From the NCBI GenBank assembly GCA_902776665.1, contig CACYQZ010000002.1:10329-74328 (forward strand): DNA of 64,000 nucleotides, in the 5' to 3' direction. Under the pieces are notes generated by a model. That model had not been told where the DNA came from and ran no database searches. It saw nothing but the letters and a program-made list of their open reading frames with translations. The translations under genes were made by a program, and so were the position numbers. How positions within the stretch are numbered: position 1 is the first letter of the stretch; each line of letters begins with the position of its first letter. Positions 1 through 64,000 of this stretch are shown in pieces. This DNA comes from an uncultured Prevotellaceae bacterium. GTDB taxonomy: Bacteria > Bacteroidota > Bacteroidia > Bacteroidales > Bacteroidaceae.

Positions 1-310
1 CCGAATTTTTCGTCGAAGCCGTGAAAATCACCTTCGACACATCGGTGCCAACGGGCAGCGAATCGACGTTATAGACCAAACCCTTCTGCTGGTCGATGGT
101 GAAGGCATAGGCGGCGCCCAACACCGTCGATGAGTAGGTGCTGTCCTCGCCCGACGAACTCGTCGTGTGCAGGATGCGCTTCAGCGTTCCCAACTTGAAC
201 GAGGTCAGTGCCGTGTCGTGATAATAAACCTGTTCCTCGTCATCGTTGCTCTTCAGGCACGACGACAAGGCCAAAAGCAATAAGGCTGAAAGCCACAAAC
301 TCTTATTCAT
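1..310 (-). CDS. Lipoprotein, DUF6242-like (partial, runs off the window start)
   Basis: Manual translation from ATG at 310: MNKSLWLSALLLLALSSCLKSNDDEEQVYYHDTALTSFKLGTLK...YNVDSLPVGTD. Has lipobox LSSC; frame open to base 1. Not in the supplied ORF track. Confidence 0.75.
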   Translation of the reverse strand, partial: MNKSLWLSALLLLALSSCLKSNDDEEQVYYHDTALTSFKLGTLKRILHTTSSSGEDSTYSSTVLGAAYAFTIDQQKGLVYNVDSLPVGTDVSKVIFTASTKNS

Positions 311-391
311 CGAAAAGTCCTTTTTTTCAGTTTAACGTCAGCAAATGCCTTTCTTGGGTCGCTTTGACCCGGCAAATTGCGTTTCAGCCTG

Positions 392-399
392 CAAATTTA
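392..399 (-). promoter_or_regulatory. Bacteroidota -7 promoter element (TAAATTTG) for the lipoprotein gene
   Basis: Matches TAnnTTTG on the minus strand ~80 nt upstream of the ATG at 310. Confidence 0.55.
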
Positions 400-482
400 C
401 GCAGAAAAACGCAAAAACACATATTTTTTCGCGTTTTATTATGCAAAATATTCAATAATAAAGACTTTTTAATGCTTTGAAA

Positions 483-515
483 AGCAAAACTGGCATCCGT
501 CACGGACACCAGTTT
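483..515 (-). terminator. Intrinsic terminator of the candidate sRNA
   Basis: Minus strand AAACTGGTGTCCG-TGA-CGGATGCCAGTTT is a 13-bp stem with two G-U pairs, followed by TGCTTTT. Confidence 0.75.
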
Positions 516-623
516 CGACTTTTAGATTCCCAAAAGAGAATCTAAACAACATAATCTTTACCTTAAATCTATCAAACTACTAACCTAATGAAAACCTTTA
601 AAACGATGTATTCTCACGAACAC
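483..623 (-). ncRNA. Candidate ~140-nt small RNA (GibS-like architecture)
   Basis: Own TACCTTTG promoter (629-636), U/G-rich unstructured 5' part, hairpin at 521-542 and terminator hairpin at 487-515 followed by a U-rich tail. G-U pairs form only on the minus strand. No credible ORF. Confidence 0.6.
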
Positions 624-628
624 GGGTG

Positions 629-636
629 CAAAGGTA
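629..636 (-). promoter_or_regulatory. -7 promoter element (TACCTTTG) of the candidate sRNA
   Basis: Exact TAnnTTTG followed by CA; TTG-like -33 element 19 nt upstream. Confidence 0.65.
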
Positions 637-759
637 GAGGGTTTTTCGATTGTGACAATGAATCTTGTCGAAATTTTCTCGAAAAGACCGTTTTTATTGA
701 CGCAAATCAATGTTTGTCCTCATTTTTCATCAGGAAAATAGTTTTTTTTCATTTCTGCC

Positions 760-1275
760 CTACTCCAGAATCTTGATGGCGACGGACTTGAGTTGCTGCC
801 ATCCGGCGCGGTCGGTGACGCGAATCATGAAATGATAGTCGCCAGGCGTGGCGTCGGCAGGGATTTTCAGGTCGTTGCGAGCCACGAAGCGTTTCACTTG
901 GTAGGGAATTTCATACGTGAATGTCGCTTTCCACGGGGTTCCCTCGTCGTGGTGGTCGTCGCCATGATCATCGTCGTCGTCACATTCATGGTCGTGGTCG
1001 CCCTCGGTGCTGTGGCTGTGGTGGTCGAAATTGCTGTGGATTTCGAGGGCATAGCCGCCCAGTCCGCCATTGTCGGTAAACACGTAGTTGAAAGCGATAA
1101 CCTCGCCACGATGGTAGGTCTGGCAGTTGATGGGATTGGCGGTGATGCCTTCGTCGGTAATGACGGGCGGTGTCATGTCGCGGAGGTCATCGCCGTTGTT
1201 GTCGCAAGCCGTGAAGGCAATGACGGCTGCACTGATCAGAGCCAGTGTAAGGCTCAAAAATGTCATTTTTTTCAT
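760..1275 (-). CDS. DUF4625-like His/Asp-rich lipoprotein, probable metal-binding partner of the TBDR
   Basis: Lipobox FTAC; internal FDHHSHSTEGDHDHECDDDDDHGDDHHDEG; C-terminal PGDYHFMIRVTD Ig-like strand. Confidence 0.8.
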   Translation of the reverse strand: MKKMTFLSLTLALISAAVIAFTACDNNGDDLRDMTPPVITDEGITANPINCQTYHRGEVIAFNYVFTDNGGLGGYALEIHSNFDHHSHSTEGDHDHECDDDDDHGDDHHDEGTPWKATFTYEIPYQVKRFVARNDLKIPADATPGDYHFMIRVTDRAGWQQLKSVAIKILE

Positions 1276-1319
1276 ATCGTTTTAATTTTAAAATTTTACT
1301 TTTTTATTTTTTCATTTTT

Positions 1320-3410
1320 TCAAAATTCCATTCCAATCATCAGCGACACATTCCGCCCGGGTTCGGGCACGTCGATGAGTCGATAGTAACTGGTGTGGTC
1401 GTAGTAGCGACGATTCAGCAGGTTGTCGGCGTGAAGGGTAAGTTTCAACGTCTTGTTGCGCAACGAAAAGTCTTTTCCTGCCGAGAAATTCAGTGTCCAA
1501 TAGCCTGCCGTGGGCTTTTCGGGCGGCACAATTTCGTTTTGCGCGCCTACGACGTGCGCGTTCAACTTGAAAAATCCCTCACCGTGCCAGTCGTACGAAT
1601 ATTTCACGTCGGCATCGACCGACCAAGGCGTCGAAAATGGCAGTGTAAAGCCTTTTTTCTCGCCCGAGCGTTGTCGTGCATAGAGATATTCGCCCTTCAA
1701 CTCGGTTTCCCAATGACGATTCATCCGCCAACTGGCCTGCGCCTCGACGCCGTAGCGAAGCACTCGTGCCTGGGTGTAGTGGTAGAGTTGCAGTCCCTCG
1801 ACGAAGGTGGGCGTGGGGTTCAGGTAGATGTAGTTCGGGAAATAATTGAGATAGGGATCGACTTGGATGCAGAAGATTTCATTGTCCCAATGGATGCCGA
1901 CATCGACCTGATACGACTCCTCGGGATCGAGTTCGGCATTGCCTCGCTCGTAGCGGAAAATGTGGTAGTTCACACCATTGGCACCGAGTTCTTTCGGGAT
2001 GGGAACGCGGAAACTCTTTCCGACATTGGCCTTCACCACCCAGTAGCCCGTGGCGTAGTTGATGCCTGCCGACCACGTGATGCTGTTGAAATGGCGATGA
2101 AGCCGTGCCGAGCGCTGCAAATAGGCCGAATCGGTGTCGGAAATCGGCGTTTGATACCAATCGTGATAACTCTGAATCTTCGTCTGGGCGTGGTCGTAGC
2201 GCATTCCGGCGTTCAGTTTCAGATGTTCGCAGACGGTAAAACGGTCGAAAGCATAGGCTCCGAGGCTCAGCGTCTCGAAATCGGGAATAATAAAACCCCA
2301 TCCACTGCGCCGGTTGTGCTGATATTCGGCACTCGCACCGACGTTCAGTTCGTGACGCTCGCCGAGTTGCTGGCTCAAACTAAGAATCGCCGTCCACGTG
2401 CTTTTGTCGAATCGTCGTTCTAAAGTGCCGTCGGGCGTAGGCATATAGCCGTGGCTGATGGGTTCGGAATGTTCTTCGCGCAGGTTGCGCTGGTAAGCCA
2501 GATTCGCCTTCGCGGTGGTCTTTTCGGTGTGCCAAACGGTATGACTCGTAACTTTCAGATGGTTCACCCACTGATACGGCAGGTCGATGTCGCGCCGCGA
2601 ACGGTCGTAGTCGATGTCGGAAAGTCGCACCTCCAAACCATGGGCATTGGCGAAAAATCCGCTCTTCGAATAACTGTCGGAAATGCGCACATCGGTGTGG
2701 AAATGGTAGCCGGCATAGCCGAACATCACGCTACCGTCGCGCTCCAGACCGGCAGTGTTGCGCAGTCGCTGGTCTTTCAGACGGATGTAGTACGAATAAT
2801 ATTGTATGCTGTCCGTCGGCACGCGATAGTCGGCATAGTCGATGAAAGTGGCGTTGGCACGGTAGAAAAAGCGACCGTGGCGACCGCCGACCTTCGCCGA
2901 AAGGCCGATTTGCTCGTTGTTCGTGCGACCAAACAGTTGCACGGCACTGCTGAACGGCTCCGTCGGCACGTGGTTGGTGTAAAGATTGAGCACGCCGCCG
3001 ATGGCATCGCTACCGTAAAGCAACGCCGCCGGACCTTTGATGACCTCGGCGCGATCGACGGCAAACTGGTCGATTTCCAGTCCGTGGTCGTCGCCCCACT
3101 GCTGTCCCTCGTGCTTGATACCGTCTTCACTGACAGCCATTCGGTTAAAACCGAGTCCGCGAATCGTGGGCTTCGACTGCCCCGACCCGATGCTCATAGC
3201 CTTCACACCCGGAATGCTTTCGAGCGTCTGCATCAGACTGCCGGCGAAATGTTGTTGAAGGTAGTCGTGGCTAACCTGTACTGACGACTGCGATGAACGC
3301 ATCTGATAGTCGCGTTGCCGCTGTCCCTTCACCGTCACGTTTTGAAGCGTTACGGTGGTGTCGGGCGGACTCACGACCGTCAGCATAGCAGCCAAAAATA
3401 AATTGATCAT
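1320..3410 (-). CDS. TonB-dependent outer-membrane receptor, probably for a metal
   Basis: 696 aa; TonB-box-like LQNVTV; plug motifs PGV..IRGLGFNR and EVIKGPAALLYGSDAIGGVLN; C-terminal PGRNVSLMIGMEF ending in Phe. Confidence 0.92.
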   Translation of the reverse strand: MINLFLAAMLTVVSPPDTTVTLQNVTVKGQRQRDYQMRSSQSSVQVSHDYLQQHFAGSLMQTLESIPGVKAMSIGSGQSKPTIRGLGFNRMAVSEDGIKHEGQQWGDDHGLEIDQFAVDRAEVIKGPAALLYGSDAIGGVLNLYTNHVPTEPFSSAVQLFGRTNNEQIGLSAKVGGRHGRFFYRANATFIDYADYRVPTDSIQYYSYYIRLKDQRLRNTAGLERDGSVMFGYAGYHFHTDVRISDSYSKSGFFANAHGLEVRLSDIDYDRSRRDIDLPYQWVNHLKVTSHTVWHTEKTTAKANLAYQRNLREEHSEPISHGYMPTPDGTLERRFDKSTWTAILSLSQQLGERHELNVGASAEYQHNRRSGWGFIIPDFETLSLGAYAFDRFTVCEHLKLNAGMRYDHAQTKIQSYHDWYQTPISDTDSAYLQRSARLHRHFNSITWSAGINYATGYWVVKANVGKSFRVPIPKELGANGVNYHIFRYERGNAELDPEESYQVDVGIHWDNEIFCIQVDPYLNYFPNYIYLNPTPTFVEGLQLYHYTQARVLRYGVEAQASWRMNRHWETELKGEYLYARQRSGEKKGFTLPFSTPWSVDADVKYSYDWHGEGFFKLNAHVVGAQNEIVPPEKPTAGYWTLNFSAGKDFSLRNKTLKLTLHADNLLNRRYYDHTSYYRLIDVPEPGRNVSLMIGMEF

Positions 3411-3458
3411 ACTGAATGTCTATTTGAAAAAACAATAATGAGGTGGAAAATTGATTTT

Positions 3459-3797
3459 TCAAACGACGGGAGGGGCTCTCGGCACGAGAACGCCGCAAAT
3501 TCGGTGGGTTCGATGGTTGATTTGGATGCTGAAAAGCGGTGAAACTCTTCGAAAACAATGGACGATTGCCACAACGGCAGCCAACAGAATCGGCAGCGAG
3601 AGAAATTCGCAGAGCAGACACGGGTGCATCGGCAAGGTCTGTTGTCCGAAATGTCCGCCACAATGGTGATCGACACAGGCTTCGCAACTGTTTTGCGTGC
3701 CCGTCGGAGTTTCATGAACATGGAGCGACGACAAAAGCAGCATTGGCAGAAACACTGCCAACAGCACCCAAGAGGCTATGCGTCTTTTCGTTTCCAT
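3459..3797 (-). CDS. Cys/His-rich membrane leader protein with C-terminal RAPP motif (DUF2946/CruR-like putative arrest peptide)
   Basis: 112 aa: N-terminal hydrophobic helix, HVH, CEACVDHHCGGH, HPCLLC, second hydrophobic stretch, ends PRAPPVV. Stop is 48 nt upstream of the TBDR ATG. Confidence 0.75.
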   Translation of the reverse strand: METKRRIASWVLLAVFLPMLLLSSLHVHETPTGTQNSCEACVDHHCGGHFGQQTLPMHPCLLCEFLSLPILLAAVVAIVHCFRRVSPLFSIQINHRTHRICGVLVPRAPPVV

Positions 3798-3820
3798 GTT
3801 CTTTTTAAATTTTTTCGGCG

Positions 3821-3828
3821 CAAAATTA
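3821..3828 (-). promoter_or_regulatory. -7 element (TAATTTTG) for the leader-TBDR-lipoprotein operon
   Basis: TAnnTTTG 24 nt upstream of the leader ATG; divergent from the mnmG promoter. Confidence 0.6.
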
Positions 3829-3891
3829 CAGATATTTGCGTGAAGTTCAAAATAAAATGCAAATATTATTACGTTTTTTATTCTTTTTTAG

Positions 3892-3899
3892 TACCTTTG
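3892..3899 (+). promoter_or_regulatory. -7 element (TACCTTTG) for mnmG
   Basis: Exact TAnnTTTG upstream of the ATG at 3931. Confidence 0.65.
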
Positions 3900-3930
3900 C
3901 AAACGTAAAAACGATTTTGACGGGAACACG

Positions 3931-5889
3931 ATGCTATTCAACTACGACGTCATCATCATCGGAGGCGGTCACGCGGGATGCGAGGCGGCCACCGCTGCGG
4001 CACGCATGGGCGCGAAAACTTGTCTGATTACGATGGACATGAACAAAATTGCGCAAATGTCGTGCAATCCGGCTGTGGGTGGAATCGCTAAAGGCCAGAT
4101 TGTCAGGGAGTTAGATGCACTCGGCGGCGAAATGGGTCGCGTCACCGATGCCACGACTATCCAGTTTCGGATGCTGAATCGGGGCAAGGGGCCGGCAGTG
4201 TGGAGTCCACGAGCGCAGTGCGACCGCGAAAAATTCATCGGAAAATGGCGTGAAACGCTCGATGGAATCGATGGTTTGGACATTTGGCAAGACCAAGTTG
4301 AAGAATTGCTCGTGGAACCTTTTGGTCACGAGAATGGCGACGGTTGTCGCGGCACAGCAGTGGGTGTTCGGACGGTTTGGGGCGTGGAATTTCGCGCGAA
4401 AAGCATTGTTGTCACCGCTGGAACCTTCCTCAACGGCCTGCTACACGTGGGTCGGCGGATGGTGCCAGGCGGTCGGATGGCCGAGCCTGCCGTCACGCGC
4501 TTCACCGAGAGCATCACGCGCTGGGGCATCCGCTCCGACCGAATGAAAACGGGTACGCCCGTGCGCATCGACCGCCGTAGCGTCGATTTCAGCCTACTCG
4601 AAGAACAACCCGGCGAGAATGATTTCCACCAGTTTTCCTATATGAAAAAAAACGCGGTGGAATCGGCAGGAATCGACACTCGCACACTGCCGCAGTTGTC
4701 GTGTTGGCTGTTGAACACCAATGCCCACGTCCACGAAATTCTGCGCACGGGACTCGACGATTCACCTTTATATAATGGGCAGATTCAGAGCATCGGACCG
4801 CGCTATTGTCCGTCGATTGAAACGAAACTCGTCACCTTCCCCGACCGCGACCAGCATCCGCTCTTCCTCGAACCCGAGGGAATTGACACGAATGAGATGT
4901 ATCTAAACGGTTTTTCATCGAGTATGCCGATTGACATTCAACTCGAAGCGTTGCGACAGATTCCGGCACTTCGCGATGTGAAAATCTATCGTCCGGGCTA
5001 TGCCATCGAATACGATTTTTTCGACCCGACACAGCTCTATCACTCGATGGAATCGAAGGTTTTGAGCGGACTTTTTTTTGCTGGACAAGTCAATGGAACG
5101 ACAGGCTACGAAGAGGCCGCCGGACAGGGTTTGATGGCAGGTGTGAACGCCGCCTTGCACAGCCAATCCACCACCCACACTCCACACTCCACACTCCACA
5201 CTTCACAATTCACCCTCGCTCGCGACGAAGCCTACATCGGCGTTCTCATCGACGATTTGGTGACGAAGGGCGTTGATGAACCCTACCGAATGTTCACCTC
5301 GCGTGCCGAATATCGAATTCTTTTGCGTCAAGACGATGCCGACGCCCGATTGACTGAGCGTTCCTACGAACTCGGACTGGCGTTGCGTGAACGATACGAT
5401 TGGTGGTTGGAAAAGAAAGAAAACATCGAAAAAATCGTGCATTTTTGCGAAAATACACCCGTAAAACCTCGCGACATCAACAGTGCGCTAGAAAATCTTG
5501 GCACTACCCCACTCCAATTTGGCTGCAAAATCGCCGATCTCATCGCGCGTCCACAACTATCTATCGCGAAACTCGCTGAGGTGATTCCCGAACTGAAAAC
5601 CGCGATACTTTCGCCGAAAAATCGACGCGAAGAAATCGCCGAAGCTGCTGAAATCAAAATCAAATACAAAGGTTATATCGAGCGCGAAAAACTCGTGGCA
5701 GAAAAGATGCACCGATTGGAAAACATCCGCATCAAAGACCGATTTAAGTATGCCGAACTCCACGAAATTTCCACCGAGGCACGACAAAAACTCGAACGAA
5801 TCAACCCTGAGACGCTGGCACAAGCGAGTCGCATTCCAGGCGTGTCGCCGTCGGACATCAACGTGCTACTGGTGCTTCTGGGACGTTAG
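3931..5889 (+). CDS. mnmG: tRNA uridine-5-carboxymethylaminomethyl modification enzyme MnmG/GidA
   Basis: VIIIGGGHAGCEAA FAD motif; MSCNPAVGGIAKG; GPRYCPSIE; FAGQVNGTTGYEEAAGQG. Confidence 0.98.
   Translation: MLFNYDVIIIGGGHAGCEAATAAARMGAKTCLITMDMNKIAQMSCNPAVGGIAKGQIVRELDALGGEMGRVTDATTIQFRMLNRGKGPAVWSPRAQCDREKFIGKWRETLDGIDGLDIWQDQVEELLVEPFGHENGDGCRGTAVGVRTVWGVEFRAKSIVVTAGTFLNGLLHVGRRMVPGGRMAEPAVTRFTESITRWGIRSDRMKTGTPVRIDRRSVDFSLLEEQPGENDFHQFSYMKKNAVESAGIDTRTLPQLSCWLLNTNAHVHEILRTGLDDSPLYNGQIQSIGPRYCPSIETKLVTFPDRDQHPLFLEPEGIDTNEMYLNGFSSSMPIDIQLEALRQIPALRDVKIYRPGYAIEYDFFDPTQLYHSMESKVLSGLFFAGQVNGTTGYEEAAGQGLMAGVNAALHSQSTTHTPHSTLHTSQFTLARDEAYIGVLIDDLVTKGVDEPYRMFTSRAEYRILLRQDDADARLTERSYELGLALRERYDWWLEKKENIEKIVHFCENTPVKPRDINSALENLGTTPLQFGCKIADLIARPQLSIAKLAEVIPELKTAILSPKNRREEIAEAAEIKIKYKGYIEREKLVAEKMHRLENIRIKDRFKYAELHEISTEARQKLERINPETLAQASRIPGVSPSDINVLLVLLGR
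5164..5212 (+). repeat. Heptamer tandem repeat (CACTCCA-type x7) inside mnmG
   Basis: caatcca ccaccca cactcca cactcca cactcca cacttca caattca; encodes QSTTHTPHSTLHTSQF. Confidence 0.9.
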
Positions 5890-5904
5890 GTTTCACGTGA
5901 AACT
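5889..5904. other. parS centromere-like site
   Basis: gGTTTCACGTGAAACt; 14/16 match to the TGTTTCACGTGAAACA consensus with an intact palindromic core. Confidence 0.8.
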
Positions 5905-5910
5905 ATTTGG

Positions 5911-5945
5911 TGGGGAGTAAGGAGTTGGGGAGTAAAGGAGTAAAA
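5911..5945 (+). repeat. Purine-rich GGAGTAA-type short tandem repeat between mnmG and apt
   Basis: tggggagtaa ggagttgggg agtaaaggag taaaa. Confidence 0.7.
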
Positions 5946-5977
5946 GAAAAAATAGTAAAATATAAATTGAAAAAAGT

Positions 5978-6505
5978 ATGAACAACCAAATTTTGATTGA
6001 CAACCTGCGTTGCATTCCTGATTTCCCGAAAAAAGGAATCAATTTCCGCGACGTGACTACGCTTTACAAAAACGCTGAGTGTGTGAAGATTATGCTCGAC
6101 GAACTGTATGAAATCTACAAAGACAAGGGCATCACGAAAATTGTCGGTATCGAAAGCCGCGGTTTTGTGATGGGCTCTGCCCTCGCCGCGCGCTTGGGTT
6201 GTGGCATCGTTCTGGCTCGTAAACCCGGAAAATTGCCCGGAACGGTCATCAAGGAACAATTTTCGAAGGAATACGGCGTTGATACTGTCGAAATGCACAT
6301 CGATTCGATTACACCCGACGATGTCGTGCTGATTCACGACGACTTGTTAGCGACCGGCGGAACGGCCAAAGCCACGTGGAAGTTGGTGAACCATTTCCAC
6401 CCGAAAAAAATCTATATGAATTTCATCATCGAAATTCACGACGAAGGACTTCACGGACGCGACCTGTTCGAAGGCATCGACCTCACGACGTTGATGGTTG
6501 TCTAA
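5978..6505 (+). CDS. apt: Adenine phosphoribosyltransferase
   Basis: IPDFPKKGINFRDVT, GIESRGF, ARKPGKLP, EYG, and PRPP loop HDDLLATGGT. Confidence 0.96.
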   Translation: MNNQILIDNLRCIPDFPKKGINFRDVTTLYKNAECVKIMLDELYEIYKDKGITKIVGIESRGFVMGSALAARLGCGIVLARKPGKLPGTVIKEQFSKEYGVDTVEMHIDSITPDDVVLIHDDLLATGGTAKATWKLVNHFHPKKIYMNFIIEIHDEGLHGRDLFEGIDLTTLMVV

Positions 6506-6537
6506 ACTTTTATTGCCTCGCGAAATCAAAACAAAAA

Positions 6538-6553
6538 CGTTTCACGTGAAACG
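6538..6553. other. parS centromere-like site
   Basis: Perfect 16-bp palindrome CGTTTCACGTGAAACG in the apt-uvrC intergenic region. Confidence 0.85.
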
Positions 6554-6592
6554 CAATTTTTGAGAACCTGCTAATATAGGGGCTTTGCAGCG

Positions 6593-8422
6593 ATGACGAA
6601 AGAAGAAAACGAGAAGCGATTGGCACATCTGAGAACGATTGTGCGACGGTTGCCAGAGAAACCAGGCAGCTATCAATTCTATGACCGCGAACAGACGATT
6701 ATCTATGTCGGCAAGGCCAAGAATCTGAAAAATCGCGTCTCCTCGTATTTCCACAAAGAGGTCGATCGCTTTAAGACAAAAGTGCTCGTCAGCAAAATTT
6801 GGGATATTTCCTATACGGTTGTCAATTCGGAGGAAGATGCGTTGCTGCTGGAAAATGCGCTCATCAAAAAATACAATCCGCGTTACAACGTCCTGCTGAA
6901 AGACGGGAAAACCTATCCAAGCATTTGCGTGACGAAAGAATACCTTCCGCGTATTTTCAAGACGCGCACCATTAATAAAAAGGTTGGAACGTATTTCGGG
7001 CCTTATTCGCACATAGGGAGTATGTATGCGATTCTAGAACTCATCAAAAAACTCTATAAACCGCGAACTTGTCGGCTTCCGATGACAAAAGAGGGCATTG
7101 AACAAGGAAAATACAAACCTTGTCTGGAATTTCACATTCATAATTGCGATGCACCGTGTATCGGGAAGCAAAATCACGATGAATACGTGGAAAATATCGC
7201 TCAGGCGAAAGAAATTCTGAAAGGCAACACGCGCGATTTGAGCAAGAAAATCTACGAGGAAATGATGAGAAAGGCCGAAAAATTGCGCTTTGAAGAGGCG
7301 GAAGAATTGAAGAAAAAGTACGTTCTCATCGAGAATTTCTGCGCAAAAAGCGAGATTGTCAGCTACACGATTCAAGATGTCGATGTTTTTACGATTACCG
7401 ATGACGACGCGAATAAAAACGCCTTCATCAACTATATTCACGTCAAAAACGGCACAATTAACCAGAGTTTTACCTACGAATACAAGCGAAAACTCGATGA
7501 AACCGACGAAGAATTGCTTTTGACGGCGATTCCAGAGATTCGAGAGCGATTCAAATCGACAGCGAAAGAGGTAATTGTTCCGTTTGAACTGTCGTGGAAA
7601 TTGCCCGATGCGGAATGGTTTACGCCGCAGCGAGGCGACAAAAAGCACCTGCTCGATTTGTCGGAAATGAACGGGAAACAATACAAGTTCGACCGATTGA
7701 AACAGGCGGAAAAACTGAATCCTGAACAAAAACAGACGCGGTTGATGAAGGAATTGCAGGCGAAACTCAAACTGCCGAAACTGCCCTACCAAATTGAATG
7801 TTTCGACAATTCCAACATTTCTGGCACCGATGCGGTGGCTGGATGTGTGGTGTTCAAGGCGATGAAACCGTCGAAAAAGGACTATCGAAAATACAACATC
7901 AAGACGGTGACAGGTCCCGACGACTACGCGTCGATGCAGGAAGTGGTGCGCAGACGCTACAGCCGTATGATGGACGAGGGCGCTACCCTACCCGACCTCA
8001 TCATCACCGACGGTGGAATCGGGCAAATGTCGGTCGTGCGCGAGGTTGTCGAGGGTGAACTTGGCCTGCAAATTCCCATCGCTGGACTCGCCAAGGACAA
8101 GCGCCACCGTACCAACGAATTACTTTTCGGAAATCCGCCGCAAGTCATTGGTTTAGAGACAAATAGCGAACTTTTCCATTTCCTCGCCCGCATTCAGGAC
8201 GAGGTTCACCGTTTCGCCATCACCTTTCATCGAGACAAACGCTCTAAACATTTGCTACACAGTGAGTTAGACGACATTCCGGGCGTTGGACCAAAGACTC
8301 GCGATCTACTTTTGAAACATTTTAAGAGCGTCAAGAAGATTAAAAGTGCTGAAATTCAAGAACTTACGGCGGTTGTCGGAACAAAAAAATCAACGCTCAT
8401 CTACGAGCATTTTCATCAATAA
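6593..8422 (+). CDS. uvrC: Excinuclease ABC subunit C
   Basis: GIY-YIG IIYVGKAKNLKNRVSSYF; ECFDNSN; PDLIITDGG; C-terminal HhH IPGVGPKT. Confidence 0.97.
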   Translation: MTKEENEKRLAHLRTIVRRLPEKPGSYQFYDREQTIIYVGKAKNLKNRVSSYFHKEVDRFKTKVLVSKIWDISYTVVNSEEDALLLENALIKKYNPRYNVLLKDGKTYPSICVTKEYLPRIFKTRTINKKVGTYFGPYSHIGSMYAILELIKKLYKPRTCRLPMTKEGIEQGKYKPCLEFHIHNCDAPCIGKQNHDEYVENIAQAKEILKGNTRDLSKKIYEEMMRKAEKLRFEEAEELKKKYVLIENFCAKSEIVSYTIQDVDVFTITDDDANKNAFINYIHVKNGTINQSFTYEYKRKLDETDEELLLTAIPEIRERFKSTAKEVIVPFELSWKLPDAEWFTPQRGDKKHLLDLSEMNGKQYKFDRLKQAEKLNPEQKQTRLMKELQAKLKLPKLPYQIECFDNSNISGTDAVAGCVVFKAMKPSKKDYRKYNIKTVTGPDDYASMQEVVRRRYSRMMDEGATLPDLIITDGGIGQMSVVREVVEGELGLQIPIAGLAKDKRHRTNELLFGNPPQVIGLETNSELFHFLARIQDEVHRFAITFHRDKRSKHLLHSELDDIPGVGPKTRDLLLKHFKSVKKIKSAEIQELTAVVGTKKSTLIYEHFHQ

Positions 8423-8457
8423 AAGGCGGAGAATTTTGTCATTACAGTTTTTTCCCG

Positions 8458-8465
8458 TATCTTTG
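8458..8465 (+). promoter_or_regulatory. -7 element (TATCTTTG) for the dtd operon
   Basis: TAnnTTTG followed by CA, 15 nt upstream of the dtd ATG. Confidence 0.6.
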
Positions 8466-8479
8466 CAAACAAAAAACTG

Positions 8480-8932
8480 ATGAGAGCAGTTATTCAGCGA
8501 GTAAACAGCGCGAGCGTGACCATTGCGGAGCGCGAGAAATCGGCGATTGACAAGGGTTTGCTCATCCTTCTGGGCGTGGAAGAACGCGACACACAGGAGG
8601 ATGTCGATTGGCTCGTGCGCAAAATCGCCAATCTGCGCATCTTCGACGATGACGCAGGCGTGATGAACAGGAGTATTATCGATATGGGCGGCGAGGCGTT
8701 GGTCGTCAGCCAGTTTACGTTGTTTGCCTCGTACAAAAAGGGAAATCGTCCGTCGTGGCTTCGCGCTGCAAGGCACGAAATCAGCATTCCGCTCTACGAG
8801 TCATTCTGCTCAGAACTCGGAAAAATCATCGGAAAAGCCGTTGGAACGGGCGAATTTGGAGCCTATATGCAAGTGAAACTTGAAAATGATGGGCCTGTAA
8901 CGATTTGTATGGACACTAAAAACAAAGAATAA
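8480..8932 (+). CDS. dtd: D-aminoacyl-tRNA deacylase
   Basis: MRAVIQRV, VSQFTL, GNRPS, ENDGPVT. Confidence 0.97.
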   Translation: MRAVIQRVNSASVTIAEREKSAIDKGLLILLGVEERDTQEDVDWLVRKIANLRIFDDDAGVMNRSIIDMGGEALVVSQFTLFASYKKGNRPSWLRAARHEISIPLYESFCSELGKIIGKAVGTGEFGAYMQVKLENDGPVTICMDTKNKE

Positions 8933-9186
8933 TGGAAACAGAAAAGAAAATTGATAAAATAACCATCTATACGCCAGTTATATTATTCGTAAATTGGTTT
9001 GCAAGTTTGCTAATAGGAAACGAATTTTACTGGCTGTTAAATTTAAATATATGTGGATTGTTTGCTTTGTTCTGCCTATATTTCCTTCTCATTCATAGAA
9101 AAGGATCACGATTAGCTAAGGTCTTTGCTGGAGGATGGCTATTTTTGACTTACATTTTTTTAGCAATATCATATGGAGGAGCTTAG
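8932..9186 (+). CDS. Small hypothetical membrane protein (AT-rich islet)
   Basis: 84 aa with three hydrophobic segments; start overlaps the dtd stop (TAATG); visibly AT-rich. Confidence 0.6.
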   Translation: METEKKIDKITIYTPVILFVNWFASLLIGNEFYWLLNLNICGLFALFCLYFLLIHRKGSRLAKVFAGGWLFLTYIFLAISYGGA

Positions 9187-9231
9187 AATTATGACTCTCA
9201 TTATCATATACGTTATTTAATTCAGATAAAA

Positions 9232-9612
9232 ATGAAAAGGAATATTATCAATATAGTATTTTATTTAGGTATTTTGATGCTTATTCTGGCAATTAGTATC
9301 CCAATTATTCAATGGATATTACTTCTATCATTATACTACACACAAATATCTGGATACAACATTTTAGGTATAAGTATTTTTAGAATTTTATATTGGGGCG
9401 GATTCATACTAATTTTACCGAAATTGATCTGGGAATCAAAAATCATAAACATATTTGCAAAATTATTATTGATTTCTAGTATTCTATTCATAGGATATTT
9501 ATTCTATTCTGGTGAGTGGAAGATTGGGTGTAAGATGAAAAAACAAGATTATATTAGCAATTATAATTATGACCATCAAAGAAGCACAAAACATTGTGAA
9601 TCAATGGATTAG
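9232..9612 (+). CDS. Hypothetical membrane protein (AT-rich islet)
   Basis: 126 aa, Ile/Leu-rich with ~3 TM segments; 3' end overlaps the next gene by 44 nt, so the true end is uncertain. Confidence 0.5.
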   Translation: MKRNIINIVFYLGILMLILAISIPIIQWILLLSLYYTQISGYNILGISIFRILYWGGFILILPKLIWESKIINIFAKLLLISSILFIGYLFYSGEWKIGCKMKKQDYISNYNYDHQRSTKHCESMD

Positions 9613-9916
9613 CGAATACGGCGTTCGCTATTTCTCGGAACTGACGAATCTGGCGGTGCTGACGGAGGAAGTCGGCGAACTGGCGCGTGTGATGGCACGA
9701 CGCTACGGCGACCAGTCGTGGAAAACGACCGACCCTCGCAGCGAAGACAACGGACAGCAGGCGCTCGGCGAAGAAATGGCCGATATTCTGTGGGTGTTGC
9801 TCTGTCTGGCGAATCAAACGGGCATCGACCTCACGGACGAACTCAAAAAGAGCATCGAGAAAAAGACGAATCGCGATTCGCTGCGCCACATCGAGAATCC
9901 AAAACTAAAAGCATAA
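9569..9916 (+). CDS. MazG-like nucleotide pyrophosphohydrolase (YpjD-type)
   Basis: YFSELTNLAVLTEEVGELAR and EEMADILWVL acidic metal-binding motifs. Confidence 0.9.
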   Translation: MTIKEAQNIVNQWISEYGVRYFSELTNLAVLTEEVGELARVMARRYGDQSWKTTDPRSEDNGQQALGEEMADILWVLLCLANQTGIDLTDELKKSIEKKTNRDSLRHIENPKLKA

Positions 9917-9961
9917 AATGACGATGAAACCGACCATTTTTAAACATTAAATAAGAAAATT

Positions 9962-10870
9962 ATGGCAAAAGAAAGCATCAATTACAGCAACAAAATCGAG
10001 GATATTCTGAAGAAATACAACCTCGAAGTGGATGACGCGCAGGTAAAAGCCGCCGTCACGAAACTCATTGCCGAGAAAGTGCCTGAAAACGACACGCTCG
10101 ACGTGAAAAAATTCCTTTTTGGCAGCATCGAACTGACCACGCTGAAAACCACCGACTCTGACGAGAGCGTGATGGCTTTCACCGAGCGCGTGAACGACTT
10201 TGCGGCGCAATACCCTGCCCTACCCCACGTGGCTACGATTTGCGTCTATCCCTGCTTCGCCCGCACGGTGAGCGAGACGCTCGAAGTCGAGGGTGTCGAG
10301 GTGGCTTGCGTGAGCGGTAGTTTCCCCTCGTCGCAGGCGTTGATCGAGGTGAAAATTGCCGAAACCGCCCTTGCCGTGAAAGATGGCGCAACGGAAATCG
10401 ACATTGTAATGCCAGTCGGAAAATTCCTCAGCGGCGATTATGAGAGCGTTTGCGAGGAAATTTCGGAGTTGAAACAGGTCTGTGGCGACGATGTGGCGAT
10501 GAAGGTGATTTTGGAAACTGGCGACATCGTGACAGGCTCGAACATTAAAAAAGCGTCGATTTTATCGATGTATGCCGGTGGCGACTACATCAAAACTTCG
10601 ACGGGAAAAGAGAAAATTTCGGCCACGCCCGAAGCTGCATACGTGATGTGTCAGGCCATCAAGGAATACTACGACGAGACGGGTATTCAGGTTGGTTTCA
10701 AGCCGGCTGGCGGCATCAACACCGTGAGCGACGCACTGATCTACTACACGATTGTGAAGGAAGTTCTGGGTGATAAGTGGCTGAATAACAAATGGTTACG
10801 ACTCGGCACATCACGTCTTGCCAACCTGCTTCTCAGCGAAATTGAAGGTCAGGAAATCAAGTTTTTCTAA
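9962..10870 (+). CDS. deoC: Deoxyribose-phosphate aldolase
   Basis: ELTTL, ICVYP, GATEIDIV, KVILETG, DYIKTSTGK, GFKPAGG, RLGTS. Confidence 0.95.
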   Translation: MAKESINYSNKIEDILKKYNLEVDDAQVKAAVTKLIAEKVPENDTLDVKKFLFGSIELTTLKTTDSDESVMAFTERVNDFAAQYPALPHVATICVYPCFARTVSETLEVEGVEVACVSGSFPSSQALIEVKIAETALAVKDGATEIDIVMPVGKFLSGDYESVCEEISELKQVCGDDVAMKVILETGDIVTGSNIKKASILSMYAGGDYIKTSTGKEKISATPEAAYVMCQAIKEYYDETGIQVGFKPAGGINTVSDALIYYTIVKEVLGDKWLNNKWLRLGTSRLANLLLSEIEGQEIKFF

Positions 10871-10891
10871 GTTTTCAGCGGCGGAAAACAA

Positions 10892-11869
10892 CTATTTATT
10901 CCGCTTGATGACATAATCGAGATAGGCGTGGAGGGCTTCGCGAACAGCGGGGTCCTCTACCCTTTTCTCGATGAATCCGACGGCCTCGGCGTGGAATTCC
11001 CACATCCGTTTTTCAGCGTATTCAATACCGCCCTGTTGCTTCGCAAATTCCACCAAAACGGCGATTTCATCGGGATTGATGGTGCCTGCTTTCACTTTTC
11101 GGGCGAGTTTCGTCATCGAGTCGAACGACGAATGGTTGAGCGCATAAATCACGGGCAGCGTCAGTTTTCCCTCGGCCATATCGTTGCCTGTCGGTTTACC
11201 GATTTCGGGCGAATCGTAATAGTCGAAAATATCGTCGCGAATTTGGAAAATAATGCCCAAATTCTGGCCAAACCGCTTCGCCTCTTCCACCACTTCCTCG
11301 TCGGCTCCAACGGAAAGCGCTCCAATGCCGGCACAAGCTTCGAAAAGTGCCGCTGTTTTTTGGTTAATCACCTGATAATAAACCTCTTCCGAGAAGTCCT
11401 CGTTCTGAATGTTCGTCAGTTGTAGTATCTCGCCATTCGAGAGCGTTCGACCCAGTTCGGCGAGGTTTTCCACGATGCGTTGGTCGCCCGTTTTCGCCAC
11501 GTTCAGCAGCGCGGTCGAAAGAATGAAATCGCCCACCAACACCGCCACCTTGTTATTATAGGTCGCATTCACCGAGGCCTGTCCGCGCCGTTCTGAACTC
11601 TCATCGACCACGTCGTCGTGGACGAGCGAGGCCGTGTGCAGCAGTTCCAAGCCCACGGCAGCGTGCTGTGTCACGGGCGAAATTTTGCCGAAACTCTTCG
11701 CAATGAGCAGAATCAAAATCGGTCGCATCCGCTTGCCCGTGCGCTGTCGAATGTGTTCGAGAACCTGTCCGAGCATTCCGTCTTCGTGGGTCAGCGATTG
11801 GTTGAAAATCTCGATGAAATCGGCAATTTCTGTCGAAATCGGCTGTTTGATAATCGATGAATAATCCAT
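10892..11869 (-). CDS. ispB: Polyprenyl (octaprenyl-type) diphosphate synthase
   Basis: GKRMRP; first Asp-rich motif LVHDDVVD..RRG; second motif FQIRDDIFD; GKPTGND. Confidence 0.88.
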   Translation of the reverse strand: MDYSSIIKQPISTEIADFIEIFNQSLTHEDGMLGQVLEHIRQRTGKRMRPILILLIAKSFGKISPVTQHAAVGLELLHTASLVHDDVVDESSERRGQASVNATYNNKVAVLVGDFILSTALLNVAKTGDQRIVENLAELGRTLSNGEILQLTNIQNEDFSEEVYYQVINQKTAALFEACAGIGALSVGADEEVVEEAKRFGQNLGIIFQIRDDIFDYYDSPEIGKPTGNDMAEGKLTLPVIYALNHSSFDSMTKLARKVKAGTINPDEIAVLVEFAKQQGGIEYAEKRMWEFHAEAVGFIEKRVEDPAVREALHAYLDYVIKRNK

Positions 11870-11959
11870 AAAATTTATTTTTTCAGGACAAAATTACAGA
11901 AAAAATCGGGATTTTCTGCAAAAAAAGTTGTAATTTTACGCGATAAAATTGAAATTCGT

Positions 11960-14722
11960 ATGAAAAAACTGTTTCTATTCGACGCTTACGCGCTGATTTA
12001 CCGCGCGTATTACGCTTTCATCAAGAACCCTCGCATCAACTCGAAAGGGCTGAATACATCGGCTGTGATGGGCTTTGTGAACACGCTCAACGAGATTATC
12101 ACCAAAGAGCAGCCGACGCACATCGGCGTGGCTTTCGACCACGGAAAAACTTTCCGCAACGAGGCATTTCCCGAGTACAAAGCACAGCGCGAGGAGACAC
12201 CCGAGGACATCAAACGCTCGGTGCCGATCATCAAGCAATTGCTTGAGGCGTGGCACATTCCGTGCTTGCAAGTCGATGGGTTCGAGGCCGACGACGTGAT
12301 TGGCACACTCTCGATGAAATCGGGGAAAATGGGCGTTGAAACCTATATGCTGACACCCGACAAGGACTACGGACAACTCGTTCGCGACAACATTTTCCAG
12401 TTCCGTCCGCGTCACGGCGGTGGCTACGAAAAAATGGGACCGAAAGAGGTTTGCGCGAAATATGGCATCGAAAATACCGACCAAATCATCGACCTTTTGG
12501 CGCTGATGGGCGACTCGTCGGACAATTTCCCGGGCTGTCCAGGCGTAGGCGAGAAAACCGCCGTGAAACTCATCGAGGAGTTTGGCAACATCGACAATCT
12601 TTTGGAAAATTCCGACCAAATCAAGGGGAAATTGCGCGAGAAAGTCGAGGCGCACGTCGATGATATTCGGATGTCGAAATTCCTCGCGACGATTCGAACC
12701 GACGTTCCAATTGAACTCGATTTGGATTCGCTGCAACTTCGCGAACCCGACGAGGAAAAATTACGTGCCCTCTTCGCCGAACTCGAGTTCAAGACCTTGG
12801 CCGACAAAATTCTTAAAAAACCGACACAAACACCAAAAATTGTTAATGGACAGCTCGATTTGTTTGGAAATTTTGCGCCCGAGGTTACGGAAATCCAAAA
12901 AAATCCCGATTTTTTGACCCTTCAGACGACCCCTCACAATTACCAACTCATTGATAATCAAGAAGAAATGCAAAAACTTTGTGATTTTTTCTTGACAAAT
13001 GAAATTCTCAGTTTAGACACGGAAACCACCTCGACGAACCCGATTGAGGCGGAATTGGTCGGTTTGAGCTTCGCCGTCGAAGAAACGAAGGCATTTTACG
13101 TTCCCGTGCCAGGCGAACGCAACGAGGCGCAAAAAATTGTCGAAATTTTTAGACCTGTCTATGAAAATCCGAAAATTCTGAAAATCGGACAGAATCTGAA
13201 ATATGACCTCGAGGTGTTGGCTCGCTACGGAATCGAGTTGAAAGGCCCGATGTTCGACACGATGATTGCCCATTACCTGCTGCAACCCGAACTGCGCCAC
13301 AATATGGACTATATGGCCGAGACGCTGCTGAACTACCAGACCATCCACATCGACCAACTCATCTGCGCGAAGGGTAGGGGACAGCGATCGATGCGCGACC
13401 TACTGCCGTCGCAAGTTTATGAATACGCCTGCGAGGACGCCGACATCACACTGCGCCTGAAAAACGTGCTTGAGCCGCGCCTGAAAGAGGCTGGTATAGA
13501 GTCGTTGTTCCACGACATCGAAATGCCACTGATGCCCGTCTTGGCCGAAATGGAGATGAACGGCGTTTGTTTAGACACGAAAGCATTGTCAGAAACGTCA
13601 AAACTTTTTACCGAAAGAATGTTGCAACTCGAACAACACATTTACGAGTTGGCAGGCGAGCCGTTCAACATTTCAAGTCCGAAGCAAGTGGGCGACATTC
13701 TCTTCGGAAAAATGAAAATCATTGAGAAACCGAAGAAGACGAAAACGGGACAGTTTGTCACGTCGGAAGAAGTGCTGATGCAACTGCGCTCGAAGAGTCC
13801 CATCGTCGGAGAAATCCTTGATTATCGTGGTTTGAAGAAATTGCTCGGCACCTATGTCGATGCACTTCCAAAACTCATCAATCCGCAAACGGGTCGTATT
13901 CATACCTCGTTCAACCAAGCCGTCACAGCGACTGGACGACTTTCGTCGAGCGACCCGAACCTGCAAAACATTCCCGTCAGGGGAGAAGACGGAAAAGAAA
14001 TCAGAAAATGCTTCGTTCCAGAAGAAAATTGTCAATTCTTTTCAGCAGACTACAGCCAAATTGAATTGCGCGTGATGGCCCATCTGTCGGGCGACGAAAA
14101 TATGATTCGCGTCTTCCGCGAAGGCAAAGACCTGCACGCCGCCACCGCCGCCACCATCTACAAAAAAAATATCGACGACGTCACCCGCGACGAGCGCACG
14201 AAGTCGAAACGCGCCAATTTCGGCATCATCTACGGCATCACCATCTTTGGACTGGCCGATCGGCTCGACATCAGCCGCGACGAGGCGAAAATGCTTATCG
14301 ACGGCTTTTTCCAGACCTTCCCGCGTGTGCACGACTATATGGAACAAGCGAAACAGACGGCTCGCGAGCGCGGTTATGCCGAAACACTGTTCCACCGTCG
14401 GCGCTATCTGCCCGACATCAATTCGCGCAACGCCACCGTGCGCAATTTCGCCGAGCGCAACGCCATCAACGCACCGATTCAGGGCTCAGCCGCCGACATC
14501 ATCAAGGTGGCGATGATTCGCATTCACGAGCGATTCAAAGCCGAAAAAATACGCTCGAAAATGATTCTGCAAGTCCACGACGAACTCAATTTCTCGGTCG
14601 TTCCCGAGGAAAAGAGTAGGGTAGAGGCCATCGTCTTAGAGGAGATGCAGAATGCCTACAGCCTCAACGTGCCGCTCGTGGCCGACTGTGGCTGGGGCGA
14701 CAACTGGCTTGAGGCACATTAA
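11960..14722 (+). CDS. polA: DNA polymerase I
   Basis: 5'-3' exonuclease N-terminus (FEADDVIGT), 3'-5' exo LDTET, motif A ADYSQIELR, motif B KRANFGIIYG, motif C LQVHDEL. Confidence 0.98.
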   Translation: MKKLFLFDAYALIYRAYYAFIKNPRINSKGLNTSAVMGFVNTLNEIITKEQPTHIGVAFDHGKTFRNEAFPEYKAQREETPEDIKRSVPIIKQLLEAWHIPCLQVDGFEADDVIGTLSMKSGKMGVETYMLTPDKDYGQLVRDNIFQFRPRHGGGYEKMGPKEVCAKYGIENTDQIIDLLALMGDSSDNFPGCPGVGEKTAVKLIEEFGNIDNLLENSDQIKGKLREKVEAHVDDIRMSKFLATIRTDVPIELDLDSLQLREPDEEKLRALFAELEFKTLADKILKKPTQTPKIVNGQLDLFGNFAPEVTEIQKNPDFLTLQTTPHNYQLIDNQEEMQKLCDFFLTNEILSLDTETTSTNPIEAELVGLSFAVEETKAFYVPVPGERNEAQKIVEIFRPVYENPKILKIGQNLKYDLEVLARYGIELKGPMFDTMIAHYLLQPELRHNMDYMAETLLNYQTIHIDQLICAKGRGQRSMRDLLPSQVYEYACEDADITLRLKNVLEPRLKEAGIESLFHDIEMPLMPVLAEMEMNGVCLDTKALSETSKLFTERMLQLEQHIYELAGEPFNISSPKQVGDILFGKMKIIEKPKKTKTGQFVTSEEVLMQLRSKSPIVGEILDYRGLKKLLGTYVDALPKLINPQTGRIHTSFNQAVTATGRLSSSDPNLQNIPVRGEDGKEIRKCFVPEENCQFFSADYSQIELRVMAHLSGDENMIRVFREGKDLHAATAATIYKKNIDDVTRDERTKSKRANFGIIYGITIFGLADRLDISRDEAKMLIDGFFQTFPRVHDYMEQAKQTARERGYAETLFHRRRYLPDINSRNATVRNFAERNAINAPIQGSAADIIKVAMIRIHERFKAEKIRSKMILQVHDELNFSVVPEEKSRVEAIVLEEMQNAYSLNVPLVADCGWGDNWLEAH

Positions 14723-14747
14723 AGGCTCAAAAACCGCGAAAAATCGG

Positions 14748-15050
14748 TTATTTAAACTCAAAAAGATTGATGAAACCCGTCATGGTGAACACCTGACGAA
14801 GGTCGTCGTTGAGTCCCGTGATATAGACGTGGCTTCCCTTTGGTTTGGCGGTTTTCAGCAGACCGAGAAATAGTCGCAGACCACTCGACGAAATGTATTC
14901 CATTTCTGTGCAGTCGAGCACGACATCATGGCCATCGCACTCGTAGAGTTGCTGCATTTCCTTCTCCACCTGCGGAGCGGCTGCGGTGTCGAGACGCCCT
15001 TCAAACTTCATTACGAAATTACCGTTTTCCTCTTTGAATGTTGTGTTCAT
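14748..15050 (-). CDS. STAS anti-sigma-factor antagonist
   Basis: GRLDTAAA; LDCTEMEYISSSGLR with the conserved phospho-Ser; VFTMTG. Confidence 0.92.
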   Translation of the reverse strand: MNTTFKEENGNFVMKFEGRLDTAAAPQVEKEMQQLYECDGHDVVLDCTEMEYISSSGLRLFLGLLKTAKPKGSHVYITGLNDDLRQVFTMTGFINLFEFK

Positions 15051-15105
15051 ATTTCTATTGAATTTTAGTGATTTTAATGCTTAGATGAATCATTTTTCAG
15101 ATGGT

Positions 15106-17346
15106 TTAATCGACGATTTCATTCGACGTGAGTTTTTTGCGAAGCGTCAAGACGTTTTTGTTGTCGATGCGCTCGTAGTTGATGCTGTCCATCAGTTGTC
15201 GCACCAAGTAGATGCCCAGTCCGCCGATGGGTCGTTCCTCAGCCGAAAGCGTCGTGTCGGCCTCGGGTCGGGCGGTCGGGTCGAAGGGTGTGCCTGAGTC
15301 GCTGATGGTGAATTTCAGGCAAAGGTCGTCGGCCTGCGCCACGATGTCGATATCGCCTTGTGTACCAGGCAGATAAGCGTAGTTCATCACATTGACCACC
15401 GCTTCTTCGATGGCGAGGTTCATCTGCATCGTTTCAGTGGCTTCGAAGCCCATTTCTTCGCACACTTCATCGACGAAAGCCGAGAGTTTCGGCACGTCTT
15501 GAACGTCGTTGGTCAGGGTGATGCTGCGCTGCATGCGCACGGCTCGCTTCGTCTTGGTATATTGGATGGCGAACATCGTCAGGTCGTCGCTTTGTTCGGC
15601 CTCGCCAACAAATGCCTTGACCGCATCGCCCATCGCCGGCAGCAGTTTGTCGGGTGAATGTTGGCCTTTTTCATACATGGATTGGGCCGTTTGCATCATT
15701 CTTTCCATGCCAAACTGCGTTCTGTTGATGTTTTCGGCCTCGGTCAGTCCGTCGGTGTAGAGGAATATCGTCGTTTGCGGCTCGATGATGACCTCTTGCA
15801 AAGGATAGCGCCATCCGTTCATCACACCGAGCGGAATGTTCGACTCGACGGGCAACATTCCGACGCCTTGTCCGACGAGCATCGGGGCGTTGTGGCCGGC
15901 GTTGCTGTAGCGCAGACGACCCGTTGGCAGGTCGAAAGAGCCGAGGAAACAGGTGACAAACATATTCGATTCGTTCATTTCCGCCATCGAGTCGTTCATC
16001 AGGGTCAAAATGCGGCTCGGGTCGGACTCGTGGGCCGAGTGGGTGCGGAACAGCGAGCGTGTCACCGCCATCACCAACGAGGCAGGAACGCCCTTTCCAC
16101 TGACGTCGCCGATGATGAAAATCAGTTTTTCGTCGCGGAGATAGAAGTCGTAAAGGTCGCCGCCCACTTCCTTCGCTGGCGTGAGCGAACCGAGAATATT
16201 GAGGTCGTCGCGGTCGGGGTAGGGCGGAAAGAGTTTGGGCAACATGCTCATCTGAATAGCACTGGCGATGTGGAGTTCGCTACCGATGCGCTCTTTTTCT
16301 GCTGAGATAGCCTGCAAATTCTTATAACCGCGAATCGTGCGGAAAAGGATATACGACATCAATGCCAAACCCACGAGCATCAGCAGCAGCAGGTTGAAGG
16401 CGACTTGTCGCAAACTCTTGAAAATATCGCGGTCGCTGCATACGACAGCCATCGACCAGCCCGTTTCGCCCTCCACAGGCGCATAGTAAACGTAGTCTTT
16501 CTCGCCTTGTTCGTTGATGACGGTTGCCTGACCGCTGATTCCCGACATGATCTGCTGGTTGATGCGATTCACGGTCGTGTCTTCGACGCGGGCGGTTGCC
16601 TCATGGATGTTGGCGTTCAAAATCAGGCTTTCCACAGGACAAGCCATCAGTTTTCCCGTACGCGAAATCAGCAGGTTGTAGGCCGAAGGATAGATGGGGT
16701 TCGCGTTGAGGAGGTCGCTCAACCAGTCGAGCGACACATCGGCACCGACCACACCCACCGTGCGACCTTTGGAATCGTGGATGGGAACGGCATAGGTGCA
16801 GAGCATTTTCATCGCGCCAACTTTGTCGAAATAGGGTTCCGACCAATAGCCTTTACCCAGTTCTTTTGGCTTGGAATACCATTCCATTTGATGGTAGTCA
16901 TGCTCTTCGGAACCAATTTGCACCACTTCGATAAAGCCATCTTCCGTGCGCGTGGCGTAAGGTTCGAACCATCGTCCGTATTTCGGATAGAAATTCGGCT
17001 CAAAACCTACGGCAGTGCCAATAATCATCGGATTTTTCTTGACGATTTGACGAAGGATTCCCCGCAATGAATCGGGGTATGCCAATTGTTGCTCAATCAT
17101 CCAAACCGAGTTATCGACGGCAGTTTCGACGGCGGTCATCACTCGCTGAATTTCGAGGTTTTTCAATTGGAGTTCTGTCTTGGCACGATGCTCCACACCC
17201 TCGCGAATGCCTTGACGGGCATAGAAATACTGCACCAACGAGGTCAATTCGATGAGAACGGCTGCCAAGACGAGCACAATGATGGTCGAGCGTGTCTGAA
17301 GCGACTTGCGCCAGCGGTTAAATTTATCTAAATTCATAAGGTCCAA
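15106..17346 (-). CDS. Membrane sensor: Cache domain, SpoIIE/PP2C phosphatase and RsbW-like HATPase kinase fusion
   Basis: Two TMs flank a Cache region (WYSKPK..GYWSEPYFD); PP2C motifs EVGGDLYDF, GDVSGKG, YTDGLTE, SDDLT; HATPase motifs EEAVVNVMNYAY, DSGTPFD, GGLG. Confidence 0.9.
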   Translation of the reverse strand: MDLMNLDKFNRWRKSLQTRSTIIVLVLAAVLIELTSLVQYFYARQGIREGVEHRAKTELQLKNLEIQRVMTAVETAVDNSVWMIEQQLAYPDSLRGILRQIVKKNPMIIGTAVGFEPNFYPKYGRWFEPYATRTEDGFIEVVQIGSEEHDYHQMEWYSKPKELGKGYWSEPYFDKVGAMKMLCTYAVPIHDSKGRTVGVVGADVSLDWLSDLLNANPIYPSAYNLLISRTGKLMACPVESLILNANIHEATARVEDTTVNRINQQIMSGISGQATVINEQGEKDYVYYAPVEGETGWSMAVVCSDRDIFKSLRQVAFNLLLLMLVGLALMSYILFRTIRGYKNLQAISAEKERIGSELHIASAIQMSMLPKLFPPYPDRDDLNILGSLTPAKEVGGDLYDFYLRDEKLIFIIGDVSGKGVPASLVMAVTRSLFRTHSAHESDPSRILTLMNDSMAEMNESNMFVTCFLGSFDLPTGRLRYSNAGHNAPMLVGQGVGMLPVESNIPLGVMNGWRYPLQEVIIEPQTTIFLYTDGLTEAENINRTQFGMERMMQTAQSMYEKGQHSPDKLLPAMGDAVKAFVGEAEQSDDLTMFAIQYTKTKRAVRMQRSITLTNDVQDVPKLSAFVDEVCEEMGFEATETMQMNLAIEEAVVNVMNYAYLPGTQGDIDIVAQADDLCLKFTISDSGTPFDPTARPEADTTLSAEERPIGGLGIYLVRQLMDSINYERIDNKNVLTLRKKLTSNEIVD

Positions 17347-18527
17347 TCGTTAAATGTTTTACTGATGTCTAACAATTTTTCTTTCTGATTCAAGACTTTC
17401 ACGACGAAAAGTTCCTGGCACTCGCGAATGACTTCCTCGGGGAAGGAGTCGCTCAGCGAAAGCCAACTGAAGTTGCGCACGCGGCTGACCACGTTGATTT
17501 GCTCCAAGCGATGGGCGATTTCGGCGGCGCTCAAACCCTCGAAATAGTAGTTGGCCATGCGCATCCACAAATCGCTGCCCAAGGGCTTCGGCAGACCGAT
17601 GACCGCCTCGTAGTCGCCCACGAGTTCGACCATCGCCGAATAAGAATGGCCTAAATCCATCAAGGGATGGCCGCTGCAAACCTCACCCATGTCAATCAGC
17701 ATCGGTTCGGAACCCTGCATCAAGATGTTTTTGGATTGTAAGTCGCAGTGTAACAGCCGATTAGCGTTTGGAATATTGCCGGCAATTTGCAACAAAATGT
17801 CGATGCTCGCGGTGTCGAAATAGCGTTCGAGCGTGCGAATCGACTGCTCTTCTTGCTGCGCGGCGTTGGGAATCGGACTATACGACGGCACTTCGATGCT
17901 GTGCAGATGGCGGAACATATTGGCATAGAGTCGGGCGAAATCATCGACTCTTTCGGGTTCGCGACCGACTATCGTGCTCAGCGTATGCGCTTTCAGCAGT
18001 TCATAAATCAGACCGTACTGGTTTCCCACTTGCACGCAGTCGAACGAAATGGCGGTGGACATTCCCAGCACGAAAGCCTCTTTTGCCATCGTGATTTCGC
18101 GCTTGACTTCGTCGAGGCTGGTTCCCTCGCGGAAAACCTTGATAATCGTCTCGTCGTCGATGCGATAAACGATTCCGACACCGCCACGACCGATTTCTTC
18201 GAGTCCGTCGATGCTCAGTCGTCGCAAAGCACGCTCGACGGTCATCATTTTCGTGAAACCCGTCATGTCGAAAACCTCATAGACGTTCTGGGTGGCATTC
18301 GTCACGCGAAAATTGCAATATTTCTTGGCGAGCATGAGAAAAATTCGCAGTCCGGCACTGGAAATATACTCCAAATCCTGCGCGTCACAGACAAGGTCGC
18401 TGATGGGTTCGTATTCGGCCAAACCCTTCTCAATGAGCGTAGTAGCAGTGGCGGCAGCAGTAGAATCGAGCCGACCCGTAAGCAAAATCCTCACACAGTT
18501 TTTTTCTTTGCAAATCCTAACTTCCAT
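17334..18527 (-). CDS. STAS domain fused to an APH/protein-kinase-like phosphotransferase
   Basis: N-terminal GRLDS...YISSAGLR; then GRGGVG loop, IIKVF Lys, HCDLQSKN catalytic loop and IDMG. Confidence 0.85.
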   Translation of the reverse strand: MEVRICKEKNCVRILLTGRLDSTAAATATTLIEKGLAEYEPISDLVCDAQDLEYISSAGLRIFLMLAKKYCNFRVTNATQNVYEVFDMTGFTKMMTVERALRRLSIDGLEEIGRGGVGIVYRIDDETIIKVFREGTSLDEVKREITMAKEAFVLGMSTAISFDCVQVGNQYGLIYELLKAHTLSTIVGREPERVDDFARLYANMFRHLHSIEVPSYSPIPNAAQQEEQSIRTLERYFDTASIDILLQIAGNIPNANRLLHCDLQSKNILMQGSEPMLIDMGEVCSGHPLMDLGHSYSAMVELVGDYEAVIGLPKPLGSDLWMRMANYYFEGLSAAEIAHRLEQINVVSRVRNFSWLSLSDSFPEEVIRECQELFVVKVLNQKEKLLDISKTFNDWTL

Positions 18528-18556
18528 GACTATCTTTTTTTTTCATAGATACCCTG

Positions 18557-18564
18557 CAAAGGTA
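18557..18564 (-). promoter_or_regulatory. -7 element (TACCTTTG) for the STAS/PP2C operon
   Basis: Exact TAnnTTTG 30 nt upstream of the ATG at 18527; back-to-back with the mutS promoter. Confidence 0.6.
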
Positions 18565-18638
18565 CACTTTTTTGTTGAAAGTCCAAATTTCCGACGTTGT
18601 TTTTTTGCAAGAAATGTATTTTTTCCGATTTTTATTCG

Positions 18639-18646
18639 TACCTTTG
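18639..18646 (+). promoter_or_regulatory. -7 element (TACCTTTG) for mutS
   Basis: Exact TAnnTTTG upstream of the ATG at 18687. Confidence 0.6.
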
Positions 18647-18686
18647 CTTCTCGTAATTCGATTGTTGAAACATTTTTAGGAAAAAT

Positions 18687-21335
18687 ATGGCTACGAAAGA
18701 TAAAGGCTTGACGCCGATGATGAAACAGTTTTTCGCTTTCAAGGAGAAATATCCCGACGCGGTGCTGCTGTTTCGCTGCGGCGACTTCTACGAGACCTAC
18801 GGCGAGGATGCTGTCGTGGCATCGCGGATTCTGGGTATCACGCTCACGCGGCGCAACAACGGCGGAAATTCTGGCGACACAGAGATGGCGGGCTTTCCCC
18901 ATCACGCACTCGACACCTACCTGCCGAAACTGATTCGCGCAGGGCGGCGCGTAGCCATTTGCGACCAACTCGAAGACCCGAAACTGACGAAAACGCTCGT
19001 GAAACGCGGCGTGACCGAACTGGTGACGCCGGGTGTGGCGATGAGCGACAACGTGCTGAACTACAAGGAAAACAACTTTCTGGCTGCCGTGCATTTCGGG
19101 AAAACGGCCTGTGGTGTGGCGTTTCTCGACATTTCCACCGGCGAATTTCTGACGGGCGAGGGTGCCTACGACTATGTCGATAAACTTCTGGGCAATTTCC
19201 AACCGAAGGAAGTGCTTTATTGTCGCGAAAAAAAGGCCGATTTCGAGCGATATTTCGGGGCGTCGGGTAGGGCAGTGGCCTCGTTCTCGACTTTCGAACT
19301 CGACGACTGGGTTTTCACCGAGCAAACCGCCAACCAGAAACTGCTGAAGCACTTCGGAACGCACTCGTTGAAGGGCTTCGGCGTCGAACAACTGCGCAAC
19401 GGCGTGATTGCGGCTGGAGCAGTGATGCAATATCTCGAAATGACGCAGCACACGTCGGTCGGCCACATCACCCACCTACAACGCATCGAGGAAGATCAAT
19501 ACGTGCGACTCGACAAATTCACGATTCGCTCGCTCGAACTCGTACAACCGATGCAAGACGGCGGCATCTCGCTTTTCAACGTCATCGACCGCACGACTAC
19601 ACCGATGGGAGGCCGAATGTTGCACCGTTGGCTGGTGTTTCCATTGAAAGAAGTCACGCCCATCAACCATCGGCTCGACGTGGTGGATTATTTCTTCCGC
19701 GAACCAAATTTCCGCGAACTCATCGACCAACAACTGCAGCGCATCGGCGACCTCGAACGCATCATTTCGAAAGTGGCCGTCGGGCGCGTGTCGCCGCGTG
19801 AGGTCGTGCAACTGAAAAATGCACTGTTGGCCATCGAACCCATCAAAAAAGCGCTGGAACCCAAGGGTGGCTTGCCTGCTGCACTGACCGACATCGGCAA
19901 TCGCCTCAACCTCTGCGAAACCATCCGCGACCGCATCGCCCGCGAAATCCAGCCCGACCCACCGCAACTGGTGTCGAAAGGCAACGTCATCGCACGCGGT
20001 TTCAACAGCGAACTCGACGAACTGCGCAACATTTCGTCGAACGGACGCAGTTATCTTCTTCAGATTCAGGAACGCGAGAGCCAACAAACGGGCATTCCGT
20101 CGCTGAAAGTCGGCTACAACAACGTTTTCGGCTATTATCTCGAAGTCAGAAACACCTATAAAGACAAAGTTCCGCAGGAATGGATTCGCAAGCAGACGCT
20201 GGCGCAGGCCGAGCGCTACATCACGCCCGAACTGAAGGAATACGAGGAGAAAATCCTCGGTGCCGACGAGAAAATTCTCGCGATGGAAGAGCGACTGTTC
20301 AACGAACTGGTGGTGGCGATGCAGGATTTCATTCCGCAGATTCAGGTGAATGCCGCGCTCGTCGCCCGACTCGACTGTCTGCTGTCGTTTGCGAAGATTG
20401 CCGAGGAAAACCGCTATGTGCGACCCGTCATCAGCGACGACGACGTGCTCGACATCCGACAGGGTCGCCATCCCGTCATCGAACAGCAACTGCCACTCGG
20501 CGAACACTACGTTCCCAACGACATCGAACTCGACACCGAACAACAGCAAATCATCATCATCACGGGTCCAAATATGGCGGGTAAATCGGCTCTTTTGCGC
20601 CAAACAGCCCTCATCACGATTCTCGCCCAGATGGGCTCTTTCGTGCCTGCCGAGAGCGCGAAAATCGGTCTTGTCGATAAGATTTTCACGCGTGTCGGTG
20701 CCAGCGACAACATTTCACTCGGCGAATCGACGTTTATGGTCGAAATGACCGAGGCCGCCGACATTCTCAACAATGTCACACCGCGCTCGCTCGTGCTGTT
20801 CGACGAACTCGGACGCGGCACCTCGACCTACGACGGCATCAGCATCGCGTGGGCCATCGTCGAGCACCTGCACGAACACCCGAAAGCGCGTGCGCGAACG
20901 CTTTTCGCCACCCACTACCACGAACTCAACGAGATGGAACGGTCGTTCCGCCGCATCAAAAACTACAATGTGTCGGTGAAAGAGGTCGATGGAAAGGTGA
21001 TTTTCCTGCGCAAACTCGAACGTGGCGGCTCGGAACACTCGTTTGGTATCCACGTGGCCGACATCGCCGGAATGCCGAAGTCGATTGTGAAGCGGGCCAA
21101 CGTGATTCTCGGGGAATTGGAGGGAAAGTCGAAGGGAACTCAACACCCATCACCTATCACCCACCACCCGTCGTCCGACACCCGCGAGGGAATGCAACTC
21201 TCATTCTTCCAACTCGACGACCCCGTACTCAGCCAGATTCGCGACGAAATCCTCGGTCTCGACATCAACAACCTCACACCCGTCGAAGCTCTCAACAAAC
21301 TCAACGACATCAAGAAAATCGTGGGAGGGAAATAA
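18687..21335 (+). CDS. mutS: DNA mismatch repair protein MutS
   Basis: [15 protein letters not shown], Walker [27 protein letters not shown]-terminal QLSFF clamp-binding motif. Confidence 0.98.
21137..21185 (+). repeat. Degenerate CACCCAT-type heptamer repeat inside mutS
   Basis: aactcaa cacccat cacctat cacccac cacccgt cgtccga cacccgc; encodes [16 protein letters not shown]. Confidence 0.8.
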
Positions 21336-21362
21336 CATTCCACCCAAAAATGGGGAGGAGAC

Positions 21363-21400
21363 AAAAAAGTCCGAACCGCCAATCGATTCGGACATTTTTT
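21363..21400. terminator. Probable bidirectional terminator between convergent mutS and the GH20 gene
   Basis: AAAAAA-GTCCGAA...TTCGGAC-A-TTTTTT inverted repeat with A and T tails. Confidence 0.65.
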
Positions 21401-21454
21401 GTTTTTAAAGAGGAAAATTGTCGAACTGAATTGTATCATCCAACTTGCTACTCG

Positions 21455-23476
21455 TCAAAGTTTCCGAACCTCCAAATTCGTCACGCGACTCTTGAAATTG
21501 CCTGCTTTTTCGAGCGGGAACACGAGCGTGGCGACGTAGAACATTCGACGCGTGGGCACATAGACGGTCGTGTGGTAGGGCGCGTCGGGCATCGTGTTCA
21601 GCGGTTCGCCAACGGAATAGGCATCGCGCTTGCGAAGGGTTTCGCGGTGGCGATTATTGACGAAAAGACGGGTTTCTGCGTTGGTTCCCTCGACTCGGAT
21701 GCTGACACGACCGGTTTCGGGCAGTTTGTAGTTGAATTTGTTGAGATAGCCGTCGCGACTGAACGCCAAGCGACCCGTTTCGGGGTCGCCGAGGTAGAAC
21801 GTGGCATTTTCGCCAGTGGTCAGAATCGTGCCATTGGCCTCGGTTGCGCAGTCGATGTCGAAAGAAACGGCGTAGTCGTAGCCGGCTTCCATCATTGAAT
21901 TTTGAATTTTGAATTTTGAATTTTGAATTTTTAGATTCAGTGGCTGACCAGCCTCCACAACATCGAGTTTTACGGGGGTTTCAGGCAGTCTGCCGAGTTC
22001 ATTCACCGCCGGCCCTTCGCTGAGTTCGAGTCGTTTTTTGTCGAATGTTTCATAGGGCAACGATGTCAATTGGCCCGTCCAACACTTCGTCGAGAAGGTG
22101 TGCATCGCGGGATAGAGGCGATGGTGGATGTCTTTCGTGGAAATGCCGTTGCCGTAGTGGTCGTTCCAGACGGCAAACATACCGCCTTCCAACTGCGGAT
22201 GTTGCTCGGCGACAGGCTTTCCGAAGAGCGTCGCAGGCGTCCACGACTCGTAAAGCCATTTGCAATTCAGGTAGTCGTAATAATAGCCGGCGGCAGGCAC
22301 AATGTAGTTGTAGCGGTCGGGAATGGAAAGAATGCGATAGCCGAGTTTCATCATCGAGTCGGGCTCGGCGTAATCGGTTGACCAACAAGCCATTAGCACG
22401 TTTTCGTGGCGAATGGGCGTTTTTCCCTTTGCGTGGGTGAGCGAACCCCAGACCATCGGCTGTTTGCCATATTTTTCGATGAGGGCGAGGTAATAATCGG
22501 TGTAGGCACGGAACTGCTCGACCACCTCTTTGTCGCGGTTGGAATATTCGTCGGTGCCGATATTCACACGCGGACCACGGAACACAGGGTTCTTACCCGT
22601 GAGATATTCGGCGAAAAGACCGTCCATAAACGTGTAGATTTCGGGATTCGAGAGGTTGAAATGGTCCATTCCATACTCTTTCGAGCCGAGTTCGGGACGA
22701 TATTGCGTAAAGGCGAGAACGTGCGCCGGTGCGTCGATTTCGGGGATGATTTCCACGTACAACGACTCGGCGAGTTTCTGCAATTCGATGAATTCGGCCT
22801 TCGTATAGTGACCGTCTTTGGCGGCGAGACCGGGATAGGTGTCGCACTCGAGGCGGAACGCGGCTGAAGTCTTCATCCAGTCGTTCTCGAAATACTGCGG
22901 AAAACCGTTGTCGTTCAGGTGCAGTTGCAGCGTGTTCATCTTATAATACGCCATCACTTTCACGAGGTTGCGCAGGTAATGCATCGGCACGAATTTACGG
23001 CCTACATCGAGCATAAAACCGCGCATTTTATATTGCGGAATGTCGGAAATTGTTCCTTTCGGGAGTGTGGAGTGTGTTTCGAGGATTTGCAGCAGCGTGC
23101 GCGTGGCCCAGAAAGCGCCGATTTCGGCAGGCGACGCCACTTCGACAATGTCGCCAATCGTCATCTGATAACCCTCCGACGGCATCGTGTCGAGTTTTTT
23201 CAGCGTCAAAACGATGTCGCCTTTCTTGGCTTTTCCACCGACGAGGGTCAGTTTTTGGCCAAACATCACTTCATAGTCGGCGGCAAACTGCTTGGCGACG
23301 GTTTGCAGCGCTTTCGACTTGACAACGACGCGACCGCTGAGCGTGGTCGAGCCCTGTCCACCCGTCCATTGCGTAATTTCGGGCACCGTAAAAGGCTTTT
23401 CGTTGGTTGCCGACTGTGAAAAAACTTGCGTGACAGCCCAAAAACAGGCCATTGTTAAGAATACGATTCGTTTCAT
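21455..23476 (-). CDS. Glycoside hydrolase family 20 (beta-N-acetylhexosaminidase-like)
   Basis: Signal peptide; RGFMLDVGRK, LHLND, IIPEIDAPAH, catalytic NIGTDE, GGMFAVWND. Confidence 0.9.
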   Translation of the reverse strand: MKRIVFLTMACFWAVTQVFSQSATNEKPFTVPEITQWTGGQGSTTLSGRVVVKSKALQTVAKQFAADYEVMFGQKLTLVGGKAKKGDIVLTLKKLDTMPSEGYQMTIGDIVEVASPAEIGAFWATRTLLQILETHSTLPKGTISDIPQYKMRGFMLDVGRKFVPMHYLRNLVKVMAYYKMNTLQLHLNDNGFPQYFENDWMKTSAAFRLECDTYPGLAAKDGHYTKAEFIELQKLAESLYVEIIPEIDAPAHVLAFTQYRPELGSKEYGMDHFNLSNPEIYTFMDGLFAEYLTGKNPVFRGPRVNIGTDEYSNRDKEVVEQFRAYTDYYLALIEKYGKQPMVWGSLTHAKGKTPIRHENVLMACWSTDYAEPDSMMKLGYRILSIPDRYNYIVPAAGYYYDYLNCKWLYESWTPATLFGKPVAEQHPQLEGGMFAVWNDHYGNGISTKDIHHRLYPAMHTFSTKCWTGQLTSLPYETFDKKRLELSEGPAVNELGRLPETPVKLDVVEAGQPLNLKIQNSKFKIQNSMMEAGYDYAVSFDIDCATEANGTILTTGENATFYLGDPETGRLAFSRDGYLNKFNYKLPETGRVSIRVEGTNAETRLFVNNRHRETLRKRDAYSVGEPLNTMPDAPYHTTVYVPTRRMFYVATLVFPLEKAGNFKSRVTNLEVRKL
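21897..21931 (-). repeat. Five perfect copies of AAAATTC inside the GH20 gene
   Basis: Plus strand (GAATTTT)x5; encodes KIQNSKFKIQNS. Confidence 0.92.
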
Positions 23477-23514
23477 AGGTCTAAATTTTATGTAATTGTT
23501 TGATTTTCAATGTT

Positions 23515-24837
23515 TTATTTCACCAATTCGCCGATGAGCGTGGCGGCAGTGCTGCTCGTGATTCTGACGCGGACAATTTCGGAAGGATGATGGCCGCCCT
23601 TGTCGAAAACAACCATTTTTCCCTGTTCCGTGCGACCGCAAAGCTGCTGTCGCGAACGCTTCGAATAGCCCTCGACCAACACGTCGAACTCCTTGCCGAC
23701 ATCGCGCAGGTTTGACTGTGCCGAAAGGTCGTTTTGCAACTGAATCACCTCGTTCAACCGCCTCAATTTCACCTCTTCAGGCACATCGTCGGGCAGGTGT
23801 TTCGCCGCATAGGTGCCCGGTCGTTCGGAATATTTGAACATAAAAGCCGAGTCGAAATGCACCTCGCGCATCAGCGAAAGTGTCTGCTCATGGTCGTCCT
23901 CGGTTTCGCTGTGATAGCCCACGAAAACATCGGTCGAGAGGCCACAGTCGGGCACGATTCGACGAATCGCCGCCACGCGCTCCAAATACCATTCGCGGGT
24001 GTATTTCCGATTCATCAGTTCGAGAATTCGGTTCGAGCCCGACTGCACGGGCAGGTGAATCTGCTTGCAGATGTTCGGTTCCTCGGCTATGACATGCAGC
24101 GTGGCATCGCTCATATCTTTCGGATGGCTCGTCGTGAAGCGCACGCGCAGTTCGGGCGCAGTTCGGGCGACAAGCCGAAGCAGTTCGGGGAATCGAATAT
24201 CTCCTCGTTCCTCGTTCCTCGCACAATAAGAATTCACATTTTGACCCAACAGCGTCACCTCCTTGAAACCTTTTTCCTTCAAGTCGCGCACCTCGCGCAA
24301 AATGCTCTCCACATCGCGACTGCGCTCACGACCTCGCGTGTAGGGCACAATGCAATAATGGCAGAAATTGTTGCAGCCGCGCATGATGCTGACATAGCCC
24401 GAAATGCGGTTGCCACTGATGCGCTGCGGCACGATGTCGCGGTAGGTTTCGCTCGTCGAAAGGTCGATGTCGATGGCTTTCTGACCCGCTTCGACCTGCG
24501 CAATGAGGTCGGGCAGTCGTAGATAGGCGTCGGGACCAGCCACGAGGTCGGCGTGGTGGTTTTCAAGCAGGTCTTCTTTCACGCGCTCGGCCATACAACC
24601 CAAAACGCCGACTATCAACGAACCTTTTTTCTTCCGCGTCGCATTCAGTTCGGCCAGTCGATGGTAAATCTTGTTTTCGGCATTTTCGCGCACCGAACAA
24701 GTGTTCAAAAACACCGCATCGGCCTCATCGGCATTGTCGCAAGGCTCGTAGCCCGCCATTTGCATCACCGACGCAACCACCTCAGAATCAGCCACATTCA
24801 TCTGGCAGCCGTAGGTTTCGATATATAATTTTTTCAT
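23515..24837 (-). CDS. miaB: tRNA-2-methylthio-N6-dimethylallyladenosine synthase MiaB
   Basis: ETYGCQMN, LNTCSVRE, GVLGCMA, radical-SAM CNNFCHYC, C-terminal TRAM domain. Confidence 0.97.
   Translation of the reverse strand: MKKLYIETYGCQMNVADSEVVASVMQMAGYEPCDNADEADAVFLNTCSVRENAENKIYHRLAELNATRKKKGSLIVGVLGCMAERVKEDLLENHHADLVAGPDAYLRLPDLIAQVEAGQKAIDIDLSTSETYRDIVPQRISGNRISGYVSIMRGCNNFCHYCIVPYTRGRERSRDVESILREVRDLKEKGFKEVTLLGQNVNSYCARNEERGDIRFPELLRLVARTAPELRVRFTTSHPKDMSDATLHVIAEEPNICKQIHLPVQSGSNRILELMNRKYTREWYLERVAAIRRIVPDCGLSTDVFVGYHSETEDDHEQTLSLMREVHFDSAFMFKYSERPGTYAAKHLPDDVPEEVKLRRLNEVIQLQNDLSAQSNLRDVGKEFDVLVEGYSKRSRQQLCGRTEQGKMVVFDKGGHHPSEIVRVRITSSTAATLIGELVK
24201..24221 (-). repeat. Short CGAGGAA-type heptamer repeat (x3) inside miaB
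   Basis: Coding strand cgaggaa cgaggaa cgaggag; encodes RNEERG. Confidence 0.6.
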
Positions 24838-24863
24838 CTTTTTACCTTAAAAAATCGTTTCGA

Positions 24864-25847
24864 CTATTGTTTGAAATATCTTGACAGATAACTGAATAAC
24901 ATAAAGAATGCGATTCCTGCGAAAAGTCCTGCTACGCTATCGACAACGTAATGTGCCTGAATATAGACCGTTGCGAAAAACATCAACACAGCGAAAGGCA
25001 GTAAGCACCAGAAAAGCAGTTGCCGATGCGACTGCGCTTTCCACGCCAAAAACAGCAAAACAACTGTAATGCCGACGTGCGACGAGGGGAACGCCGCCGT
25101 GGGTCGCTCGCCTGCCTGATGGGCATTCTCAACCATTCGATAGAAAATTCCCTTCGACCACCCCGGACTGGCGATGCGCTCGGTGTGGTGGTAGAAATAG
25201 TCGCCCACCGAGTCGAACTGGGCGGCAAGCACCTTATCGGGACCGATGGCTAAATAGTAATATTGCGGACCTGTGACGGGCAGGAAAATGAAAATCACGT
25301 AGAAGAGGAAAAACGACGCCATCAAGATGAAGGACATCGTGGTGAAGTCGTTGTAACGATAGAAAAAATAGTAGAATGTCACGACAGCAATCATCGGGAA
25401 ATACGAGGCGTAGCCCAAATCCATCAGTTCGCTGAACCACGGCCACGGCATTCGCTGCGAAAAGAGTAGGGCAGGCTGGTAGCCGAAGAAATTCTGGTCG
25501 GCCTGCGCGAAAATCGGGTCGAGATTCGGCAGGATTCTATTGAGTTCGTAGGTGTCGGGATACCACCACGCCAACAATGCCAACTGCGCCACCACACGGG
25601 CCATTCGCGTCAGTGGACAGGGTGCGAGGCGATAGACAAACCAAAGCGCTACGATGATGGCGAGGATGCGCACGCGACCGACAATCATCGCGTGGGCGTG
25701 GGGCAGTTTCGTGTAGGTGAAAAAAATGAACAACAGGGTCAGCAGCGTGTAGGCCACAACCACCCATTCAAAGGCCAGCAAGCCCTTCACTGGTTTTTTC
25801 TCCAAACAGAATATCTTTTTCAACCCAAGTGCCTTGTTTTTTGCCAT
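24864..25847 (-). CDS. PAP2-family (AUR1/IPC-synthase-like) membrane phosphatase or phosphotransferase
   Basis: Multi-TM; LPVTGPQYY, AAFPSSH and QAHYVVDS catalytic motifs; start set at MAKNKALG. Confidence 0.85.
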   Translation of the reverse strand: MAKNKALGLKKIFCLEKKPVKGLLAFEWVVVAYTLLTLLFIFFTYTKLPHAHAMIVGRVRILAIIVALWFVYRLAPCPLTRMARVVAQLALLAWWYPDTYELNRILPNLDPIFAQADQNFFGYQPALLFSQRMPWPWFSELMDLGYASYFPMIAVVTFYYFFYRYNDFTTMSFILMASFFLFYVIFIFLPVTGPQYYYLAIGPDKVLAAQFDSVGDYFYHHTERIASPGWSKGIFYRMVENAHQAGERPTAAFPSSHVGITVVLLFLAWKAQSHRQLLFWCLLPFAVLMFFATVYIQAHYVVDSVAGLFAGIAFFMLFSYLSRYFKQ

Positions 25848-25878
25848 ATTTTTTCGATTTTTCTTTGTCAAACCTCGT

Positions 25879-26889
25879 TTAAAGCCATCCATTCTCCTTG
25901 TACCACGCAATGGTTTCCTTCACGCCACGCTCCAGTTGATAGTGCGGTTCGTAGCCCAATTCGCGACGCGCCGGATCGATGTCGCAACGCCAGTTTCGCT
26001 GTTTCAGAATGTGGTATTTATCGTTGTTCAATGCCGTTACGCGACCTGTCAGCCGACCGACCAAATCGCCGCACGACGTGATGATTCTCAACAGCCAAAT
26101 CGGGGCTTTCAGCCGCAGACACCACGGATTGCCGAGTTCTTTTCGAATCAAGTCGCTGAATGCTGACGACTGATAGACGTTGCCATCGCTCAAAAAGTAA
26201 CTCCGACCCGTTTCACCGCGGTCGAAAGCGAGAAAAACAGCCTGCACCACGTCTTTCACATAGACAAACGTGAGGTCCTGCTGCTTGAAACCGGCTGCAA
26301 AATCGACGTGGCCGCGAATCGACTTCGCCATCATAAAATAGTCCTTTTCACGCGGTCCATAGACGCCCGTCGGACGCAAAATCACGTATGGAAAACCCAT
26401 TTGCTTGCCATTTTCCTCCAGAAATTTCTCTGCCAAAAGTTTGCTTCGCCCGTAGGCTGTGTTCGGCTGCGGCTCGTCGGTGTCGAGAATCTCCGTGTAG
26501 GGCTGACCTTCGCGAATCGGTCCGAAAATACTCAGCGAACTCAGGTAGATAAAGCGTTTCAGCGGCATTTTCGTCGCCTGCAACGCCTCCACGAGAAACA
26601 TCGTTCCCCGCGTATTCACAAAGAAAAATTGGTTTTCGTCGGTCGTTTTTGTCAGTCCTGCGGCGTGAATCACGTAGTCGAACCTATGCTCGCCCAACTG
26701 CTCAACCAAACGTGCCTTTGAATTCAAGTCGAGTTCGATGAAACGGATGCGTTCGTCGCACAGAAATTGCCGCGAACTGCCTTTTCGCACGGCCGCCCAC
26801 ACCTCAAAGCCTCGCGCCAATGCTTCCTCGACAATAAAACTGCCGATAAATCCGCTGGCTCCTGTGACAAGAATTCTTTGTTGTTCCAT
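25879..26889 (-). CDS. NAD(P)-dependent epimerase/dehydratase (extended SDR)
   Basis: ILVTGASGFIG, HAAGLT, catalytic YGRSK, LRPTGVYGP; start set at MEQQR. Confidence 0.9.
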   Translation of the reverse strand: MEQQRILVTGASGFIGSFIVEEALARGFEVWAAVRKGSSRQFLCDERIRFIELDLNSKARLVEQLGEHRFDYVIHAAGLTKTTDENQFFFVNTRGTMFLVEALQATKMPLKRFIYLSSLSIFGPIREGQPYTEILDTDEPQPNTAYGRSKLLAEKFLEENGKQMGFPYVILRPTGVYGPREKDYFMMAKSIRGHVDFAAGFKQQDLTFVYVKDVVQAVFLAFDRGETGRSYFLSDGNVYQSSAFSDLIRKELGNPWCLRLKAPIWLLRIITSCGDLVGRLTGRVTALNNDKYHILKQRNWRCDIDPARRELGYEPHYQLERGVKETIAWYKENGWL

Positions 26890-26890
26890 A

Positions 26891-27910
26891 TTACTTTTCA
26901 TACGCGGCTGCTTCGGCCGCTGCAATGATTTCTTCGCGGGATTGTTCGCGAGCGGAAATGTCGCTCAAGTCAAATTCTTCGTCATCGAGAATCGACACGG
27001 GGATTTTGTCGTCTTCGGTGACGATTTTTTGCTTCTTTTCGGGCATTTTCGGGGTCGATTCTTCTTGATTCATGGCCTCAACAGAACCTTCTTCCTCGAT
27101 TTTCGGCACCGCCGTGGCTGGTTCCTCTTCCATCTTCGTGCGATTGCTCTTGGCAGCAAACACCTCGTCGATGAATTGGGGTTTGCGACGCAGTTGTTCG
27201 AGGGTCAATTTCGAGGCTTTCTGTTGACTTTCCTTCTTGCTGTAGCCCGTCGCCGAACAGCCTTCGACACCTTCCAACAGCACCTGATATTCAAAAACAG
27301 GACTTCCTTTGTCGCTTTTCTGGCTGAGCAGTCGAAATTCAATTTTCACGCGGTTTTTCTGCGTCCATTCGAGCAGTTTCGACTTGAAATTCACTTCCTT
27401 GTAAGCCACTTTGTCGATGTTAATCATCTGTTTCAAAATGCGCTTTTTCATAAATTTCATACAAGCATCGTAGCCTTGGTCGAGATAAATCGCGCCGACA
27501 AGTGCCTCGAAAGCGTTGCCGCCCATATAGTTGTTGTGGTTTTGATTCTGCGCAGCGGCTTTAATCAACTCGTTGATTCCCATTTCGTTAGCGAGTTTTC
27601 CGAGTGTTTCGCGTTGCACGAGTTTCGAGCGCGTGTTGGTCAGGAATCCCTCGCGTTTTCCGGGGAAATGTCGATAGACGATGTCGCCCACGACTGCCGA
27701 AAGAATTGCATCGCCAAGGAATTCCAACCGCTCGTTGTTGACGGGTTTTCCCTTGTCGTTGCGCTTCGCTGCACTGCTGTGGAGCAGGGCTGTCCGATAA
27801 TAGTCAATGTGGTTCGGATAAAAGCCCAGAATCTCGTAAAGACACGAATAAAGCTCCTTATCCTTGCGGAAAGGGAGCTTTACACGTGCTATCAAATGAC
27901 TAATCTGCAT
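26891..27910 (-). CDS. rnc: Ribonuclease III with acidic C-terminal extension
   Basis: NNERLEFLGDAIL signature; NAFEALVGAIYLD; dsRBD NFKSKLLEW...GYSKKESQQKA. Confidence 0.96.
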   Translation of the reverse strand: MQISHLIARVKLPFRKDKELYSCLYEILGFYPNHIDYYRTALLHSSAAKRNDKGKPVNNERLEFLGDAILSAVVGDIVYRHFPGKREGFLTNTRSKLVQRETLGKLANEMGINELIKAAAQNQNHNNYMGGNAFEALVGAIYLDQGYDACMKFMKKRILKQMINIDKVAYKEVNFKSKLLEWTQKNRVKIEFRLLSQKSDKGSPVFEYQVLLEGVEGCSATGYSKKESQQKASKLTLEQLRRKPQFIDEVFAAKSNRTKMEEEPATAVPKIEEEGSVEAMNQEESTPKMPEKKQKIVTEDDKIPVSILDDEEFDLSDISAREQSREEIIAAAEAAAYEK

Positions 27911-29162
27911 ATTTCTTGAATACTACGCAGGCGTTGTGGCCGCCGAATCCAAACGTGTTGCTGATGGCTGCCCTCACTTCGCGCTTCTGCGCCTTGTTGA
28001 ACGTATAATTCAGATTGTAGTCGATTTCCGGGTCGATGTCGTCGTCGGCATGGTTGATGGTCGGCGGAACGATGTCGTTTTTCACCGCCAACAGTGCCAC
28101 GATGGCCTCCACTGCACCGGCTGCGCCGAGCAAATGGCCTGTCATCGACTTCGTGGAAGAGATGTTCAGTTTGTAGGCTGCCTCGCCAAAAACGTCCTTG
28201 ATGGCTTTCACCTCGGAAATGTCGCCGACGGGCGTACTCGTGCCGTGAACATTGATGTAGTCGATGTCTTCGGGCTTCAAACCGGCATCGCTGAGGGCAT
28301 TTTCCATCACAAGTCTCGCACCGAGACCTTCGGGATGGCTGGCGGTGATGTGGAAAGCATCGCCGCTGAGTCCTTCACCCACCATTTCGGCGTAAATCTT
28401 TGCGCCGCGAGCCTTCGCGTGCTCCAATTCCTCAAGGATGATGCAACCGGCACCTTCGGCCATCACGAATCCGTCGCGAGAAGCACTGAACGGACGACTG
28501 GCTCCAGCGGGGTCGTCGTTGCGCGTCGAAAGGGCGTGCATCGCGTTGAAACCGCCGACGCCACACATACAGATGGCACTCTCGGCACCACCGGCGAGAA
28601 TGGCGTTGGCCTTGCCCAAGCGAATCAGGTTGAAGGCATCGGCCAAAGCGTTGCTCGACGATGCACAGGCACTCGTCGTGGCGAAATTCGGACCGTGGAA
28701 ACCGTAGTAGATGGAAATATGACCGGCGGCAATGTCGCTGATCATCTTCGGGATGAAGAACGGCGAGAATTTCGGCCCGTCTTCTACGTGCTGGGCATAA
28801 TACATCACCTCGTCTTCAAACGTCTTGATACCGCCGATTCCAACGCCATAGACGACGCCGATGCGGTTCTTATCGACCTTTTCCAAGTCCATTCCGCTGT
28901 CGTTGACGGCCTGCATCGCCGAAATCATGGCGATTTGCGTATAGCGGTCGAGTTTGCGGGCTTCCTTGCGGTCGAGCCATTCATTGATGTCCAAATTCTT
29001 GACCTCACAAGCGAAATGGGTCTTGCATTTGGAACTATCGAAATGCGTAATAGGCGCGGCTCCGCTCACACCGTCGAGGAGGTTTTTCCACATTTCCTCC
29101 ACCGAATTTCCGACGGGTGTCACGGCTCCAAGGCCTGTTACAACTACTCTTTTCAATTCCAT
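27900..29162 (-). CDS. fabF: 3-oxoacyl-ACP synthase II
   Basis: VVVTGLG, active-site SACASS, NVHGTSTPVGD, TKSMTGHLLGAAG, NTFGFGG. Confidence 0.97.
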   Translation of the reverse strand: MELKRVVVTGLGAVTPVGNSVEEMWKNLLDGVSGAAPITHFDSSKCKTHFACEVKNLDINEWLDRKEARKLDRYTQIAMISAMQAVNDSGMDLEKVDKNRIGVVYGVGIGGIKTFEDEVMYYAQHVEDGPKFSPFFIPKMISDIAAGHISIYYGFHGPNFATTSACASSSNALADAFNLIRLGKANAILAGGAESAICMCGVGGFNAMHALSTRNDDPAGASRPFSASRDGFVMAEGAGCIILEELEHAKARGAKIYAEMVGEGLSGDAFHITASHPEGLGARLVMENALSDAGLKPEDIDYINVHGTSTPVGDISEVKAIKDVFGEAAYKLNISSTKSMTGHLLGAAGAVEAIVALLAVKNDIVPPTINHADDDIDPEIDYNLNYTFNKAQKREVRAAISNTFGFGGHNACVVFKKYAD

Positions 29163-29169
29163 AGTATCA

Positions 29170-29256
29170 AAAATGAAAAAATGAAAAATTGAAGAACTGA
29201 AAACACCAAGGTCTCATTGTAACCTCAATTTTCAACTCTTCAATTCTTCAATTCTT
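29170..29256. repeat. Two oppositely oriented heptamer tracts forming an imperfect inverted repeat (acpP-fabF intergenic)
   Basis: GAAAAATTGAAGAACTGAAAA ... TTTTCAACTCTTCAATTCTTC; 18/21 complementary. Confidence 0.7.
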
Positions 29257-29264
29257 AACTATTT

Positions 29265-29501
29265 TTACTTCGCATTCTCCTCGATGTAAGCGATGGCATC
29301 GCCAACGGTGGAAATTTTCTCAGCCTTGTCGTCGGGGATGGAAATGCCGAATTCCTTCTCAAACTCCATGATGAGTTCGACGGTATCCAGCGAATCAGCA
29401 CCCAGATCGTTCGTGAAACTTGCTTCGGGCTTAACCTCCGCTTCGTCAACACCAAGTTTGTCTACGATAATAGCTTGTACTCTGCTTTCGATTTCTGACA
29501 T
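29265..29501 (-). CDS. acpP: Acyl carrier protein
   Basis: [12 protein letters not shown] phosphopantetheine motif; 78 aa, acidic. Confidence 0.98.
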
Positions 29502-29728
29502 AATTTTTCTTTTTTTAAGTTGTTAATAATGTTATTCTGATTCAAAATCGGGTGCAAAGGAACAAATTTTTATTCAATTACCCAAACTTTTTTTGAAAAA
29601 AAGCGCATATCTTTGCACAAACCATACTACATTGTGCAATTTTTCGAGCCTTTTTTTTGCTCATTTCAAAATAAATGATTATTTTTGCCGAAAATATGAA
29701 CATTACTACTAAAAAATAGAAAGAAATT

Positions 29729-30352
29729 ATGGCAACATTCACTGAAAAATGCAATGATATTTTCATTCGCGTCATCAATGATTACCATCTGACCGACAAC
29801 GTCGATGCCAACATCAACAACCCGTTCGAGCGCGACTCGATCGAGAACAAACTCTACCTGAAATGCTGGATCGACACGGTGCAGTGGCATCTCGAAGACA
29901 TTATTCGTGACCCGCACATCGACCCCGTCGAGGCACTGCTGCTGAAGCGCCGCATCGACCGCTCGAACCAGGAGCGTACCGACCTCGTGGAGCAAATCGA
30001 CAGCTATTTCCTGCAACGCTACCACGGCGTTGAGGTACTGCCCGATGCGACCATCAACACCGAGAGTCCGGCGTGGGCCCTCGACCGACTGAGCATTCTC
30101 GCGCTGAAAATCTATCACATGCGCGAACAAGTCGAGCGCACCGACGCGTCGGAAGAACATCTCGACCGCTGCCGGCAGAAACTCAGCGTGCTGCTCGAAC
30201 AGCAAATCGACCTTTCATCGGCCATCGACCAACTTCTGGCCGACATCGAGGCGGGACGGAAGTTCATGAAGGTCTATCGCCAGATGAAAATGTATAACGA
30301 CCCTGCGACAAATCCAATATTATATAATAAGGAGTCGAGGAGTAAGGAGTAA
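29729..30352 (+). CDS. DUF4254-like conserved protein
   Basis: CWIDTVQWHLEDIIRDP, NTESPAWALDRLSILALKIYHM, KVYRQMKMYND; typical Bacteroidota partner of the GT9 gene. Confidence 0.82.
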   Translation: MATFTEKCNDIFIRVINDYHLTDNVDANINNPFERDSIENKLYLKCWIDTVQWHLEDIIRDPHIDPVEALLLKRRIDRSNQERTDLVEQIDSYFLQRYHGVEVLPDATINTESPAWALDRLSILALKIYHMREQVERTDASEEHLDRCRQKLSVLLEQQIDLSSAIDQLLADIEAGRKFMKVYRQMKMYNDPATNPILYNKESRSKE

Positions 30353-30368
30353 AGGGAGTTGAGAAGTG
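30331..30368 (+). repeat. GGAGTAA-type short tandem repeat spanning the DUF4254 stop and the GT9 start
   Basis: ggagtcgaggagtaaggagtaaagggagttgagaagtg. Confidence 0.65.
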
Positions 30369-31421
30369 AAGATTGAGCATCTGTTGATCATCCGTTTTTC
30401 GGCAATGGGCGACGTCGCCATGACGGTGCCGATTGTCAGTTCGTTGGCGCGACAATATCCAAACATTCGCATCACCGTGCTGAGCAAACCGTTTGCACGC
30501 GCCTTTTTCGACGGATTGGCCCCGAATGTCAGTTTCATGGGAGCCGACATCAAAGGCGAATATCGCGGTGTGAAAGGACTGAATGCACTCTATCGACGAC
30601 TGTCCGCCAAGCATTTCACGGCGATCGCCGATCTCCATGACACGCTTCGCTCGAAATACTTGCGGATGCGCTTCAACCTCAGTCGCAACAACGTGGAACA
30701 CATCAACAAACACAAATCTGGCCGTCGCCGACTCTGTGCGCAGCACAACAAACTACTTGAACAGCAGCCCACTCCCTTCGAAAACTATGCCGAAGTGTTC
30801 CGAAAACTTGGTTTTCCCGTCGAATGTCGCTTTGCTGATGTTTACGAGCATCACGACCCCGATTTCTCGGTGCTCCCAACCGAATTCCAACGGCAAAAAT
30901 CGGCTGAAAAATGGATTGGAATTGCGCCCTTTGCCGCCCACATCGGAAAAATCTATCCGTTAGAGCGCATGGAGCGCGTCATTCAATTGCTCAGCCAGAG
31001 AAACGACCTGAATATTTTCCTTTTCGGCGGTGGAAAAACCGAAAAAATACAACTCGACCAATGGGCGGCGAAATATCCGCAATGCACCAATGTCACGGGT
31101 CGACTCGACGGTTTGAAACAAGAATTGCTGCTCATTCGCCAACTCGACCTCATGCTGACGATGGACTCCGCCAATATGCATTTGGCATCGCTCGTCGCCA
31201 CGCCTGCCGTCAGCATTTGGGGTGCCACCCATCCCTTTGCCGGTTTCATGGGTTGGAACCAGTCTGCCGACAATGCCGTTCAGGTCGATTTACCCTGCCG
31301 TCCCTGTTCCATCTACGGCAAAAAACCGTGTCATCGGGGCGATTATGCGTGCCTGAATGAAATTCAACCAGAAACCATTGTGAAAAAAGTTGTGGAAAAC
31401 TTTGTGGAAAAAGTGGGATAA
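30366..31421 (+). CDS. Glycosyltransferase family 9 (LPS heptosyltransferase-like)
   Basis: IRFSAMGDVAM, DLHDTLRS, IGIAPFAAH, MDSANMHLA, WGATHP, PCRPCS. Confidence 0.9.
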   Translation: MKIEHLLIIRFSAMGDVAMTVPIVSSLARQYPNIRITVLSKPFARAFFDGLAPNVSFMGADIKGEYRGVKGLNALYRRLSAKHFTAIADLHDTLRSKYLRMRFNLSRNNVEHINKHKSGRRRLCAQHNKLLEQQPTPFENYAEVFRKLGFPVECRFADVYEHHDPDFSVLPTEFQRQKSAEKWIGIAPFAAHIGKIYPLERMERVIQLLSQRNDLNIFLFGGGKTEKIQLDQWAAKYPQCTNVTGRLDGLKQELLLIRQLDLMLTMDSANMHLASLVATPAVSIWGATHPFAGFMGWNQSADNAVQVDLPCRPCSIYGKKPCHRGDYACLNEIQPETIVKKVVENFVEKVG

Positions 31422-31755
31422 AAATTGTGGAAAAATATTTTCGGTGAATTTACGTGGAAAAGTGGGAAAGAAATTAGATTTTTTCCTGCTTTTTTCAACA
31501 ATATCGACGGAAAAAAAGTTATGAAATTATCAACAATCGGCGATTTTTCAATTTTGTGGATAACTATATAATTATCTGATTTTCAATTTTTATATTATCA
31601 TAAAATGTGGAAAAATCAAATTGGAATGTGGAGAACGAAAAAACAAAAATATTTGAGGAAAAGTTATCAAATTTTCAACGGGATATCATCATCACCAAAG
31701 TTTTTTTAAATTAAAAATAAAGAAATAAATAATAATTGATGATTGTGGATAAAAC
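31391..31755. other. Probable chromosomal replication origin (oriC)
   Basis: TTWTNCACA matches on the minus strand at 31391, 31403, 31426, 31555, 31606 and 31744 (two are TGTGGATAA); near matches at 31453, 31492, 31527 and 31627; very AT-rich tract at 31700-31740; lies between convergent genes. Confidence 0.8.
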
Positions 31756-33186
31756 TCAAGGAAGCACTTCGATGGTTCGATGGTTGATAATCCAAACGGC
31801 ATCGAATTGTTGGGAGTCGAGTTGGCGTCGCGCTAATTCTTGTGCCGTTTTTTGCGCCATTGCGTTGCGCTGAATTGTGGTGTCGCTCACCATTTTTGGC
31901 CATTCGTCATTCGTTTCAAATTGCACGGCACGACCCCATCCGAGTGCGTCGGACGGTACCACGCAAAACGATGAAAGTCGCGGATAATCGTCTTCGATGA
32001 TAATCAAAAAAGCATTTTTCGGTGGTTGCGCCGTTTTTACGATGATTTCACGTGCCATTTCTCGTCCGATAAGTCCCGATTGATAGGATTTCCACCAAAG
32101 GTGAACATCGACGAAAATGGCCGCAATGAAATATGAAATAAAGGTAATTTTGAGCCATTTTCGATGTTTTGTTTGTTCGATGATGGTTCCAATGATCATT
32201 GCTGCGAGCGCCAATCCCGCGTAGGCGTGCATCATACTGAAAACGGTGAAAAGATGGGGTGCAACGGCGATGAAAAGGCTGAAAACGAGGCAAATCAGCG
32301 ATTTTTGTTTGAAAAAAGAAACATTTTTAAAAAAAAGAAAGTAGAGTAGTGGGAGCGACAGCAAAATCGTGGCTGAAGCAATGAAAATGTTTCGACTTGG
32401 CGCGTGTAGCAGTGCCGCAAAATCCACCGCCATCCACGTTGTCAACAGGAATTTAAAGAAACTGGTGACGATTTTTGAACCTTCGGGCACGTATTCGGGA
32501 TGGATTTCGATGTTTTTCGGTAAAATAAAGATGGCTGCGGCATAAAAAAGCATCAAAACAAAGCCGATGAAGAGGTCTTTTCGACATGTTCGGAAGTCAA
32601 TTTTATCGAATCCGAAGGCCAAAATCGGTACGATAATCGCCCACATTAGTGCATTTTCCTTGCAGAGCGTTCCAATCGCCACGAAAACGAGCCAAAAAAC
32701 GTATTTTTTTTGCCCTCTGAGCGACAAATATACCAGTGCCGATGCCAATGCCCACAGGTTCGCGTAAGTTTGATTCAGACCATCGACAGCGAGCACTGTC
32801 GCCAACATTCCAGGCGAAAGGAAAAAAAACAGCGTCGCAAGGTTTCGAGATGTTTTTCCAAAGCCGAGTTTCAACAAAATTTGATACAAGAGAATCGTTC
32901 CACCAACGTGTCCGATGACGACGCAAATGTGGTTCAACAGCGGGAAAAGCGACTGCGGATTTCGTCCGACGATGTAGCCGAAAATCGAGTCAAACGGTCG
33001 CCAATGGTAACCGAAAAACAAAAAGCGTTCTTTCGTGTAAAATGGTTCTTGCGAGGGCGAAACAAGCGATGTCCAATCGTCGAAAGTGGGCAAAATCGGA
33101 ATGGCTCCAGTCAAAAGCAGCGGAAAAAACAATCCGACAAGCGCAATGCTCCAATGCTCTTTTAATTGACGATGGCAATTTTGCAT
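31756..33186 (-). CDS. Polytopic membrane protein, possible GT-C-fold glycosyltransferase
   Basis: 476 aa, ~10 TMs; acidic FDDW motif after TM1; CKENA in a later loop; soluble C-terminal tail. Confidence 0.65.
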   Translation of the reverse strand: MQNCHRQLKEHWSIALVGLFFPLLLTGAIPILPTFDDWTSLVSPSQEPFYTKERFLFFGYHWRPFDSIFGYIVGRNPQSLFPLLNHICVVIGHVGGTILLYQILLKLGFGKTSRNLATLFFFLSPGMLATVLAVDGLNQTYANLWALASALVYLSLRGQKKYVFWLVFVAIGTLCKENALMWAIIVPILAFGFDKIDFRTCRKDLFIGFVLMLFYAAAIFILPKNIEIHPEYVPEGSKIVTSFFKFLLTTWMAVDFAALLHAPSRNIFIASATILLSLPLLYFLFFKNVSFFKQKSLICLVFSLFIAVAPHLFTVFSMMHAYAGLALAAMIIGTIIEQTKHRKWLKITFISYFIAAIFVDVHLWWKSYQSGLIGREMAREIIVKTAQPPKNAFLIIIEDDYPRLSSFCVVPSDALGWGRAVQFETNDEWPKMVSDTTIQRNAMAQKTAQELARRQLDSQQFDAVWIINHRTIEVLP

Positions 33187-35165
33187 ACCGTTCCTTTATT
33201 TCCGTCGGCAGTAGCCGCCATCACCATATAAACGCCCGAAGCCACGCGCCGACCCGTCGTTTGGTCGCGTCCGTCCCATGTGAAAGTACCGCCATTGCTA
33301 CGACCTTCTGCCACGAGTCCACCATTGGCCGTGACGATTTTTACATCAGCGTCGTACGACAGTCCGACAACGGTGATGATGCCCGTATAATCGGGTTTGA
33401 CAGGGTTCGGATAGGCATAGACATGGTCTTTGTCCATCGTTTCGTAGGCCGTCGTGGCATCGCTCATATATGAGCAAAGACCATCGGAAGTCGAAAAGAA
33501 AATTTCGCCACTTGTTTCGTCGATAGCCAAATCTTCGATATAATCCGAGAGAAGTTCGCTGTTGTTCGCCGTGAAATGGTGGATTTGCTCCATATTATCG
33601 GCACTGACGAGATAAACGCCGTTGCCGTAGGTTCCGAACCATTTCCTACCTGCTGCATCGACCTTGATCGCCGAAATATTCACACCGCTCAGCAGGTAGT
33701 CGGCATAGTTTGTACCATCGTTGCGAGGCACTTTCACCTGTGTGAAAATGGGGTCATCGACGCCAAATTGTTTCGGGTCGAGATAGAACGGACCGAGATT
33801 TGTGCCCACCCAGATGTTTCCCGACTTGTCTTCTTCGACGCAATGCACCTTTCCGACGGCATAAGTCGTCATGTCTTGGTTGGTGAAAGTAGTGTAGGCA
33901 TCGAGTTTGTCGGTGGCGGGATTGTAGCAGTAGAGCGACGGAATTCGCCAGTGGTCGTTGACGAACCAAAGTCGGTTGTTGCTGTCTAAAATCATGCGTT
34001 CCAACGAACCCAGACTCTTATTGATGAAACCTCCGTCGTTGAGTTGCATCAGTTCGCTGTGGGGATGGCTCGACCAGTTGCCTTGACGGTTCATTTCGAT
34101 GATGGATTGCGTTGGCGCCTGACTGTTCAAACACCACAAATTGCCGTCTTTGTCGAATTTCACGGTGAAAATCAGTTCGTATTCCTCGTGGATTTTATCG
34201 AAAATTTCGATGGGCGAATTTTTGTGGTTATAATGTTTGACAAACTCGCCATTTTTAAATTCATAGACACCATTTCGCGAACAGGCAAACACGCGGTTCG
34301 GGTCGAGTGGATCCACGTCGAGTTCAACGATTCCAGGGAAACTCAAACCCGTCGTTTGACTGATGTTTGTGGTATTAAAATTGCCCCATTCATCGTTTTT
34401 TAAAGTCTGGATGATGCCTGCATCGTCGGTGAGTCCGTTCGTGGCGTAAAGCGTTCCATCGACAAATTTCAAGTATTCATAACTGTTGAGTTTCGGTCCG
34501 TCGGGATTCACATCTTTCACCTTTTCGAGCAGTTCGGGATCGATGATTTTCGATTGTGGATGGTAGTCGCCGACGCGGTTCCAATTGGCTTTGTCGAGCA
34601 GGTTACTGTTGAGGTTGGCGGCGTAGAGTCCGTTCGTTTCCGACGAAGCGAAAATTTTCCCATTTTCGATGTAGCAATGGTTCACCTTAAAACCGAGTTG
34701 ATAAGTATCGCTGATTTCGCCCTTGGAAACGTTGATTTTCAGGATGCCGAACCCCGTGGAAATATAGGCGAACTGGTCGTAATTATAGATGTCGTTCACG
34801 GTTTTGTCGCCCGTCACCGATTTCATATAGTATTCGGGCATATTCGTGCAGTTTCCGTTGGGTTCAAGCAGGTCGATGTTCTTGTTTTCATAGACGACGA
34901 CGAGTCGTTTCGCCTTTTGGTTCCACGCGATATGGGCAATCGAGCAGTCGCTCAGTGCATCCATTTTACTGAAGGTTCGGACGCTGTGGTCTTGCGTGTT
35001 ATAGAGATAGAGATTTTTACTGGCGAGCACGAAAAGTTCGTGGCCGGCCTGCTCGATTTCGGTGATATGGGTGTATGCCAAATATGCCTTCCACGAACCG
35101 ATGCTGGCGGCTTGAATCGCGGTTGTAGCCAGAAAAATGGCGAATGAAACAAGAATTTTCTTCAT
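33162..35165 (-). CDS. porZ: T9SS component PorZ (beta-propeller protein with C-terminal sorting domain)
   Basis: Signal peptide; GSWKAYLAY; propeller repeats; VPRNDGTNYADYLL; YAYPNPV...WDGRD..GRRVASGVY. Confidence 0.82.
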   Translation of the reverse strand: MKKILVSFAIFLATTAIQAASIGSWKAYLAYTHITEIEQAGHELFVLASKNLYLYNTQDHSVRTFSKMDALSDCSIAHIAWNQKAKRLVVVYENKNIDLLEPNGNCTNMPEYYMKSVTGDKTVNDIYNYDQFAYISTGFGILKINVSKGEISDTYQLGFKVNHCYIENGKIFASSETNGLYAANLNSNLLDKANWNRVGDYHPQSKIIDPELLEKVKDVNPDGPKLNSYEYLKFVDGTLYATNGLTDDAGIIQTLKNDEWGNFNTTNISQTTGLSFPGIVELDVDPLDPNRVFACSRNGVYEFKNGEFVKHYNHKNSPIEIFDKIHEEYELIFTVKFDKDGNLWCLNSQAPTQSIIEMNRQGNWSSHPHSELMQLNDGGFINKSLGSLERMILDSNNRLWFVNDHWRIPSLYCYNPATDKLDAYTTFTNQDMTTYAVGKVHCVEEDKSGNIWVGTNLGPFYLDPKQFGVDDPIFTQVKVPRNDGTNYADYLLSGVNISAIKVDAAGRKWFGTYGNGVYLVSADNMEQIHHFTANNSELLSDYIEDLAIDETSGEIFFSTSDGLCSYMSDATTAYETMDKDHVYAYPNPVKPDYTGIITVVGLSYDADVKIVTANGGLVAEGRSNGGTFTWDGRDQTTGRRVASGVYMVMAATADGNKGTVCKIAIVN

Positions 35166-35172
35166 TTTTTTA

Positions 35173-35775
35173 TTATTTAAAATATTCTGCCAACTTTTTC
35201 ACCGCTCTCGCTCGATGCGAAATCGTGTTTTTGATGTCGGCACCGAGTTCGGCAAACGATTGGTCGTAGCCGTCGGGCACGAAAATCGGGTCGTAGCCAA
35301 AACCTTCCTCGCCGCTTTTCTCGTGGGCGATGCGACCTTCGACGATGCCCTCGAAGAGTTTGGCGACCTTGTTTCCGTTGCCGTCCGACTCTAATAACGC
35401 GATAACGGTACGAAATCGTGCCTTGCGATTGTTATTATTTCCTAATTTCCGCAATAATTTCTGCATATTGGCCTCGCTGTCGTGACTTTCCGAGCCGTCG
35501 CCGTCGAGGGCGGCATAGCGGGCACTGTGAACGCCAGGTTCGCCACCGAGTGCATCGACTTCCAAGCCCGTGTCGTCGGCAAAGCAGTCGTAGCCGTATT
35601 TTTCAGCGATGAATTGCGCTTTTTGAAGGGCATTTTCCTGCAATGTGTCGTGGTCTTCGGGAATGTCGTCGTGGCAACCGATGTCGTTGAGCGACAAAAC
35701 CTCGAATTTATCGCCGAGAATCTGCCGAATTTCCTCCAATTTATGCTGGTTGTTGGTCGCAAAAACAATTTTCAT
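35173..35775 (-). CDS. rdgB: Non-canonical purine NTP pyrophosphatase (RdgB/HAM1)
   Basis: [36 protein letters not shown]. Confidence 0.96.
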
Positions 35776-35777
35776 CA

Positions 35778-35833
35778 TCTTCAATCTTCAATCTTCAATG
35801 TTCAATCTTCAATCTTCAATCTTCAATGTTTAA
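35778..35833 (-). repeat. TTGAAGA heptamer tract (x8) between yitT and rdgB
   Basis: Plus strand tcttcaa x3, tgttcaa, tcttcaa x3, tgtttaa. Confidence 0.92.
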
Positions 35834-36728
35834 TCTGGTCAAATCCTTCGCCATAGACACCGATGACAGCACTTTGCGACACGAAAGCCCTCGGGTCGAT
35901 GTTCTTGATGATGCGGAAAATGGCAGGACTCTCGTTTTTCTTCGCCAGAATACACAGCACGTTGCGCTTCTGACCCGTGTACCAGCCGTGTCCGTCGAGA
36001 ATCGTCACGCCGTGTTCCATCTTCGTACCGATTTCGTCGGCGATTTCCTTCCATTTCTCTGAGAAAATCAGGAACTGGACGCTGCTTCGCTGGCGGTTAT
36101 AGACGTAGTCGAGCATAAAATTCTCGATAATCATCGTGCAGAAACCGAACACGACCATATAAAGCCTTTCGAGCATCGTGCCGAACTGCGGAATGAACAA
36201 ACAGCTGCCGATGACGACGAAATCGACGAACACCAGCACCATTCCGAGCGACATATTGTAGTATTTGTTCACCGATGCGGCGATGATGTCGCTACCGCCC
36301 GTCGAACCGTTGTTTACGAAAATCAGTCCCATTGCCGAACCCGTGAGCATACAGCCGATGATGAGTGACATAAAATCCTGTCCTTCGCCGAGGATTTTTA
36401 CCATTTCGCCGGCCTCGTCGCGTGGCACAAATTCCTTCATCAAACCGAGCAGGAAGGTCAGCACGATGATAGCGTAGATGGTTTTCATCAGGAATTTCCA
36501 GCCGAGAATCTTCAATCCGACCAACAACAGCGCAGCATTCACGAGGAAATAGGTGTATTGGTTCGGAATGTCGGTCGCATACTGCGTGATGGCCGCGATA
36601 CCAGCCACGCCGCCCGTCACGATTTCGTAAGGCATCAGGAAGAACGTGAAGCCAAACGCATACATAATGAGGCCGAAAGTGATGCCGATGTAGTCTTTTG
36701 CCTCGGCTCGGATGATTTTTTTATCCAT
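35823..36728 (-). CDS. YitT family membrane protein
   Basis: VTGGVAGIA, NGSTGGSDIIA, HGVTILDGHGWYTG, IDPRAFV. Confidence 0.9.
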   Translation of the reverse strand: MDKKIIRAEAKDYIGITFGLIMYAFGFTFFLMPYEIVTGGVAGIAAITQYATDIPNQYTYFLVNAALLLVGLKILGWKFLMKTIYAIIVLTFLLGLMKEFVPRDEAGEMVKILGEGQDFMSLIIGCMLTGSAMGLIFVNNGSTGGSDIIAASVNKYYNMSLGMVLVFVDFVVIGSCLFIPQFGTMLERLYMVVFGFCTMIIENFMLDYVYNRQRSSVQFLIFSEKWKEIADEIGTKMEHGVTILDGHGWYTGQKRNVLCILAKKNESPAIFRIIKNIDPRAFVSQSAVIGVYGEGFDQIKH

Positions 36729-36747
36729 AGTTTCTCAATTTTTTCTC

Positions 36748-36768
36748 ACTTCACACTTCACACTTCAC
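36748..36768 (-). repeat. TGAAGTG heptamer x3 between leuS and yitT
   Basis: Plus strand cacttca x3. Confidence 0.8.
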
Positions 36769-36770
36769 GA

Positions 36771-39617
36771 TTATTTTAAGACAACATTCACCATTCGTTT
36801 CGGAACAATGATAACCTTGACGATTTGCTTGCCGTCGGTGTATTTCGCGGTGCGCTCGTCGGCGAAAACAGCCTTTTCGATGGCATCGTTGGCAGCATCG
36901 GCGGCAAATTCCATATCGAAACGGGTTTTTCCGTTGAACGCCACGCCCAGACGCACGCTGTTTTCGACCAAATACTCCTCGTTCCACTTCGGCCACGGGC
37001 TGTCGCAGACACTGTTGGGTGTTGGGTGTTGGGTGGTAGGTGTTAGCATTTCCCAGAGTTCCTCGGCGATGTGCGGTGCGAAGGGCGCAATCAGCGTGAC
37101 GAGCGTGCGCATCACGTCGCGGTTTTTGCACTTCAGTTGCGAAAGTTCGTTTACGCAAATCATAAAGGCCGAAATCGACGTGTTGTACGAGAACATTTCG
37201 ATGTCTTGCGTCACTTTTTTGATGAGTTTGTGCAGCGATTTGAGTTCGTCTTTCGTCGCCTCTTTATTCTCTGATTCCTCGACTCCTTGCACCAAATTCC
37301 AGAACTTTTTCAGGAATCGGTGGCAGCCGTCGATGCCGTTCGTGTCCCACGGTTTCGACTGCTCGACAGGTCCGAGGAACATCTCGTAGAGGCGCAGCGT
37401 GTCGGCACCGTATTTCTCGACAATCATATCGGGATTGACCACGTTGAACATCGATTTCGACATCTTTTCGATGGCCCAGCCGCATTTGTATTGGGTGTTG
37501 GGTGTTGAGTGTTGGGTGTTAGTCAATATGGAACCATCTTCCATCACAAAGGCTGCATCGGCATATTCGGGTCGCCACGCTCTGAAGGCTTCGATGTCGA
37601 GAATATCGTTTTGGACAATGTTCACATCGACGTGAATCGGGGTGACGTGATAATTGTCTTTTTGTCCGAAACTGACGAATTTTCCCTTGTCGGGGCCGTC
37701 GTTTTCGATGCGATACACAAAATTCGACCTTCCCTGAATCATTCCCTGATTGATGAGTTTCTGGAACGGCTCTTCGACGCGGCTCACACCCAAATCATAG
37801 AGGAATTTGTTCCAGAATCGGGCGTAAATCAGGTGGCCAGTGGCATGCTCCGAACCGCCGACATACAAATCGACGTTTTTCCAATATTCAGCAGCCTCGT
37901 CGGAAATCAACGCTTGGTCGTTTTTCGGGTCCATATAGCGCAGGTAATACGCCGAACTGCCTGCAAATCCAGGCATCGTACAAAGTTCCAACGGAAAGAC
38001 GGTCACGTTGTCGATGAGCGACTTATCGACCACCTCGTTCGTCTCCACGTTCCACGCCCATTTCTGTGCATTTCCGAGTGGCGGTTCACCCGTCGCCGTC
38101 GGTTGGTAGGTCTTCACTTCGGGCAGTTCCAACGGCAGACATTCCTCGGGAATCATATAGGGCATTCCGTCCTTGTAATAGACGGGGAACGGCTCGCCCC
38201 AATAGCGTTGCCGCGAAAAAATGGCGTCGCGCAGGCGATAATTCACTTTTACTTGGCCCAAACCCTTTTCGGTGACGTATTCCTTCGTCTTTTGAATCGC
38301 CTCTTTTACGGTCAGTCCGTTCAGCGAGAATTCGCCGTTGGAAGAATTGCACATCACACCTTCTTTCGCGTCGAAACTCTCTTCCGAAACGTCGGCACCC
38401 TCAATCAATGGGATAATCGGCAGGTTGAAATGCTTCGCAAAGGCATAGTCGCGGCTGTCGTGGGCAGGAACGGCCATAATCGCGCCTGTTCCATAGCCTG
38501 CGAGCACGTATTCGGCAATCCAGATGGGAATTTCCTTTCCCGTGAGCGGATTGATGGCATACGAACCCGAGAAAACGCCCGTGACGCGATGGTCCATCTG
38601 ACGCTCGCGCTCCGTGCGCTTTTTCACGTAGGCGAGGTATTCCTCGACCTCCTGTTTTTGTTCGGGTGTCGTCAGTTGGGCGACCAGTTCACTTTCGGGT
38701 GCCAACACCATAAAGGTCACGCCGAAAATCGTGTCGGCACGAGTGGTGAAAATGGTGAAACCTTGGGTGTTGGGTGTTAGGTGTTGGGTGTTGGGGGCCA
38801 CCTTAAATTCCATTTCCGTACCCTCCGAGCGACCAATCCAGTTGCGCTGCGTTTCCTTCAGCGATTCGGTCCAGTCAATGGTGTCAAGACCGTCGAGCAA
38901 CCTTTGGGCGTAGGCCGAAACGCGCAAACACCATTGCCGCATCTGTTTCTGTACGACGGGATAACCGCCGCGCACCGAAACGCCATCGACCACCTCGTCG
39001 TTGGCCAACACCGTGCCGAGTTCAGCACACCAGTTCACCATCGTTTCGCCGAGGTAGGCAATTCGGTGTTCCATCAGCAATTCGCCCTGCGCCTTTTCGT
39101 CGGCAGGCCAAGTGCCTTCAGCCTTGAATTTTTCAATCAGTTTTTCGATGGGCTGCGCCTTCTGCAATTCCTCGTCGAAATACGAGTTATACATCTTCTG
39201 AAACGCCCACTGCGTCCATTTGTAGTAATCAGGTTCGCAAGTGCGCACCTCGCGGCTCCAGTCGAAGCAAAAACCAATCTTGTCCAACTGACTTCTGTAT
39301 CTGTCGATGTTCTCGAACGTCGTTTTTTCGGGGTGCTGACCCGTCTGAATCGCATACTGCTCAGCCGGCAGTCCGTAGGCATCGTAGCCCATCGGATTCA
39401 GCACGTTGAACCCCTGCTGACGCTTGTAGCGGGCATAGATGTCGCTGGCGATGTAGCCCAACGGATGTCCCACGTGCAGTCCCGCACCACTCGGATAGGG
39501 GAACATATTTAGAACGTAAAATTTCTTTTTCTCAGGGTCTTCCACGACGCGATAAGTCTGGTTTTCCACCCATCGCTGCTGCCATTTTTTCTCGATGTCT
39601 CTGAAATTATATTCCAT
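36771..39617 (-). CDS. leuS: Leucine--tRNA ligase
   Basis: [19 protein letters not shown] editing motif, [19 protein letters not shown]; start set at MEYNF. Confidence 0.98.
37015..37049 (-). repeat. CACCCAA heptamer tract inside leuS (C-terminal region)
   Basis: Plus strand ttgggtg x3, gtaggtg, ttagcat; encodes [12 protein letters not shown]. Confidence 0.88.
37491..37525 (-). repeat. CACCCAA heptamer tract inside leuS (before KMSKS)
   Basis: Plus strand ttgggtg ttgggtg ttgagtg ttgggtg ttagtca; encodes [12 protein letters not shown]. Confidence 0.88.
38763..38797 (-). repeat. CACCCAA heptamer tract inside leuS (start of the editing domain)
   Basis: Plus strand ttgggtg ttgggtg ttaggtg ttgggtg ttggggg; encodes [12 protein letters not shown]. 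Confidence 0.88.
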
Positions 39618-39658
39618 AAAAAGCAAAATTTTAGAAAAAAATTCAAATAATTTAGGTG

Positions 39659-39666
39659 CAAAGGTA
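39659..39666 (-). promoter_or_regulatory. -7 element (TACCTTTG) for leuS
   Basis: Exact TAnnTTTG 42 nt upstream of the leuS ATG. Confidence 0.65.
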
Positions 39667-39728
39667 CAAAAAAAATGCAGAAACATGGATAATTTCCTCT
39701 AAAAAGATGGAATTCGTAAATTTTTTCG

Positions 39729-39736
39729 TATTTTTG
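39729..39736 (+). promoter_or_regulatory. -7 element (TATTTTTG) for the TlpA/Omp28 operon
   Basis: TAnnTTTG followed by CA; divergent from the leuS promoter. Confidence 0.6.
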
Positions 39737-39782
39737 CAGCGTATTATGTGCAAATTTTAGTCATTTTAATCAGGAAAACGAT

Positions 39783-40274
39783 ATGAATAAACGAATGATG
39801 TTAGCCATTTTGATGGTTTTGGGAATGAGTCTCGAATTGAGTGCACAACTGCCCTCGGTGACCTTGAAGGACATCAACGGCAAGACCGTGCGCACCGATA
39901 CGCTGTCGAACAACGGAAAACCGATGATTATCTCGTTTTTCGCGACATGGTGTAAGCCGTGCAACCGTGAACTCGATGCCATCAGCGAAGTTTATGAGGA
40001 ATGGCAGCAGGAAACGGGCGTGAAACTCGTGGCGATTAGCATCGACCAAGCCCAGAACATCAACAAAGTAAAACCACTCGTCGATCAGCACGAATGGCCT
40101 TACGAAACGGTGTTGCTCGACCCGAACAGCGAACTGAAACGGCAGTTGGGCATCCAGATGATTCCCTATGTGCTCATCGTCGATGGCGAGGGGAAAATCG
40201 TCTATAAACACAACGGCTACACCGAAGGAGCCGAAGAAGAATTGATTGAAAAAGTCAGGGAATTGGTGGAGTAA
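39783..40274 (+). CDS. Exported TlpA/ResA-like thiol-disulfide oxidoreductase
   Basis: Signal peptide; FFATWCKPC; IPYVLIVDGEGKI. Confidence 0.92.
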   Translation: MNKRMMLAILMVLGMSLELSAQLPSVTLKDINGKTVRTDTLSNNGKPMIISFFATWCKPCNRELDAISEVYEEWQQETGVKLVAISIDQAQNINKVKPLVDQHEWPYETVLLDPNSELKRQLGIQMIPYVLIVDGEGKIVYKHNGYTEGAEEELIEKVRELVE

Positions 40275-41942
40275 ATGATGAAAAAAGGTATTTTTATATT
40301 GTTTTCGGCGTTTTGCTGGACGACGGGAAGTCATGCCCAATCCGACAAAATCGTGGTGACAGGTAGCGTTCAGAGCGACGTTCTCATTCCGCAGAACGAC
40401 GATGCCATCGGCACGGAAGAAACCAGCGACTGGGCACTGACAAACACCTATGTGGAAGCGGCTTTGCAAAGCAAATACGTCGATGCCGGAGCGCGTTTCG
40501 AGTTTCTGGAACATCCGCTGCCAGGCTTCGAAAAGGATTTTAAAGGCTGGGGCGTGCCGTATTTCTTCGTAAAAGGGCGTCCAGCGAAGAATCTCGAACT
40601 CACCGCCGGCCATTTCTACGAGCAATTCGGCTCGGGATTCGTTTTTCGCACCTACGAAGAGCGGTCGCTGGGCATCGACAACTCGCTGTTGGGCGGTCGG
40701 GTGGTCTATAAACCCGTCGAAGGTGTCCAGTTGAAGGCCGTCACGGGCCGACAGCGCCGTTATTGGTCGCACAACAAGGCTTGGGTGACGGGCGGCGATG
40801 TCGAACTGAACATCGACAAATGGATTCACGCACTCGCCGAAGGCAACACTTACGTGACGCTCGGTGCATCGTTTGTGAACAAGCACGAAAAAGCCTCCGA
40901 CGACGAGATTTTTGCCACGCCGACCTATCAACTGAACCTGCCCGAAAACGTGAATGCATGGGATGTGCGGGCGAGTGTGTCGCACGGCGGATGGAACATT
41001 TTGGCGGAATATGCGCAAAAAACGCAAGACCCTTCGTTCGACAACGGCTATATCTATCGAAAAGGCTATGTGGCAATGCTCTCAACATCGTATTCGAAGC
41101 GCGGATTGAGCCTTTTGTTGCAGGCAAAACGCTCCGATAACATGTCGTTCCGCTCGCGTCGCTCGATGCACGGAACGTCGTCGTTTTTGAACCATCTGCC
41201 AGCCTTCACGATGGACCACACCTACGCGCTGGCAGCGATGTATCCCTACGCCACCCATCCCGAAGGCGAATGGGCCTATCAAGCCGAATTGGGCTATACG
41301 TTCAAGAAAAACACGGTGCTCGGCGGTAAGTATGGCACGGGTGTCAAAGTGAATTTCTCCCACGTCCACGCCATCGACCAGAGTCCGCATCCCACAGAAA
41401 TCTTCCCCGGCGAATTTTTTCTCGGCGCAGGCTCCAACGGCTACGGCTCGGCTTTCTGGAAATGGGGCGACCAAACCTATTATCAAGATTTGAACATCCA
41501 AATCGACAAGCGTCTGAGCCGCGATTTCAAGTTGAATTTGATGTATATGAACCAACGCTACAACAAAACCATCGTCGAGGGTGAAGGCGGTATGATTCAC
41601 AGCGACATTTTCGTGGCCGAAGGCAAGTATAAAATGAACAAAAAACTGACTTTGCGCGGCGAATTGCAGTATCTGACCACCAAACAAGACCAAGGCGACT
41701 GGGCTTTTGCACTGCTCGAACTGTCGGTGCTGCCCAACTGGATGTTCACCATCAGCGACCAGTGGAACTGCGGCGAAACCGACCTCCATTACTATCAAGG
41801 ACTCGTCACCTGCCATCTGGGTTCTCATCGCATTCAGGTGGGTTACGGTCGCACCCGAGCCGGCTACAACTGTTCGGGCGGTGTTTGTCGCTATGTGCCT
41901 GCACAAAAGGGTTTTACGTTGTCGTATAATTATAATTTCTGA
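40275..41942 (+). CDS. Outer-membrane beta-barrel protein, DUF6029-like
   Basis: Signal peptide; FYEQFGSGFVFRTYEERSLGIDN; C-terminal RAGYNCSGGVCRYVP...SYNYNF. Confidence 0.8.
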   Translation: MMKKGIFILFSAFCWTTGSHAQSDKIVVTGSVQSDVLIPQNDDAIGTEETSDWALTNTYVEAALQSKYVDAGARFEFLEHPLPGFEKDFKGWGVPYFFVKGRPAKNLELTAGHFYEQFGSGFVFRTYEERSLGIDNSLLGGRVVYKPVEGVQLKAVTGRQRRYWSHNKAWVTGGDVELNIDKWIHALAEGNTYVTLGASFVNKHEKASDDEIFATPTYQLNLPENVNAWDVRASVSHGGWNILAEYAQKTQDPSFDNGYIYRKGYVAMLSTSYSKRGLSLLLQAKRSDNMSFRSRRSMHGTSSFLNHLPAFTMDHTYALAAMYPYATHPEGEWAYQAELGYTFKKNTVLGGKYGTGVKVNFSHVHAIDQSPHPTEIFPGEFFLGAGSNGYGSAFWKWGDQTYYQDLNIQIDKRLSRDFKLNLMYMNQRYNKTIVEGEGGMIHSDIFVAEGKYKMNKKLTLRGELQYLTTKQDQGDWAFALLELSVLPNWMFTISDQWNCGETDLHYYQGLVTCHLGSHRIQVGYGRTRAGYNCSGGVCRYVPAQKGFTLSYNYNF

Positions 41943-41946
41943 GCTT

Positions 41947-42771
41947 ATGAAAAAAATTCCTCTATACCTTCTGACTTTCATCCTATTATCCTGCTCCGAC
42001 ATCGCCGAATCGGAACGATTCATCATTGTGGACCGAGGTGAGGTGCAGCGTGCCGTGCTCATCGAGGATTTCACGGGTCAAGCCTGTGTGAATTGTCCCG
42101 CGGCCAGCGATGTGATTCACGAATTGCAGCGAACACTCGGCGAGGAAAACATCATTCCCGTCGCCATCCACAGCGGACCCTTCGCCCACAAGCGTTCGAA
42201 CATGAGTGCGGCGTTTCTGAGCGACCTCGGAACAGCCGAGGGCGACGAATTTTTCACCCACTGGGGCATCGAGGCACAGCCTGGCGTGAAAATCAATCGT
42301 GGAACACCGATTTACGACCCACAGCAATATGCTGCCGCCGTGACTGCCGAAATGGCGAAGATTTCGCCCGTCGTTTTCGAGAAAATGCTGGCGAATAGTG
42401 CCGATGGCAAGACGATTGATGTCACCATTCAACCCTCGACCCCCATTGAGAATATCGACGCACGGTTGCAGGTGTGGATCATCGAAGACAACATCAATGC
42501 CGAGGGTGGCAACAGCAACTATGTGCAACTGATGGGCGACGGTTCGCCCAACGAAAACTATGTTCACCACCACGTTTTCCGCGCCTCGATGACCAGCGAT
42601 CTCTATGGCGAAGCCTATCGTCAGGGTGCAGGCGAGAAAAAACAGGTGGAATTCAACTATTCGAAGGCCGTCGAAAGCCATTGGAAGGTCGAGAATCTGT
42701 CGATTGTCGCCTTCCTTTGGAACGAAAAAGACGGTGTTCTCTGTGTAAGTCGAACAAAGGTAAAAAGGTAA
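41947..42771 (+). CDS. Omp28-family lipoprotein (thioredoxin-like CxxC)
   Basis: Lipobox LLSC; VLIEDFTGQACVNCP; AIHSG; YVHHHVFR. Start reassigned to MKKIPL. Confidence 0.85.
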   Translation: MKKIPLYLLTFILLSCSDIAESERFIIVDRGEVQRAVLIEDFTGQACVNCPAASDVIHELQRTLGEENIIPVAIHSGPFAHKRSNMSAAFLSDLGTAEGDEFFTHWGIEAQPGVKINRGTPIYDPQQYAAAVTAEMAKISPVVFEKMLANSADGKTIDVTIQPSTPIENIDARLQVWIIEDNINAEGGNSNYVQLMGDGSPNENYVHHHVFRASMTSDLYGEAYRQGAGEKKQVEFNYSKAVESHWKVENLSIVAFLWNEKDGVLCVSRTKVKR

Positions 42772-42797
42772 AAAAGTGAAAAGGTAAAAAGTCAAAT
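42756..42797 (+). repeat. AAAAGGT(A/G) octamer tract at the gene end
   Basis: aaaggtaa aaaggtaa aaaagtga aaaggtaa aaagtcaa; similar tracts at 43447-43483 and 45374-45407. Confidence 0.75.
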
Positions 42798-42813
42798 TTA
42801 AATAAAAACGCTT

Positions 42814-43464
42814 ATGAAAAAAATTTTTACTTCCATTCTGATGTTGCTTTTCGCAACAAATTTCGCCCTCGCAGACGAAGATTTTCCAGTTCAGTTCGTC
42901 GATAAAGACGGAAAAGTAGTGGCCGACGGTGCCACGGTGAATGTCGCAGAAGGCGAAAAAGACGTTTTCGGCGACCTCTTGTTTAAAACGGGACTGTTTG
43001 TGACGAATGCCTCTGAAGACGATGTTTACGTAGGAATCGACTACGAAATCAAGTCCATTCCCAACGGAGCATTCCAGATTTGCTTCCCGCAGAACTGCGT
43101 GCAGAAAGACGCTGCGGGCAAGTATTCCACACCGCAAGGTCCGCTGGTGGCCGCCGACAAAAAGGACATTCAGGCCGAATGGATTCCCGACGAGGATGGT
43201 TTTGGAACGTGCACGGTGGAATTGCAGGTGAACCTCTACATCTACAACGCACTGACGAAGGTTTACACCCTCGACGAAGAAGGTCCGAGAATCACGGTGA
43301 ACCTGATTTACAAAGACCCGGCATCGGTTGATAACCTTGAAAACGACGAAGCGAAAGAAACGGCACGCTACAACACCGCCGGACAGCGCATCAACGAAGG
43401 TCAGAAGGGTGTGAACATCGTGAAATACGAAAATGGAAAGACCGTTAAAAAGGTGAAAAGGTGA
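42814..43464 (+). CDS. Secreted protein with Prevotella-type T9SS C-terminal domain
   Basis: Signal peptide; Ig-like core with CFPQNC; tail ARYNTAGQRINEGQKGVNIVKYENGKT. Confidence 0.75.
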   Translation: MKKIFTSILMLLFATNFALADEDFPVQFVDKDGKVVADGATVNVAEGEKDVFGDLLFKTGLFVTNASEDDVYVGIDYEIKSIPNGAFQICFPQNCVQKDAAGKYSTPQGPLVAADKKDIQAEWIPDEDGFGTCTVELQVNLYIYNALTKVYTLDEEGPRITVNLIYKDPASVDNLENDEAKETARYNTAGQRINEGQKGVNIVKYENGKTVKKVKR

Positions 43465-43487
43465 AAAAGTAAAAAGGTGAAAAAACG

Positions 43488-45389
43488 ATGATGAAAAGAT
43501 TATTCTCAGCCATTGTTGCTCTGACTTTTGTCACAGCACTTTCGGCACAAATGATTCAGAAAAATCCTGCCGAAAAATTCGGTCAGCAGAGTGTGGAATC
43601 CGCGCAAAAAACTCCGATGCTCGCAGGAGAAGACAATATTGTCTATTGGAGTTATTTCAACGGTAGCGCCAGTAGTTGGAACTCCATCGGAATTGGTCAG
43701 GCCGCCACATTGAGCGTGGCTGTGAAACTGCCCGATGTTCTTGCCGGAGGAACGCTGAAAAGCATCAATATTCCCATCAAGTCCTCTTCGATGACAGAGG
43801 TCACGGCATGGGTTCGAACCAACCTCGACGGTGAAAACCTCGTATTGGTGAATGTTCCCAGCAATTCGTTTGTGCCAGGTTCCTATGTGAAGGCACCGCT
43901 CACCGAAGACTTCACGATTCCCGCCACCGATGTCTATGTTGGCTACACGTTCACTTCTACGGCACAATTTCCCGTTGCCGTGGGCGCTGGTTCTCAGCCC
44001 AATTCCCTCTTCCTGAAAATCAACGACGACGGTTGGGGCGACTACTCGAACCAAGGTTTTGGCATTTCACCACTGCAACTGTCCATCGCCAACTTGAATT
44101 TGTCTGAATACAACGTGAAACTCAGGGATTTGGAATCCTTGATACTGTCTCCCAACAAACCTTTCAAGGCTCGTCTTACGGTCGATAGTAATGGTAAAAA
44201 TGCCATTAAAACCATTGATTACACCATCGAAATCGACGGAAAGAAGGAACAGAAGCAATTCACGTTCAAAACCCCGATTCCAGCCGGACTGAATCAAAGC
44301 GGAATCGCCGAAGTGGAGGGCACCAGCCCGTCTGACCACAAATATTATACCGTCAAAGTGACGCTCGACAAGGTGAACGGTCAGAACTACGACAAAACGG
44401 CCTCTGTTTCTGCCGAATTTATCAATATTTTGCGCAATGCGCCCCGTCGCACGGTGGTCGAGGAATACACGGGAACTGGCTGCGGCTGGTGTACGCGTGG
44501 ATGGGTCGGCATGGAATTCATGAAGGAGCATTATCAAGACCAGTTTGTCGGCATCGCTTTTCACCAATACAACAACAACGACCCGATGTATGTGGCGAAC
44601 TATTTTTCAAGGACATCGCTGGGCCTCGATGGTGCTCCGAGTTGCAGCATGAACCGCAAAATGGTGATGGATCCCTTCGAAGGTAGCGGCGCTGGAATTT
44701 GGCAAGACTTGCTGTTGATGAATGAAGAGCCTCCCCTTGTCGATGTCAGTGCCACAGGCGTTTGGAACGACACCAAGACAGCCGTCGATGTCACGGCGAA
44801 CATTGAACCGCTGACCGACGGACTCGGTTTCACGGTGGCATACGTGCTCACAGCCGACCAACTTTCGGGCACGACTGCCGAATGGCGACAGTCGAACTAT
44901 TATTACCAGTATTCATCGAGTTCGCTGCCGACGAATCCCGATTTGGCACAATTCGGAAGTGGTGGCAAGAATGGCCAGTCGTCGGTTTACCTGACCTTCA
45001 ACGACGTGATGATTGGCAGTTCCTACAATTCGATGGGAAGAAATCTCGCACCGGTCATCGATGGTTCCACCAATGCCGTTGCAGGAACGGTTTACGAAGG
45101 AAAATATTCGGTGAAAATGCCGACGAAAACGGTGTTGAAAAACGCCATCAAAATCGACCAAGTTTTCGCTAATGTGCTGATTATCAGTAATAAAACAGGA
45201 GAGATTCTGAATGCTGTTCGTGTGAAGGTGGGCGAAGACACCAACGCCATCGACGATGCGAATGTTGCCGAGGACGTTCACGAGGTGGCTTGCTACAGCC
45301 TCGACGGTCGTCGCCTCGAAGCACCGCAAAAGGGTGTGAACATTGTGAAATTCAGCAATGGAAAAACCATGAAAAAGGTGAAAAAGTAA
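43488..45389 (+). CDS. Secreted Omp28-domain protein with T9SS C-terminal domain
   Basis: Signal peptide; VVEEYTGTGCGWCTRG; tail YSLDGRRLEAPQKGVNIVKFSNGKT. Confidence 0.8.
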   Translation: MMKRLFSAIVALTFVTALSAQMIQKNPAEKFGQQSVESAQKTPMLAGEDNIVYWSYFNGSASSWNSIGIGQAATLSVAVKLPDVLAGGTLKSINIPIKSSSMTEVTAWVRTNLDGENLVLVNVPSNSFVPGSYVKAPLTEDFTIPATDVYVGYTFTSTAQFPVAVGAGSQPNSLFLKINDDGWGDYSNQGFGISPLQLSIANLNLSEYNVKLRDLESLILSPNKPFKARLTVDSNGKNAIKTIDYTIEIDGKKEQKQFTFKTPIPAGLNQSGIAEVEGTSPSDHKYYTVKVTLDKVNGQNYDKTASVSAEFINILRNAPRRTVVEEYTGTGCGWCTRGWVGMEFMKEHYQDQFVGIAFHQYNNNDPMYVANYFSRTSLGLDGAPSCSMNRKMVMDPFEGSGAGIWQDLLLMNEEPPLVDVSATGVWNDTKTAVDVTANIEPLTDGLGFTVAYVLTADQLSGTTAEWRQSNYYYQYSSSSLPTNPDLAQFGSGGKNGQSSVYLTFNDVMIGSSYNSMGRNLAPVIDGSTNAVAGTVYEGKYSVKMPTKTVLKNAIKIDQVFANVLIISNKTGEILNAVRVKVGEDTNAIDDANVAEDVHEVACYSLDGRRLEAPQKGVNIVKFSNGKTMKKVKK

Positions 45390-45414
45390 AAAGGTAAAAA
45401 AGTAAAAATCAATT

Positions 45415-46515
45415 ATGGCATTAAAATGTGGTATTGTAGGACTGCCGAATGTGGGCAAGTCCACACTGTTCAACTGCCTGTCAAGCGCGAAGGCGCAGGC
45501 GGCGAATTTTCCGTTTTGCACGATTGAGCCGAATGTCGGTGTCATCACCGTGCCCGACGAGCGGCTGACGAAGTTGGCCGAACTGGTGCATCCGGGGCGA
45601 ATCGTGCCAGCGACGTGCGAAATCGTCGATATTGCAGGACTCGTAAAGGGTGCGTCGAAGGGTGAGGGATTGGGCAACAAATTCCTTGGAAACATCCGCG
45701 AAACCGACGCGATTATCCATGTTCTGCGCTGTTTCGAGGACGATAACATCACCCACGTCGATGGCACCATCGACCCGATTCGCGACAAGGAAATCATCGA
45801 CACGGAACTGCAACTGAAAGACCTCGAAACCATCGAAAGTCGCCTCGCCAAGACCGAAAAAGCAGCGGCGGCAGGCAACAAAGATGCGAAAATCGAGGCG
45901 TCGGTGCTGAAGGCATATAAAGAGGTGCTCGATCAGGGCAAGAATGCGCGTGTCGTCGAGTTCGAGACGAAGGACGAGCAAGATTGCGCCCGCAACCTCT
46001 TCCTGCTGACGACGAAGCCCGTGCTCTACGTCTGTAACGTGGCCGAAGGCGATGCGAAGAACGGCAACGATTTTACCCGAAAAGTGGAGGCTTTGGCTCG
46101 CGAGGAAGGTGCCGAAATGATGGTTATCGCCGCGAAAACTGAGGAAGACATCGCCGAACTCGAGTCGTATGACGACAAGCAGATGTTTCTCGAGGAACTC
46201 GGCTTGGAGGAAAGTGGCGTGAACCGCCTGATCAAGAAGGCGTATGCGCTGCTGAACCTCGAAACGTTCATCACCGCTGGCGAAATGGAGGTGAAGGCGT
46301 GGACCTACAAGCGCGGTTGGAAAGCTCCGCAGTGCGCCGGTGTCATCCATACCGACTTCGAAAAGGGTTTTATCCGTGCCGAGGTCATCAAGTATGCCGA
46401 CTACATCCAATATGGCTCGGAGGCTGCCGTCAAGGAGGCAGGAAAAATGGGCATCGAGGGCAAGGATTATGTCGTGCAGGACGGAGATATTATGCACTTT
46501 AGATTTAATGTTTAG
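45415..46515 (+). CDS. ychF: Ribosome-binding ATPase YchF
   Basis: [55 protein letters not shown]. Confidence 0.98.
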
Positions 46516-46517
46516 TT

Positions 46518-47426
46518 ATGAACTTTGAACTATTGTATATCATTTGGAATCCGAGCGAAGTCATTGGTCACATTGGACCGATAACGCTGCGGTGGTACGG
46601 CACATTCTGGCTCGTGGGCATCGTCGGCGCGTATTTTATGGTGAAATGGCTGTATAAAGACCAGAAAATCAAGGACGAACTCTTCGACCCGCTCTTTATT
46701 TACTCGTTCATCGGCATCCTCGTCGGTGCACGACTCGGCCACTGCCTGTTCTACGAACCCGACTATTTCCTATCGTCGGGCACGCATTTCTTGGAGATGT
46801 TCGTGCCGATGCACAAAATGGCCGACGGCACGTGGAAATTCACAGGCTACGCTGGACTCGCCTCGCACGGCGGTACGCTCGGTCTGATGATTGCGTTGTG
46901 GCTCTACTGCCGGAAGACGAAGATGAACCTCTGGCACGTGCTCGACAACATCGCCATCGCCACGCCCATCACTGCCTGCTGCATCCGCCTCGGCAACCTC
47001 ATGAACTCGGAAATCATCGGCAAACCCACCGATGTGCCCTGGGCATTCATCTTCGAGCAGGTCGATAACATTCCGCGTCACCCCGGCCAACTCTATGAGG
47101 CCATCGCCTATTTCTGCTTCATTTTCGTGATGCTGGGATTTTATTGGAAAAGTCGAGGAACGAGGAGCGAGGAACGAGGAACGAAAGAACTGTCAACTCT
47201 CAACTCTCAACTCTCAACTAAAAAAGTCGGCAGCGGTTTTTACTTTGGCCTCGTCCTCACGCTGATTTTCACGTTCCGCTTCTTCATCGAATACACGAAG
47301 GCCGACCAAGTCGATTTCGAGGCTGGAATGCCCTTCAACATGGGACAACTGCTCTCCGTGCCTTTCGTCATCATCGGAGTGGCGAGCATGATGGGTGGAA
47401 AATGGATGGGAAAACGAAAACAATAG
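46518..47426 (+). CDS. lgt: Prolipoprotein diacylglyceryl transferase
   Basis: [42 protein letters not shown]. Confidence 0.96.
47154..47218 (+). repeat. Bipartite heptamer tract (CGAGGAA-type x4-5, then TCTCAAC-type x4) inside lgt
   Basis: Encodes [22 protein letters not shown] between two TM helices. Confidence 0.88.
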
Positions 47427-47483
47427 TCTGCAATTGACTGGCGAGAAAATCTGAAAAAATATCGAAGTTACTCAATTTTTTCG

Positions 47484-47491
47484 TAACTTTG
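47484..47491 (+). promoter_or_regulatory. -7 element (TAACTTTG) for rpoN
   Basis: TAnnTTTG followed by CA, 30 nt upstream of the GTG start. Confidence 0.6.
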
Positions 47492-47520
47492 CAGGGAATT
47501 ACAGAAAAAAATCGGTGATT

Positions 47521-49008
47521 GTGGCACAGAAACTCATACAAACCCAACGGCAGGAACAAAAACTGCAGCAACGGCTTTCGCAGCAACAGATGTTGCAGGT
47601 GAAGTTGTTGGAAATGCCTTTGGCGGAGTTTGAGGAGAGCATCGCGATGGAAATCGACGACAATCCGGCGCTGGAAACGGTATCGACCGATGACGCTCTG
47701 TACGACGAGGAAAGGACGACCGACGAACAGGAGAGTTTCGAGGAGCAAACCGAGCGCGAGGAGCGTGAGGACGCGCTGGAAAAGGCGTTGGAGAACATCG
47801 GTCGCGACGACGAAATGCCCGCGACGTTCCATTCGGAGAACAATCGGAACGCCGACTACGAGGAGATGGTCTATGGCGACACAACCTCGTTCTACGACAA
47901 ACTGAAAGAGCAAATCGGCGAGCAGGAACTGAACGAGACGGAGCACGAGGTGATGGAATATCTCATCGGCTCGCTCGACGACGACGGTCTGCTGCGGAAA
48001 GACCTCGAAACCATCAGCGACGAGTTGGCGATTTACCATAACATTTACGTCTCATCCGACGATATTCTGATGATTCTCAAGAAGTTGCAAACGTTCGACC
48101 CACCCGGCATCGGAGCCCGTTCGTTACAGGAATGTTTGCTGTTGCAAATCGACCGAAAGCCGGCGAGTTGGGTGAAAACGCAACTCAAAAAGGTGTTTCG
48201 CGACCATTTCGATGCCTTTACGAAGAAACATTGGCGGAAAATTCAGGATGCGCTCGACCTCGGCGACGAGCAAGTGATAGAATTACAGGACGAAATCCGC
48301 AAACTGAACCCGAAACCTGGTGCTTCGCTCGGCGAAACGATGGGGCGGAGTCTGCAACAAATCACGCCCGACTTCATCGTCGATACGGCCGACGACGGCA
48401 CGGTGACCTTCGCGTTGAATCGCGGCAGTGTGCCCGAATTGAAAGTGTCGCCGTCGTTCACCGAGATGGTCGATGCCTACAAAAACAACCGCGATGGAAT
48501 GAGTCGCCAGACGAAAGAGGCACTGCTCTACGCGAAAGAAAAGGTCGATAAGGCGCAAGGCTTCATCGAGGCCGTGAAACAGCGTCGCCATACGCTCCAC
48601 ACGACGATGAAGGCCATCATCGACTGGCAGCGCAGTTTTTTCCAAGAGGGCGACGAGGCCGACCTGCGCCCGATGATTCTGAAGGACATCGCCGACAAGA
48701 CCGGCCTCGACATTTCGACGATTTCGCGTGTGTCGAACCAGAAATACGCCCAGACACGCTGGGGAACGTTTCCGCTGCGTTTCTTCTTCAGCGACGGCTA
48801 TGTGACCGACTCGGGCGAGGAACTTTCGACGCGGAAAATAAAGGTGGCGCTCAAGGAAATCATCGACGGCGAAGACAAGAAAAAACCACTGAGCGACGAG
48901 GCCCTCACGGCAAAAATGACCGAAAAAGGTTTTCCGATTGCCCGTCGCACCGTGGCGAAATATCGCGAGCAAATGGGAATCGCCGTGGCGAGGTTGAGGA
49001 AAGAATAA
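47521..49008 (+). CDS. rpoN: RNA polymerase sigma-54 factor
   Basis: Gln-rich region I; PPGIGARSLQECL; STISRVSN; RpoN box ARRTVAKYREQMGI. Confidence 0.96.
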   Translation: MAQKLIQTQRQEQKLQQRLSQQQMLQVKLLEMPLAEFEESIAMEIDDNPALETVSTDDALYDEERTTDEQESFEEQTEREEREDALEKALENIGRDDEMPATFHSENNRNADYEEMVYGDTTSFYDKLKEQIGEQELNETEHEVMEYLIGSLDDDGLLRKDLETISDELAIYHNIYVSSDDILMILKKLQTFDPPGIGARSLQECLLLQIDRKPASWVKTQLKKVFRDHFDAFTKKHWRKIQDALDLGDEQVIELQDEIRKLNPKPGASLGETMGRSLQQITPDFIVDTADDGTVTFALNRGSVPELKVSPSFTEMVDAYKNNRDGMSRQTKEALLYAKEKVDKAQGFIEAVKQRRHTLHTTMKAIIDWQRSFFQEGDEADLRPMILKDIADKTGLDISTISRVSNQKYAQTRWGTFPLRFFFSDGYVTDSGEELSTRKIKVALKEIIDGEDKKKPLSDEALTAKMTEKGFPIARRTVAKYREQMGIAVARLRKE

Positions 49009-49020
49009 AACAGGGAAAGT

Positions 49021-49653
49021 ATGCAAGAAAAAATATTGAACGAAAAGCAGTTGATGATAGCGGCGAGAACCGTGAGTATGGTTTTCACGCCGTTCTACCT
49101 CCCGTTGGTGGGATTGGTGGCACTGTTTGTGTTCAGCTATTTGAAGATGATGCCGTGGCAATTCAAATTGCTGGTGCTCTTGCAGGCCTATATCTTCACG
49201 ATTCTCTTGCCGACGCTGCTCATCCGCTTCTACCGCTTCACGCAGGGTTGGCATTCTCACGAAATCGGCACGAAAGAGCGGCGAATGGTGCCCTACATCA
49301 TCTCTGTCATCAGCTATTTCACGTGCTACTACACGATGAACGCCATCCACATTCCGCACGTCATCAGCGGCATTCTCTTGGCGGCGCTTTCCATTCAAAT
49401 CGTCTGCGCCATCATCAATGTCTGGTGGAAAATCTCGACTCATTCGGCGGCCATCGGCGGTTTTGCCGGCGCTCTCATCGCCTATTCGTTCAAGTGGTCG
49501 TTCAATCCCGTGTGGTGGCTCTGCTTGATTCTCATCGTGGCAGGATTGGTCGGCACGTCGCGGATGATTCTCCGACAGCACACGCTCGGGCAGGTGGTCG
49601 GCGGTTTTGGCGTCGGACTGGTTTGTGCGTTTGTGATGATATTGAGATTTTAA
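49021..49653 (+). CDS. Conserved membrane protein (PAP2-superfamily-like)
   Basis: ~6 TMs; ERRMVPY, WKISTHS, SRMILRQHTLGQV. Confidence 0.75.
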   Translation: MQEKILNEKQLMIAARTVSMVFTPFYLPLVGLVALFVFSYLKMMPWQFKLLVLLQAYIFTILLPTLLIRFYRFTQGWHSHEIGTKERRMVPYIISVISYFTCYYTMNAIHIPHVISGILLAALSIQIVCAIINVWWKISTHSAAIGGFAGALIAYSFKWSFNPVWWLCLILIVAGLVGTSRMILRQHTLGQVVGGFGVGLVCAFVMILRF

Positions 49654-49737
49654 AGTGAAGAGTGAAAAGTGTAGAGTGTAGAGTGAAGAATCTAATTTAT
49701 AAATTCAAAATTCAAAAATCAACATTCAAAATTTAAG
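49654..49737 (+). repeat. Twelve in-phase heptads that switch from AGTGAAG-type to ATTCAAA-type units
   Basis: AGTGAAG AGTGAAA AGTGTAG AGTGTAG AGTGAAG AATCTAA TTTATAA ATTCAAA ATTCAAA AATCAAC ATTCAAA ATTTAAG. Confidence 0.85.
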
Positions 49738-49741
49738 AAAT

Positions 49742-50836
49742 ATGACAGTAGATTTCCAAAAAATCCTGCCGCAGTTCAAACTGACGGGCGAGGTGGCCGA
49801 AGTGAAGCCTTTGGGCAACGGCCTGATTAACGACACTTACAGAGTGAAAACCGCATCGGCTGACACGCCCGACTATGTGCTTCAACGCATCAACAACGCC
49901 ATTTTCACGAATGTCGATTTGCTGCAGCACAACATCGAGGTGGTGACGCGCCACATCCGTAAAAAACTTGAGGAACGCGGTGAAGAAGACATTGACCGCA
50001 AGGTGCTGACATTCGTCGAAACCAACGACGGAAAGACCTTTTTCCACGACGACGAAGACCGCTATTGGCGTATGATGGTGTTCATTCCGGGGGCGCAGAC
50101 CTTCGAGACGGTGAACCCCGAGTACAGCTATTTGGCCGGTGTGGCTTTCGGCGACTTTGAAAAGATGCTCGTCGATGTGCCGGAGCCGCTTGGTGACACG
50201 ATTCCTGACTTCCACAATATGGAATTCCGTATGAAGCAGTTGCGCGAGGTCGTGGCGAAAGATCCTGTGGGGCGCGTGGCTGGTGTGAAGGACATTCTCG
50301 ACTTGTTCGAGCGCGATGCCGAGCGGATGTGTCAGGGTGAACGGCTGTTCCGCGAGGGAAAACTGCCGCGTCGCATCTGCCACTGCGATACGAAGGTAAA
50401 CAATATGATGTTCGATGCCGAAACAGGAAAATTCCTGCTTGTCATCGACCTCGACACGGTGATGCCGAGCCTGTTTTTCAGCGACTACGGCGATTTCCTG
50501 CGCTCTGCGGCCAACACGACCGCCGAGGACGACCCGAACCTCGACAATGTGGGCTTCAACGAGGAACTTTTCAAGGCATTCACCAAGGGTTATGTCGAGT
50601 CGGCAGGCGAATTCCTCACGCCGCTCGAAATCGAATTGCTGCCCTACGCCGTCGAGCTGTTCCCGTTCATGCAGTCTGTCCGATTCATGTGGGACTACCT
50701 CTCGGGCGACCACTATTGGAAGTGCAACTATCCCGAGCATAACCTCGACCGTGCGAAGAACCAGTTGCGACTCTATCAGGAGGCTTGCAAGCGTGAACCG
50801 ATGATGAAAGAGTTTATTGAAAGTTTGAAAAAATGA
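49742..50836 (+). CDS. APH-family sugar kinase (N-acetylhexosamine 1-kinase-like)
   Basis: LGNGLINDTY, YVLQRIN, TIPDFHN, CHCDTKVNN, VIDLDT. Confidence 0.85.
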   Translation: MTVDFQKILPQFKLTGEVAEVKPLGNGLINDTYRVKTASADTPDYVLQRINNAIFTNVDLLQHNIEVVTRHIRKKLEERGEEDIDRKVLTFVETNDGKTFFHDDEDRYWRMMVFIPGAQTFETVNPEYSYLAGVAFGDFEKMLVDVPEPLGDTIPDFHNMEFRMKQLREVVAKDPVGRVAGVKDILDLFERDAERMCQGERLFREGKLPRRICHCDTKVNNMMFDAETGKFLLVIDLDTVMPSLFFSDYGDFLRSAANTTAEDDPNLDNVGFNEELFKAFTKGYVESAGEFLTPLEIELLPYAVELFPFMQSVRFMWDYLSGDHYWKCNYPEHNLDRAKNQLRLYQEACKREPMMKEFIESLKK

Positions 50837-51543
50837 TTGTAAAAAAAATCCAGAATCAGCATGGGTTGCGGGCCGAAGAAGTGCCGCAACTCATGCTCAC
50901 CCACGGCGTGGAATACCAAAAAGTGGCGTGCGTGAACTGGCCGAAGGAATTTCCTTATGCGCCGAAGATGGAGGTGGCACTGGCGCACACGGGCGACAGC
51001 CTGCTCTTGCACTATCGTGTCGAGGAAGATTGCATCCGTGCCGCTGCCGAGGCCGATGGCGGTCGCGTTTGGGAAGATTCGTGCTGCGAAATATTCCTGC
51101 AACCCTCATCACCCATCACCCATCACCCAACACCCAACACTCATCACCCAACACCTTATTTTAATATAGAATGCAACTGCGCCGGCACGTTGCTCATCGG
51201 CAAGGGCGAAGACCGTCACGACCGTCAGCCCGCCACAGCCGCGACGTTGCAGTCGGCCAACCGTTGGTCGTCGCTGATGAAAACGGCTGTTTCGGGTGAA
51301 AATGGTCGCTATACGATTCCCTTGAAAAACGGAAAATTCACGTGGCACATGGCACTCGTCGTACCTGCCACCGCCCTGTTCGACAGCGGCATCACCGATT
51401 TTTCGGGTCAAACCCTGCGCGGCAACATCTACAAATGCGGCGATTGCCTCACCACGCCCCATTTCCTGTCGCTGTTCCCCATCGACACGCCGCAGCCCGA
51501 CTTCCATCGACCCGAATTTTTCGGGGAATTAACATTTGAATAA
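50833..51543 (+). CDS. Carbohydrate-binding family 9-like protein
   Basis: VNWPKEFPYAP, VWEDSCCEIF, NIYKCGD, PDFHRPEFF. Confidence 0.82.
   Translation: MIVKKIQNQHGLRAEEVPQLMLTHGVEYQKVACVNWPKEFPYAPKMEVALAHTGDSLLLHYRVEEDCIRAAAEADGGRVWEDSCCEIFLQPSSPITHHPTPNTHHPTPYFNIECNCAGTLLIGKGEDRHDRQPATAATLQSANRWSSLMKTAVSGENGRYTIPLKNGKFTWHMALVVPATALFDSGITDFSGQTLRGNIYKCGDCLTTPHFLSLFPIDTPQPDFHRPEFFGELTFE
51110..51158 (+). repeat. CACCCA(T/A) heptamer tract (x7) inside the CBM9-like gene
   Basis: cacccat cacccat cacccaa cacccaa cactcat cacccaa cacctta; encodes SPITHHPTPNTHHPTP. Confidence 0.9.
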
Positions 51544-51588
51544 TGTTTCTAACAAGGCAATTTTTCTATCAACAACAAAAAGACGAAT

Positions 51589-52758
51589 ATGCAACGAAGA
51601 AAAAGTACATTGGTTCACGTTGGAAACCTGACGATTGGCGGCGATGCGCCTGTGCGCGTGCAGTCGATGGCGACGGTTTCGACGCTCGACACGGAAAACG
51701 CTGTGGCTCAGGCGATTAGAATCATTGAGGCAGGTGGCGAACTCGTGCGTTTCACCACGCAAGGCACACGCGAGGCGGAGAACCTGCGCAACATCAAGGC
51801 CGAACTCGTGAAACGGGGTTACGACACGCCGATTGTCGCCGATGTGCATTTCAACGCGAATGTGGCCGATGTGGCGGCGCTGTATGCCGACAAGGTTCGC
51901 ATCAACCCCGGAAACTACGTCGATCCGGCCCGAAAATTCGATAAAATCGACTATACCGACGAGGAATATGCCGAGGAATTGATGAAAATCGAGCATCGCC
52001 TCGTGCCGTTTTTGAACCTCTGTCGCGAGCACAAGACGGCCATTCGCATCGGTGTGAATCACGGTTCGCTTTCAGATAGAATTATGTCGCGCTACGGCGA
52101 TACGCCCGAGGGCATCGTCGAAAGTTGTATGGAATTTCTGCGCATCTGCCAGCGTGAGCGGTTCGACGATGTGGTGGTGTCAATCAAGGCGTCGAACACG
52201 GTGGTGATGGTTCATTCGGTGCGCCTGCTCGTCAAGGCGATGGACACGGAGGATATGCACTATCCGCTGCACCTCGGCGTGACGGAGGCTGGCGAGGGCG
52301 AAGACGGGAGAATCAAGTCGGCGGTGGGCATAGGAGCGTTGTTGGCCGACGGCATCGGCGACACGATTCGCGTCAGTCTTTCCGAAGAGCCGGAGGCGGA
52401 AATCCCCGTCGCTTACGCCATTCTACAAGCCGCTCGTCTGCGCATCACGAAGACCGAATACATTTCGTGTCCGGGTTGCGGTCGCACACTCTACAATCTG
52501 CAGGAAACCATCGCCCGTGTAAAAGCGGCGACGAGCCATTTGGTCGGTCTGAAAATCGCCATTATGGGCTGCATTGTGAACGGTCCGGGCGAGATGGCCG
52601 ATGCCGATTATGGCTATGTCGGGGCTGGACTGGGGCGCATCAGCCTCTACAAAGGAAAAGAATGTGTCGAAAAGAATATTCCGGAGGCAGAGGCCGTAGA
52701 ACGACTGCTGCAACTCATCGAAACAGATCAGGAAAATAACAATAATGCAATAGCATGA
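51589..52758 (+). CDS. ispG: (E)-4-hydroxy-3-methylbut-2-enyl diphosphate synthase (short form)
   Basis: VQSM, VADVHF, RINPGN, RIGVNHGSL, HLGVTEAG, SCPGCGR, MGCIVNGPGE. Confidence 0.96.
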   Translation: MQRRKSTLVHVGNLTIGGDAPVRVQSMATVSTLDTENAVAQAIRIIEAGGELVRFTTQGTREAENLRNIKAELVKRGYDTPIVADVHFNANVADVAALYADKVRINPGNYVDPARKFDKIDYTDEEYAEELMKIEHRLVPFLNLCREHKTAIRIGVNHGSLSDRIMSRYGDTPEGIVESCMEFLRICQRERFDDVVVSIKASNTVVMVHSVRLLVKAMDTEDMHYPLHLGVTEAGEGEDGRIKSAVGIGALLADGIGDTIRVSLSEEPEAEIPVAYAILQAARLRITKTEYISCPGCGRTLYNLQETIARVKAATSHLVGLKIAIMGCIVNGPGEMADADYGYVGAGLGRISLYKGKECVEKNIPEAEAVERLLQLIETDQENNNNAIA

Positions 52759-53711
52759 TGTTTTCTTCATATATTCCCAATCCGCATCGCTATGACCTCA
52801 GCGACCAAATCTATCGTCGTTGCGGTCGTTCTGGCGTTTTGCTGCCCAAGGTGTCATTAGGATTTTGGCATAATTTCGGGTCGGAAGATCCCTACGACCG
52901 CAGTCGTGCCATCACACATTATGCCTTCGACCACGGCATCACCCATTTCGACTTGGCCAACAACTACGGACCGCCATACGGTTCTGCGGAGGAAACTTTC
53001 GGGCGACTGATGCAAGACGATTTCCGTGGGTATCGCGACGAACTTTTCATTGCCACGAAAGCAGGTTACGACATGTGGTCAGGTCCTTATGGCAACTGGG
53101 GTTCACGCAAATATCTCATGGCTTCGATAGACCAGTCGCTCAAGCGGATGAAACTCGACTATGTGGATCTTTTCTACAGCCATCGCTATGACCCTCTGAC
53201 ACCACTTGAAGAAACGCTTCAAGCCCTCGTCGATATTGTGCGTTCTGGCAAGGCTCTGTACGTTGGTATTTCACGATGGCCACTTGAGGCATTGCAGTTT
53301 GCCGATGAATATCTGCGCAAGCGCGATGTGCCGCCACTCGTCTATCAAGGTCGGTTGAACATGCTCGACCGCGAACCGCAAGAAAGCGGCGTTCTCGACT
53401 ATTGCGAAAGGCACGGCATCGGATTTATTTCTTTCTCGCCACTTGCACAAGGACTGCTCACCGACCGCTATCTCACGGGCGTCCCCGACGATTCGCGCAT
53501 GGCAAAAAATCGCTCTCTGAAGCCCGACAGACTCACACCAGAACTGCTCAAAAACTTGCGTGAATGGAATGCGGAGGCAGAAAGTCAGCACCGCACGCTG
53601 GCCGAACACGCCATCCGATGGACACTTGACCAACACGGTGTGACATCGGCACTCGTCGGAGCCAGTAGCGTAAAACAACTGGCGCAAAACCTTCAAGCAA
53701 CCCTCGGATAA
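52755..53711 (+). CDS. Aldo/keto reductase (YghZ/MgrA-like)
   Basis: SLGFWHNFG, FDLANNYGPP.GSAE, KAGYDMW, YSHRYD, FSPLAQGLL. Confidence 0.9.
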   Translation: MMFSSYIPNPHRYDLSDQIYRRCGRSGVLLPKVSLGFWHNFGSEDPYDRSRAITHYAFDHGITHFDLANNYGPPYGSAEETFGRLMQDDFRGYRDELFIATKAGYDMWSGPYGNWGSRKYLMASIDQSLKRMKLDYVDLFYSHRYDPLTPLEETLQALVDIVRSGKALYVGISRWPLEALQFADEYLRKRDVPPLVYQGRLNMLDREPQESGVLDYCERHGIGFISFSPLAQGLLTDRYLTGVPDDSRMAKNRSLKPDRLTPELLKNLREWNAEAESQHRTLAEHAIRWTLDQHGVTSALVGASSVKQLAQNLQATLG

Positions 53712-53728
53712 ACCATTTTACCCTGTTA

Positions 53729-54367
53729 GTGATGAAAAGAATCCTTCTCCTGCTCACCATTTGCCTCGTCGGAATGACTTCTGTCGCTCAAAACAATCGT
53801 CAGGAAAATCCCGAAGACCGACGAGTCGATATGGACTCGCCGACCTTCCAGCCGATGGTGAAGGTAGGAAAGGCGCTTGTCGAGGGCGATTCGATTCAGT
53901 ATGTCGAGATGCAGAACATCTACGTCTATCCGACCACGACCTTCAAAAACGAGAAGCAGCGACAGCAGTACAACCGATTGGTGTATAACGTGAAAAAAGT
54001 GCTGCCGATTGCGAAGGAATGTAACGTGATTATCCGCGAAACCTACGAATATCTGCAAACTTTGCCCGACAAAAAGGCTCGCGACGAACATTTGAAACTC
54101 GTTGAGGCCGACATCAAGCGCACCTACACGCCGCGAATGAAAAAACTCACTTATTCGCAGGGCAAACTACTCATCAAACTCGTCGATCGCGAGTGCCACA
54201 GCACATCCTACGGCCTCATCCAAGCCATTCTCGGCCCCGTGAAAGCCGGTTTCTACCAGGCTTTTGCGTGGCTCTACGGTGCGTCGCTCAAAAAACAATA
54301 CGACCCCGAAGGCGTCGATCGCCTCACCGAGCGCATCGTGCAGCAAGTCGAGAGTGGGCAACTTTGA
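53729..54367 (+). CDS. DUF4294-like exported protein
   Basis: Signal peptide; YNRLVYNVKKVLP; LTYSQGKLLIKLVDRE; FAWLYGASLK. Confidence 0.8.
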   Translation: MMKRILLLLTICLVGMTSVAQNNRQENPEDRRVDMDSPTFQPMVKVGKALVEGDSIQYVEMQNIYVYPTTTFKNEKQRQQYNRLVYNVKKVLPIAKECNVIIRETYEYLQTLPDKKARDEHLKLVEADIKRTYTPRMKKLTYSQGKLLIKLVDRECHSTSYGLIQAILGPVKAGFYQAFAWLYGASLKKQYDPEGVDRLTERIVQQVESGQL

Positions 54368-54408
54368 ATAAAAATTACTTTTCGCTGATTTTTTCCATAA
54401 ATTATTCG

Positions 54409-54416
54409 TACCTTTG
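54409..54416 (+). promoter_or_regulatory. -7 element (TACCTTTG) for metG
   Basis: Exact TAnnTTTG 30 nt upstream of the ATG at 54447. Confidence 0.65.
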
Positions 54417-54446
54417 CACCCTGAAAATCAAAAATGCAAAGGAAAT

Positions 54447-56510
54447 ATGGAAAAAAGAAGTTATAAGCGGACGACCGTGACGGCTGCGTTGCCTTATGCA
54501 AACGGCGGCGTACACATCGGACACCTCGCGGGCGTTTACGTGCCTGCCGACATTTATGTGCGCTATCTGAGGCTGAAAAAACAGGATGTGATGTACGTTT
54601 GCGGAAGTGATGAACACGGTGTTCCCATCACGATTCGTGCCCGAAAAGAGGGCATCACGCCGCAGGATGTGGTCGATCGCTACCACGAACTCATCAAGAA
54701 GAGTTTTGCGGATTTCGGCATCTCGTTCGACATCTACAGTCGCACGACGAGCAAAACCCACCACCAATTTGCCTCTGATTTCTTCAAAAAACTCTACGAA
54801 GAGGGCAAACTGACGGAGGAAACCACGACGCAACTCTACGACGAGGAGGCGAAGCAGTTTCTGGCCGACCGTTACGTGACGGGCGAATGTCCGCACTGCC
54901 ACAACGAGGGTGCTTACGGCGACCAATGCGAAAAATGCGGTCGCGACCTCTCGCCGACGGAATTGATTAACCCGAAATCGACCATCAGTGGCTCGACACC
55001 CGTGCTGAAAGAGACGAAAAACTGGTATCTGCCGCTGAACGAATACCAGACGTGGCTGCGCGAGTGGATTCTCGACGGTCACAAGGAATGGCGCTCGAAC
55101 GTTTATGGACAGTGCCGTTCGTGGCTGGATATGGACTTGCAGCCGCGTGCGATGACGCGCGACCTGGACTGGGGTATTCCCGTGCCCGTCGAGGGTGCCG
55201 ACGGAAAGGTGCTCTACGTGTGGTTCGACGCGCCCATTGGCTACGTTTCCAACACGAAGGAACTCTGCGAAAAAGAGCCCGAAAAATGGGGTTCGTGGCA
55301 GCGTTGGTGGCAGGATGAAGACACGCGACTCGTCCATTTCATCGGTAAAGATAACATCGTGTTCCACTGCATCATCTTCCCCGTGATGATGAAGGCGCAC
55401 GGACAGTATATTATGCCCGACAACGTGCCGTCGAACGAGTTTTTGAACCTCGAAAACGACAAAATTTCGACGTCGCGCAACTGGGCGATTTGGTTGCACG
55501 AATATTTGGTCGATTTCCCTGGAAAACAGGACGTTTTGCGCTATGTTCTGACGGCCAATGCGCCCGAAACAAAGGACAACAACTTCACTTGGCGCGATTT
55601 TCAGGAGCGTAACAATTCCGAACTCGTCGCCATCTATGGCAACTTCGTGAACCGTGCCCTGCAACTCACGAAAAAATACTGGAACGGCGTTGTTCCCGAG
55701 TGTGGCGAACTGACCGACGTGGAAATTCGCACCATCGAGGAATTCAAGGATGTGAAGCAGAAAGTGGAAACGCTGCTCGACCAGTTTAAGTTCCGCGAGG
55801 CGCAATTCGAGGCGATGAACCTCGCCCGAATCGGCAACCGCTACATCACCGAGTGCGAGCCGTGGAAGGTGTGGAAGGAAGACCCGAAGCGTTGCGAAAC
55901 CATCCTCAACCTCTCGCTGCAACTGACGGCCAATCTCGCCATCGCGTTCGAGCCGTTCCTGCCGTTCTCGTCGAAGAAATTGCGCGAAATGCTGAATTTG
56001 GCTGATTTCGATTGGAACCAACTCGGACAAACCGACATTCTGAAGCCTGGTCATCAGTTGGCAGAGCCGGAATTGCTCTTCGAGAAAATCGAGGATGAGG
56101 CCATCGAACGACAGTTGCAACGCCTCGAAGACATCAAGAAAATGAACGAAATGGCGCAGCATCAGCCCGAACCCGTGAAACCGAACGTCACGTTCGACGA
56201 TTTCGAGAAACTCGACATTCGTGTGGGTCGCGTCGTGACGTGCGAACAGGTGAAAAAATCGAAGAAACTGCTGCAATTAAGCATCGACGACGGCACTGGC
56301 ACGCCGCGCACGATTCTCTCGGGCATCGCACAATGGTGGCAGCCCGAGCAATTAGTTGGCAAAGACGTGTTGTTCATCGCCAATTTCGAACCCCGAAAAA
56401 TCATGGGCATTGAAAGTCAGGGAATGATTCTCTCGGCCGTCGATGCCGACGGTTCGCTGGCCGTCACGTCGCTGTTGCGCGAGGTGAAGCCCGGCTCGCA
56501 AGTCGGATAA
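54447..56510 (+). CDS. metG: Methionine--tRNA ligase
   Basis: [13 protein letters not shown]; Zn knuckle CPHC/CEKC; KISTSRN; C-terminal tRNA-binding domain. Start set at MEKRS. Confidence 0.98.
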
Positions 56511-56549
56511 CTTGACAGTTGTTAATTGTTAATTGAAAATTGAAAATTA
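56511..56549 (+). repeat. TTG(T/A)(T/A)AA heptamer tract filling the metG-metK gap
   Basis: ttgacag ttgttaa ttgttaa ttgaaaa ttgaaaa ttaa. Confidence 0.75.
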
Positions 56550-56551
56550 AA

Positions 56552-57811
56552 ATGGCATATTTATTCACATCAGAATCAGTTTCGGAAGGCCATCCCGACA
56601 AGGTGGCCGACCAGATTAGCGACGCAATCTTAGACCAGTTTCTCGCCTACGACGAGAACGCCCGTTGCGCCGTGGAATCGTTCGTGACGACGGGTCAAGT
56701 CGTCATCATGGGCGAAGTTCGTTCGGAGGCTTACATCGACTTGCAGACGATGGCCCGCCGAACCATCAACAAAATCGGCTACACGAAGTCGGAATACCAA
56801 TTCGACGGCAATTCCTGCGGTATTCTCACCGCCATTCACGAGCAGAGTGCCGACATCAATCGCGGTGTCGATCGCGCCAACGAGGAAGAGCAGGGTGCAG
56901 GCGACCAAGGTATGATGTTCGGCTACGCGACGAACGAAACCGACACTTACATGCCCGTTTCGCTGCATCTGGCGCATTTGCTGATGCAGGAACTGGCTGA
57001 AATTCGTCGCGAAGGTCGCGAAATGACCTATCTGCGCCCCGACTCGAAGAGTCAGGTGACGGTTGAATACAGCGACGAAGGCATTCCGCAGCGCATCGAC
57101 ACCATTGTCGTTTCGACGCAGCACGACGAATTCGACAGCGACGACGAGCGCATGCTGGCGAAAATCAAGGCCGACGTCATCAACATCCTTATTCCGCGAG
57201 TGAAAGCGAAGTGCGAGGCGAAAATTCTGGCCTTGTTCAACGATGAAATCGTCTTCCACGTGAACCCGACGGGCAAGTTCGTCATCGGCGGACCCCACGG
57301 CGACACGGGTTTGACAGGTCGAAAAATCATCGTCGATACCTACGGCGGCAAGGGCGCTCACGGCGGCGGTGCCTTTTCGGGCAAAGATTCGTCGAAAGTC
57401 GATCGCTCGGCGGCATACGCAGCGCGTTGGATTGCGAAAAACATGGTGGCAGCCGGCGTGGCCGACGAAATGCTCGTGCAGGTGAGTTACGCCATCGGCG
57501 TGGCCGAGCCCGTGAGCATCTACGTGAACACCTACGGACGCTCGAAAGTCGGTATGAGCGACGGCGAAATCGCCCTGAAAATCAAGGAACTATTCGACCT
57601 GCGCCCGAAAGCCATCGAGCGACAGTTGAAACTGCGCCAACCGATGTATCTCGAGACGGCAGCCTACGGTCACATGGGTCGCAAGAACGAAATCGTGGAA
57701 AAAACCTTCACGAGCAACTATCACGAGACCAAAACCATCCCCGTCGAACTTTTCACGTGGGAAAAACTCGACTGCATCGACACCATCAGAAAGGCATTCC
57801 AACTGAATTGA
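56552..57811 (+). CDS. metK: S-adenosylmethionine synthetase
   Basis: [41 protein letters not shown]. Confidence 0.98.
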
Positions 57812-57824
57812 GCGCGACGGCACC

Positions 57825-58844
57825 ATGCGGCAGGATTCGATAGCGGTACATAGCAATTCGGGCAGTGGCGACAGCGTGAAAACCGCCGCGACTGCCCACC
57901 ACGAACTCACTCCGAAGGAAGTGCTCTCGTGGTTGCCTGCCGATGCCACGCCGGCCCAACAAGATTCCGCCATTCAGCGACACATCAAAATTTCGGAAAT
58001 CCATTGGAGCCAACAGCCCGACACGCTCCACATGCCTGGTCATCCGAAAGGAAAAAGCATTTACGACATCAGTCTGCCGCAGTATTACCGCGAATCATTT
58101 TTTTCGGAAAAACCCTATTTCCACCCCGAAGTCAGCGGTGGCAGGCAGGGCGTGGCAGGCGATCCCGTGCCCTACACGGTGGCGGGCGACAACCTTTTCA
58201 CGGCACTGCTTTTAGGCTGTTTCGTGCTGACCGTCATAGCCGTGGCGCGACTCAGGGAGTTTATTGTTCGCCAGACACGCAGTTTTTTCCGCGTACAACG
58301 AGGCAACACCACCGAATTTTCCGAGACATCGAACGAACTGTGGGTGCAGCTCTTCCTCATCGTGCAAACATGTCTGCTCGCCTCGTTGTGCTACTTCCTC
58401 TACACCTGCATGGATGCCCACGACGCCTTCCTCTTCGAGCAACCCGTCATCATCGGCATTTTCGCGGCCATTTTTCTCGTCTATTTCCTGTTGAAATTCG
58501 TCTTGTATGAAAGTGTCGGATGGGTGTTTTTCGATGTGAAAAAAAACGAACAATGGGGCAAGTCCTACCTGCTGCTCATTTCGTTTCTTGGACTGTTGCT
58601 TTTTCCGCTCGTGCTGTTGCTCACCTATTTCGATTTATCGACCGAAAGTGCCGTCATTTACGTCATCGCAGTGGTCGTTTTCGTTAAAATATTGGCATTT
58701 TACAGGACTTATATCATCTTTTTCGTCCAGAAAAGCTCGTATTTGAAATATATTTTGTACCTTTGTGCGCTCGAAATCGTACCCCTGTGTGCCCTTTGGG
58801 GCATTCTGACGGTGGCGAGTCAGTATTTGAAAGTAAATTTTTAG
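57825..58844 (+). CDS. DUF4271-like membrane protein
   Basis: Soluble N-terminus followed by ~6 TMs ending YILYLCALEIVP; usual upstream neighbour of hemD in Bacteroidota. Confidence 0.78.
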   Translation: MRQDSIAVHSNSGSGDSVKTAATAHHELTPKEVLSWLPADATPAQQDSAIQRHIKISEIHWSQQPDTLHMPGHPKGKSIYDISLPQYYRESFFSEKPYFHPEVSGGRQGVAGDPVPYTVAGDNLFTALLLGCFVLTVIAVARLREFIVRQTRSFFRVQRGNTTEFSETSNELWVQLFLIVQTCLLASLCYFLYTCMDAHDAFLFEQPVIIGIFAAIFLVYFLLKFVLYESVGWVFFDVKKNEQWGKSYLLLISFLGLLLFPLVLLLTYFDLSTESAVIYVIAVVVFVKILAFYRTYIIFFVQKSSYLKYILYLCALEIVPLCALWGILTVASQYLKVNF

Positions 58845-58850
58845 GACAAA

Positions 58851-59612
58851 ATGATAAAGAAAATCTTGGTTTCCCAGCCGAAGCCGTCGAGTGACAAGTC
58901 GCCCTACTACGACATCGCCAAAGAGTCGGACGTAGAGCTCGTTTTTCGCCCGTTCATCAAAGTGGAGGGTCTCACGGCCAAGGAATTTCGTCAGCAGAAA
59001 ATCAACATTCTCGACCATAGCGCCGTGGTGTTCACCTCGCGCCATGCCATCGACCATTTCTTCCGTCTCGCCAAGGAAATGCGCGTGAACATTCCCGAGA
59101 CGATGAAATATTTCTGCGTGACCGAAACCATTGCCCTCTACATTCAGAAATACGTGCAATACCGCAAGCGCAAGGTGTTTTTCGGCACGACCGGTAAAAT
59201 TCAAGACCTCGTTCCGACGATGGCCAAGCACAAGACCGAGCGTTATCTCGTGCCGCTGAGCGACGTCCACAACGACGACGTGAAGAACCAACTCGACGAG
59301 AAGAAATTGCAGCATACCGAGTGCTATATGTATCGCACCGTGTCGAACGACTTCAGCGAAGAGGAAGTGAAGAATTTCGACTACGACATGCTGATTTTCT
59401 TCAGTCCAACTGGTATCGAGGCACTGACGAAGAACTTCCCGAACTTCGATCAGGGCGACATTCGCATCGGAACTTTCGGTCCTTCGACGGCGAAGGCAGT
59501 TGAGGAAAAAGGCCTGCGGCTCGACCTTCAGGCTCCGTCGGTGGAATATCCCTCGATGACGGGTGCGCTGAAAGCCTATCTGAAGGCTCAAAACAAAAAA
59601 AGTAAGAAATAA
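58851..59612 (+). CDS. hemD: Uroporphyrinogen-III synthase family protein
   Basis: ILVSQPKP, FRPFIKVEG, VFTSR, MYRTVSND, FFSPTG. Confidence 0.85.
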   Translation: MIKKILVSQPKPSSDKSPYYDIAKESDVELVFRPFIKVEGLTAKEFRQQKINILDHSAVVFTSRHAIDHFFRLAKEMRVNIPETMKYFCVTETIALYIQKYVQYRKRKVFFGTTGKIQDLVPTMAKHKTERYLVPLSDVHNDDVKNQLDEKKLQHTECYMYRTVSNDFSEEEVKNFDYDMLIFFSPTGIEALTKNFPNFDQGDIRIGTFGPSTAKAVEEKGLRLDLQAPSVEYPSMTGALKAYLKAQNKKSKK

Positions 59613-60046
59613 TGTTCAGCAAAGAGGAGCGTCTCTGCAGCCGGTTGCTGATTGAGAAACTCTTCAATGGCGACCGTTCGAAATCGGTGATGTCGTTCCC
59701 GCTCAGGGCGATTTTCATGACCGAGGAACGGGACGACTCGTGCGTGCGTGCGAAGATTTTGGTGAGTGTGCCGAAAAAGAATTTCAAGCATGCCGTCGAT
59801 CGCAACCGCGTCAAACGGCAGGTGCGCGAGGCCTATAGAAAGAACAAAACGATTCTCGACAGCGTTTTACCCGAGAAAATGCTCGTCATCGCGTTCGTCT
59901 GGACCGATTCGAAGCATCGCGACAGCGACGAAGTGGAGCGTCGCATCAAAGGATTGCTCCATCGAATCGTGGAAAAATTGTCGGAAAATCCGTCGAATTT
60001 ATCGGAAAATCCGTCAAAATCAATCGAAAAACGATCAGAGGCATGA
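59612..60046 (+). CDS. rnpA: Ribonuclease P protein component
   Basis: FSKEERL; [23 protein letters not shown] (RNR motif). Confidence 0.95.
59981..60022 (+). repeat. 21-bp tandem duplication at the 3' end of rnpA
   Basis: tcggaaaatccgtcgaattta / tcggaaaatccgtcaaaatca; encodes [14 protein letters not shown]. Confidence 0.8.
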
Positions 60047-60285
60047 AAAAAATCGTCCGTTTCATTTCGCGAGCTCTCGTTTGGCTGTTGCTGCTGCCGA
60101 TTCGCTTCTATCAAACCGCCATTTCGCCCTACACGCCGCCCTCGTGCCGCTTCACTCCGACCTGTTCGGAATACGCGCGGCAAGCCCTCATCAAACACGG
60201 ACCAGTGAAAGGTCTCTACCTCGCCATTTGGCGACTTCTCCGATGCAATCCGTGGGGCGGTAGCGGCTACGACCCTGTGCCATAA
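60043..60285 (+). CDS. yidD: Membrane protein insertion efficiency factor YidD
   Basis: [31 protein letters not shown]. Confidence 0.97.
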
Positions 60286-60316
60286 CCTCGAAAAATCACT
60301 CAAAAAATATTATATT

Positions 60317-61621
60317 ATGAAAAAAAACATCTTCATCGCCTTACTGCTTTCATCTTTCCTCCTTTCTCCTTCCTCGATGAAAGCCCAGTCGCCACGCGAG
60401 GAATTCAAGCAAAACATCTTCAAATCGGGCAGTAACTACTACGCCTACCCGGGTCCCGAACAGCAACGGCTCACGCCAGCGCCAAAGGGCTATACACCTT
60501 ATTATATTAGCCACTACGGACGCCACGGCTCGCGCTATCTCATCGGAAAAAGCGACTACGACCGTGCTTGGTCGGTGTTGCTGAGGGCCGATTCGCTCGG
60601 AAAACTGACCGACTACGGCAAGGACGTGTTGCGGCGCGTCATTCTGCTGCGCAACGAGGCCGACCAACGGCGCGGTGAACTCACGCTACTCGGTGCGGAA
60701 CAGCATCGCGACATCGCCCGACGGATGTACGAGCGGTTTCCCGAGGTGTTCAAGGGCGCCACCGACATCGACGCGAAGAGTACGGTGGTGATTCGCTGCA
60801 TTCTCTCGATGGAAAACGCGCTGCAAGAACTGAAAAGCATCAACCCGAAACTGCGCATCCGCCACGATGCTTCGGAACACGATATGTGGTATATGAACCA
60901 CGACGACAAACGGCTGAAAGACCACATTTGGAACCCCGAACTGCGCAAAGTCTATAACGATTTCAAGGCTCGCCACGCCAACTACGACCGCGTGATGCAG
61001 ACGCTGTTCAACGACACGGCCTATGTTCGCCACGAAGTGAACGCCGAGAACCTGAACTACCATCTTTTCAAACTTGCGTCGAACATCCAAAGTTCCGAGT
61101 TGCGCCATTCCGTGACGCTCTACGACCTGTTTACGGCAGATGAAATCTACGACAACTGGATGATTGAAAATGCCGGTTGGTACATCGGTTACGGTCCTTG
61201 TCCGATGAACGGAGCCCTGCAACCTTTCTCACAGCGCAATTTGCTTGGAAAAATCATCGAGGAGGCCGACCAAAACATCGGAAAAAGCCACCCCGGAGCC
61301 ACGTTGCGCTATGGCCATGAGGTTTGCGTGATGCCGCTCGCTTGTCTGCTCGAACTGGACAATTGCGGCAAGCAGATTTACGATTTAGAGAAACTGCCCG
61401 AAGAAGGTTGGTTGAATTACAAGATTTTCCCGATGGGCTGCAACATTCAGTTGATTTTCTACAAGCCGAAAAAGCGCACGGGCGACATTCTCGTGAAAGT
61501 TCTGTTGAACGAAAACGAGGCCACCCTGCCGTTGAAAGCCGTTACAGGACCTTACTACAAATGGACGGACTTCCGCGACTACTTTTTGCGGAAACTCGCC
61601 AATTTCAAGTTGGCAGATTAG
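60317..61621 (+). CDS. Exported histidine acid phosphatase
   Basis: Signal peptide; RHGSR catalytic motif; LRYGHE proton-donor motif. Confidence 0.88.
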   Translation: MKKNIFIALLLSSFLLSPSSMKAQSPREEFKQNIFKSGSNYYAYPGPEQQRLTPAPKGYTPYYISHYGRHGSRYLIGKSDYDRAWSVLLRADSLGKLTDYGKDVLRRVILLRNEADQRRGELTLLGAEQHRDIARRMYERFPEVFKGATDIDAKSTVVIRCILSMENALQELKSINPKLRIRHDASEHDMWYMNHDDKRLKDHIWNPELRKVYNDFKARHANYDRVMQTLFNDTAYVRHEVNAENLNYHLFKLASNIQSSELRHSVTLYDLFTADEIYDNWMIENAGWYIGYGPCPMNGALQPFSQRNLLGKIIEEADQNIGKSHPGATLRYGHEVCVMPLACLLELDNCGKQIYDLEKLPEEGWLNYKIFPMGCNIQLIFYKPKKRTGDILVKVLLNENEATLPLKAVTGPYYKWTDFRDYFLRKLANFKLAD

Positions 61622-61670
61622 AATTCGGAAAAATTTCCTCGATTTTTTTGCATTTTCGACAAAAAATCAT

Positions 61671-61678
61671 TATTTTTG
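61671..61678 (+). promoter_or_regulatory. -7 element (TATTTTTG) for sod
   Basis: TAnnTTTG upstream of the ATG at 61720. Confidence 0.55.
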
Positions 61679-61719
61679 CGACGATAATGGGATGTTTATT
61701 CACCTTAAACAAGAGAAAA

Positions 61720-62310
61720 ATGGCAAAAAAATTTGAGTTGATGTCGCTGCCCTATGCGCTCGACGCGCTGGAGCCGGTGATAAGCAAGCAGACGCTGGAG
61801 TTCCACCACGGAAAGCATCTGGCGGCGTATGTTAACAACCTCAACGGCCTGCTGCCCGACAGCGGTTTCGAGGAGGCTGAGTTGGTGGAAATCGTCTGCA
61901 AGGCCGAGGGTGGAATCCTCAACAATGCCGGGCAGATTCTGAACCACGAGTTGTATTTTGGGCAATTCTGCGCTCCGAAAGCCGAGAATCAGCCCGTCGG
62001 AAAGGTCGCTGAGGCCATCGTGCGCGATTTTGGCTCGTTCGAGGCGTTCAAAGACGAATTCCAGAAAAAAGGTGCCACGCTGTTCGGCAGCGGATGGGTT
62101 TGGCTGTCGGCTGACAACGACGGCAAACTAGTCGTCACGCAAGAGCCGAATGCCGCCAATCCCGTGCAAAAAGGACTGACACCGCTGCTGACCTTCGACG
62201 TTTGGGAGCACGCCTACTACCTCGATTTCCAAAACCGTCGCCCCGACCATCTCGCCGCCCTTTGGCAGATTGTCAATTGGAACGTGGTCGAAAAGCGCTA
62301 TGGCAAATAA
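61720..62310 (+). CDS. sod: Fe/Mn superoxide dismutase
   Basis: LPYALDALEP, FHHGKH, NHELY, FGSGWVWL, DVWEHAYY. Start set at MAKKF. Confidence 0.97.
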   Translation: MAKKFELMSLPYALDALEPVISKQTLEFHHGKHLAAYVNNLNGLLPDSGFEEAELVEIVCKAEGGILNNAGQILNHELYFGQFCAPKAENQPVGKVAEAIVRDFGSFEAFKDEFQKKGATLFGSGWVWLSADNDGKLVVTQEPNAANPVQKGLTPLLTFDVWEHAYYLDFQNRRPDHLAALWQIVNWNVVEKRYGK

Positions 62311-62351
62311 GGACGATTTCGAAAAAAATGAAAAAATGAAGAATTGAAAAA

Positions 62352-62888
62352 ATGAAACAATTCACCCTCGACGAACTGCAAAAAGATTGTTCCGTCAAAC
62401 AGAAAAAAGGACTGCATTTCATCGTGTCGTCGGTCTTCATTTGGGCCGTGATACTCGTTGTTCATCTTTCATCGCTCGACATCATGCAGAAAAATCTTTT
62501 GACTTTCTGCGCCACAGCCCTGCTCTTTCCTTTGGCTTGGATGCTGTCAAAATGGTTGAAAATCGACTTCCAAAACAAGGAAAATCCTTTGACAAAAGCA
62601 GGAATTCTTTTTTCGGTCAATCAAATGCTCTACATTCTGATAGCAATGTGGGTTTTCAATGCCGTACCCGACAAAATGCTGATGGTTTTCGCCATGATTT
62701 TCGGTGCCCACCTCATGCCGTTCAGTTGGCTGTATTCCTCGAAAACCTACCTGATTCTGTCGATTTTCATCCCCATCATGTCACTCGTGCTCGGCCATGT
62801 TGCTCCGATTTACGTCTTAGCCCTTGTCATGATTGTCATTGAAATCGTCTTTTCGTTTTGCCTTGTTTACGAATGTAAAAAACTATAA
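62352..62888 (+). CDS. Hypothetical membrane protein (DUF7010-like)
   Basis: 178 aa, ~6 TMs; GAHLMPFSWLYSSK. Confidence 0.75.
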   Translation: MKQFTLDELQKDCSVKQKKGLHFIVSSVFIWAVILVVHLSSLDIMQKNLLTFCATALLFPLAWMLSKWLKIDFQNKENPLTKAGILFSVNQMLYILIAMWVFNAVPDKMLMVFAMIFGAHLMPFSWLYSSKTYLILSIFIPIMSLVLGHVAPIYVLALVMIVIEIVFSFCLVYECKKL

Positions 62889-63007
62889 AACCTTATTTTC
62901 GTAAAATCATTTTGTCTGCCCTCGTTTTTTCGTACCTTTCAAGAAGGTACTTTCGTTCGGAAATAAAAATAAAATAGGTTTTATTTTGTATTTCCCTCAC
63001 TTAATCG

Positions 63008-63015
63008 TACCTTTG
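63008..63015 (+). promoter_or_regulatory. -7 element (TACCTTTG) for tyrS, with TTTG -33 at 62985-62988
   Basis: Both consensus elements are present, with a 19-nt spacer. Confidence 0.7.
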
Positions 63016-63044
63016 CACCCGCAAATTAAAAAAGTAACGATTCG

Positions 63045-64000
63045 ATGAGAAAAAATTTCGTAGAAGAACTGCGCTGGCGTGGGATGCTGGCACAGATGAT
63101 GCCGGGAACGGAGGAACTCCTGCAAAGGGAGATGGTTACAGCATATTTGGGTACGGACCCGACGGCTGACTCGCTGCACATCGGACACTTGTGCGGCATT
63201 ATGATGTTGCGCCACTTGCAGCGCTGCGGCCACAAGCCGATTATCCTTGTGGGCGGTGCAACGGGAATGATTGGCGACCCGTCGGGAAAATCGCAGGAGC
63301 GCAACCTGCTCACCGACGAGGCTCTGCGCCACAATCAGGAGTGCATCAAGGCACAGGTGGCGAAATTCCTCGATTTCGAGTCGCAGGATGCCAACGCTGC
63401 CGAAATGGTGAACAACTACGACTGGATGAAGGACTTCACGTTCCTCGATTTTGCACGCGAGGTCGGAAAGCACATCACCGTGAACTATATGATGGCGAAG
63501 GACAGCGTACAGCAGCGTCTCAACGGAACGGCTCGCGACGGCCTCAGCTTCACCGAGTTCACCTACCAGCTTCTGCAGGGCTACGATTTCCTCTATCTCT
63601 ACCAGCACAAGGGCGTGAAACTGCAATTGGGCGGCAACGACCAATGGGGCAATATGACGACCGGTACGGAACTGATTCGTCGCACGCTCGGCAACGAGGT
63701 CGAAACCTTCGCCCTGACCTGTCCGCTCATCACGAAGTCGGACGGCAAAAAGTTCGGAAAAACCGAGTCGGGCAACATCTGGCTCGACCCGAAGCGCACC
63801 ACGCCCTATCGTTTCTACCAGTTCTGGCTCAACGTGTCGGACGACGACGCGGAACGCTATATCAAAATTTTCACATCGCTCGAAAAAGACGTCATCGACG
63901 CACTTGTTGAAGAGCACAAGCAAGACCCGGGCCGTCGCACGCTGCAACGCCGTCTGGCTGAGGAAGTAACAGTGATGGTGCACTCGCAGGAAGCCCTCGA
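63045..64000 (+). CDS. tyrS: Tyrosine--tRNA ligase (partial, runs off the window end)
   Basis: Manual translation [14 protein letters not shown]...[13 protein letters not shown]...[13 protein letters not shown]...LQGYDF...GGNDQWGN...KFGKTE. Confidence 0.97.

Follow-up and report, generated by a model that had tools for sequence, protein, structure and literature searches.

The window analyzed here, a 64,000-nt stretch, comes from a rumen Prevotella with a genome of 2.34 Mb, and carries on its minus strand a small leader ORF, a TonB-dependent receptor (TBDR) gene and a lipoprotein gene. The first-pass annotation had placed one promoter before a 112-aa ORF, followed after 48 nt by a TBDR and then by a His/Asp-rich lipoprotein. 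A -7 box is present at 3828 to 3821, both downstream genes were confirmed, and the features it had given for the ORF (TM helix, HVH, HPCLLC, a second hydrophobic stretch and RAPPVV-stop, with the RAPP codons at 3479-3468) are correct to the base. The features of the locus are as follows.

3821 to 3828, minus strand: Bacteroidetes-type -7 promoter box TAATTTTG, read from the sequence
3459 to 3797, minus strand: leader gene, 112 aa, candidate regulatory arrest peptide, with the C-terminus RAPPVV-stop
3723 to 3776, minus strand: first transmembrane segment (TM1) or signal anchor, residues 8-25, ASWVLLAVFLPMLLLSSL (AF2 helix 2-24)
3609 to 3722, minus strand: predicted periplasmic sensor loop, residues 26-63, about 35 residues, rich in His and Cys
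3552 to 3608, minus strand: second hydrophobic segment, residues 64-82, starting at the CxxC (AF2 helix 59-100)
3480 to 3551, minus strand: hypervariable spacer, residues 83-106, constant in length, which would serve as a "ruler" from sensor to stall site
3479 to 3468, minus strand: RAPP codons AGA GCC CCT CCC, read from the sequence
3473 to 3471 and 3470 to 3468, minus strand: predicted stall codons, for Pro109 (P site) and Pro110 (A site), with the sites assigned by analogy from the toeprint of CruR (PMC12992588)
3461 to 3459, minus strand: leader stop codon TGA
3418 to 3467, minus strand: switch hairpin, with 5' arm 3467-3450, loop 3449-3437 and 3' arm 3436-3418
1320 to 3410, minus strand: ZnuD-like TBDR, 696 aa, with Plug and barrel domains
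760 to 1275, minus strand: DUF4625 (PF15418; 2.5e-36) lipoprotein, 171 aa, with the His/Asp-rich insert HHSHSTEGDHDHECDDDDDHGDDHHDEG

The leader begins METKRR, and its K4-R5-R6 precede 18 hydrophobic residues (8-25); by the positive-inside rule, TM1 would be oriented N-in. The TM1 block is the best-conserved part of the leader family alignment. The loop ligands are H26xH28, C38xxC41, H44, H49 and C60xxC63, lying in the segments H26-V-H28, C38EACVDHHCGGH49 and H58PCLLC63. Their columns are invariant or at least 90% conserved, and H28, C41, H49, C60 and C63 are fully invariant in the family. From the C-terminal end of the second hydrophobic segment to A-site Pro110 there are 28 residues. The AF2 model of the leader is poor (overall pLDDT 59, with a disordered loop of pLDDT <50), and no metal site is visible in it. 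The leader has no match in Pfam or NCBIfam and is publicly annotated as a hypothetical protein. With the transcription start site inferred, the predicted 5'UTR is about 16-19 nt long and A-rich; equivalent TAnnTTTG boxes lie 5-25 nt 5' of the leader ATG in most homologous loci, where no conserved Zur-type operator was seen. An R[AG]PP motif within 14 aa of the C-terminus occurs in only 3 of 7,828 six-frame ORFs of the 2.34-Mb genome, the leader included. The other two look non-coding, one of them facing a 203-aa frame on the opposite strand, and both are outside the family-library scan; the leader looks like the sole credible ORF in this genome with a C-terminal R[AG]PP. Together with the conservation of the motif in homologues, described below, this speaks against a chance occurrence.

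The TBDR starts with an ATG at 3410, 48 nt after the leader stop codon. Its best NCBIfam model is ZnuD (NF038289, 8.6e-45), although the score of 153.6 bits does not reach the equivalog cut-off of 950 bits. Its nearest solved relative is likewise ZnuD, from Neisseria meningitidis (PDB 4rdr, 3.4e-19; next structure, 4.7e-10). The TBDR also resembles haem receptors (TIGR01785, 1.2e-42), with ShuA and PhuR among the structure matches. The lipoprotein gene begins 44 nt after the TBDR stop codon; its product has the N-terminus ...IAFTAC and matches DUF4625 with 125.3 bits against a 27-bit cut-off. In Bacteroides thetaiotaomicron, the transporter BT1420 shows cofitness with the DUF4625 protein BT1419, its predicted cap (bioRxiv 10.1101/2023.03.17.533168). 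By analogy with this transporter-lid pair, whose lid family is common to both loci, the DUF4625 surface lipoprotein in the window is probably the "lid" of the TBDR. One or two such small proteins come after most receptors of the window's type, and a sister receptor class has 7-12 His within 30 aa.

The leader belongs to a family of 639 cluster representatives (E<=1e-3), with 33 close homologues, which is present in 55 of the 251 genomes of the host's GTDB family. The first-pass annotation had named the conservation of RAPP at the C-terminus and a synteny survey of RAPP-ending ORFs 5' of TBDRs as checks, and both agree with its reading. R[A/G]PP stands at the C-terminus in 83 of 84 leaders (80 genomic loci), and R[A/G/S]PP lies within 14 residues of it in 171 of 180 family proteins (130 RAPP, 38 RGPP and 3 RSPP, with tails of 2-14 residues). 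A TBDR of about 700 aa lies 3' of the leader in 79 of 82 loci, mostly across gaps of 33-75 nt, and the order leader-then-TBDR also holds in more distant Bacteroidales families. The second CxxC lies 43 residues from the Arg in 157 of the 171 motif-bearing proteins and 42-44 in all 171, and despite this rigid length the residues between CxxC and RAPP are hypervariable. The N-terminal two-thirds of the leader shows good conservation as protein sequence. All 84 leaders contain C[VLAF][LI]C, the two CxxC motifs lie 18-19 residues from each other throughout the family, and the 19 residues after the second CxxC have a family-wide mean Kyte-Doolittle value of 1.68. The family, for which Pfam and NCBIfam at present contain no model, is annotated as hypothetical, often with a false N-terminal extension.

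The kinship with DUF2946 leaders put forward at first pass holds at the level of profiles, but not as a Pfam match of the window leader itself. The PF11162 HMM (gathering score 23.7 bits) has no match to the window leader at E<=10 and none in the host genome, while 14 of 34 family members touch it, with a best E of 1.7e-3. When the family alignment was compared by hhalign with an alignment of Bacteroidota DUF2946-like RAPP/RGPP proteins (11 proteins at or near the PF11162 cut-off), the probability was 97% (E 1.2e-10) over 106 colinear columns spanning the TM segment, HxH, CxxC and RAPP. The leader family thus appears to be linked, remotely, to DUF2946-like proteins. The closest characterized relative is CruR (Bp2923)/BfrG of Bordetella pertussis (DUF2946/PF11162), also a small exported or anchored leader heading a TBDR operon. 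In the CruR family, CXXC and RAPP are 45 residues apart, +/- 1-2, in >2000 proteins; both motifs are required, and copper relieves the arrest (Roy et al. 2022, PMC9426467). In vitro, the CruR arrest has been demonstrated with the two prolines of Pro-Pro occupying the P and A sites (PMC12992588). The window leader shares with CruR an invariant CxxC at a fixed distance from a C-terminal RAPP (45 +/- 2 in CruR, 43 +/- 1 here), a tail of only 2-3 residues beyond the motif and the expected logic, in which metal would relieve the arrest and shut off uptake. The agreement in spacing is partial: it is equally rigid here but, at 43 (42-44), two residues below CruR's 45, and that in other Bacteroidota DUF2946-like proteins is 43, 45 or 47. 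Unlike CruR, the leader has a second hydrophobic (TM-like) segment after the CxxC and a larger ligand set (HxH, a second CxxC and two further His). The intergenic regions also differ: CruR has a 162-nt GC-rich spacer with Rho-dependent termination, whereas the spacer here is 48 nt with a hairpin predicted to mask the start site. Finally, the phylum is Bacteroidota and the receptor is ZnuD-like with a His-rich lid, and for this last reason the metal is probably not copper.

The hairpin has a stem of 17-18 bp that starts at the first nucleotide past the Pro-Pro codons. Its 5' arm is made of the Val-Val codons, the stop codon and an A-run, and its 3' arm stops 7 nt short of the TBDR ATG. Pairing in the window between the 10 nt past the Pro-Pro codons and the 30 nt that precede the TBDR ATG has a pair mass of 9.66, against 0.8 in shuffled controls, none of whose 100 shuffles reaches this value; the z-score of the hairpin is -2.6. 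The hairpin is found in 22 of 23 loci with the window's receptor type, with 30 distinct 5' arms in 30 loci. Across loci whose tails run from 1 to 6 codons, the stem base lies -1.3 +/- 2.2 nt from the end of the Pro-Pro codons (in the window, at position 0), compared with -9.9 +/- 4.2 nt when measured from the stop codon; it follows the Pro-Pro codons rather than the stop. From the end of the 3' arm to the receptor ATG, the median distance is 7 nt. As in translational unmasking of the CutF/SecM/MifM type, the predicted structure covers the initiation region of the downstream gene and shares nucleotides with the footprint that a stalled ribosome would have. When the nucleotides covered by the ribosome are forced to be unpaired, the unpaired probability of -18 to +3 rises from 0.37 to 0.53 in the window, a modest gain, and from 0.45 to 0.61 in the mean of the RAPP class. 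No U-tract follows the hairpin, it has no match in Rfam, and no intrinsic terminator was found in the leader-TBDR region. Since the hairpin is absent from 26 of 27 RGPP loci and from 9 RAPP loci with other receptor types, this RNA mechanism is not universal in the leader family.

Based on these findings, we propose that the 112-aa ORF is a regulatory arrest peptide which gates TBDR translation by periplasmic metal, rather than a conventional protein, and we hold this with reasonable confidence. The ribosome would stall when Pro109 occupies the P site and Pro110 the A site. The ribosomal mRNA channel reaches to about +15, and the stalled ribosome would cover GUC-GUU-UGA, the basal 9 nt of the hairpin 5' arm, and so free their complement CAAAUAGAC, which lies at -16 to -8 relative to the receptor start. 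Bacteroidota initiate largely on unstructured A/U-rich leaders, not on Shine-Dalgarno sites, and a start region freed in this way could turn on translation of the receptor (and the lid). At the stall, the second CxxC would be 46 residues from the peptidyl-transferase center; a chain must be roughly this long to pass through the exit tunnel and SecYEG, so the CxxC would just reach the periplasmic face. Metal, when present, may be chelated by both CxxC pairs together with the His residues, and the resulting folding, the insertion of the second hydrophobic segment, or both, could pull on the nascent chain and release the force-sensitive arrest. The ribosome would then terminate, the hairpin would re-form and uptake would be off; when metal is scarce, the stall would persist and uptake would stay on.

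Both the direction of this regulation and the identity of the metal are what we infer. We lean tentatively toward zinc as the likeliest metal, at slightly less than even confidence, because ZnuD is the nearest solved relative of the receptor, because the lid is His/Asp-rich and sister receptors have 7-12 His per 30 aa, because of the ligand pattern CxxC-x18/19-CxxC, and because the gene after one related Bacteroidota leader encodes a product that opens with a GSGKT-type motif and is, by eye alone, COG0523-like. Copper, nickel or cobalt is possible. The leader could be viewed as a periplasmic "zinc finger on a nascent chain": the ruler would set the CxxC at the outer mouth of SecYEG at RAP|P, zinc closure of CxxC-x18-CxxC/His together with segment insertion would release the arrest, and zinc uptake across the outer membrane of Prevotella would be set purely at translation initiation by the stall-anchored hairpin. 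In this complete form, the idea is speculative and somewhat doubtful.

The locus might instead work by CruR-type transcription attenuation, with the stalled ribosome blocking Rho or another termination factor on a G-poor spacer and the hairpin being secondary. CruR, the closest characterized relative, does use Rho-dependent attenuation (PMC9426467), G makes up only 10-13% of the family's intergenic regions, and many members are without any hairpin. However, the spacer is only 48 nt against 162 nt in CruR, and the hairpin takes up 41 of the 48 nt, so that a rut site could hardly fit. With its stem base fixed to the stall codons and its 3' arm next to the ATG, the hairpin has the geometry expected of start-site masking, and an intrinsic terminator is absent; we think attenuation unlikely. 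It is also conceivable that the leader, in the manner of classical monitoring substrates that sense force, monitors a signal other than metal, namely periplasmic redox or disulfide formation, haem, or Sec/YidC insertion capacity, or that the hairpin merely couples translation without any signal. The known RAPP arrest peptides ApdA and ApdP monitor protein localization, the CutF model invokes disulfide formation, and the resemblance of the receptor to TIGR01785, ShuA and PhuR would suit haem. Because ribosomes translating through to the stop codon open the hairpin transiently, plain translational coupling explains part of the architecture. Against these readings, the gene downstream encodes neither a Sec nor a YidC component, the leader lacks the CxxCH haem motif, and disulfide sensing is unlikely because the rumen is anaerobic, while the invariant His/Cys in CxxC...CxxC and HxH and the His-rich lids and receptors point to a transition metal. 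A non-metal signal, or none, strikes us as quite improbable.

The ORF could also encode a stable inner-membrane protein with two TM segments and its own function, for instance as a metal chaperone or uptake partner, with R[AG]PP as a structural or interaction motif and the hairpin as an mRNA stability element. The good conservation of its N-terminal two-thirds and its public annotation as a hypothetical protein would fit, but a folded domain would not typically have a hypervariable stretch whose length is strictly fixed and which closes with a known arrest tetrapeptide 1-9 residues from the stop codon. Moreover, the RNA stem tracks the Pro-Pro codons, and the family is related to a leader of experimentally demonstrated function. 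We give this reading very little weight, and return to the metal-gated arrest peptide.

Such an arrest peptide would have parallels in other systems. CutF/CutO was assigned to Caulobacter at first pass; this was wrong, as CutF is from Rhodobacter capsulatus and its stall motif is described as PPP. CutF is a co-translationally exported sensor with a Cys motif proposed to read periplasmic metal, as we propose here. It stalls at PPP in an EF-P-sensitive manner, and the stalled ribosome melts a stem-loop shielding the RBS of the next gene (Ozturk et al., PMC9973294; bioRxiv 10.1101/2025.02.05.636593). The logic of CutF is opposite, in that copper induces stalling and so switches on a detoxifying oxidase, and it masks a Shine-Dalgarno site, whereas Bacteroidota are largely without SD-dependent initiation. 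The intergenic layout in the window (48 nt plus hairpin) is closer to CutF and SecM than to CruR. ApdA, ApdP and SecM (RAPP/RAGP, localization monitors) resemble the leader in their C-terminal arrest tetrapeptide, N-terminal localization signal and expected release by force, but their downstream genes are Sec/YidC components and they lack conserved metal ligands. The general class of RAPP/RGPP uORFs 5' of TBDR genes is already known: it was defined bioinformatically throughout Gram-negative bacteria by Fujiwara, Chiba and colleagues (EMBO J 2025, PMC12992588), and its definition (a small protein with a localization signal, a C-terminal RAPP/RGPP and a downstream TBDR) fits the leader exactly. 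That survey characterized Streptomyces examples and CruR only, and contains no Bacteroidota member, family definition, spacing rule or RNA switch. Overall, our reading is supported, and the view of the first-pass annotation that this is a Bacteroidota counterpart of the metal-sensing RAPP leaders gains support, at the level of sequence, from conservation, synteny, the invariant His/Cys, the remote DUF2946 kinship and the hairpin.

To our knowledge, only two metal-sensing arrest peptides have been studied, CruR and CutF, both of them proteobacterial. They disagree on the place of metal sensing and on how the stall is read out. The leader family, which on its sequences is best read as a system of the CruR/CutF kind, offers hundreds of natural variants in Bacteroidales, with a rigid 43-residue ruler and a richer ligand set, and holds at least two kinds of RNA read-out, with or without a stall-anchored hairpin. 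With this combination of ruler, ligands and varied read-outs, the questions of where the pulling force comes from and how the stall is read out become directly testable. Bacteroidota are dominant bacteria of the gut and rumen. If our reading is true, this would be the first post-transcriptional metal switch described in the phylum, and the uncharacterized TonB transporters with DUF4625 lids would gain a regulator and a probable substrate class. The "zinc finger on a nascent chain," if true, would give a phylum without Shine-Dalgarno initiation a metal switch that suits it.

Three co-oriented genes, read from the sequence, occupy 760-3828 on the minus strand: a 112-aa leader (the candidate regulatory arrest peptide), a ZnuD-like TonB-dependent receptor (TBDR) and a DUF4625 lipoprotein, the probable lid of the receptor. 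The receptor (696 aa; Plug and barrel domains in the domain scan) begins exactly 48 nt from the leader at 3410, the next ATG that opens a long frame, and its start is fixed because an in-frame TAG lies four codons upstream. The lid (171 aa) follows 44 nt past the receptor, matches Pfam DUF4625 at 2.5e-36 and carries HHSHSTEGDHDHECDDDDDHGDDHHDEG. The gene divergent from the leader is mnmG-like. Folding of 3520..3380 predicts an RNA hairpin (z-score -2.6) that runs from just past the leader's Pro-Pro codons to 7 nt short of the receptor ATG. The features of the leader and its junction with the receptor are as follows.

3828..3821, minus strand: Bacteroidetes -7 box TAATTTTG, upstream of the leader
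3459..3797, minus strand: leader ORF, 112 aa, protein METKRRIASWVLLAVFLPMLLLSSLHVHETPTGTQNSCEACVDHHCGGHFGQQTLPMHPCLLCEFLSLPILLAAVVAIVHCFRRVSPLFSIQINHRTHRICGVLVPRAPPVV
3479..3468, minus strand: RAPP codons AGA GCC CCT CCC, read from the sequence
3461..3459, minus strand: leader stop codon, read from the sequence
3467..3450, minus strand: hairpin 5' arm GUCGUUUGAAAAAUCAAU (two tail codons, stop, A-run)
3436..3418, minus strand: hairpin 3' arm AUUGUUUUUUCAAAUAGAC, ending 7 nt upstream of the receptor ATG

The leader has no Pfam or NCBIfam match, and an NCBIfam scan of all family members gave no curated family; a possible Bacteroidota family, 'HYC_CC_PP', was rejected as its family, since nothing of that kind matched in that scan. 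Its homologues numbered 33 in a word-indexed search and 639 in a profile search of 1.84 billion representatives, 485 of them at E<=1e-10. Scanning one genome per species gave 80 leader loci, nearly all in rumen or gut Prevotella/Prevotellaceae MAGs, with the isolates Xylanibacter ruminicola KHT3, Prevotella sp. khp7 and tc2-28, and X. brevis ATCC 19188 among them; the locus closest to the window, at 96% identity, belongs to a goat-abomasum Prevotella MAG. The family occurs, usually as one copy, in 55 of 251 genomes and 15 of 35 genera of the window's GTDB family, and in 6 of 301 genomes sampled evenly from the order. The 2.34-Mb assembly has a single copy, the only credible ORF there with R[AG]PP near its C-terminus. 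In this one genome's proteome, RAPP was observed twice against 5 expected and RGPP not at all against 4.6, with control PP tetrapeptides equally depleted; RAPP-like sequences are under-represented in many phyla, Bacteroidota among them (PMC12992588).

The first-pass annotation had proposed a metal-sensing arrest leader and called for motif conservation and synteny to be surveyed, and both surveys bear it out. R[AGS]PP lies near the C-terminus in 171 of 180 homologues, and the nine exceptions look truncated or frameshifted. The 84 leaders read at the genomic loci end in RAPP (50), RGPP (33) or RASP (1), followed by 1-9 residues (mode 2). Invariant in the alignment are L13, V15, F16, P18 and L20 in the first transmembrane segment (TM1), H28, C41, G48, H49, C60, L62, C63 and P109, and the residues conserved at 90% or more include H26, C38, H44, R107 and P110. 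The two CxxC motifs are separated by 18-19 residues, and the 19 residues past the second are strongly hydrophobic (mean Kyte-Doolittle 1.68). From the second CxxC to the Arg there are 43 residues in 157 of the motif-bearing proteins and 42-44 in all of them, and the ~25 residues preceding the Arg show no conservation whatever. On alignment grounds, such a hypervariable segment of invariant length that ends in a known arrest tetrapeptide marks a ruler rather than a folded domain. AlphaFold2, run with a 34-sequence alignment, gave a mean pLDDT of 59 with two helices only (2-24 and 59-100) and a disordered loop; therefore, no metal site can be read from the model. From KRR at the N-terminus and RR behind the second hydrophobic segment, we infer that the loop 26-63 is periplasmic. 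A haem attachment motif is ruled out because His follows neither CxxC.

The characterised metal-sensing arrest leaders are two, CruR of Bordetella pertussis (DUF2946/PF11162) and CutF of Rhodobacter capsulatus (PMC9426467, PMC9973294), and the first-pass annotation had linked our leader to DUF2946. This link stands at the profile-profile level, where the leader family and a DUF2946-like alignment match at 97% probability (E 1.2e-10), colinear over TM1, HxH, CxxC and RAPP, but the window's leader itself has no PF11162 match. Scanned singly, 14 of 34 aligned family members touch PF11162 (best E 1.7e-3), and a PF11162 search of 301 Bacteroidota genomes gave marginal matches in 22, 4 of which exceed the cut-off. 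Of the 24 matches listed in that search, 12 loci were fetched and 11 ORFs examined: all 11 end in R[AG]PP plus 2-5 residues and precede TBDRs, lipoproteins or, in one case, a product opening with a GSGKT-type motif. From the PF11162 matches and the profile comparison, we therefore place the leader family within the DUF2946 superfamily, as a diverged lineage that Pfam cannot see. CXXC-RAPP spacing in the CruR family is 45 +/- 1-2 in more than 2000 proteins, and altering it by five residues strongly reduces copper control (PMC9426467); compared with CruR, our family obeys a parallel spacing rule, shifted to 43. The supplementary tables of Roy et al. (PMC9426467) contain no Bacteroidota or Prevotella entry.

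In other Bacteroidota classes, leaders at the DUF2946 threshold that end in RAPP or RGPP also have varied neighbours (L numbers denote homologous loci in other Bacteroidota genomes): ~290-aa lipoproteins with HFEA.G at L085, L090 and L096, TBDRs at L093 and L094, and at L088, 272 nt past the leader, a gene whose product starts with the GSGKT-type motif and is COG0523-like by eye only.

A ~700-aa TBDR lies downstream of the leader in 79 of 82 loci, a pattern seen with three receptor sub-types and also in remote Bacteroidales families. Where the receptor is of the window's type (N-terminus MI..LLA...TVTGQ), one or two DUF4625-like proteins of ~140-170 aa come next; DUF4625 has been proposed as the lid of non-SusC transporters, with BT1419 cofit with BT1420 (bioRxiv 10.1101/2023.03.17.533168). 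The RGPP-associated receptor type is itself His-rich (7-12 His per 30-residue window); at L017, L019, L022, L029, L030, L077 and L083 a signal peptide precedes the His-rich N-terminus and DSTDVFFRHL. In distant Bacteroidales families (L100, L101, L097, L098), weaker leader relatives (E 1e-8 to 1e-15) ending in RAPP precede TBDRs; two of these loci have DUF4625-like lids with an NFDHH(T/G)H motif downstream, and at L097, L098 and L101 a hairpin starts 2-4 nt past the Pro-Pro codons and extends to the TBDR start.

RNAalifold on a MAFFT alignment of 20 junctions returned 0 pairs, because the loops range between 3 and 95 nt in length and the arms fail to align. We therefore measured, for each locus, the base-pair probability mass between the 10 nt past the Pro-Pro codons and the 30 nt leading up to the ATG against dinucleotide shuffles. 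In the window this mass is 9.66 of a possible 10 versus 0.8 when shuffled, a value reached by 0 of 100 shuffles, and over 68 non-redundant junctions the measure is bimodal. Of the 23 loci whose receptor is of the window's type, 22 have the hairpin, as do 4 of 5 with a CarboxypepD_reg-type receptor; it is absent from 26 of the 27 RGPP loci whose receptor is of the His-rich type, and from 9 further RAPP loci. The 30 listed hairpin loci have 30 different 5' arms, mostly with minimum-free-energy stems of 12-24 bp, the exceptions being a stem of 10 bp (L048) and two loci with artefactual long-range pairings (L005, L024). Although the tails range over 1-6 codons, the stem base keeps its position relative to the end of the Pro-Pro codons (-1.3 +/- 2.2 nt) better than relative to the stop (-9.9 +/- 4.2 nt). 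The median distance between the end of the 3' arm and the ATG is 7 nt, and at four loci the arm takes in the ATG itself.

Other arrangements occur across the family. The RGPP loci L017, L019, L022, L029, L030, L077 and L083 have, in place of a stall-linked hairpin, a spacer that is unstructured, poor in G and marked by a conserved UUACAUACAUU element; in hairpin-less RGPP loci the stall may be read out differently, for instance by Rho-type attenuation of the CruR kind. At L053:5310-5370 and L054, the RGPP codons (GGGGGCCUCC) pair with downstream GGAGGCUUUUUU, a pairing that resembles an intrinsic terminator that an RGPP-stalled ribosome would keep from forming. In a third architecture (L062, L065, L066, L067, L073, L079), the Pro-Pro codons (CCUCCUGU) pair, as the 5' strand of a short hairpin, with an ACAGGAG(AG) further on, ~30 nt short of the TBDR start; the stall codons themselves thus double as an RNA-switch element. 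At L006:4968-5783, in a Prevotella MAG from water deer reticulum, two tandem leader genes 78 nt apart (124 aa ending RAPPFFSL, then 120 aa ending RAPPVCSYSP) precede one TBDR, and the second leader alone has the hairpin to the TBDR start.

Conventional control elements were also sought. No intrinsic terminator was found in the leader-receptor spacer, and the hairpin and spacer RNA has no U-tract, terminator-like site or Rfam family. An Rfam scan of 600-4100 gave no riboswitch, its sole return being a chance snoRNA match (E 0.77), and a search for Zur/Fur-type operators upstream of leaders found nothing common to the loci except the -7 box. In the window, an 8-bp inverted repeat (minus strand 3832-3866; ATATTTGC at 3866-3859 and GCAAATAT at 3839-3832, 19 nt between) sits directly upstream of this box, in the stretch that separates the divergent promoters of the leader and mnmG; it recurs in the 96%-identical locus L004, is absent from more distant loci and could be an operator or chance. 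Where 160 nt upstream were inspected, the -7 box (TAnnTTTG) ends just 5-9 nt before the leader ATG at L008, L022, L027, L041, L048, L051, L062, L070 and L073, which may make the leader mRNA leaderless. Gene callers often place the ORF start too far upstream, and the false N-terminus '...FAAV...' that results is the translated promoter TTTGCAGCCGTG.

A ribosome covers ~12-15 nt 3' of the first P-site base, with toeprints at +15 to +17. If it stalled with CCU (3473-3471) in the P site, it would cover 3467-3459, the nine basal nt of the 5' arm, and this would free CAAAUAGAC at positions -16 to -8 relative to the receptor start. At the predicted stall, 46 residues separate C63 from the P-site residue, a span that in an extended chain would roughly match the exit tunnel and SecYEG channel combined. 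The hydrophobic segment ends at F82, 28 residues short of the A-site Pro. This latter distance is close to one at which the translocon's pull on hydrophobic segments reportedly peaks, and zinc-dependent folding of a small zinc-finger domain is reported to release a SecM arrest. When metal is scarce, the stall would persist and hold the hairpin open, and the receptor and lid would be made; when metal is present, the loop and CxxC motifs could close on it, and/or the hydrophobic segment could partition into the membrane. The resulting force would release the arrest, the ribosome would terminate, the hairpin would re-form and uptake would be switched off. This proposed cycle joins the logic of CruR to a CutF/SecM-type read-out (PMC9426467; PMC9973294). 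The feature is real and strongly conserved, and we judge the interpretation in the first-pass annotation correct; all mechanistic steps past sequence and comparative structure are those that we infer.

As the sensed metal, zinc is favoured, since no other solved relative of the receptor comes within nine orders of magnitude of ZnuD, His and Asp are abundant in the lids and receptors, the leader's ligand pattern is C4/His and related Bacteroidota leaders have zinc-type neighbours; none of these reasons is decisive. Those neighbours include the COG0523-like gene, an eye reading that hints at zinc.

RAPP/RGPP uORFs are over-represented before TBDR genes, 'universally' in Gram-negative bacteria (EMBO J 2025, PMC12992588), and CruR has been shown to arrest in vitro, its two Pro codons occupying the P and A sites (PMC12992588). 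That survey describes no Bacteroidota family, no Bacteroidota spacing rule and no RNA switch, and our literature search found no characterised Bacteroidota case of a metal-sensing arrest leader, as the earlier annotation had also held. Judged from its sequence, the leader is a Pfam-invisible DUF2946 relative with two hydrophobic segments and multiple putative ligands. It is combined with a predicted stall-anchored hairpin that would mask the start site, and precedes a ZnuD-like receptor and its probable DUF4625 lid.

Follow-up and report, generated by a model that had tools for sequence, protein, structure and literature searches.

Tandem heptamer arrays are a known kind of bacterial repeat, which so far lacks an explanation. 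As far as the accounts in PMC4679880 and PMC4692102 cover them, long simple sequence repeats with units of 5 to 11 nt (LSSR5-11; Mrazek, Guo and Shah 2007) are dominated by heptamers, are genome-specific and patchily distributed, and were reported mostly from large genomes. Direct repeats of TAACTGA were described in Beggiatoaceae, cyanobacteria, and five Bacteroidetes (MacGregor 2015, PMC4679880) as more than 100 dispersed arrays of 2 to 6 units, mostly located a few nucleotides upstream of start codons, with no known mechanism of spreading; the constraint that stop codons place on orientation within genes was already stated for these repeats. GGGAATC and GGGGA(C/T)T heptamers occupy approximately 180 loci per genome in Xanthomonas and Nostoc (Rehm et al. 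2015, PMC4692102), where a preference for about 4 units was ascribed to G-quadruplex formation.

The window analyzed here, a stretch of 64 kb (C2:10329-74328), is part of a rumen Prevotella-type genome (G000; 52 contigs, 2.34 Mb, 51% G+C), which contains approximately 480 to 500 short arrays of 7- to 8-base repeats. The tracts that an earlier note had listed from the window were recovered by TRF, its gene names (mnmG, mutS, miaB, leuS, lgt, GH20, CBM9) were correct, and the pattern extends to the whole genome. At a TRF score of at least 38, the genome contained 367 arrays of period 7 and 118 of period 8, compared to 0 and 3 in a Markov-3 shuffle, and only 0 to 2 arrays of periods 5 and 6, which showed no excess. 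A genome-wide scan for exact repeats of at least 3 copies likewise returned 101 runs of period 7 (vs 0) and 14 of period 8, with periods 5, 6, and 9 at chance level. The tracts are thus a very dense instance of the known class of heptameric LSSRs: head-to-tail units in at least 3 copies, over-represented against a composition-matched null with period 7 foremost, and polymorphic in length by whole units between close relatives. As expected for this class, they are genome-specific, patchy, and enriched outside genes. Unlike most LSSRs reported, they occur in a 2.3-Mb, host-associated genome, and 47% of them lie within genes, including essential ones (a simple ORF caller was used, so some coding and edge labels and start sites are approximate).

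The arrays share with TAACTGA repeats their number, dispersal, and position near starts, but there a single unit is repeated, whereas here 70 unit types were counted genome-wide, and many arrays are coding and in frame. The commonest units are AACACCC (50 loci on its own), AACATTG, AAATTGT, and AGAGTTG; TAACTGA was not among the 60 commonest canonical units. As with GGGAATC, arrays lie between co-oriented genes near starts and stops, vary greatly in length and sequence between close species, and prefer about 4 units; solo arrays have a median of 4.7 units in coding, intergenic, and edge classes alike. However, this mode also holds for A/T-rich units unable to form a quadruplex: the 63 arrays of G3-containing units have a median of 5.3 units, and the other 304 show the same mode of 4 to 5. 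The STRR heptamers of cyanobacteria (Mazel 1990; Elhai et al. 2008) reportedly carry embedded small dispersed repeats, and heptamer arrays accompany tiny hairpins here as well, of the CGGC-N3-GCCG and CCTCCCCC-N4-GGGGGAGG families. The phylum and unit sequences differ, with a Prevotellaceae host and no specific STRR units among the commonest, and many of the insertions here are in coding sequence.

The arrays of the window are as follows (window coordinates).
1294 to 1320, minus: period-8 array of TTTTATTT, 3.4 copies, in the spacer of two minus-strand genes (TRF and gene map).
5175 to 5207, plus: CCACACT, 4.7 copies, in frame in mnmG (approximately aa 416-426), with no stop on either strand (TRF).
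5911 to 5960, plus: GGAGTAAA-type 8-mer array with a 15-mer super-unit, directly 3' of the mnmG stop (TRF).
21144 to 21169, plus: CACCCAT, 3.7 copies, in mutS (approximately aa 820-828); TGA would fall on the antisense strand (TRF).
21895 to 21931, minus: TTGAATT, 5.3 copies (sense AATTCAA), in a GH20 gene past the catalytic domain, approximately aa 516-528 (TRF).
24202 to 24221, minus: TCCTCGT, 2.9 copies (sense ACGAGGA, the stop-free CGA variant), in miaB (TRF).
29169 to 29256, no strand assigned: two neighboring period-8 arrays, AAAAATGA (4.4 copies) and TCAATTCT (4.1 copies), in an intergenic spacer (TRF).
30328 to 30352, plus: TAAGGAG, 3.4 copies, at the 3' end of a DUF4254 gene, whose stop codon comes from the array (TRF).
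35777 to 35836, minus: ATCTTCA, 8.6 copies (mRNA strand TGAAGAT), occupying the entire spacer between a YitT-family gene and a Ham1 gene (TRF); one unit shorter, with other unit variants, in the sister genome G286.
36743 to 36768, minus: TTCACAC, 3.7 copies, in the spacer that separates the YitT gene from leuS (TRF); one unit longer in G286.
37013 to 37044, minus: leuS array 3 (sense CCCAACA), a 10-residue peptide, in place of the GGKG found in G286 and all other relatives (34 nt instead of 16 nt).
37491 to 37520, minus: leuS array 2, a 13-aa insertion ahead of KMSKS; G286 has an unrelated 30-nt GC-hairpin-type insert at this site.
38763 to 38795, minus: leuS array 1, a 12-residue peptide present in no relative, net +21 nt compared to G286.
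42756 to 42796, plus: period-8 array of AAAGGTAA, 4.5 copies, closely upstream of a plus-strand gene (TRF and gene map).
43448 to 43483, plus: period-8 array of AAAAGGTG, 4.5 copies, spanning a gene's stop codon and the spacer ahead of the following gene (TRF).
45372 to 45408, plus: period-8/16 array of AAAAAGGT/AAAAAAGT over a gene junction, differing by 12 nt in length from G286 (TRF).
47154 to 47184, plus: CGAGGAA, 4.4 copies (stop-free CGA variant), in lgt, identical in G286 (TRF).
47188 to 47219, plus: AACTCTC, 4.6 copies, in lgt; G286 is shorter by 2 units (14 nt).
49654 to 49733, plus: composite of AGTGAAG (5.1 copies) and then AAATTCA (4.7 copies), occupying the spacer between a PAP2 gene and an APH gene (TRF).
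51107 to 51155, plus: CATCACC/CAACACC, 7 copies, in a CBM9 protein (approximately aa 92-108); G286 is shorter by 21 nt (TRF).
56519 to 56553, plus: TTGTTAA and AATTGAA arrays in a 29-nt spacer; the G286 site holds a AAAAGGTT-type array (TRF).
60356 to 60375, plus: TTCCTCC, 2.9 copies, a weak array near the N-terminus of a histidine-phosphatase-family gene (TRF).
62323 to 62361, plus: period-8 array of AAAAAATG, 4.9 copies, extending into the called start of the next gene (TRF and gene map).

Orientation follows the strand of the gene and not the GC-skew strand. Within coding sequences, the sense strand was pyrimidine-rich in 135 of 174 arrays, and in tandem intergenic arrays the mRNA strand was the purine-rich one in 103 of 138. 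The earlier note had called the latter bias nearly universal; the direction of the bias stands, also among non-coding arrays whose unit carries a stop on just one of its strands (stop strand sense in 72 vs 30), while its strength is about 70% to 75%. The accompanying proposal of a rule set by stop codons has to be divided in a similar manner. No stops were found in the peptides encoded by arrays in coding sequences, which are rich in T, S, P, N, Q, and H, and this filtering of orientation within genes is purifying selection. The intergenic bias, however, stems almost wholly from arrays in which an upstream ORF enters and terminates (stop-bearing strand sense in 50 vs 6); among arrays separate from the upstream stop codon, hardly any bias is left (39 vs 27, p = 0.18). 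The orientation rule is therefore mostly ascertainment, a by-product of stop codons, and since selection through stop codons sorts the arrays, it is an outcome of selection rather than a part of the mechanism. Peptide tolerance or common descent also contributes in coding sequences, because units without a stop on either strand are still biased there (62 vs 23), with AACACCC alone having 44 copies with the unit on the sense strand.

Turnover of the arrays is fast, as judged against G286, which was assembled independently and in which the flanks of the arrays are 96% identical. Among 154 arrays mapped to it, 57 were identical and 28 differed by multiples of 7. Given these identical orthologs, and given that similar arrays are also present in finished genomes of the genus consisting of 1 to 4 contigs, the arrays are real and not artefacts of assembly. 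Lengths changed by 7-nt steps between genes and by 21-nt steps within them: the difference was divisible by 3 in 12 of 16 cases in coding sequences (one lgt event is counted twice among the 4 exceptions), compared to 7 of 30 outside them. One allele is reminiscent of phase-variable contingency loci, where a simple sequence repeat with a unit that is not a multiple of 3 can switch the frame of a gene: the lgt ORF of G286 terminates within the AACTCTC array at aa 229, compared to 302 aa in the studied genome. In contrast to such loci, the arrays here are found at loops of housekeeping genes, with no apparent enrichment in surface genes, and most differences between the species preserve the frame. 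For slippage rates and conversion direction, inference relies on this single species pair, as no near-identical strain was found in metagenome contigs.

One third of the arrays were lineage-specific, usually in place of other sequence, which argues against a conserved function. It is improbable that the arrays are kept as translation or 5'-UTR elements, as three-frame stop insulators between operon genes, or as G-quadruplex regulators, even though 149 of the 193 non-coding arrays have a start codon at most 300 nt downstream (median 12 nt), in line with the positions reported for TAACTGA and GGGAATC. Such proximity is expected, as spacers are short in a compact genome, and orientation is nearly unbiased once the arrays that supply stops are removed. 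Likewise, (GGGTGTT)n fits the G3N4 quadruplex motif, but the mode of 4 to 5 units extends to units without G, and G-rich arrays are mostly on the template strand of genes. Composite arrays do tend to place AAATTGT-type units beside the start codon, a point in favor of such a function.

At the 94 lineage-specific arrays, the other genome contained unrelated sequence (40), a different heptamer array (25), an array of another period (11), a GC-hairpin element (8), or an empty site (10). The three leuS arrays are insertions in variable loops that at least 15 relatives lack, where they took over 12 to 27 nt of unrelated sequence. No target-site duplications were found at any of the 94, including the 10 with an empty site, so the mobile cassette with target duplications that had been suggested lacks its signature. 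More generally, miniatures or footprints of a classical element spread by a transposase or reverse transcriptase (RT), whether similar to MITEs or REPINs, a retro-element, or telomerase-like addition, are extremely unlikely. REPINs are dispersed short sequences dependent on a domesticated Y1 transposase (RAYT), and Rickettsia palindromic elements are short, dispersed, and can lie in frame within conserved proteins. The arrays are similarly dispersed, small hairpin elements occur within or beside them, and the genome has one RAYT-like Y1 gene with REP hairpins. However, its REP sequence, GCCCYGAAAGGGC, bears no relation to the arrays and occurs in fewer than 10 copies, and the arrays have neither palindrome nor defined ends, with unrelated flanks around arrays of the same unit. 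An initial association with Y1_Tnp (12/16 vs 2/16 genomes) failed to replicate (17/30 vs 12/30; strong hits 2 vs 7). No RT (PF00078) was found in G000 or G286, and among other genomes RT was as frequent in array-rich (8/16) as in array-poor ones (9/16).

The arrays appear to have been copied between sites, since identical imperfect arrays are present at unlinked loci. Thirteen pairs of loci shared such arrays of 28 to 47 nt, compared to 0.1 expected when the order of units was shuffled, and the identity of their flanks was at random level. The longest example, 47 nt, is shared by C14:50916 and C6:39377, and G286 carries different arrays at the orthologs of both sites. In principle, amplification of higher-order units could also give rise to shared imperfect arrays.

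The earlier note's proposal of seeding or copying beyond local slippage is supported by these pairs and by the census. If arrays were born in place from chance local duplications and grew by polymerase slippage alone, with period 7 favored by the geometry of the polymerase (Mrazek 2007), the differences by unit steps between the sister genomes would be explained, and heptamers are indeed the commonest long simple sequence repeat in many prokaryotes according to the literature. Yet one unit occupies up to 50 loci, and sister sites without an array, such as the leuS loops, contain no seed unit. Furthermore, two-copy heptamers are at chance genome-wide, with the surplus beginning at about 2.5 copies, and the start and end phases of arrays are non-uniform (p between 1e-3 and 5e-9). 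Slippage as the sole process is disfavored, and we consider it very improbable.

We think it probable that slippage, copying and overwriting between loci, and selection jointly shape the arrays. Replication slippage alters copy number in single-unit steps, as the length differences from G286 show; between genes any step survives, and within genes almost only steps of 3 units (21 nt). Array sequence is in addition copied to unlinked loci, overwriting resident arrays or short inserts, a pattern seen in the comparison with G286, for which ectopic gene conversion or template switching with arrays as microhomology is a likely route. Such copying would leave each genome with a small number of dominant unit families and would rapidly replace cassettes wherever a site permits it. 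Selection then sorts the arrays, as their pattern shows: only stop-free strands persist in genes, the survivors encoding peptides of the composition described above in variable loops, and stop-bearing arrays at the 3' ends of genes become the stop codon, while orientation is nearly free elsewhere.

Against this account, ectopic conversion alone does not explain the preference for period 7, nor does it account for how arrays first reached virgin sites, for example the loops of leuS.

The array trait is widespread across the phylum, and 140 of 300 genomes of the genus had at least 20 matches to a TTGN4 x4 proxy (approximately 2 expected). In line with the earlier note, no enzyme for the process is visible within the window, and a candidate is encoded 4.6 kb past its end. 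This is one of four genes in G000 matching PF05635 above the gathering score (E values 2e-41 to 2e-25), the family of 23S rRNA IVS proteins and DGR Avd, a pentameric four-helix bundle. As in those systems, a small four-helix-bundle ORF is enclosed by long-stem inverted repeats, with arms of 31 to 55 nt that are 74% to 97% complementary and able to form a stem; here, however, the cassettes lie between protein genes, the arms are tandem 7- to 9-nt arrays, and there is no RT partner. The arrays are linked statistically and physically to these cassettes, and PF05635 is a testable candidate that may be their missing partner.

Phylogenetic profiling showed that PF05635 copy number tracks the array trait. 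Within the genus, PF05635 was above the cut-off in 39 of 40 array-rich genomes (mean 4.8 copies), and also in 16 of 40 array-poor ones (mean 1.1; Fisher 1.4e-8), with the rich/poor split based on a proxy that counts TTG-phased heptamers only. Across 20 families of the phylum, it was present in 25/25 rich vs 11/25 poor genomes (5.9 vs 0.5 copies; 9.5e-6). These are correlations only, from genomes that lack phylogenetic independence, and the rich ones are about 20% larger on average; in family f40, however, at similar genome size, rich genomes had 4 and 8 copies vs 0 to 2. Control families did not follow the trait, neither RT, as given above, nor strong Y1_Tnp hits (9/46 vs 7/46).

A dedicated system, in which PF05635 proteins act in trans on the arrays, is nonetheless a tentative and rather unlikely reading. 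In such a system, the autonomous form would be a purine-rich array, an ORF, and then a complementary array; solo arrays and hairpins without an ORF would be non-autonomous relatives, spread or stabilized by the protein, whose pentamer could account for the mode of 4 to 5 units seen in all classes of solo arrays. In its favor, inverted arrays of about 4 to 5 units flank all 4 PF05635 genes here and 5 of 6 sampled from the genus, and 2 of the 4 cassettes are missing from the orthologous G286 sites. However, there are only 6 such pairs among approximately 480 arrays, the four cassettes have arm units other than those of the dominant solo families, and the genome has no RT with which an Avd-like protein could pair. 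Causality may also be reversed, with arrays serving as landing pads for the cassettes. Within the window, the array directly 3' of the mnmG stop shares its unit family with a PF05635 cassette, the one at C47:4593, where it forms the upstream arm.

The window corresponds to C2:10329-74328 of a genome (G000; 52 contigs, 2.34 Mb, 51% G+C, 93% complete) that belongs to a genus comprising at least 300 species genomes. The LeuS of G000 shares 77-78% identity with those of rumen Prevotella and Prevotellaceae MAGs, and a LeuS scan of metagenomes found nothing closer than 77% amino acid identity. Genes were called with a self-trained codon-usage caller, which gave 1760 genes (88% coding) with approximate starts. 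The names assigned earlier (mnmG, mutS, miaB, leuS, lgt, GH20, and CBM9) proved correct by NCBIfam and Pfam, which place these genes and polA as follows.

Genes of the window (window positions; NCBIfam/Pfam)
3931-5889, mnmG
11960-14722, polA
18687-21335, mutS
21455-23476, minus strand, GH20
23515-24837, minus strand, miaB
36771-39686, minus strand, leuS
46518-47426, lgt
50833-51543, CBM9

The heptamer family described in the earlier note is real, as TRF recovered the approximately 20 arrays of the window, and it extends throughout the genome. At a TRF score of at least 38, 367 period-7 and 118 period-8 arrays were found, against 0 and 3 in a Markov-3 shuffle, and periods 5 and 6 gave 0-2 arrays. 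Exact repeats of at least 3 copies gave the same picture (period 7, 101 vs 0; period 8, 14 vs 0), with periods 5 and 6 at chance level. In total, period-7 arrays cover 13.8 kb and period-8 arrays 4.0 kb. The former are located in called genes (174 arrays in 128 genes), in intergenic regions (97), or across a gene end (96), and 53% of them lie in or border non-coding DNA, which makes up 12% of the genome. An artefactual origin could be dismissed, since 57 of 154 arrays are base-for-base identical at orthologous positions of G286, an independently assembled sister genome, and arrays of the same kind are present in finished genomes of the genus.

To follow the arrays across genomes, we used the pattern TTGN4 x4 as a proxy, which detects TTG-phased units only (279 matches in G000, 2 in its shuffle). 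Among 300 genomes of the genus, 140 had at least 20 matches and about 60 at least 100, including genomes of 1-4 contigs, while about 40% were at chance level. In the phylum, about 10% of 400 high-quality genomes had at least 50 matches, with G000 near the top per megabase. Its period-7 density is 15.7 per 100 kb, compared to a mean of 2.5 per 100 kb over 1.2 Mb of metagenome contigs sampled from diverse Bacteroidales. The trait is thus common but patchy, which agrees with what is published on long SSRs and speaks for a heritable factor that is gained and lost. Heptamer arrays were reportedly first recorded in 1990, as STRR. The arrays of G000 are a genuine and very dense member of this known class of dispersed heptamer arrays, for which a spreading mechanism was still not evident in 2015 (MacGregor 2015, PMC4679880). 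Heptamers are not mentioned in Lin and Kussell 2012, and for heptamer arrays in Prevotella our literature search yielded no paper.

The proposal that stop codons set the orientation of the arrays held inside genes. Translated arrays contain zero stops, and where a unit has a stop on one strand only, that stop is antisense in 74 cases and sense in 12, the latter being interrupted arrays or doubtful gene calls. The stop-free sense strand is the result of selection, a limit already described for TAACTGA (MacGregor 2015, PMC4679880). Units that are stop-free on both strands are nevertheless biased, with a pyrimidine-rich sense strand in 62 and a purine-rich one in 23 (p=3e-5). The 44 coding copies of AACACCC, the commonest unit, lie on the sense strand, where they translate to N-T-Q-H-P-T-P (complement G-C-W-V-L-G-V), and the peptides of all coding arrays are rich in T, S, P, N, Q, and H. 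Peptide tolerance or descent from a TTGAGTG-type family must contribute to this bias, and the composition is consistent with selection at the level of the peptide.

Between genes, the orientation bias (72 vs 30 for units with a stop on one strand) is mostly a matter of ascertainment: a stop-bearing array at the 3' end terminates the ORF, whereas one in the opposite orientation is read through and scored as coding. Accordingly, arrays between co-oriented genes are biased by 50 to 6 when they contain the stop of the upstream gene, but by only 39 to 27 (p=0.18) when they are clear of it. Replication does not account for the orientation either, as gene strand is followed in both GC-skew classes, with GC skew itself being a weak guide in this genome. 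The median distance from arrays to start codons is 12 nt, which is expected from the very short spacers, and many arrays fill the whole spacer (e.g., window 35777-35836). The orientation rule is therefore correct but largely trivial, reducing to selection and ORF ascertainment, and had been published for another unit.

G286 is the closest genome found (leuS 89% identical at the DNA level, array flanks 95.8% on average), is equally rich in arrays, and has the same leading units. The comparison covered 1.26 Mb of G286, in which 154 arrays of G000 were mapped. The array has the same length in 57, differs by a multiple of 7 in 28, differs otherwise in 18, and has no counterpart in 51. Length thus changes in unit steps and, within genes, with preservation of frame: in coding arrays, 12 of 16 length differences are divisible by 3 (eight of 21 nt, and one each of 42, 12, 24, and -9), against 7 of 30 in non-coding ones. 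Slippage filtered by reading frame leaves this kind of signature.

Many arrays are not merely resized, but replaced. For 94 lineage-specific arrays, counted in both directions, the orthologous site carries a heptamer array that is different or degenerate in 25 cases, an array with another period in 11, and a GC-hairpin element in 8; 40 sites hold unrelated sequence and 10 are empty. The idea that arrays are remnants of a transposon-like mobile cassette was not supported, as only these 10 of 94 sites are empty, and no target-site duplications were found at the 10 clean empty sites between the two genomes. Unlike transposon insertion sites, array sites behave as hypervariable cassettes.

The three arrays of leuS illustrate this behavior. 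All three lie in variable loops, inserted in frame, and no relative examined has them. Relative to G286, the insertions are not clean: two of the sites have 34 and 48 nt in G000 in place of 16 and 27 nt of unrelated sequence, while at the third, G286 carries another insert of 30 nt, of the GC-hairpin type. In another relative (G144, segment L085), a 22-aa insertion (NLPCLGEANEGQKAPLNRGDGG) occupies a LeuS loop that holds a heptamer array in G000; this loop tolerates unrelated inserts in several species. In polA, a 17-nt (8+9) repeat, TGAAAATCC GAAAAATC x2.3, was seen at window 13162-13201. MnmG, MutS, and PolA are each about 30 aa longer than their family profiles, which, with the polA repeat, points to array-like inserts in many housekeeping proteins of this genome.

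The clearest coding exception to frame-keeping is lgt, which in G286 is shorter by two AACTCTC units (14 nt). Its ORF there (L088:4756-5445, on contig C25 of G286) ends in the array, at residue 229 rather than 302, although identity to G000 is about 99% over the 230 nt downstream. This could be a frameshift allele of an essential gene, a population variant, or an assembly choice. For annotation and evolution, it is relevant that arrays lengthen loops of essential enzymes by 6-18 residues, provide about 56 genes with their stop codon, and can give rise to frameshift alleles, as in lgt. They also appear to break assemblies, since arrays at contig ends overlap those at other contig ends (C10:2-26 with C8:18-42, and C11:75-199 with C6:77476-77545).

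That slippage alone does not suffice to explain the arrays, as the earlier note suspected, is supported by imperfect arrays that occur as identical copies at unlinked loci. Thirteen pairs of loci have an identical imperfect stretch of 28-47 nt in common, compared to 0.1 expected when unit order is shuffled. With contig-end overlaps and one local duplication set aside, at least 7 pairs of identical arrays lie on different contigs with flanks at random level. One such sequence, 47 nt long, is common to C14:50916 and C6:39377; both orthologous sites in G286 carry other arrays, so that it was installed in the G000 lineage. The route is probably ectopic gene conversion or template switching among arrays. 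These data provide direct evidence, at the sequence level, of copying between unlinked sites and of arrays overwriting each other within about 4% divergence.

Several other features of the arrays also support copying between loci. Unit usage is strongly skewed over 70 types (50, 34, 29, 23 ...), and TTG is present in 56% of units, compared to 21% for random heptamers. Within a family, the phases at which arrays start and end are far from uniform (17 of 34 AACATTG arrays begin at one phase, p=5e-9). Two-copy heptamers occur at chance level, with an excess starting at about 17 nt, so there is no pool of proto-arrays. Arrays cluster, with 40 neighbor pairs at most 50 nt apart, mostly of unlike units. 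A comparison of the flanks of same-unit arrays, in contrast, turned up shared sequence only where contig ends overlap, in one local 4-kb duplication, and where an array of another family lies next to them. Local clustering of identical units, a candidate prompted by the three leuS arrays, was set aside as a weak effect (24 pairs of neighbors with the same unit, where 17 were expected; p ~0.01-0.05).

Profiling of genes that co-occur with array-rich genomes, as proposed earlier, excluded two candidate enzymes as correlates. Reverse transcriptase, and with it telomerase-like addition, was rejected, as PF00078 had no match in G000 or G286 and was found in 8 of 16 rich and 9 of 16 poor genomes. 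The Y1 transposase (IS200/RAYT; PF01797) was found in 12 of 16 rich and 2 of 16 poor genomes of a first sample, but this was not replicated in a second (17/30 vs 12/30; strong matches 2 vs 7), and pooled strong matches were 9/46 vs 7/46. The sole RAYT-like gene of G000 (C7:1660-2460, segment L237; 165 aa) has its own REP-type hairpins on either side, unrelated to the arrays (CGCCCCGAAGGGGCAA x2 upstream; TTGCCCTTTCAGGGCG / CGCCCTGAAAGGGCAA x4 downstream), with fewer than 10 copies of its REP sequence in the genome. The long ORFs around it were taken for putative S and R genes of a type I restriction-modification locus.

A single small gene family, PF05635, did track the trait, with a statistically strong and replicated link. 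In the genus, it was present in 39 of 40 rich and 16 of 40 poor genomes (Fisher 1.4e-8), with 4.8 and 1.1 mean copies (Mann-Whitney 2e-9). Across the phylum, it was present in 25 of 25 rich genomes, from 20 families, and 11 of 25 poor ones (Fisher 9.5e-6), with 5.9 and 0.5 mean copies (Mann-Whitney 4e-9). These statistics treat genomes that are phylogenetically non-independent, with richness taken from the TTG-phased proxy. Within one family (f40), genomes of similar size carried 4 and 8 copies if rich and 0-2 if poor. G000 contains four PF05635 genes, each in a cassette bracketed by inverted arrays.

PF05635 cassettes of G000
C2:78893-79333 (window-equivalent 68565-69005), gene at C2:78941-79258, 4.6 kb past the window end
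C3:98888-99387
C47:4593-5059
C24:35759-36202

In all four, a purine-rich 7-9-nt array of about 4-5 units lies directly upstream of the start, with its reverse complement directly after the stop. Such arms were found at 5 of 6 PF05635 genes sampled across the genus, while only six inverted pairs occur among the approximately 480 arrays of G000. The arm units differ from the dominant families of solo arrays, which lie outside the cassettes. For two of the four, the orthologous site was located in G286, and neither cassette is present there: one site has two GC-hairpin elements and the other 20 nt.

The link between PF05635 and the arrays is real as a correlation and in its local architecture, and may reflect a role of the protein in the arrays, or causation in the opposite direction. 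The most consequential reading that the data permit, though an unlikely one in our estimation, is that bacterial 7-8-nt tandem arrays have their long-sought partner in the four-helix-bundle proteins of PF05635, which are related to the 23S-rRNA intervening-sequence protein and to the DGR accessory protein Avd. The gene with its inverted arrays would then be an autonomous unit, and solo arrays, including in-frame ones (leuS, mutS, mnmG, and lgt), would be spread or stabilized in trans. The typical array length would follow from a pentamer that reads about 4-5 units. If true, the arrays would constitute a new class of protein-dependent, RT-independent micro-mobile DNA across bacterial phyla. Because cultured members and genetic tools are available for the genus (PMC8634118), the link is amenable to bench work.

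Several hairpin elements accompany the arrays. One, a second family of small repeats (about 33-36 nt), consists of the hairpin CCTCCCCC-N4-GGGGGAGG, followed by GGAGGGGGC, with 18 copies in G000, 12 of them in called genes (among others at C2:146209, C5:78520, C6:36664 and 39288, C9:6911, C12:12114, C21:17550 and 17602, and C23:6521 and 8260). It is commoner in G286, where three copies lie in frame in LeuS (L087:15448-15943; peptide APLSSPEGDTNV). Several copies adjoin heptamer arrays or sit where the sister genome has an array. A GC hairpin of 13-15 nt, TCGGC-N3-GCCGA, is embedded between AATTCAA-type arrays in about 10 copies (C6:38205; C10:11516, 15909, and 50053; C12:19556; C13:26213; C16:46369; C39:8311), resembling the small dispersed repeats within cyanobacterial heptamers. 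Modules with this hairpin are either wholly present or wholly absent between G000 and G286. Finally, three hairpin modules without an ORF (C11:20304-20448, C2:7977-8098, and C30:21750-21850) consist of (AAAAGGTA)n, a loop of 45-85 nt, and (TTTTACCT)n.

Follow-up and report, generated by a model that had tools for sequence, protein, structure and literature searches.

A leader-encoded RAPP motif and a conserved hairpin as a candidate stall-melted platform ahead of a TonB-dependent receptor gene in Prevotellaceae

Introduction

The logic of a stem-loop that is melted by a stalled ribosome has been shown experimentally for CutF-cutO, SecM and MifM (PMC9973294). In Rhodobacter capsulatus, CutF, a DUF2946 protein, stalls during its own translation and melts the stem-loop that shields cutO (PMC9973294; bioRxiv 10.1101/2025.02.05.636593). 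In Bordetella pertussis, CruR with its RAPP motif controls the TonB transporter BfrG (PMC9426467), and arrest at RAP|P has been demonstrated in vitro (PMC12992588); the spacer between the CxxC motif and RAPP is 45 residues long (±1-2) in more than 2000 proteins (PMC9426467). According to toeprints and structures for RAPP and CruR, the first Pro codon occupies the P site of the arrested ribosome, and the second occupies its A site (PMC10951233, PMC12992588). Surveys across Gram-negative phyla have listed RAPP/RGPP uORFs upstream of TonB receptors (PMC12992588), and CutF-like proteins are reported to be abundant in Bacteroidota, where TonB-type genes are frequent neighbours (PMC9973294).

Here we analyse, in a rumen Prevotella, a leader ORF, an intergenic hairpin and a TonB-dependent receptor gene in a 64-kb stretch of DNA from an uncultured Prevotellaceae bacterium, the whole of which is called the window below. 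The kind of system proposed for this locus is already known, namely a stall-melted stem-loop of the CutF/SecM type placed ahead of a CruR type of target. Like CutF-cutO, the locus has a leader that is small and exported, in which a Cys metal motif precedes the Pro-rich stall site at the C-terminus by about 45 residues, and a cis-acting intergenic stem-loop that shields the ribosome-binding region of the target; this stem-loop is melted by the stalled ribosome in the case of CutF, and the same is proposed here. The CutF-cutO stem holds an anti-Shine-Dalgarno sequence, whereas the stem in the window covers an A/U-rich region without a Shine-Dalgarno (SD) sequence. CutF carries a CxxxC motif, whereas the window leader has CxxC, an extra His/Cys cluster and a second hydrophobic segment, and lies below the Pfam threshold for DUF2946. 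CutF regulates a multicopper oxidase and stalls for longer with copper, whereas the target in the window is an uptake receptor, for which a sign of regulation opposite to that of CutF would therefore be expected.

With CruR-bfrG the locus shares an N-terminal export signal, CxxC, a length-conserved spacer (45 residues in CruR, 43±1 here), RAPP near the stop codon, a TonB-dependent transporter gene downstream followed by a further gene and, as proposed here, a stall that would correspond to the receptor being ON. It differs from CruR-bfrG, where Rho-dependent termination takes place over a GC-rich spacer of 162 nt and for which no hairpin that occludes the start has been described, in having a 48-nt A/U-rich spacer and a hairpin that abuts the AUG. 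SecM-secA and MifM-yidC2 resemble the model put forward below, as they arrest near the C-terminus and the stalled ribosome disrupts a stem-loop over the downstream initiation region, and like the window leader they have a fixed-length linker between the membrane-targeting segment and the arrest point. Unlike the window leader, however, they sense Sec/YidC activity, regulate the localisation machinery and occlude a SD sequence, and their sequences are unrelated to it. ApdA, ApdP and the 'TonB-related' uORFs also combine an R[A/G]PP arrest motif near the C-terminus with a localisation signal (PMC7897499, PMC10951233, PMC12992588).

The RAPP/RGPP surveys, unlike the present work, contain no analysis of the RNA platform downstream of the motif, nor of Prevotellaceae specifically. 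In the literature that we searched, we found nothing on such an RNA platform in Bacteroidota or on its anchoring to the arrest codon, and nothing on the occlusion of an SD-less start region or on platform diversity within one leader family. The locus is set apart from the known cases by its phylum, which is largely without SD use, by its TonB-receptor target and by sister loci that have a terminator-like hairpin or none.

Results

The leader is the first gene of a presumed operon

The relevant genes all lie on the minus strand of the window (Table 1). The leader is the first gene, ahead of a ZnuD-like TonB-dependent receptor gene, from which it is separated by 48 nt, and then of a DUF4625 gene, which corresponds to a leader in an operon with metal-homeostasis genes. 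The Bacteroidota −7 promoter consensus is TAnnTTTG; a putative box of this type lies upstream of the leader, and none was found by eye in the spacer between the leader and the receptor. An internal promoter for the receptor was rejected, given the lack of this box in the spacer and the sigma-70-like calls not being of the Bacteroidota type. It appears that a single promoter serves the leader, the receptor and the DUF4625 gene, and that the three are co-transcribed.

Table 1. Positions of the features of the leader-receptor locus in the window
Feature	Position	Strand	Basis or remark
Putative Bacteroidota-type −7 promoter box TAATTTTG, upstream of leader	3821..3828	−	Read directly from the sequence
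Leader ORF, 112 aa	3797..3459	−	Ends ...VPRAPPVV*, stop UGA 3461-3459
Codons AGA GCC CCU CCC (R107 A108 P109 P110)	3468..3479	−	Sequence and conservation
5′ arm: V111, V112, UGA stop, 9 nt of spacer	3450..3467	−	Starts +6 from first P-site base (predicted arrest state); RNAfold and repeat finder
Loop, 13 nt	3437..3449	−	RNAfold
3′ arm	3418..3436	−	Covers −26 to −8 of the receptor AUG
TonB-dependent receptor, 696 aa	1320..3410, AUG 3410-3408	−	Plug and barrel domains
DUF4625 protein, third gene of the presumed operon	760..1275	−	Domain search

The best characterised relatives of the receptor are ZnuD (zinc) and haem receptors, and the metal sensed by the leader, zinc or copper, may therefore be zinc. 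The receptor of the window and its orthologues begin MI(N/T)LLLA..., with an n-region that lacks a positive charge, which is unusual for the signal peptide of an outer-membrane protein. The other receptor clade found downstream of leaders of this family begins MKxKYIILLLLC..., often followed by a His-rich run, and has a conventional-looking signal peptide.

The leader is a remote relative of DUF2946 proteins

The window leader consists of an N-terminal hydrophobic segment, a His/Cys cluster (HVH, CxxC, HHCGGH, CLLC), a second hydrophobic segment, a variable 43-aa spacer and RAPPVV*; RAPP is thus followed by two codons (V111 and V112) and the stop, just as the initial annotation had read it. 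The family alignment runs in the order of an N-terminal hydrophobic segment, HxH, CxxC, H-x-GH, C[VL]LC, a second hydrophobic stretch, about 35 unconserved residues, a near-invariant R[A/G]PP and 1-9 further residues. A word-indexed search returned 33 homologues of the leader and an exhaustive profile search 639 cluster representatives (E≤1e-3). The family is present as one copy in the window's own genome, in 39 of 201 genomes of the same taxonomic family (14 of 35 genera) and in 3 of 201 across the order, including the window's own.

In 80 loci taken from genome assemblies, R[A/G]PP is present in 81 of 82 leader ORFs, 1-9 codons ahead of the stop, and most of these loci have a receptor of about 700 aa downstream after 33-150 nt. 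The spacer from CxxC to R[A/G]PP measures 43 residues in 74 of 79 distinct proteins, 42 in three and 44 in two. Its residues vary and its length is fixed (43±1), as is typical of the DUF2946 family, at a value two residues below that of CruR.

Searches of Pfam and NCBIfam gave nothing for the window leader, and PF11162 (DUF2946, gathering score of 23.7 bits) did not match it even at E≤10, nor did it match anything else in the window's own genome. The window leader thus falls short of the gathering score, and 14 of 34 relatives give sub-threshold matches (best E 0.0017). PF11162 is by far the commonest weak match among these 34, and one of the matches is collinear over profile positions 8-117 of 117. 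When the leader-family alignment was compared by hhalign with nine Bacteroidota ORFs at or nearly at the PF11162 cut-off, the match reached a probability of 96.9% (E 1.7e-10), a level that indicates remote homology. The match is collinear along its whole length, taking in the N-terminal helix, HxH, CxxC and R[A/G]PP, and the short motifs and hydrophobic segments add to the score. Because of the sub-threshold PF11162 matches and the collinear profile-profile match, the leader is treated here as a remote, sub-threshold relative of the DUF2946 proteins CruR and CutF.

A 17-bp stem covers the region upstream of the receptor AUG

The initial annotation had described an inverted repeat at 3423-3436 and 3450-3463, which was reproduced by a repeat finder (14 nt, one mismatch, 93% complementary, 13 nt between the arms). 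Among the 12 short-range inverted repeats found in the window with the same settings, this one alone reaches at least 90% complementarity. Its placement on the mRNA was likewise correct, with the UGA (3461-3459) inside the 5′ arm (3463-3450) and the 3′ arm (3436-3423) covering −26 to −13 of the receptor AUG. When folded by RNAfold, the 14-bp repeat forms and grows to a stem of 17 bp (3467-3450 with 3436-3418) that contains one G.U pair, one 1x1 mismatch, one bulge and three G-C pairs. Its 81-nt context has a minimum free energy of −13.5 kcal/mol (z = −3.53), which none of 200 dinucleotide-shuffled sequences matched; the isolated hairpin has −10.9 kcal/mol. The hairpin was confirmed as real and non-random, and its stem is A/U-rich and weak to only moderately stable.

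The stem-loop includes the ribosome-binding region of the receptor and, unlike in the classical cases, contains neither a SD nor an anti-SD sequence. In the 96%-identical orthologue (L001), the loop differs and the stems are identical to those of the window. A scan of the region against Rfam 15 returned no family, the sole match being a chance-level snoRNA on the opposite strand (E 0.15). An intrinsic terminator was considered for the window and rejected: 3 of the 17 pairs are G-C, the stem is followed by AUUCAGUAUG and there is no terminator call at 3418-3467.

The pairing is conserved while the arm sequences change

We examined the pairing in 70 non-redundant Prevotellaceae loci by a duplex test, in which the 3′ end of each leader was set against its own receptor start or those of the other loci (RNAduplex, with equal free optimisation for all pairs). 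The cognate pairs had a mean energy of −8.67 kcal/mol, compared to −6.26 kcal/mol for the non-cognate pairs, a value reached by 0 of 10,000 permutations (p<1e-4). The cognate energies are bimodal, with 28 loci that are strong and specific by a strict cut-off, or about 36 by rank alone. The window duplex (−13.9 kcal/mol) ranks 1 of 69, and only its 96%-identical orthologue does better. The arm sequences differ between loci, each with its own complement (GUCGUUUGAAAAAUCAAU, UUUUUGAAUGAGAUUA, CGUGUCGGUU, GUUUUUAUUGUG, CAUGCCUAUAGC, CAUUCUGUAACUUUAU), and loop lengths extend from about 8 nt to over 100 nt, with occasional bulges and G.U pairs.

In ten close loci, aligned by sequence only without fitting to the structure, a 12-bp stem is 78% paired and 6 of its 12 pairs have changed on both sides. 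Their covariation scores 0.243, whereas shuffles give 0.149 and none of the 500 attains the observed value; slid registers are all worse. An alignment of 21 divergent loci (MAFFT and RNAalifold) predicted no pairs, because the loops differ in length by up to 100 nt and the 3′ arms were misaligned. In summary, the stem first seen in the window is conserved in homologous loci, in about 28-36 of the 70 (some 40-50%), the clade of the window among them, with cognate pairing and both-sided changes.

The remaining half or so of the loci, mostly with RGPP leaders and a different receptor clade, show no start-occluding pairing and, therefore, the hairpin is not essential to the regulation of the family. 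The ratio of RAPP to RGPP is 26:2 in the hairpin loci and 15:27 elsewhere (Fisher p = 1e-6, 70 loci), a difference for which phylogeny is a likely confounder. In Prevotella sp. RGIG9172 (L004), two tandem leaders (124 and 120 aa, both with RAPP and a tail) precede a single receptor gene, and the hairpin to the receptor start comes from the proximal leader only.

A second hairpin is predicted in the window at 3380-3415 (minus strand), in which the AUG region (UCAGUAUG) is paired with receptor codons 9-11 (UAUGCUGA). Its cognate specificity ranks 3 of 69 in the window and has a median rank of 20-28 across loci, and it is not conserved across the leader family. According to the folding model, this hairpin over the AUG could limit the effect of the main stem.

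The stem is anchored on the predicted arrest site

In the predicted arrest state of the window, the P site is occupied by P109 (3473-3471) and the A site by P110 (3470-3468), and the first base of the stem comes directly after this predicted A-site codon. The position at which the 5′ arm starts to pair is +1 to +11 from the first P-site base in each of the 28 hairpin loci (mean 5.4, sd 2.7), with tails of 1-6 codons after the two Pro codons. Counted from the stop codon, the same position runs from −18 to −4 (sd 4.4). In loci with six-codon tails and spacers of 130-149 nt, the arm nonetheless begins inside the ORF, directly after the Pro codons. Since the 5′ arm tracks the P-site codon whatever the length of the tail, it is the arrest site, and not the stop codon, that anchors the structure. 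The link between the stem and the leader stop codon, which the initial annotation had drawn, stands in so far as the UGA lies inside the 5′ arm of the window; across loci, it gives way to the arrest site.

Toeprinting and helicase studies have established that the ribosome extends over about 13-15 nt of mRNA beyond the first base of its P site. With its start at +1 to +11, the 5′ arm is therefore within reach of a ribosome arrested at RAP|P, and the share of stem pairs that lie within +13 averages 48% in the 28 hairpin loci. In the window, where the first paired base is at +6, 8 of the 17 pairs, including all the G-C pairs, fall within the span of the ribosome, and the remaining nine A/U-rich pairs are worth −0.6 kcal/mol. 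When a ribosome was placed at RAP|P in constrained folds of the window, the probability that the 3′ arm is paired fell from 0.87 to 0.47-0.58. The accessibility of the region from −20 to +9, computed with long flanks, increased from 0.24 to 0.45 in the window and from a mean of 0.42 to 0.53 in the hairpin loci, which is a modest gain. Across the 28 hairpin loci, the 3′ arm ends between −19 and +8 relative to the AUG, on average at −7, which is within the region bound by the 30S subunit. By established ribosome geometry, some 28 nt would separate the front edge of the stalled ribosome from the footprint of a 30S subunit at the AUG, so that no steric clash is expected.

Other hairpins occur in sister loci

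Nine of the 42 loci without a start-occluding hairpin (L025, L039, L042, L048, L049, L051, L052, L063 and L064) have a GC-richer hairpin of −8.5 to −17 kcal/mol between the RAPP/RGPP codons and the receptor AUG. Its 5′ arm is formed by the R[A/G]PP codons (CCUCC with GGAGG), and a U-rich tract follows. Judged by these features, each of the nine looks like a terminator or attenuator whose formation an arrested ribosome would prevent; their loops, of 18-30 nt, are atypical for intrinsic terminators. The conditional attenuator that the initial annotation had offered as a second option for the window did not bear out there, where the hairpin has neither a U-tract nor a terminator call, and may apply to these approximately nine sister loci.

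In two loci from another class of Bacteroidota (L082 and L087), with ORFs at or just below the Pfam DUF2946 cut-off, the RAPP codons CCUCC pair with a GGAGG element that lies 5-9 nt upstream of the AUG of the downstream gene. Since the Pro-Pro codons pair with GGAGG, the arrest site itself would be the anti-SD sequence in these two loci.

Discussion

We propose that the hairpin in the window is the stall-melted, start-occluding expression platform of a nascent-chain sensor, a reading to which we give a probability of about 0.65 on the grounds of comparative analysis and folding. The idea that a stall at RAPP frees the receptor initiation region, in the manner of secM/mifM, goes back to the initial annotation. 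It is favoured by the retention of R[A/G]PP, by the cognate pairing, by the geometry relative to the arrest site and by the precedent of CutF, SecM and MifM.

Initiation in Bacteroidota, a phylum largely without SD use, needs an open A/U-rich start region and not a SD sequence. In the free mRNA, the 17-bp stem would hold the region from −26 to −8 of the receptor in a duplex and, with the start region covered in this way, the 30S subunit would load poorly. A Prevotella ribosome translating the leader would arrest at R-A-P|P, with +6 to about +13 in its mRNA channel, which is the base of the stem with all its G-C pairs. As the pairs that remain are so weak, the 3′ arm would be freed and translation of the receptor would go on until the arrest ends. 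The arrest could, by analogy with CruR, be released by the binding of metal to the exported His/Cys segment or by the insertion of the second hydrophobic segment, after which the ribosome would terminate two codons on, the stem would re-form and the synthesis of the receptor would stop.

In the constrained folding, a ribosome terminating at the UGA opened the stem as well as the stalled one did (3′ arm paired 0.45, compared to 0.47-0.58). Regulation would therefore depend on the dwell time of the ribosome. The same result, together with the fact that the 5′ arm must be crossed by every translating ribosome, fits an unregulated translational coupling, in which any ribosome passing the end of the leader unfolds the stem and the RAPP arrest serves another purpose or none. 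However, such coupling does not account for the presence of R[A/G]PP in nearly all the leader ORFs or for the fixed distance between CxxC and RAPP. Nor does it account for a 5′ arm that keeps to the arrest site and does not move with the stop codon, even in loci with spacers of 130-149 nt, and RAPP is a proven arrest motif (PMC10951233). Hence, we regard coupling without regulation as improbable.

Control could also be exerted at the level of transcription, with the stem as a pause or termination element, intrinsic or Rho-assisted as for CruR, and with the stalled ribosome preventing early termination. CruR-bfrG does use Rho-dependent termination (PMC9426467), and the nine sister loci with a GC-richer hairpin on the RAPP codons and a U-rich tract behind it would suit this explanation. 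In the window, however, AUUCAGUAUG stands in the place of a U-tract and the terminator scan is empty over the stem, and stems of the window class are A/U-rich. Their 3′ arm ends just upstream of or over the AUG, a position that matters for initiation and not for termination, and the 48-nt A/U-rich spacer was seen by eye to have no C-rich, rut-like tract. Termination as the role of the window stem thus has a rather low probability, below that of coupling.

Intercistronic hairpins often set the processing or stability of mRNAs, and the stem could in this way give rise to different leader and receptor mRNA levels, independently of any ribosome arrest. In the CutF model, untranslated mRNA is indeed degraded (PMC9973294). 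This explanation is nevertheless very unlikely, as it accounts neither for the anchoring of the 5′ arm at +1 to +11 from the arrest codon nor for a 3′ arm that abuts the AUG. Least likely of all is a palindromic operator acting at the DNA level (e.g., for a Zur- or Fur-like repressor) or a chance A/T-rich palindrome: the arms are A/T-rich, the sense and antisense folds show no overall strand preference (15 vs 13 of the 28 hairpin loci) and a sigma-70 scan calls promoter-like hexamers, not of the Bacteroidota type, inside the repeat, but complementarity is conserved among orthologous loci where the arm sequences are not, an operator would not tolerate the range of loop lengths, the bulges and the G.U pairs, no shuffle reached the observed energy, and the sense strand of the window is 2.8 kcal/mol more stable than the antisense.

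Returning to the stall-melted hairpin, the sister loci allow for a broader and more tentative reading, which we consider possible though on balance doubtful. The family would be a modular, riboswitch-like system with interchangeable RNA platforms, and the locus in the window would sense periplasmic zinc, not copper, and represent a natural start-site occlusion in a phylum largely without SD use. The sensor would be the two-segment membrane peptide with its His/Cys cluster, 43-aa spacer and R[A/G]PP. It would be combined with one of three platforms: the start-occluding hairpin anchored on the arrest site, with RAPP leaders and ZnuD-like receptors as in the window; the terminator-like hairpin with the RAPP/RGPP codons as its 5′ arm; or no structure at all, possibly with reliance on Rho.

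For the annotation of genomes, leader ORFs of 100-180 aa of this kind would be regulatory leaders and not hypothetical proteins. The sister loci with other platforms would make translational and transcriptional read-outs of one arrest module directly comparable. If the proposed mechanism is true, the locus would be a natural test case for how mRNA structure upstream of an AUG controls SD-less initiation, and the CutF/CruR principle would be extended to Bacteroidota and to a ZnuD-like receptor. The metal-uptake receptors of rumen and gut Prevotella would then be under translational control, switched by a ribosome whose own nascent chain lets it sense the envelope, and such a regulatory layer would escape transcriptomics.
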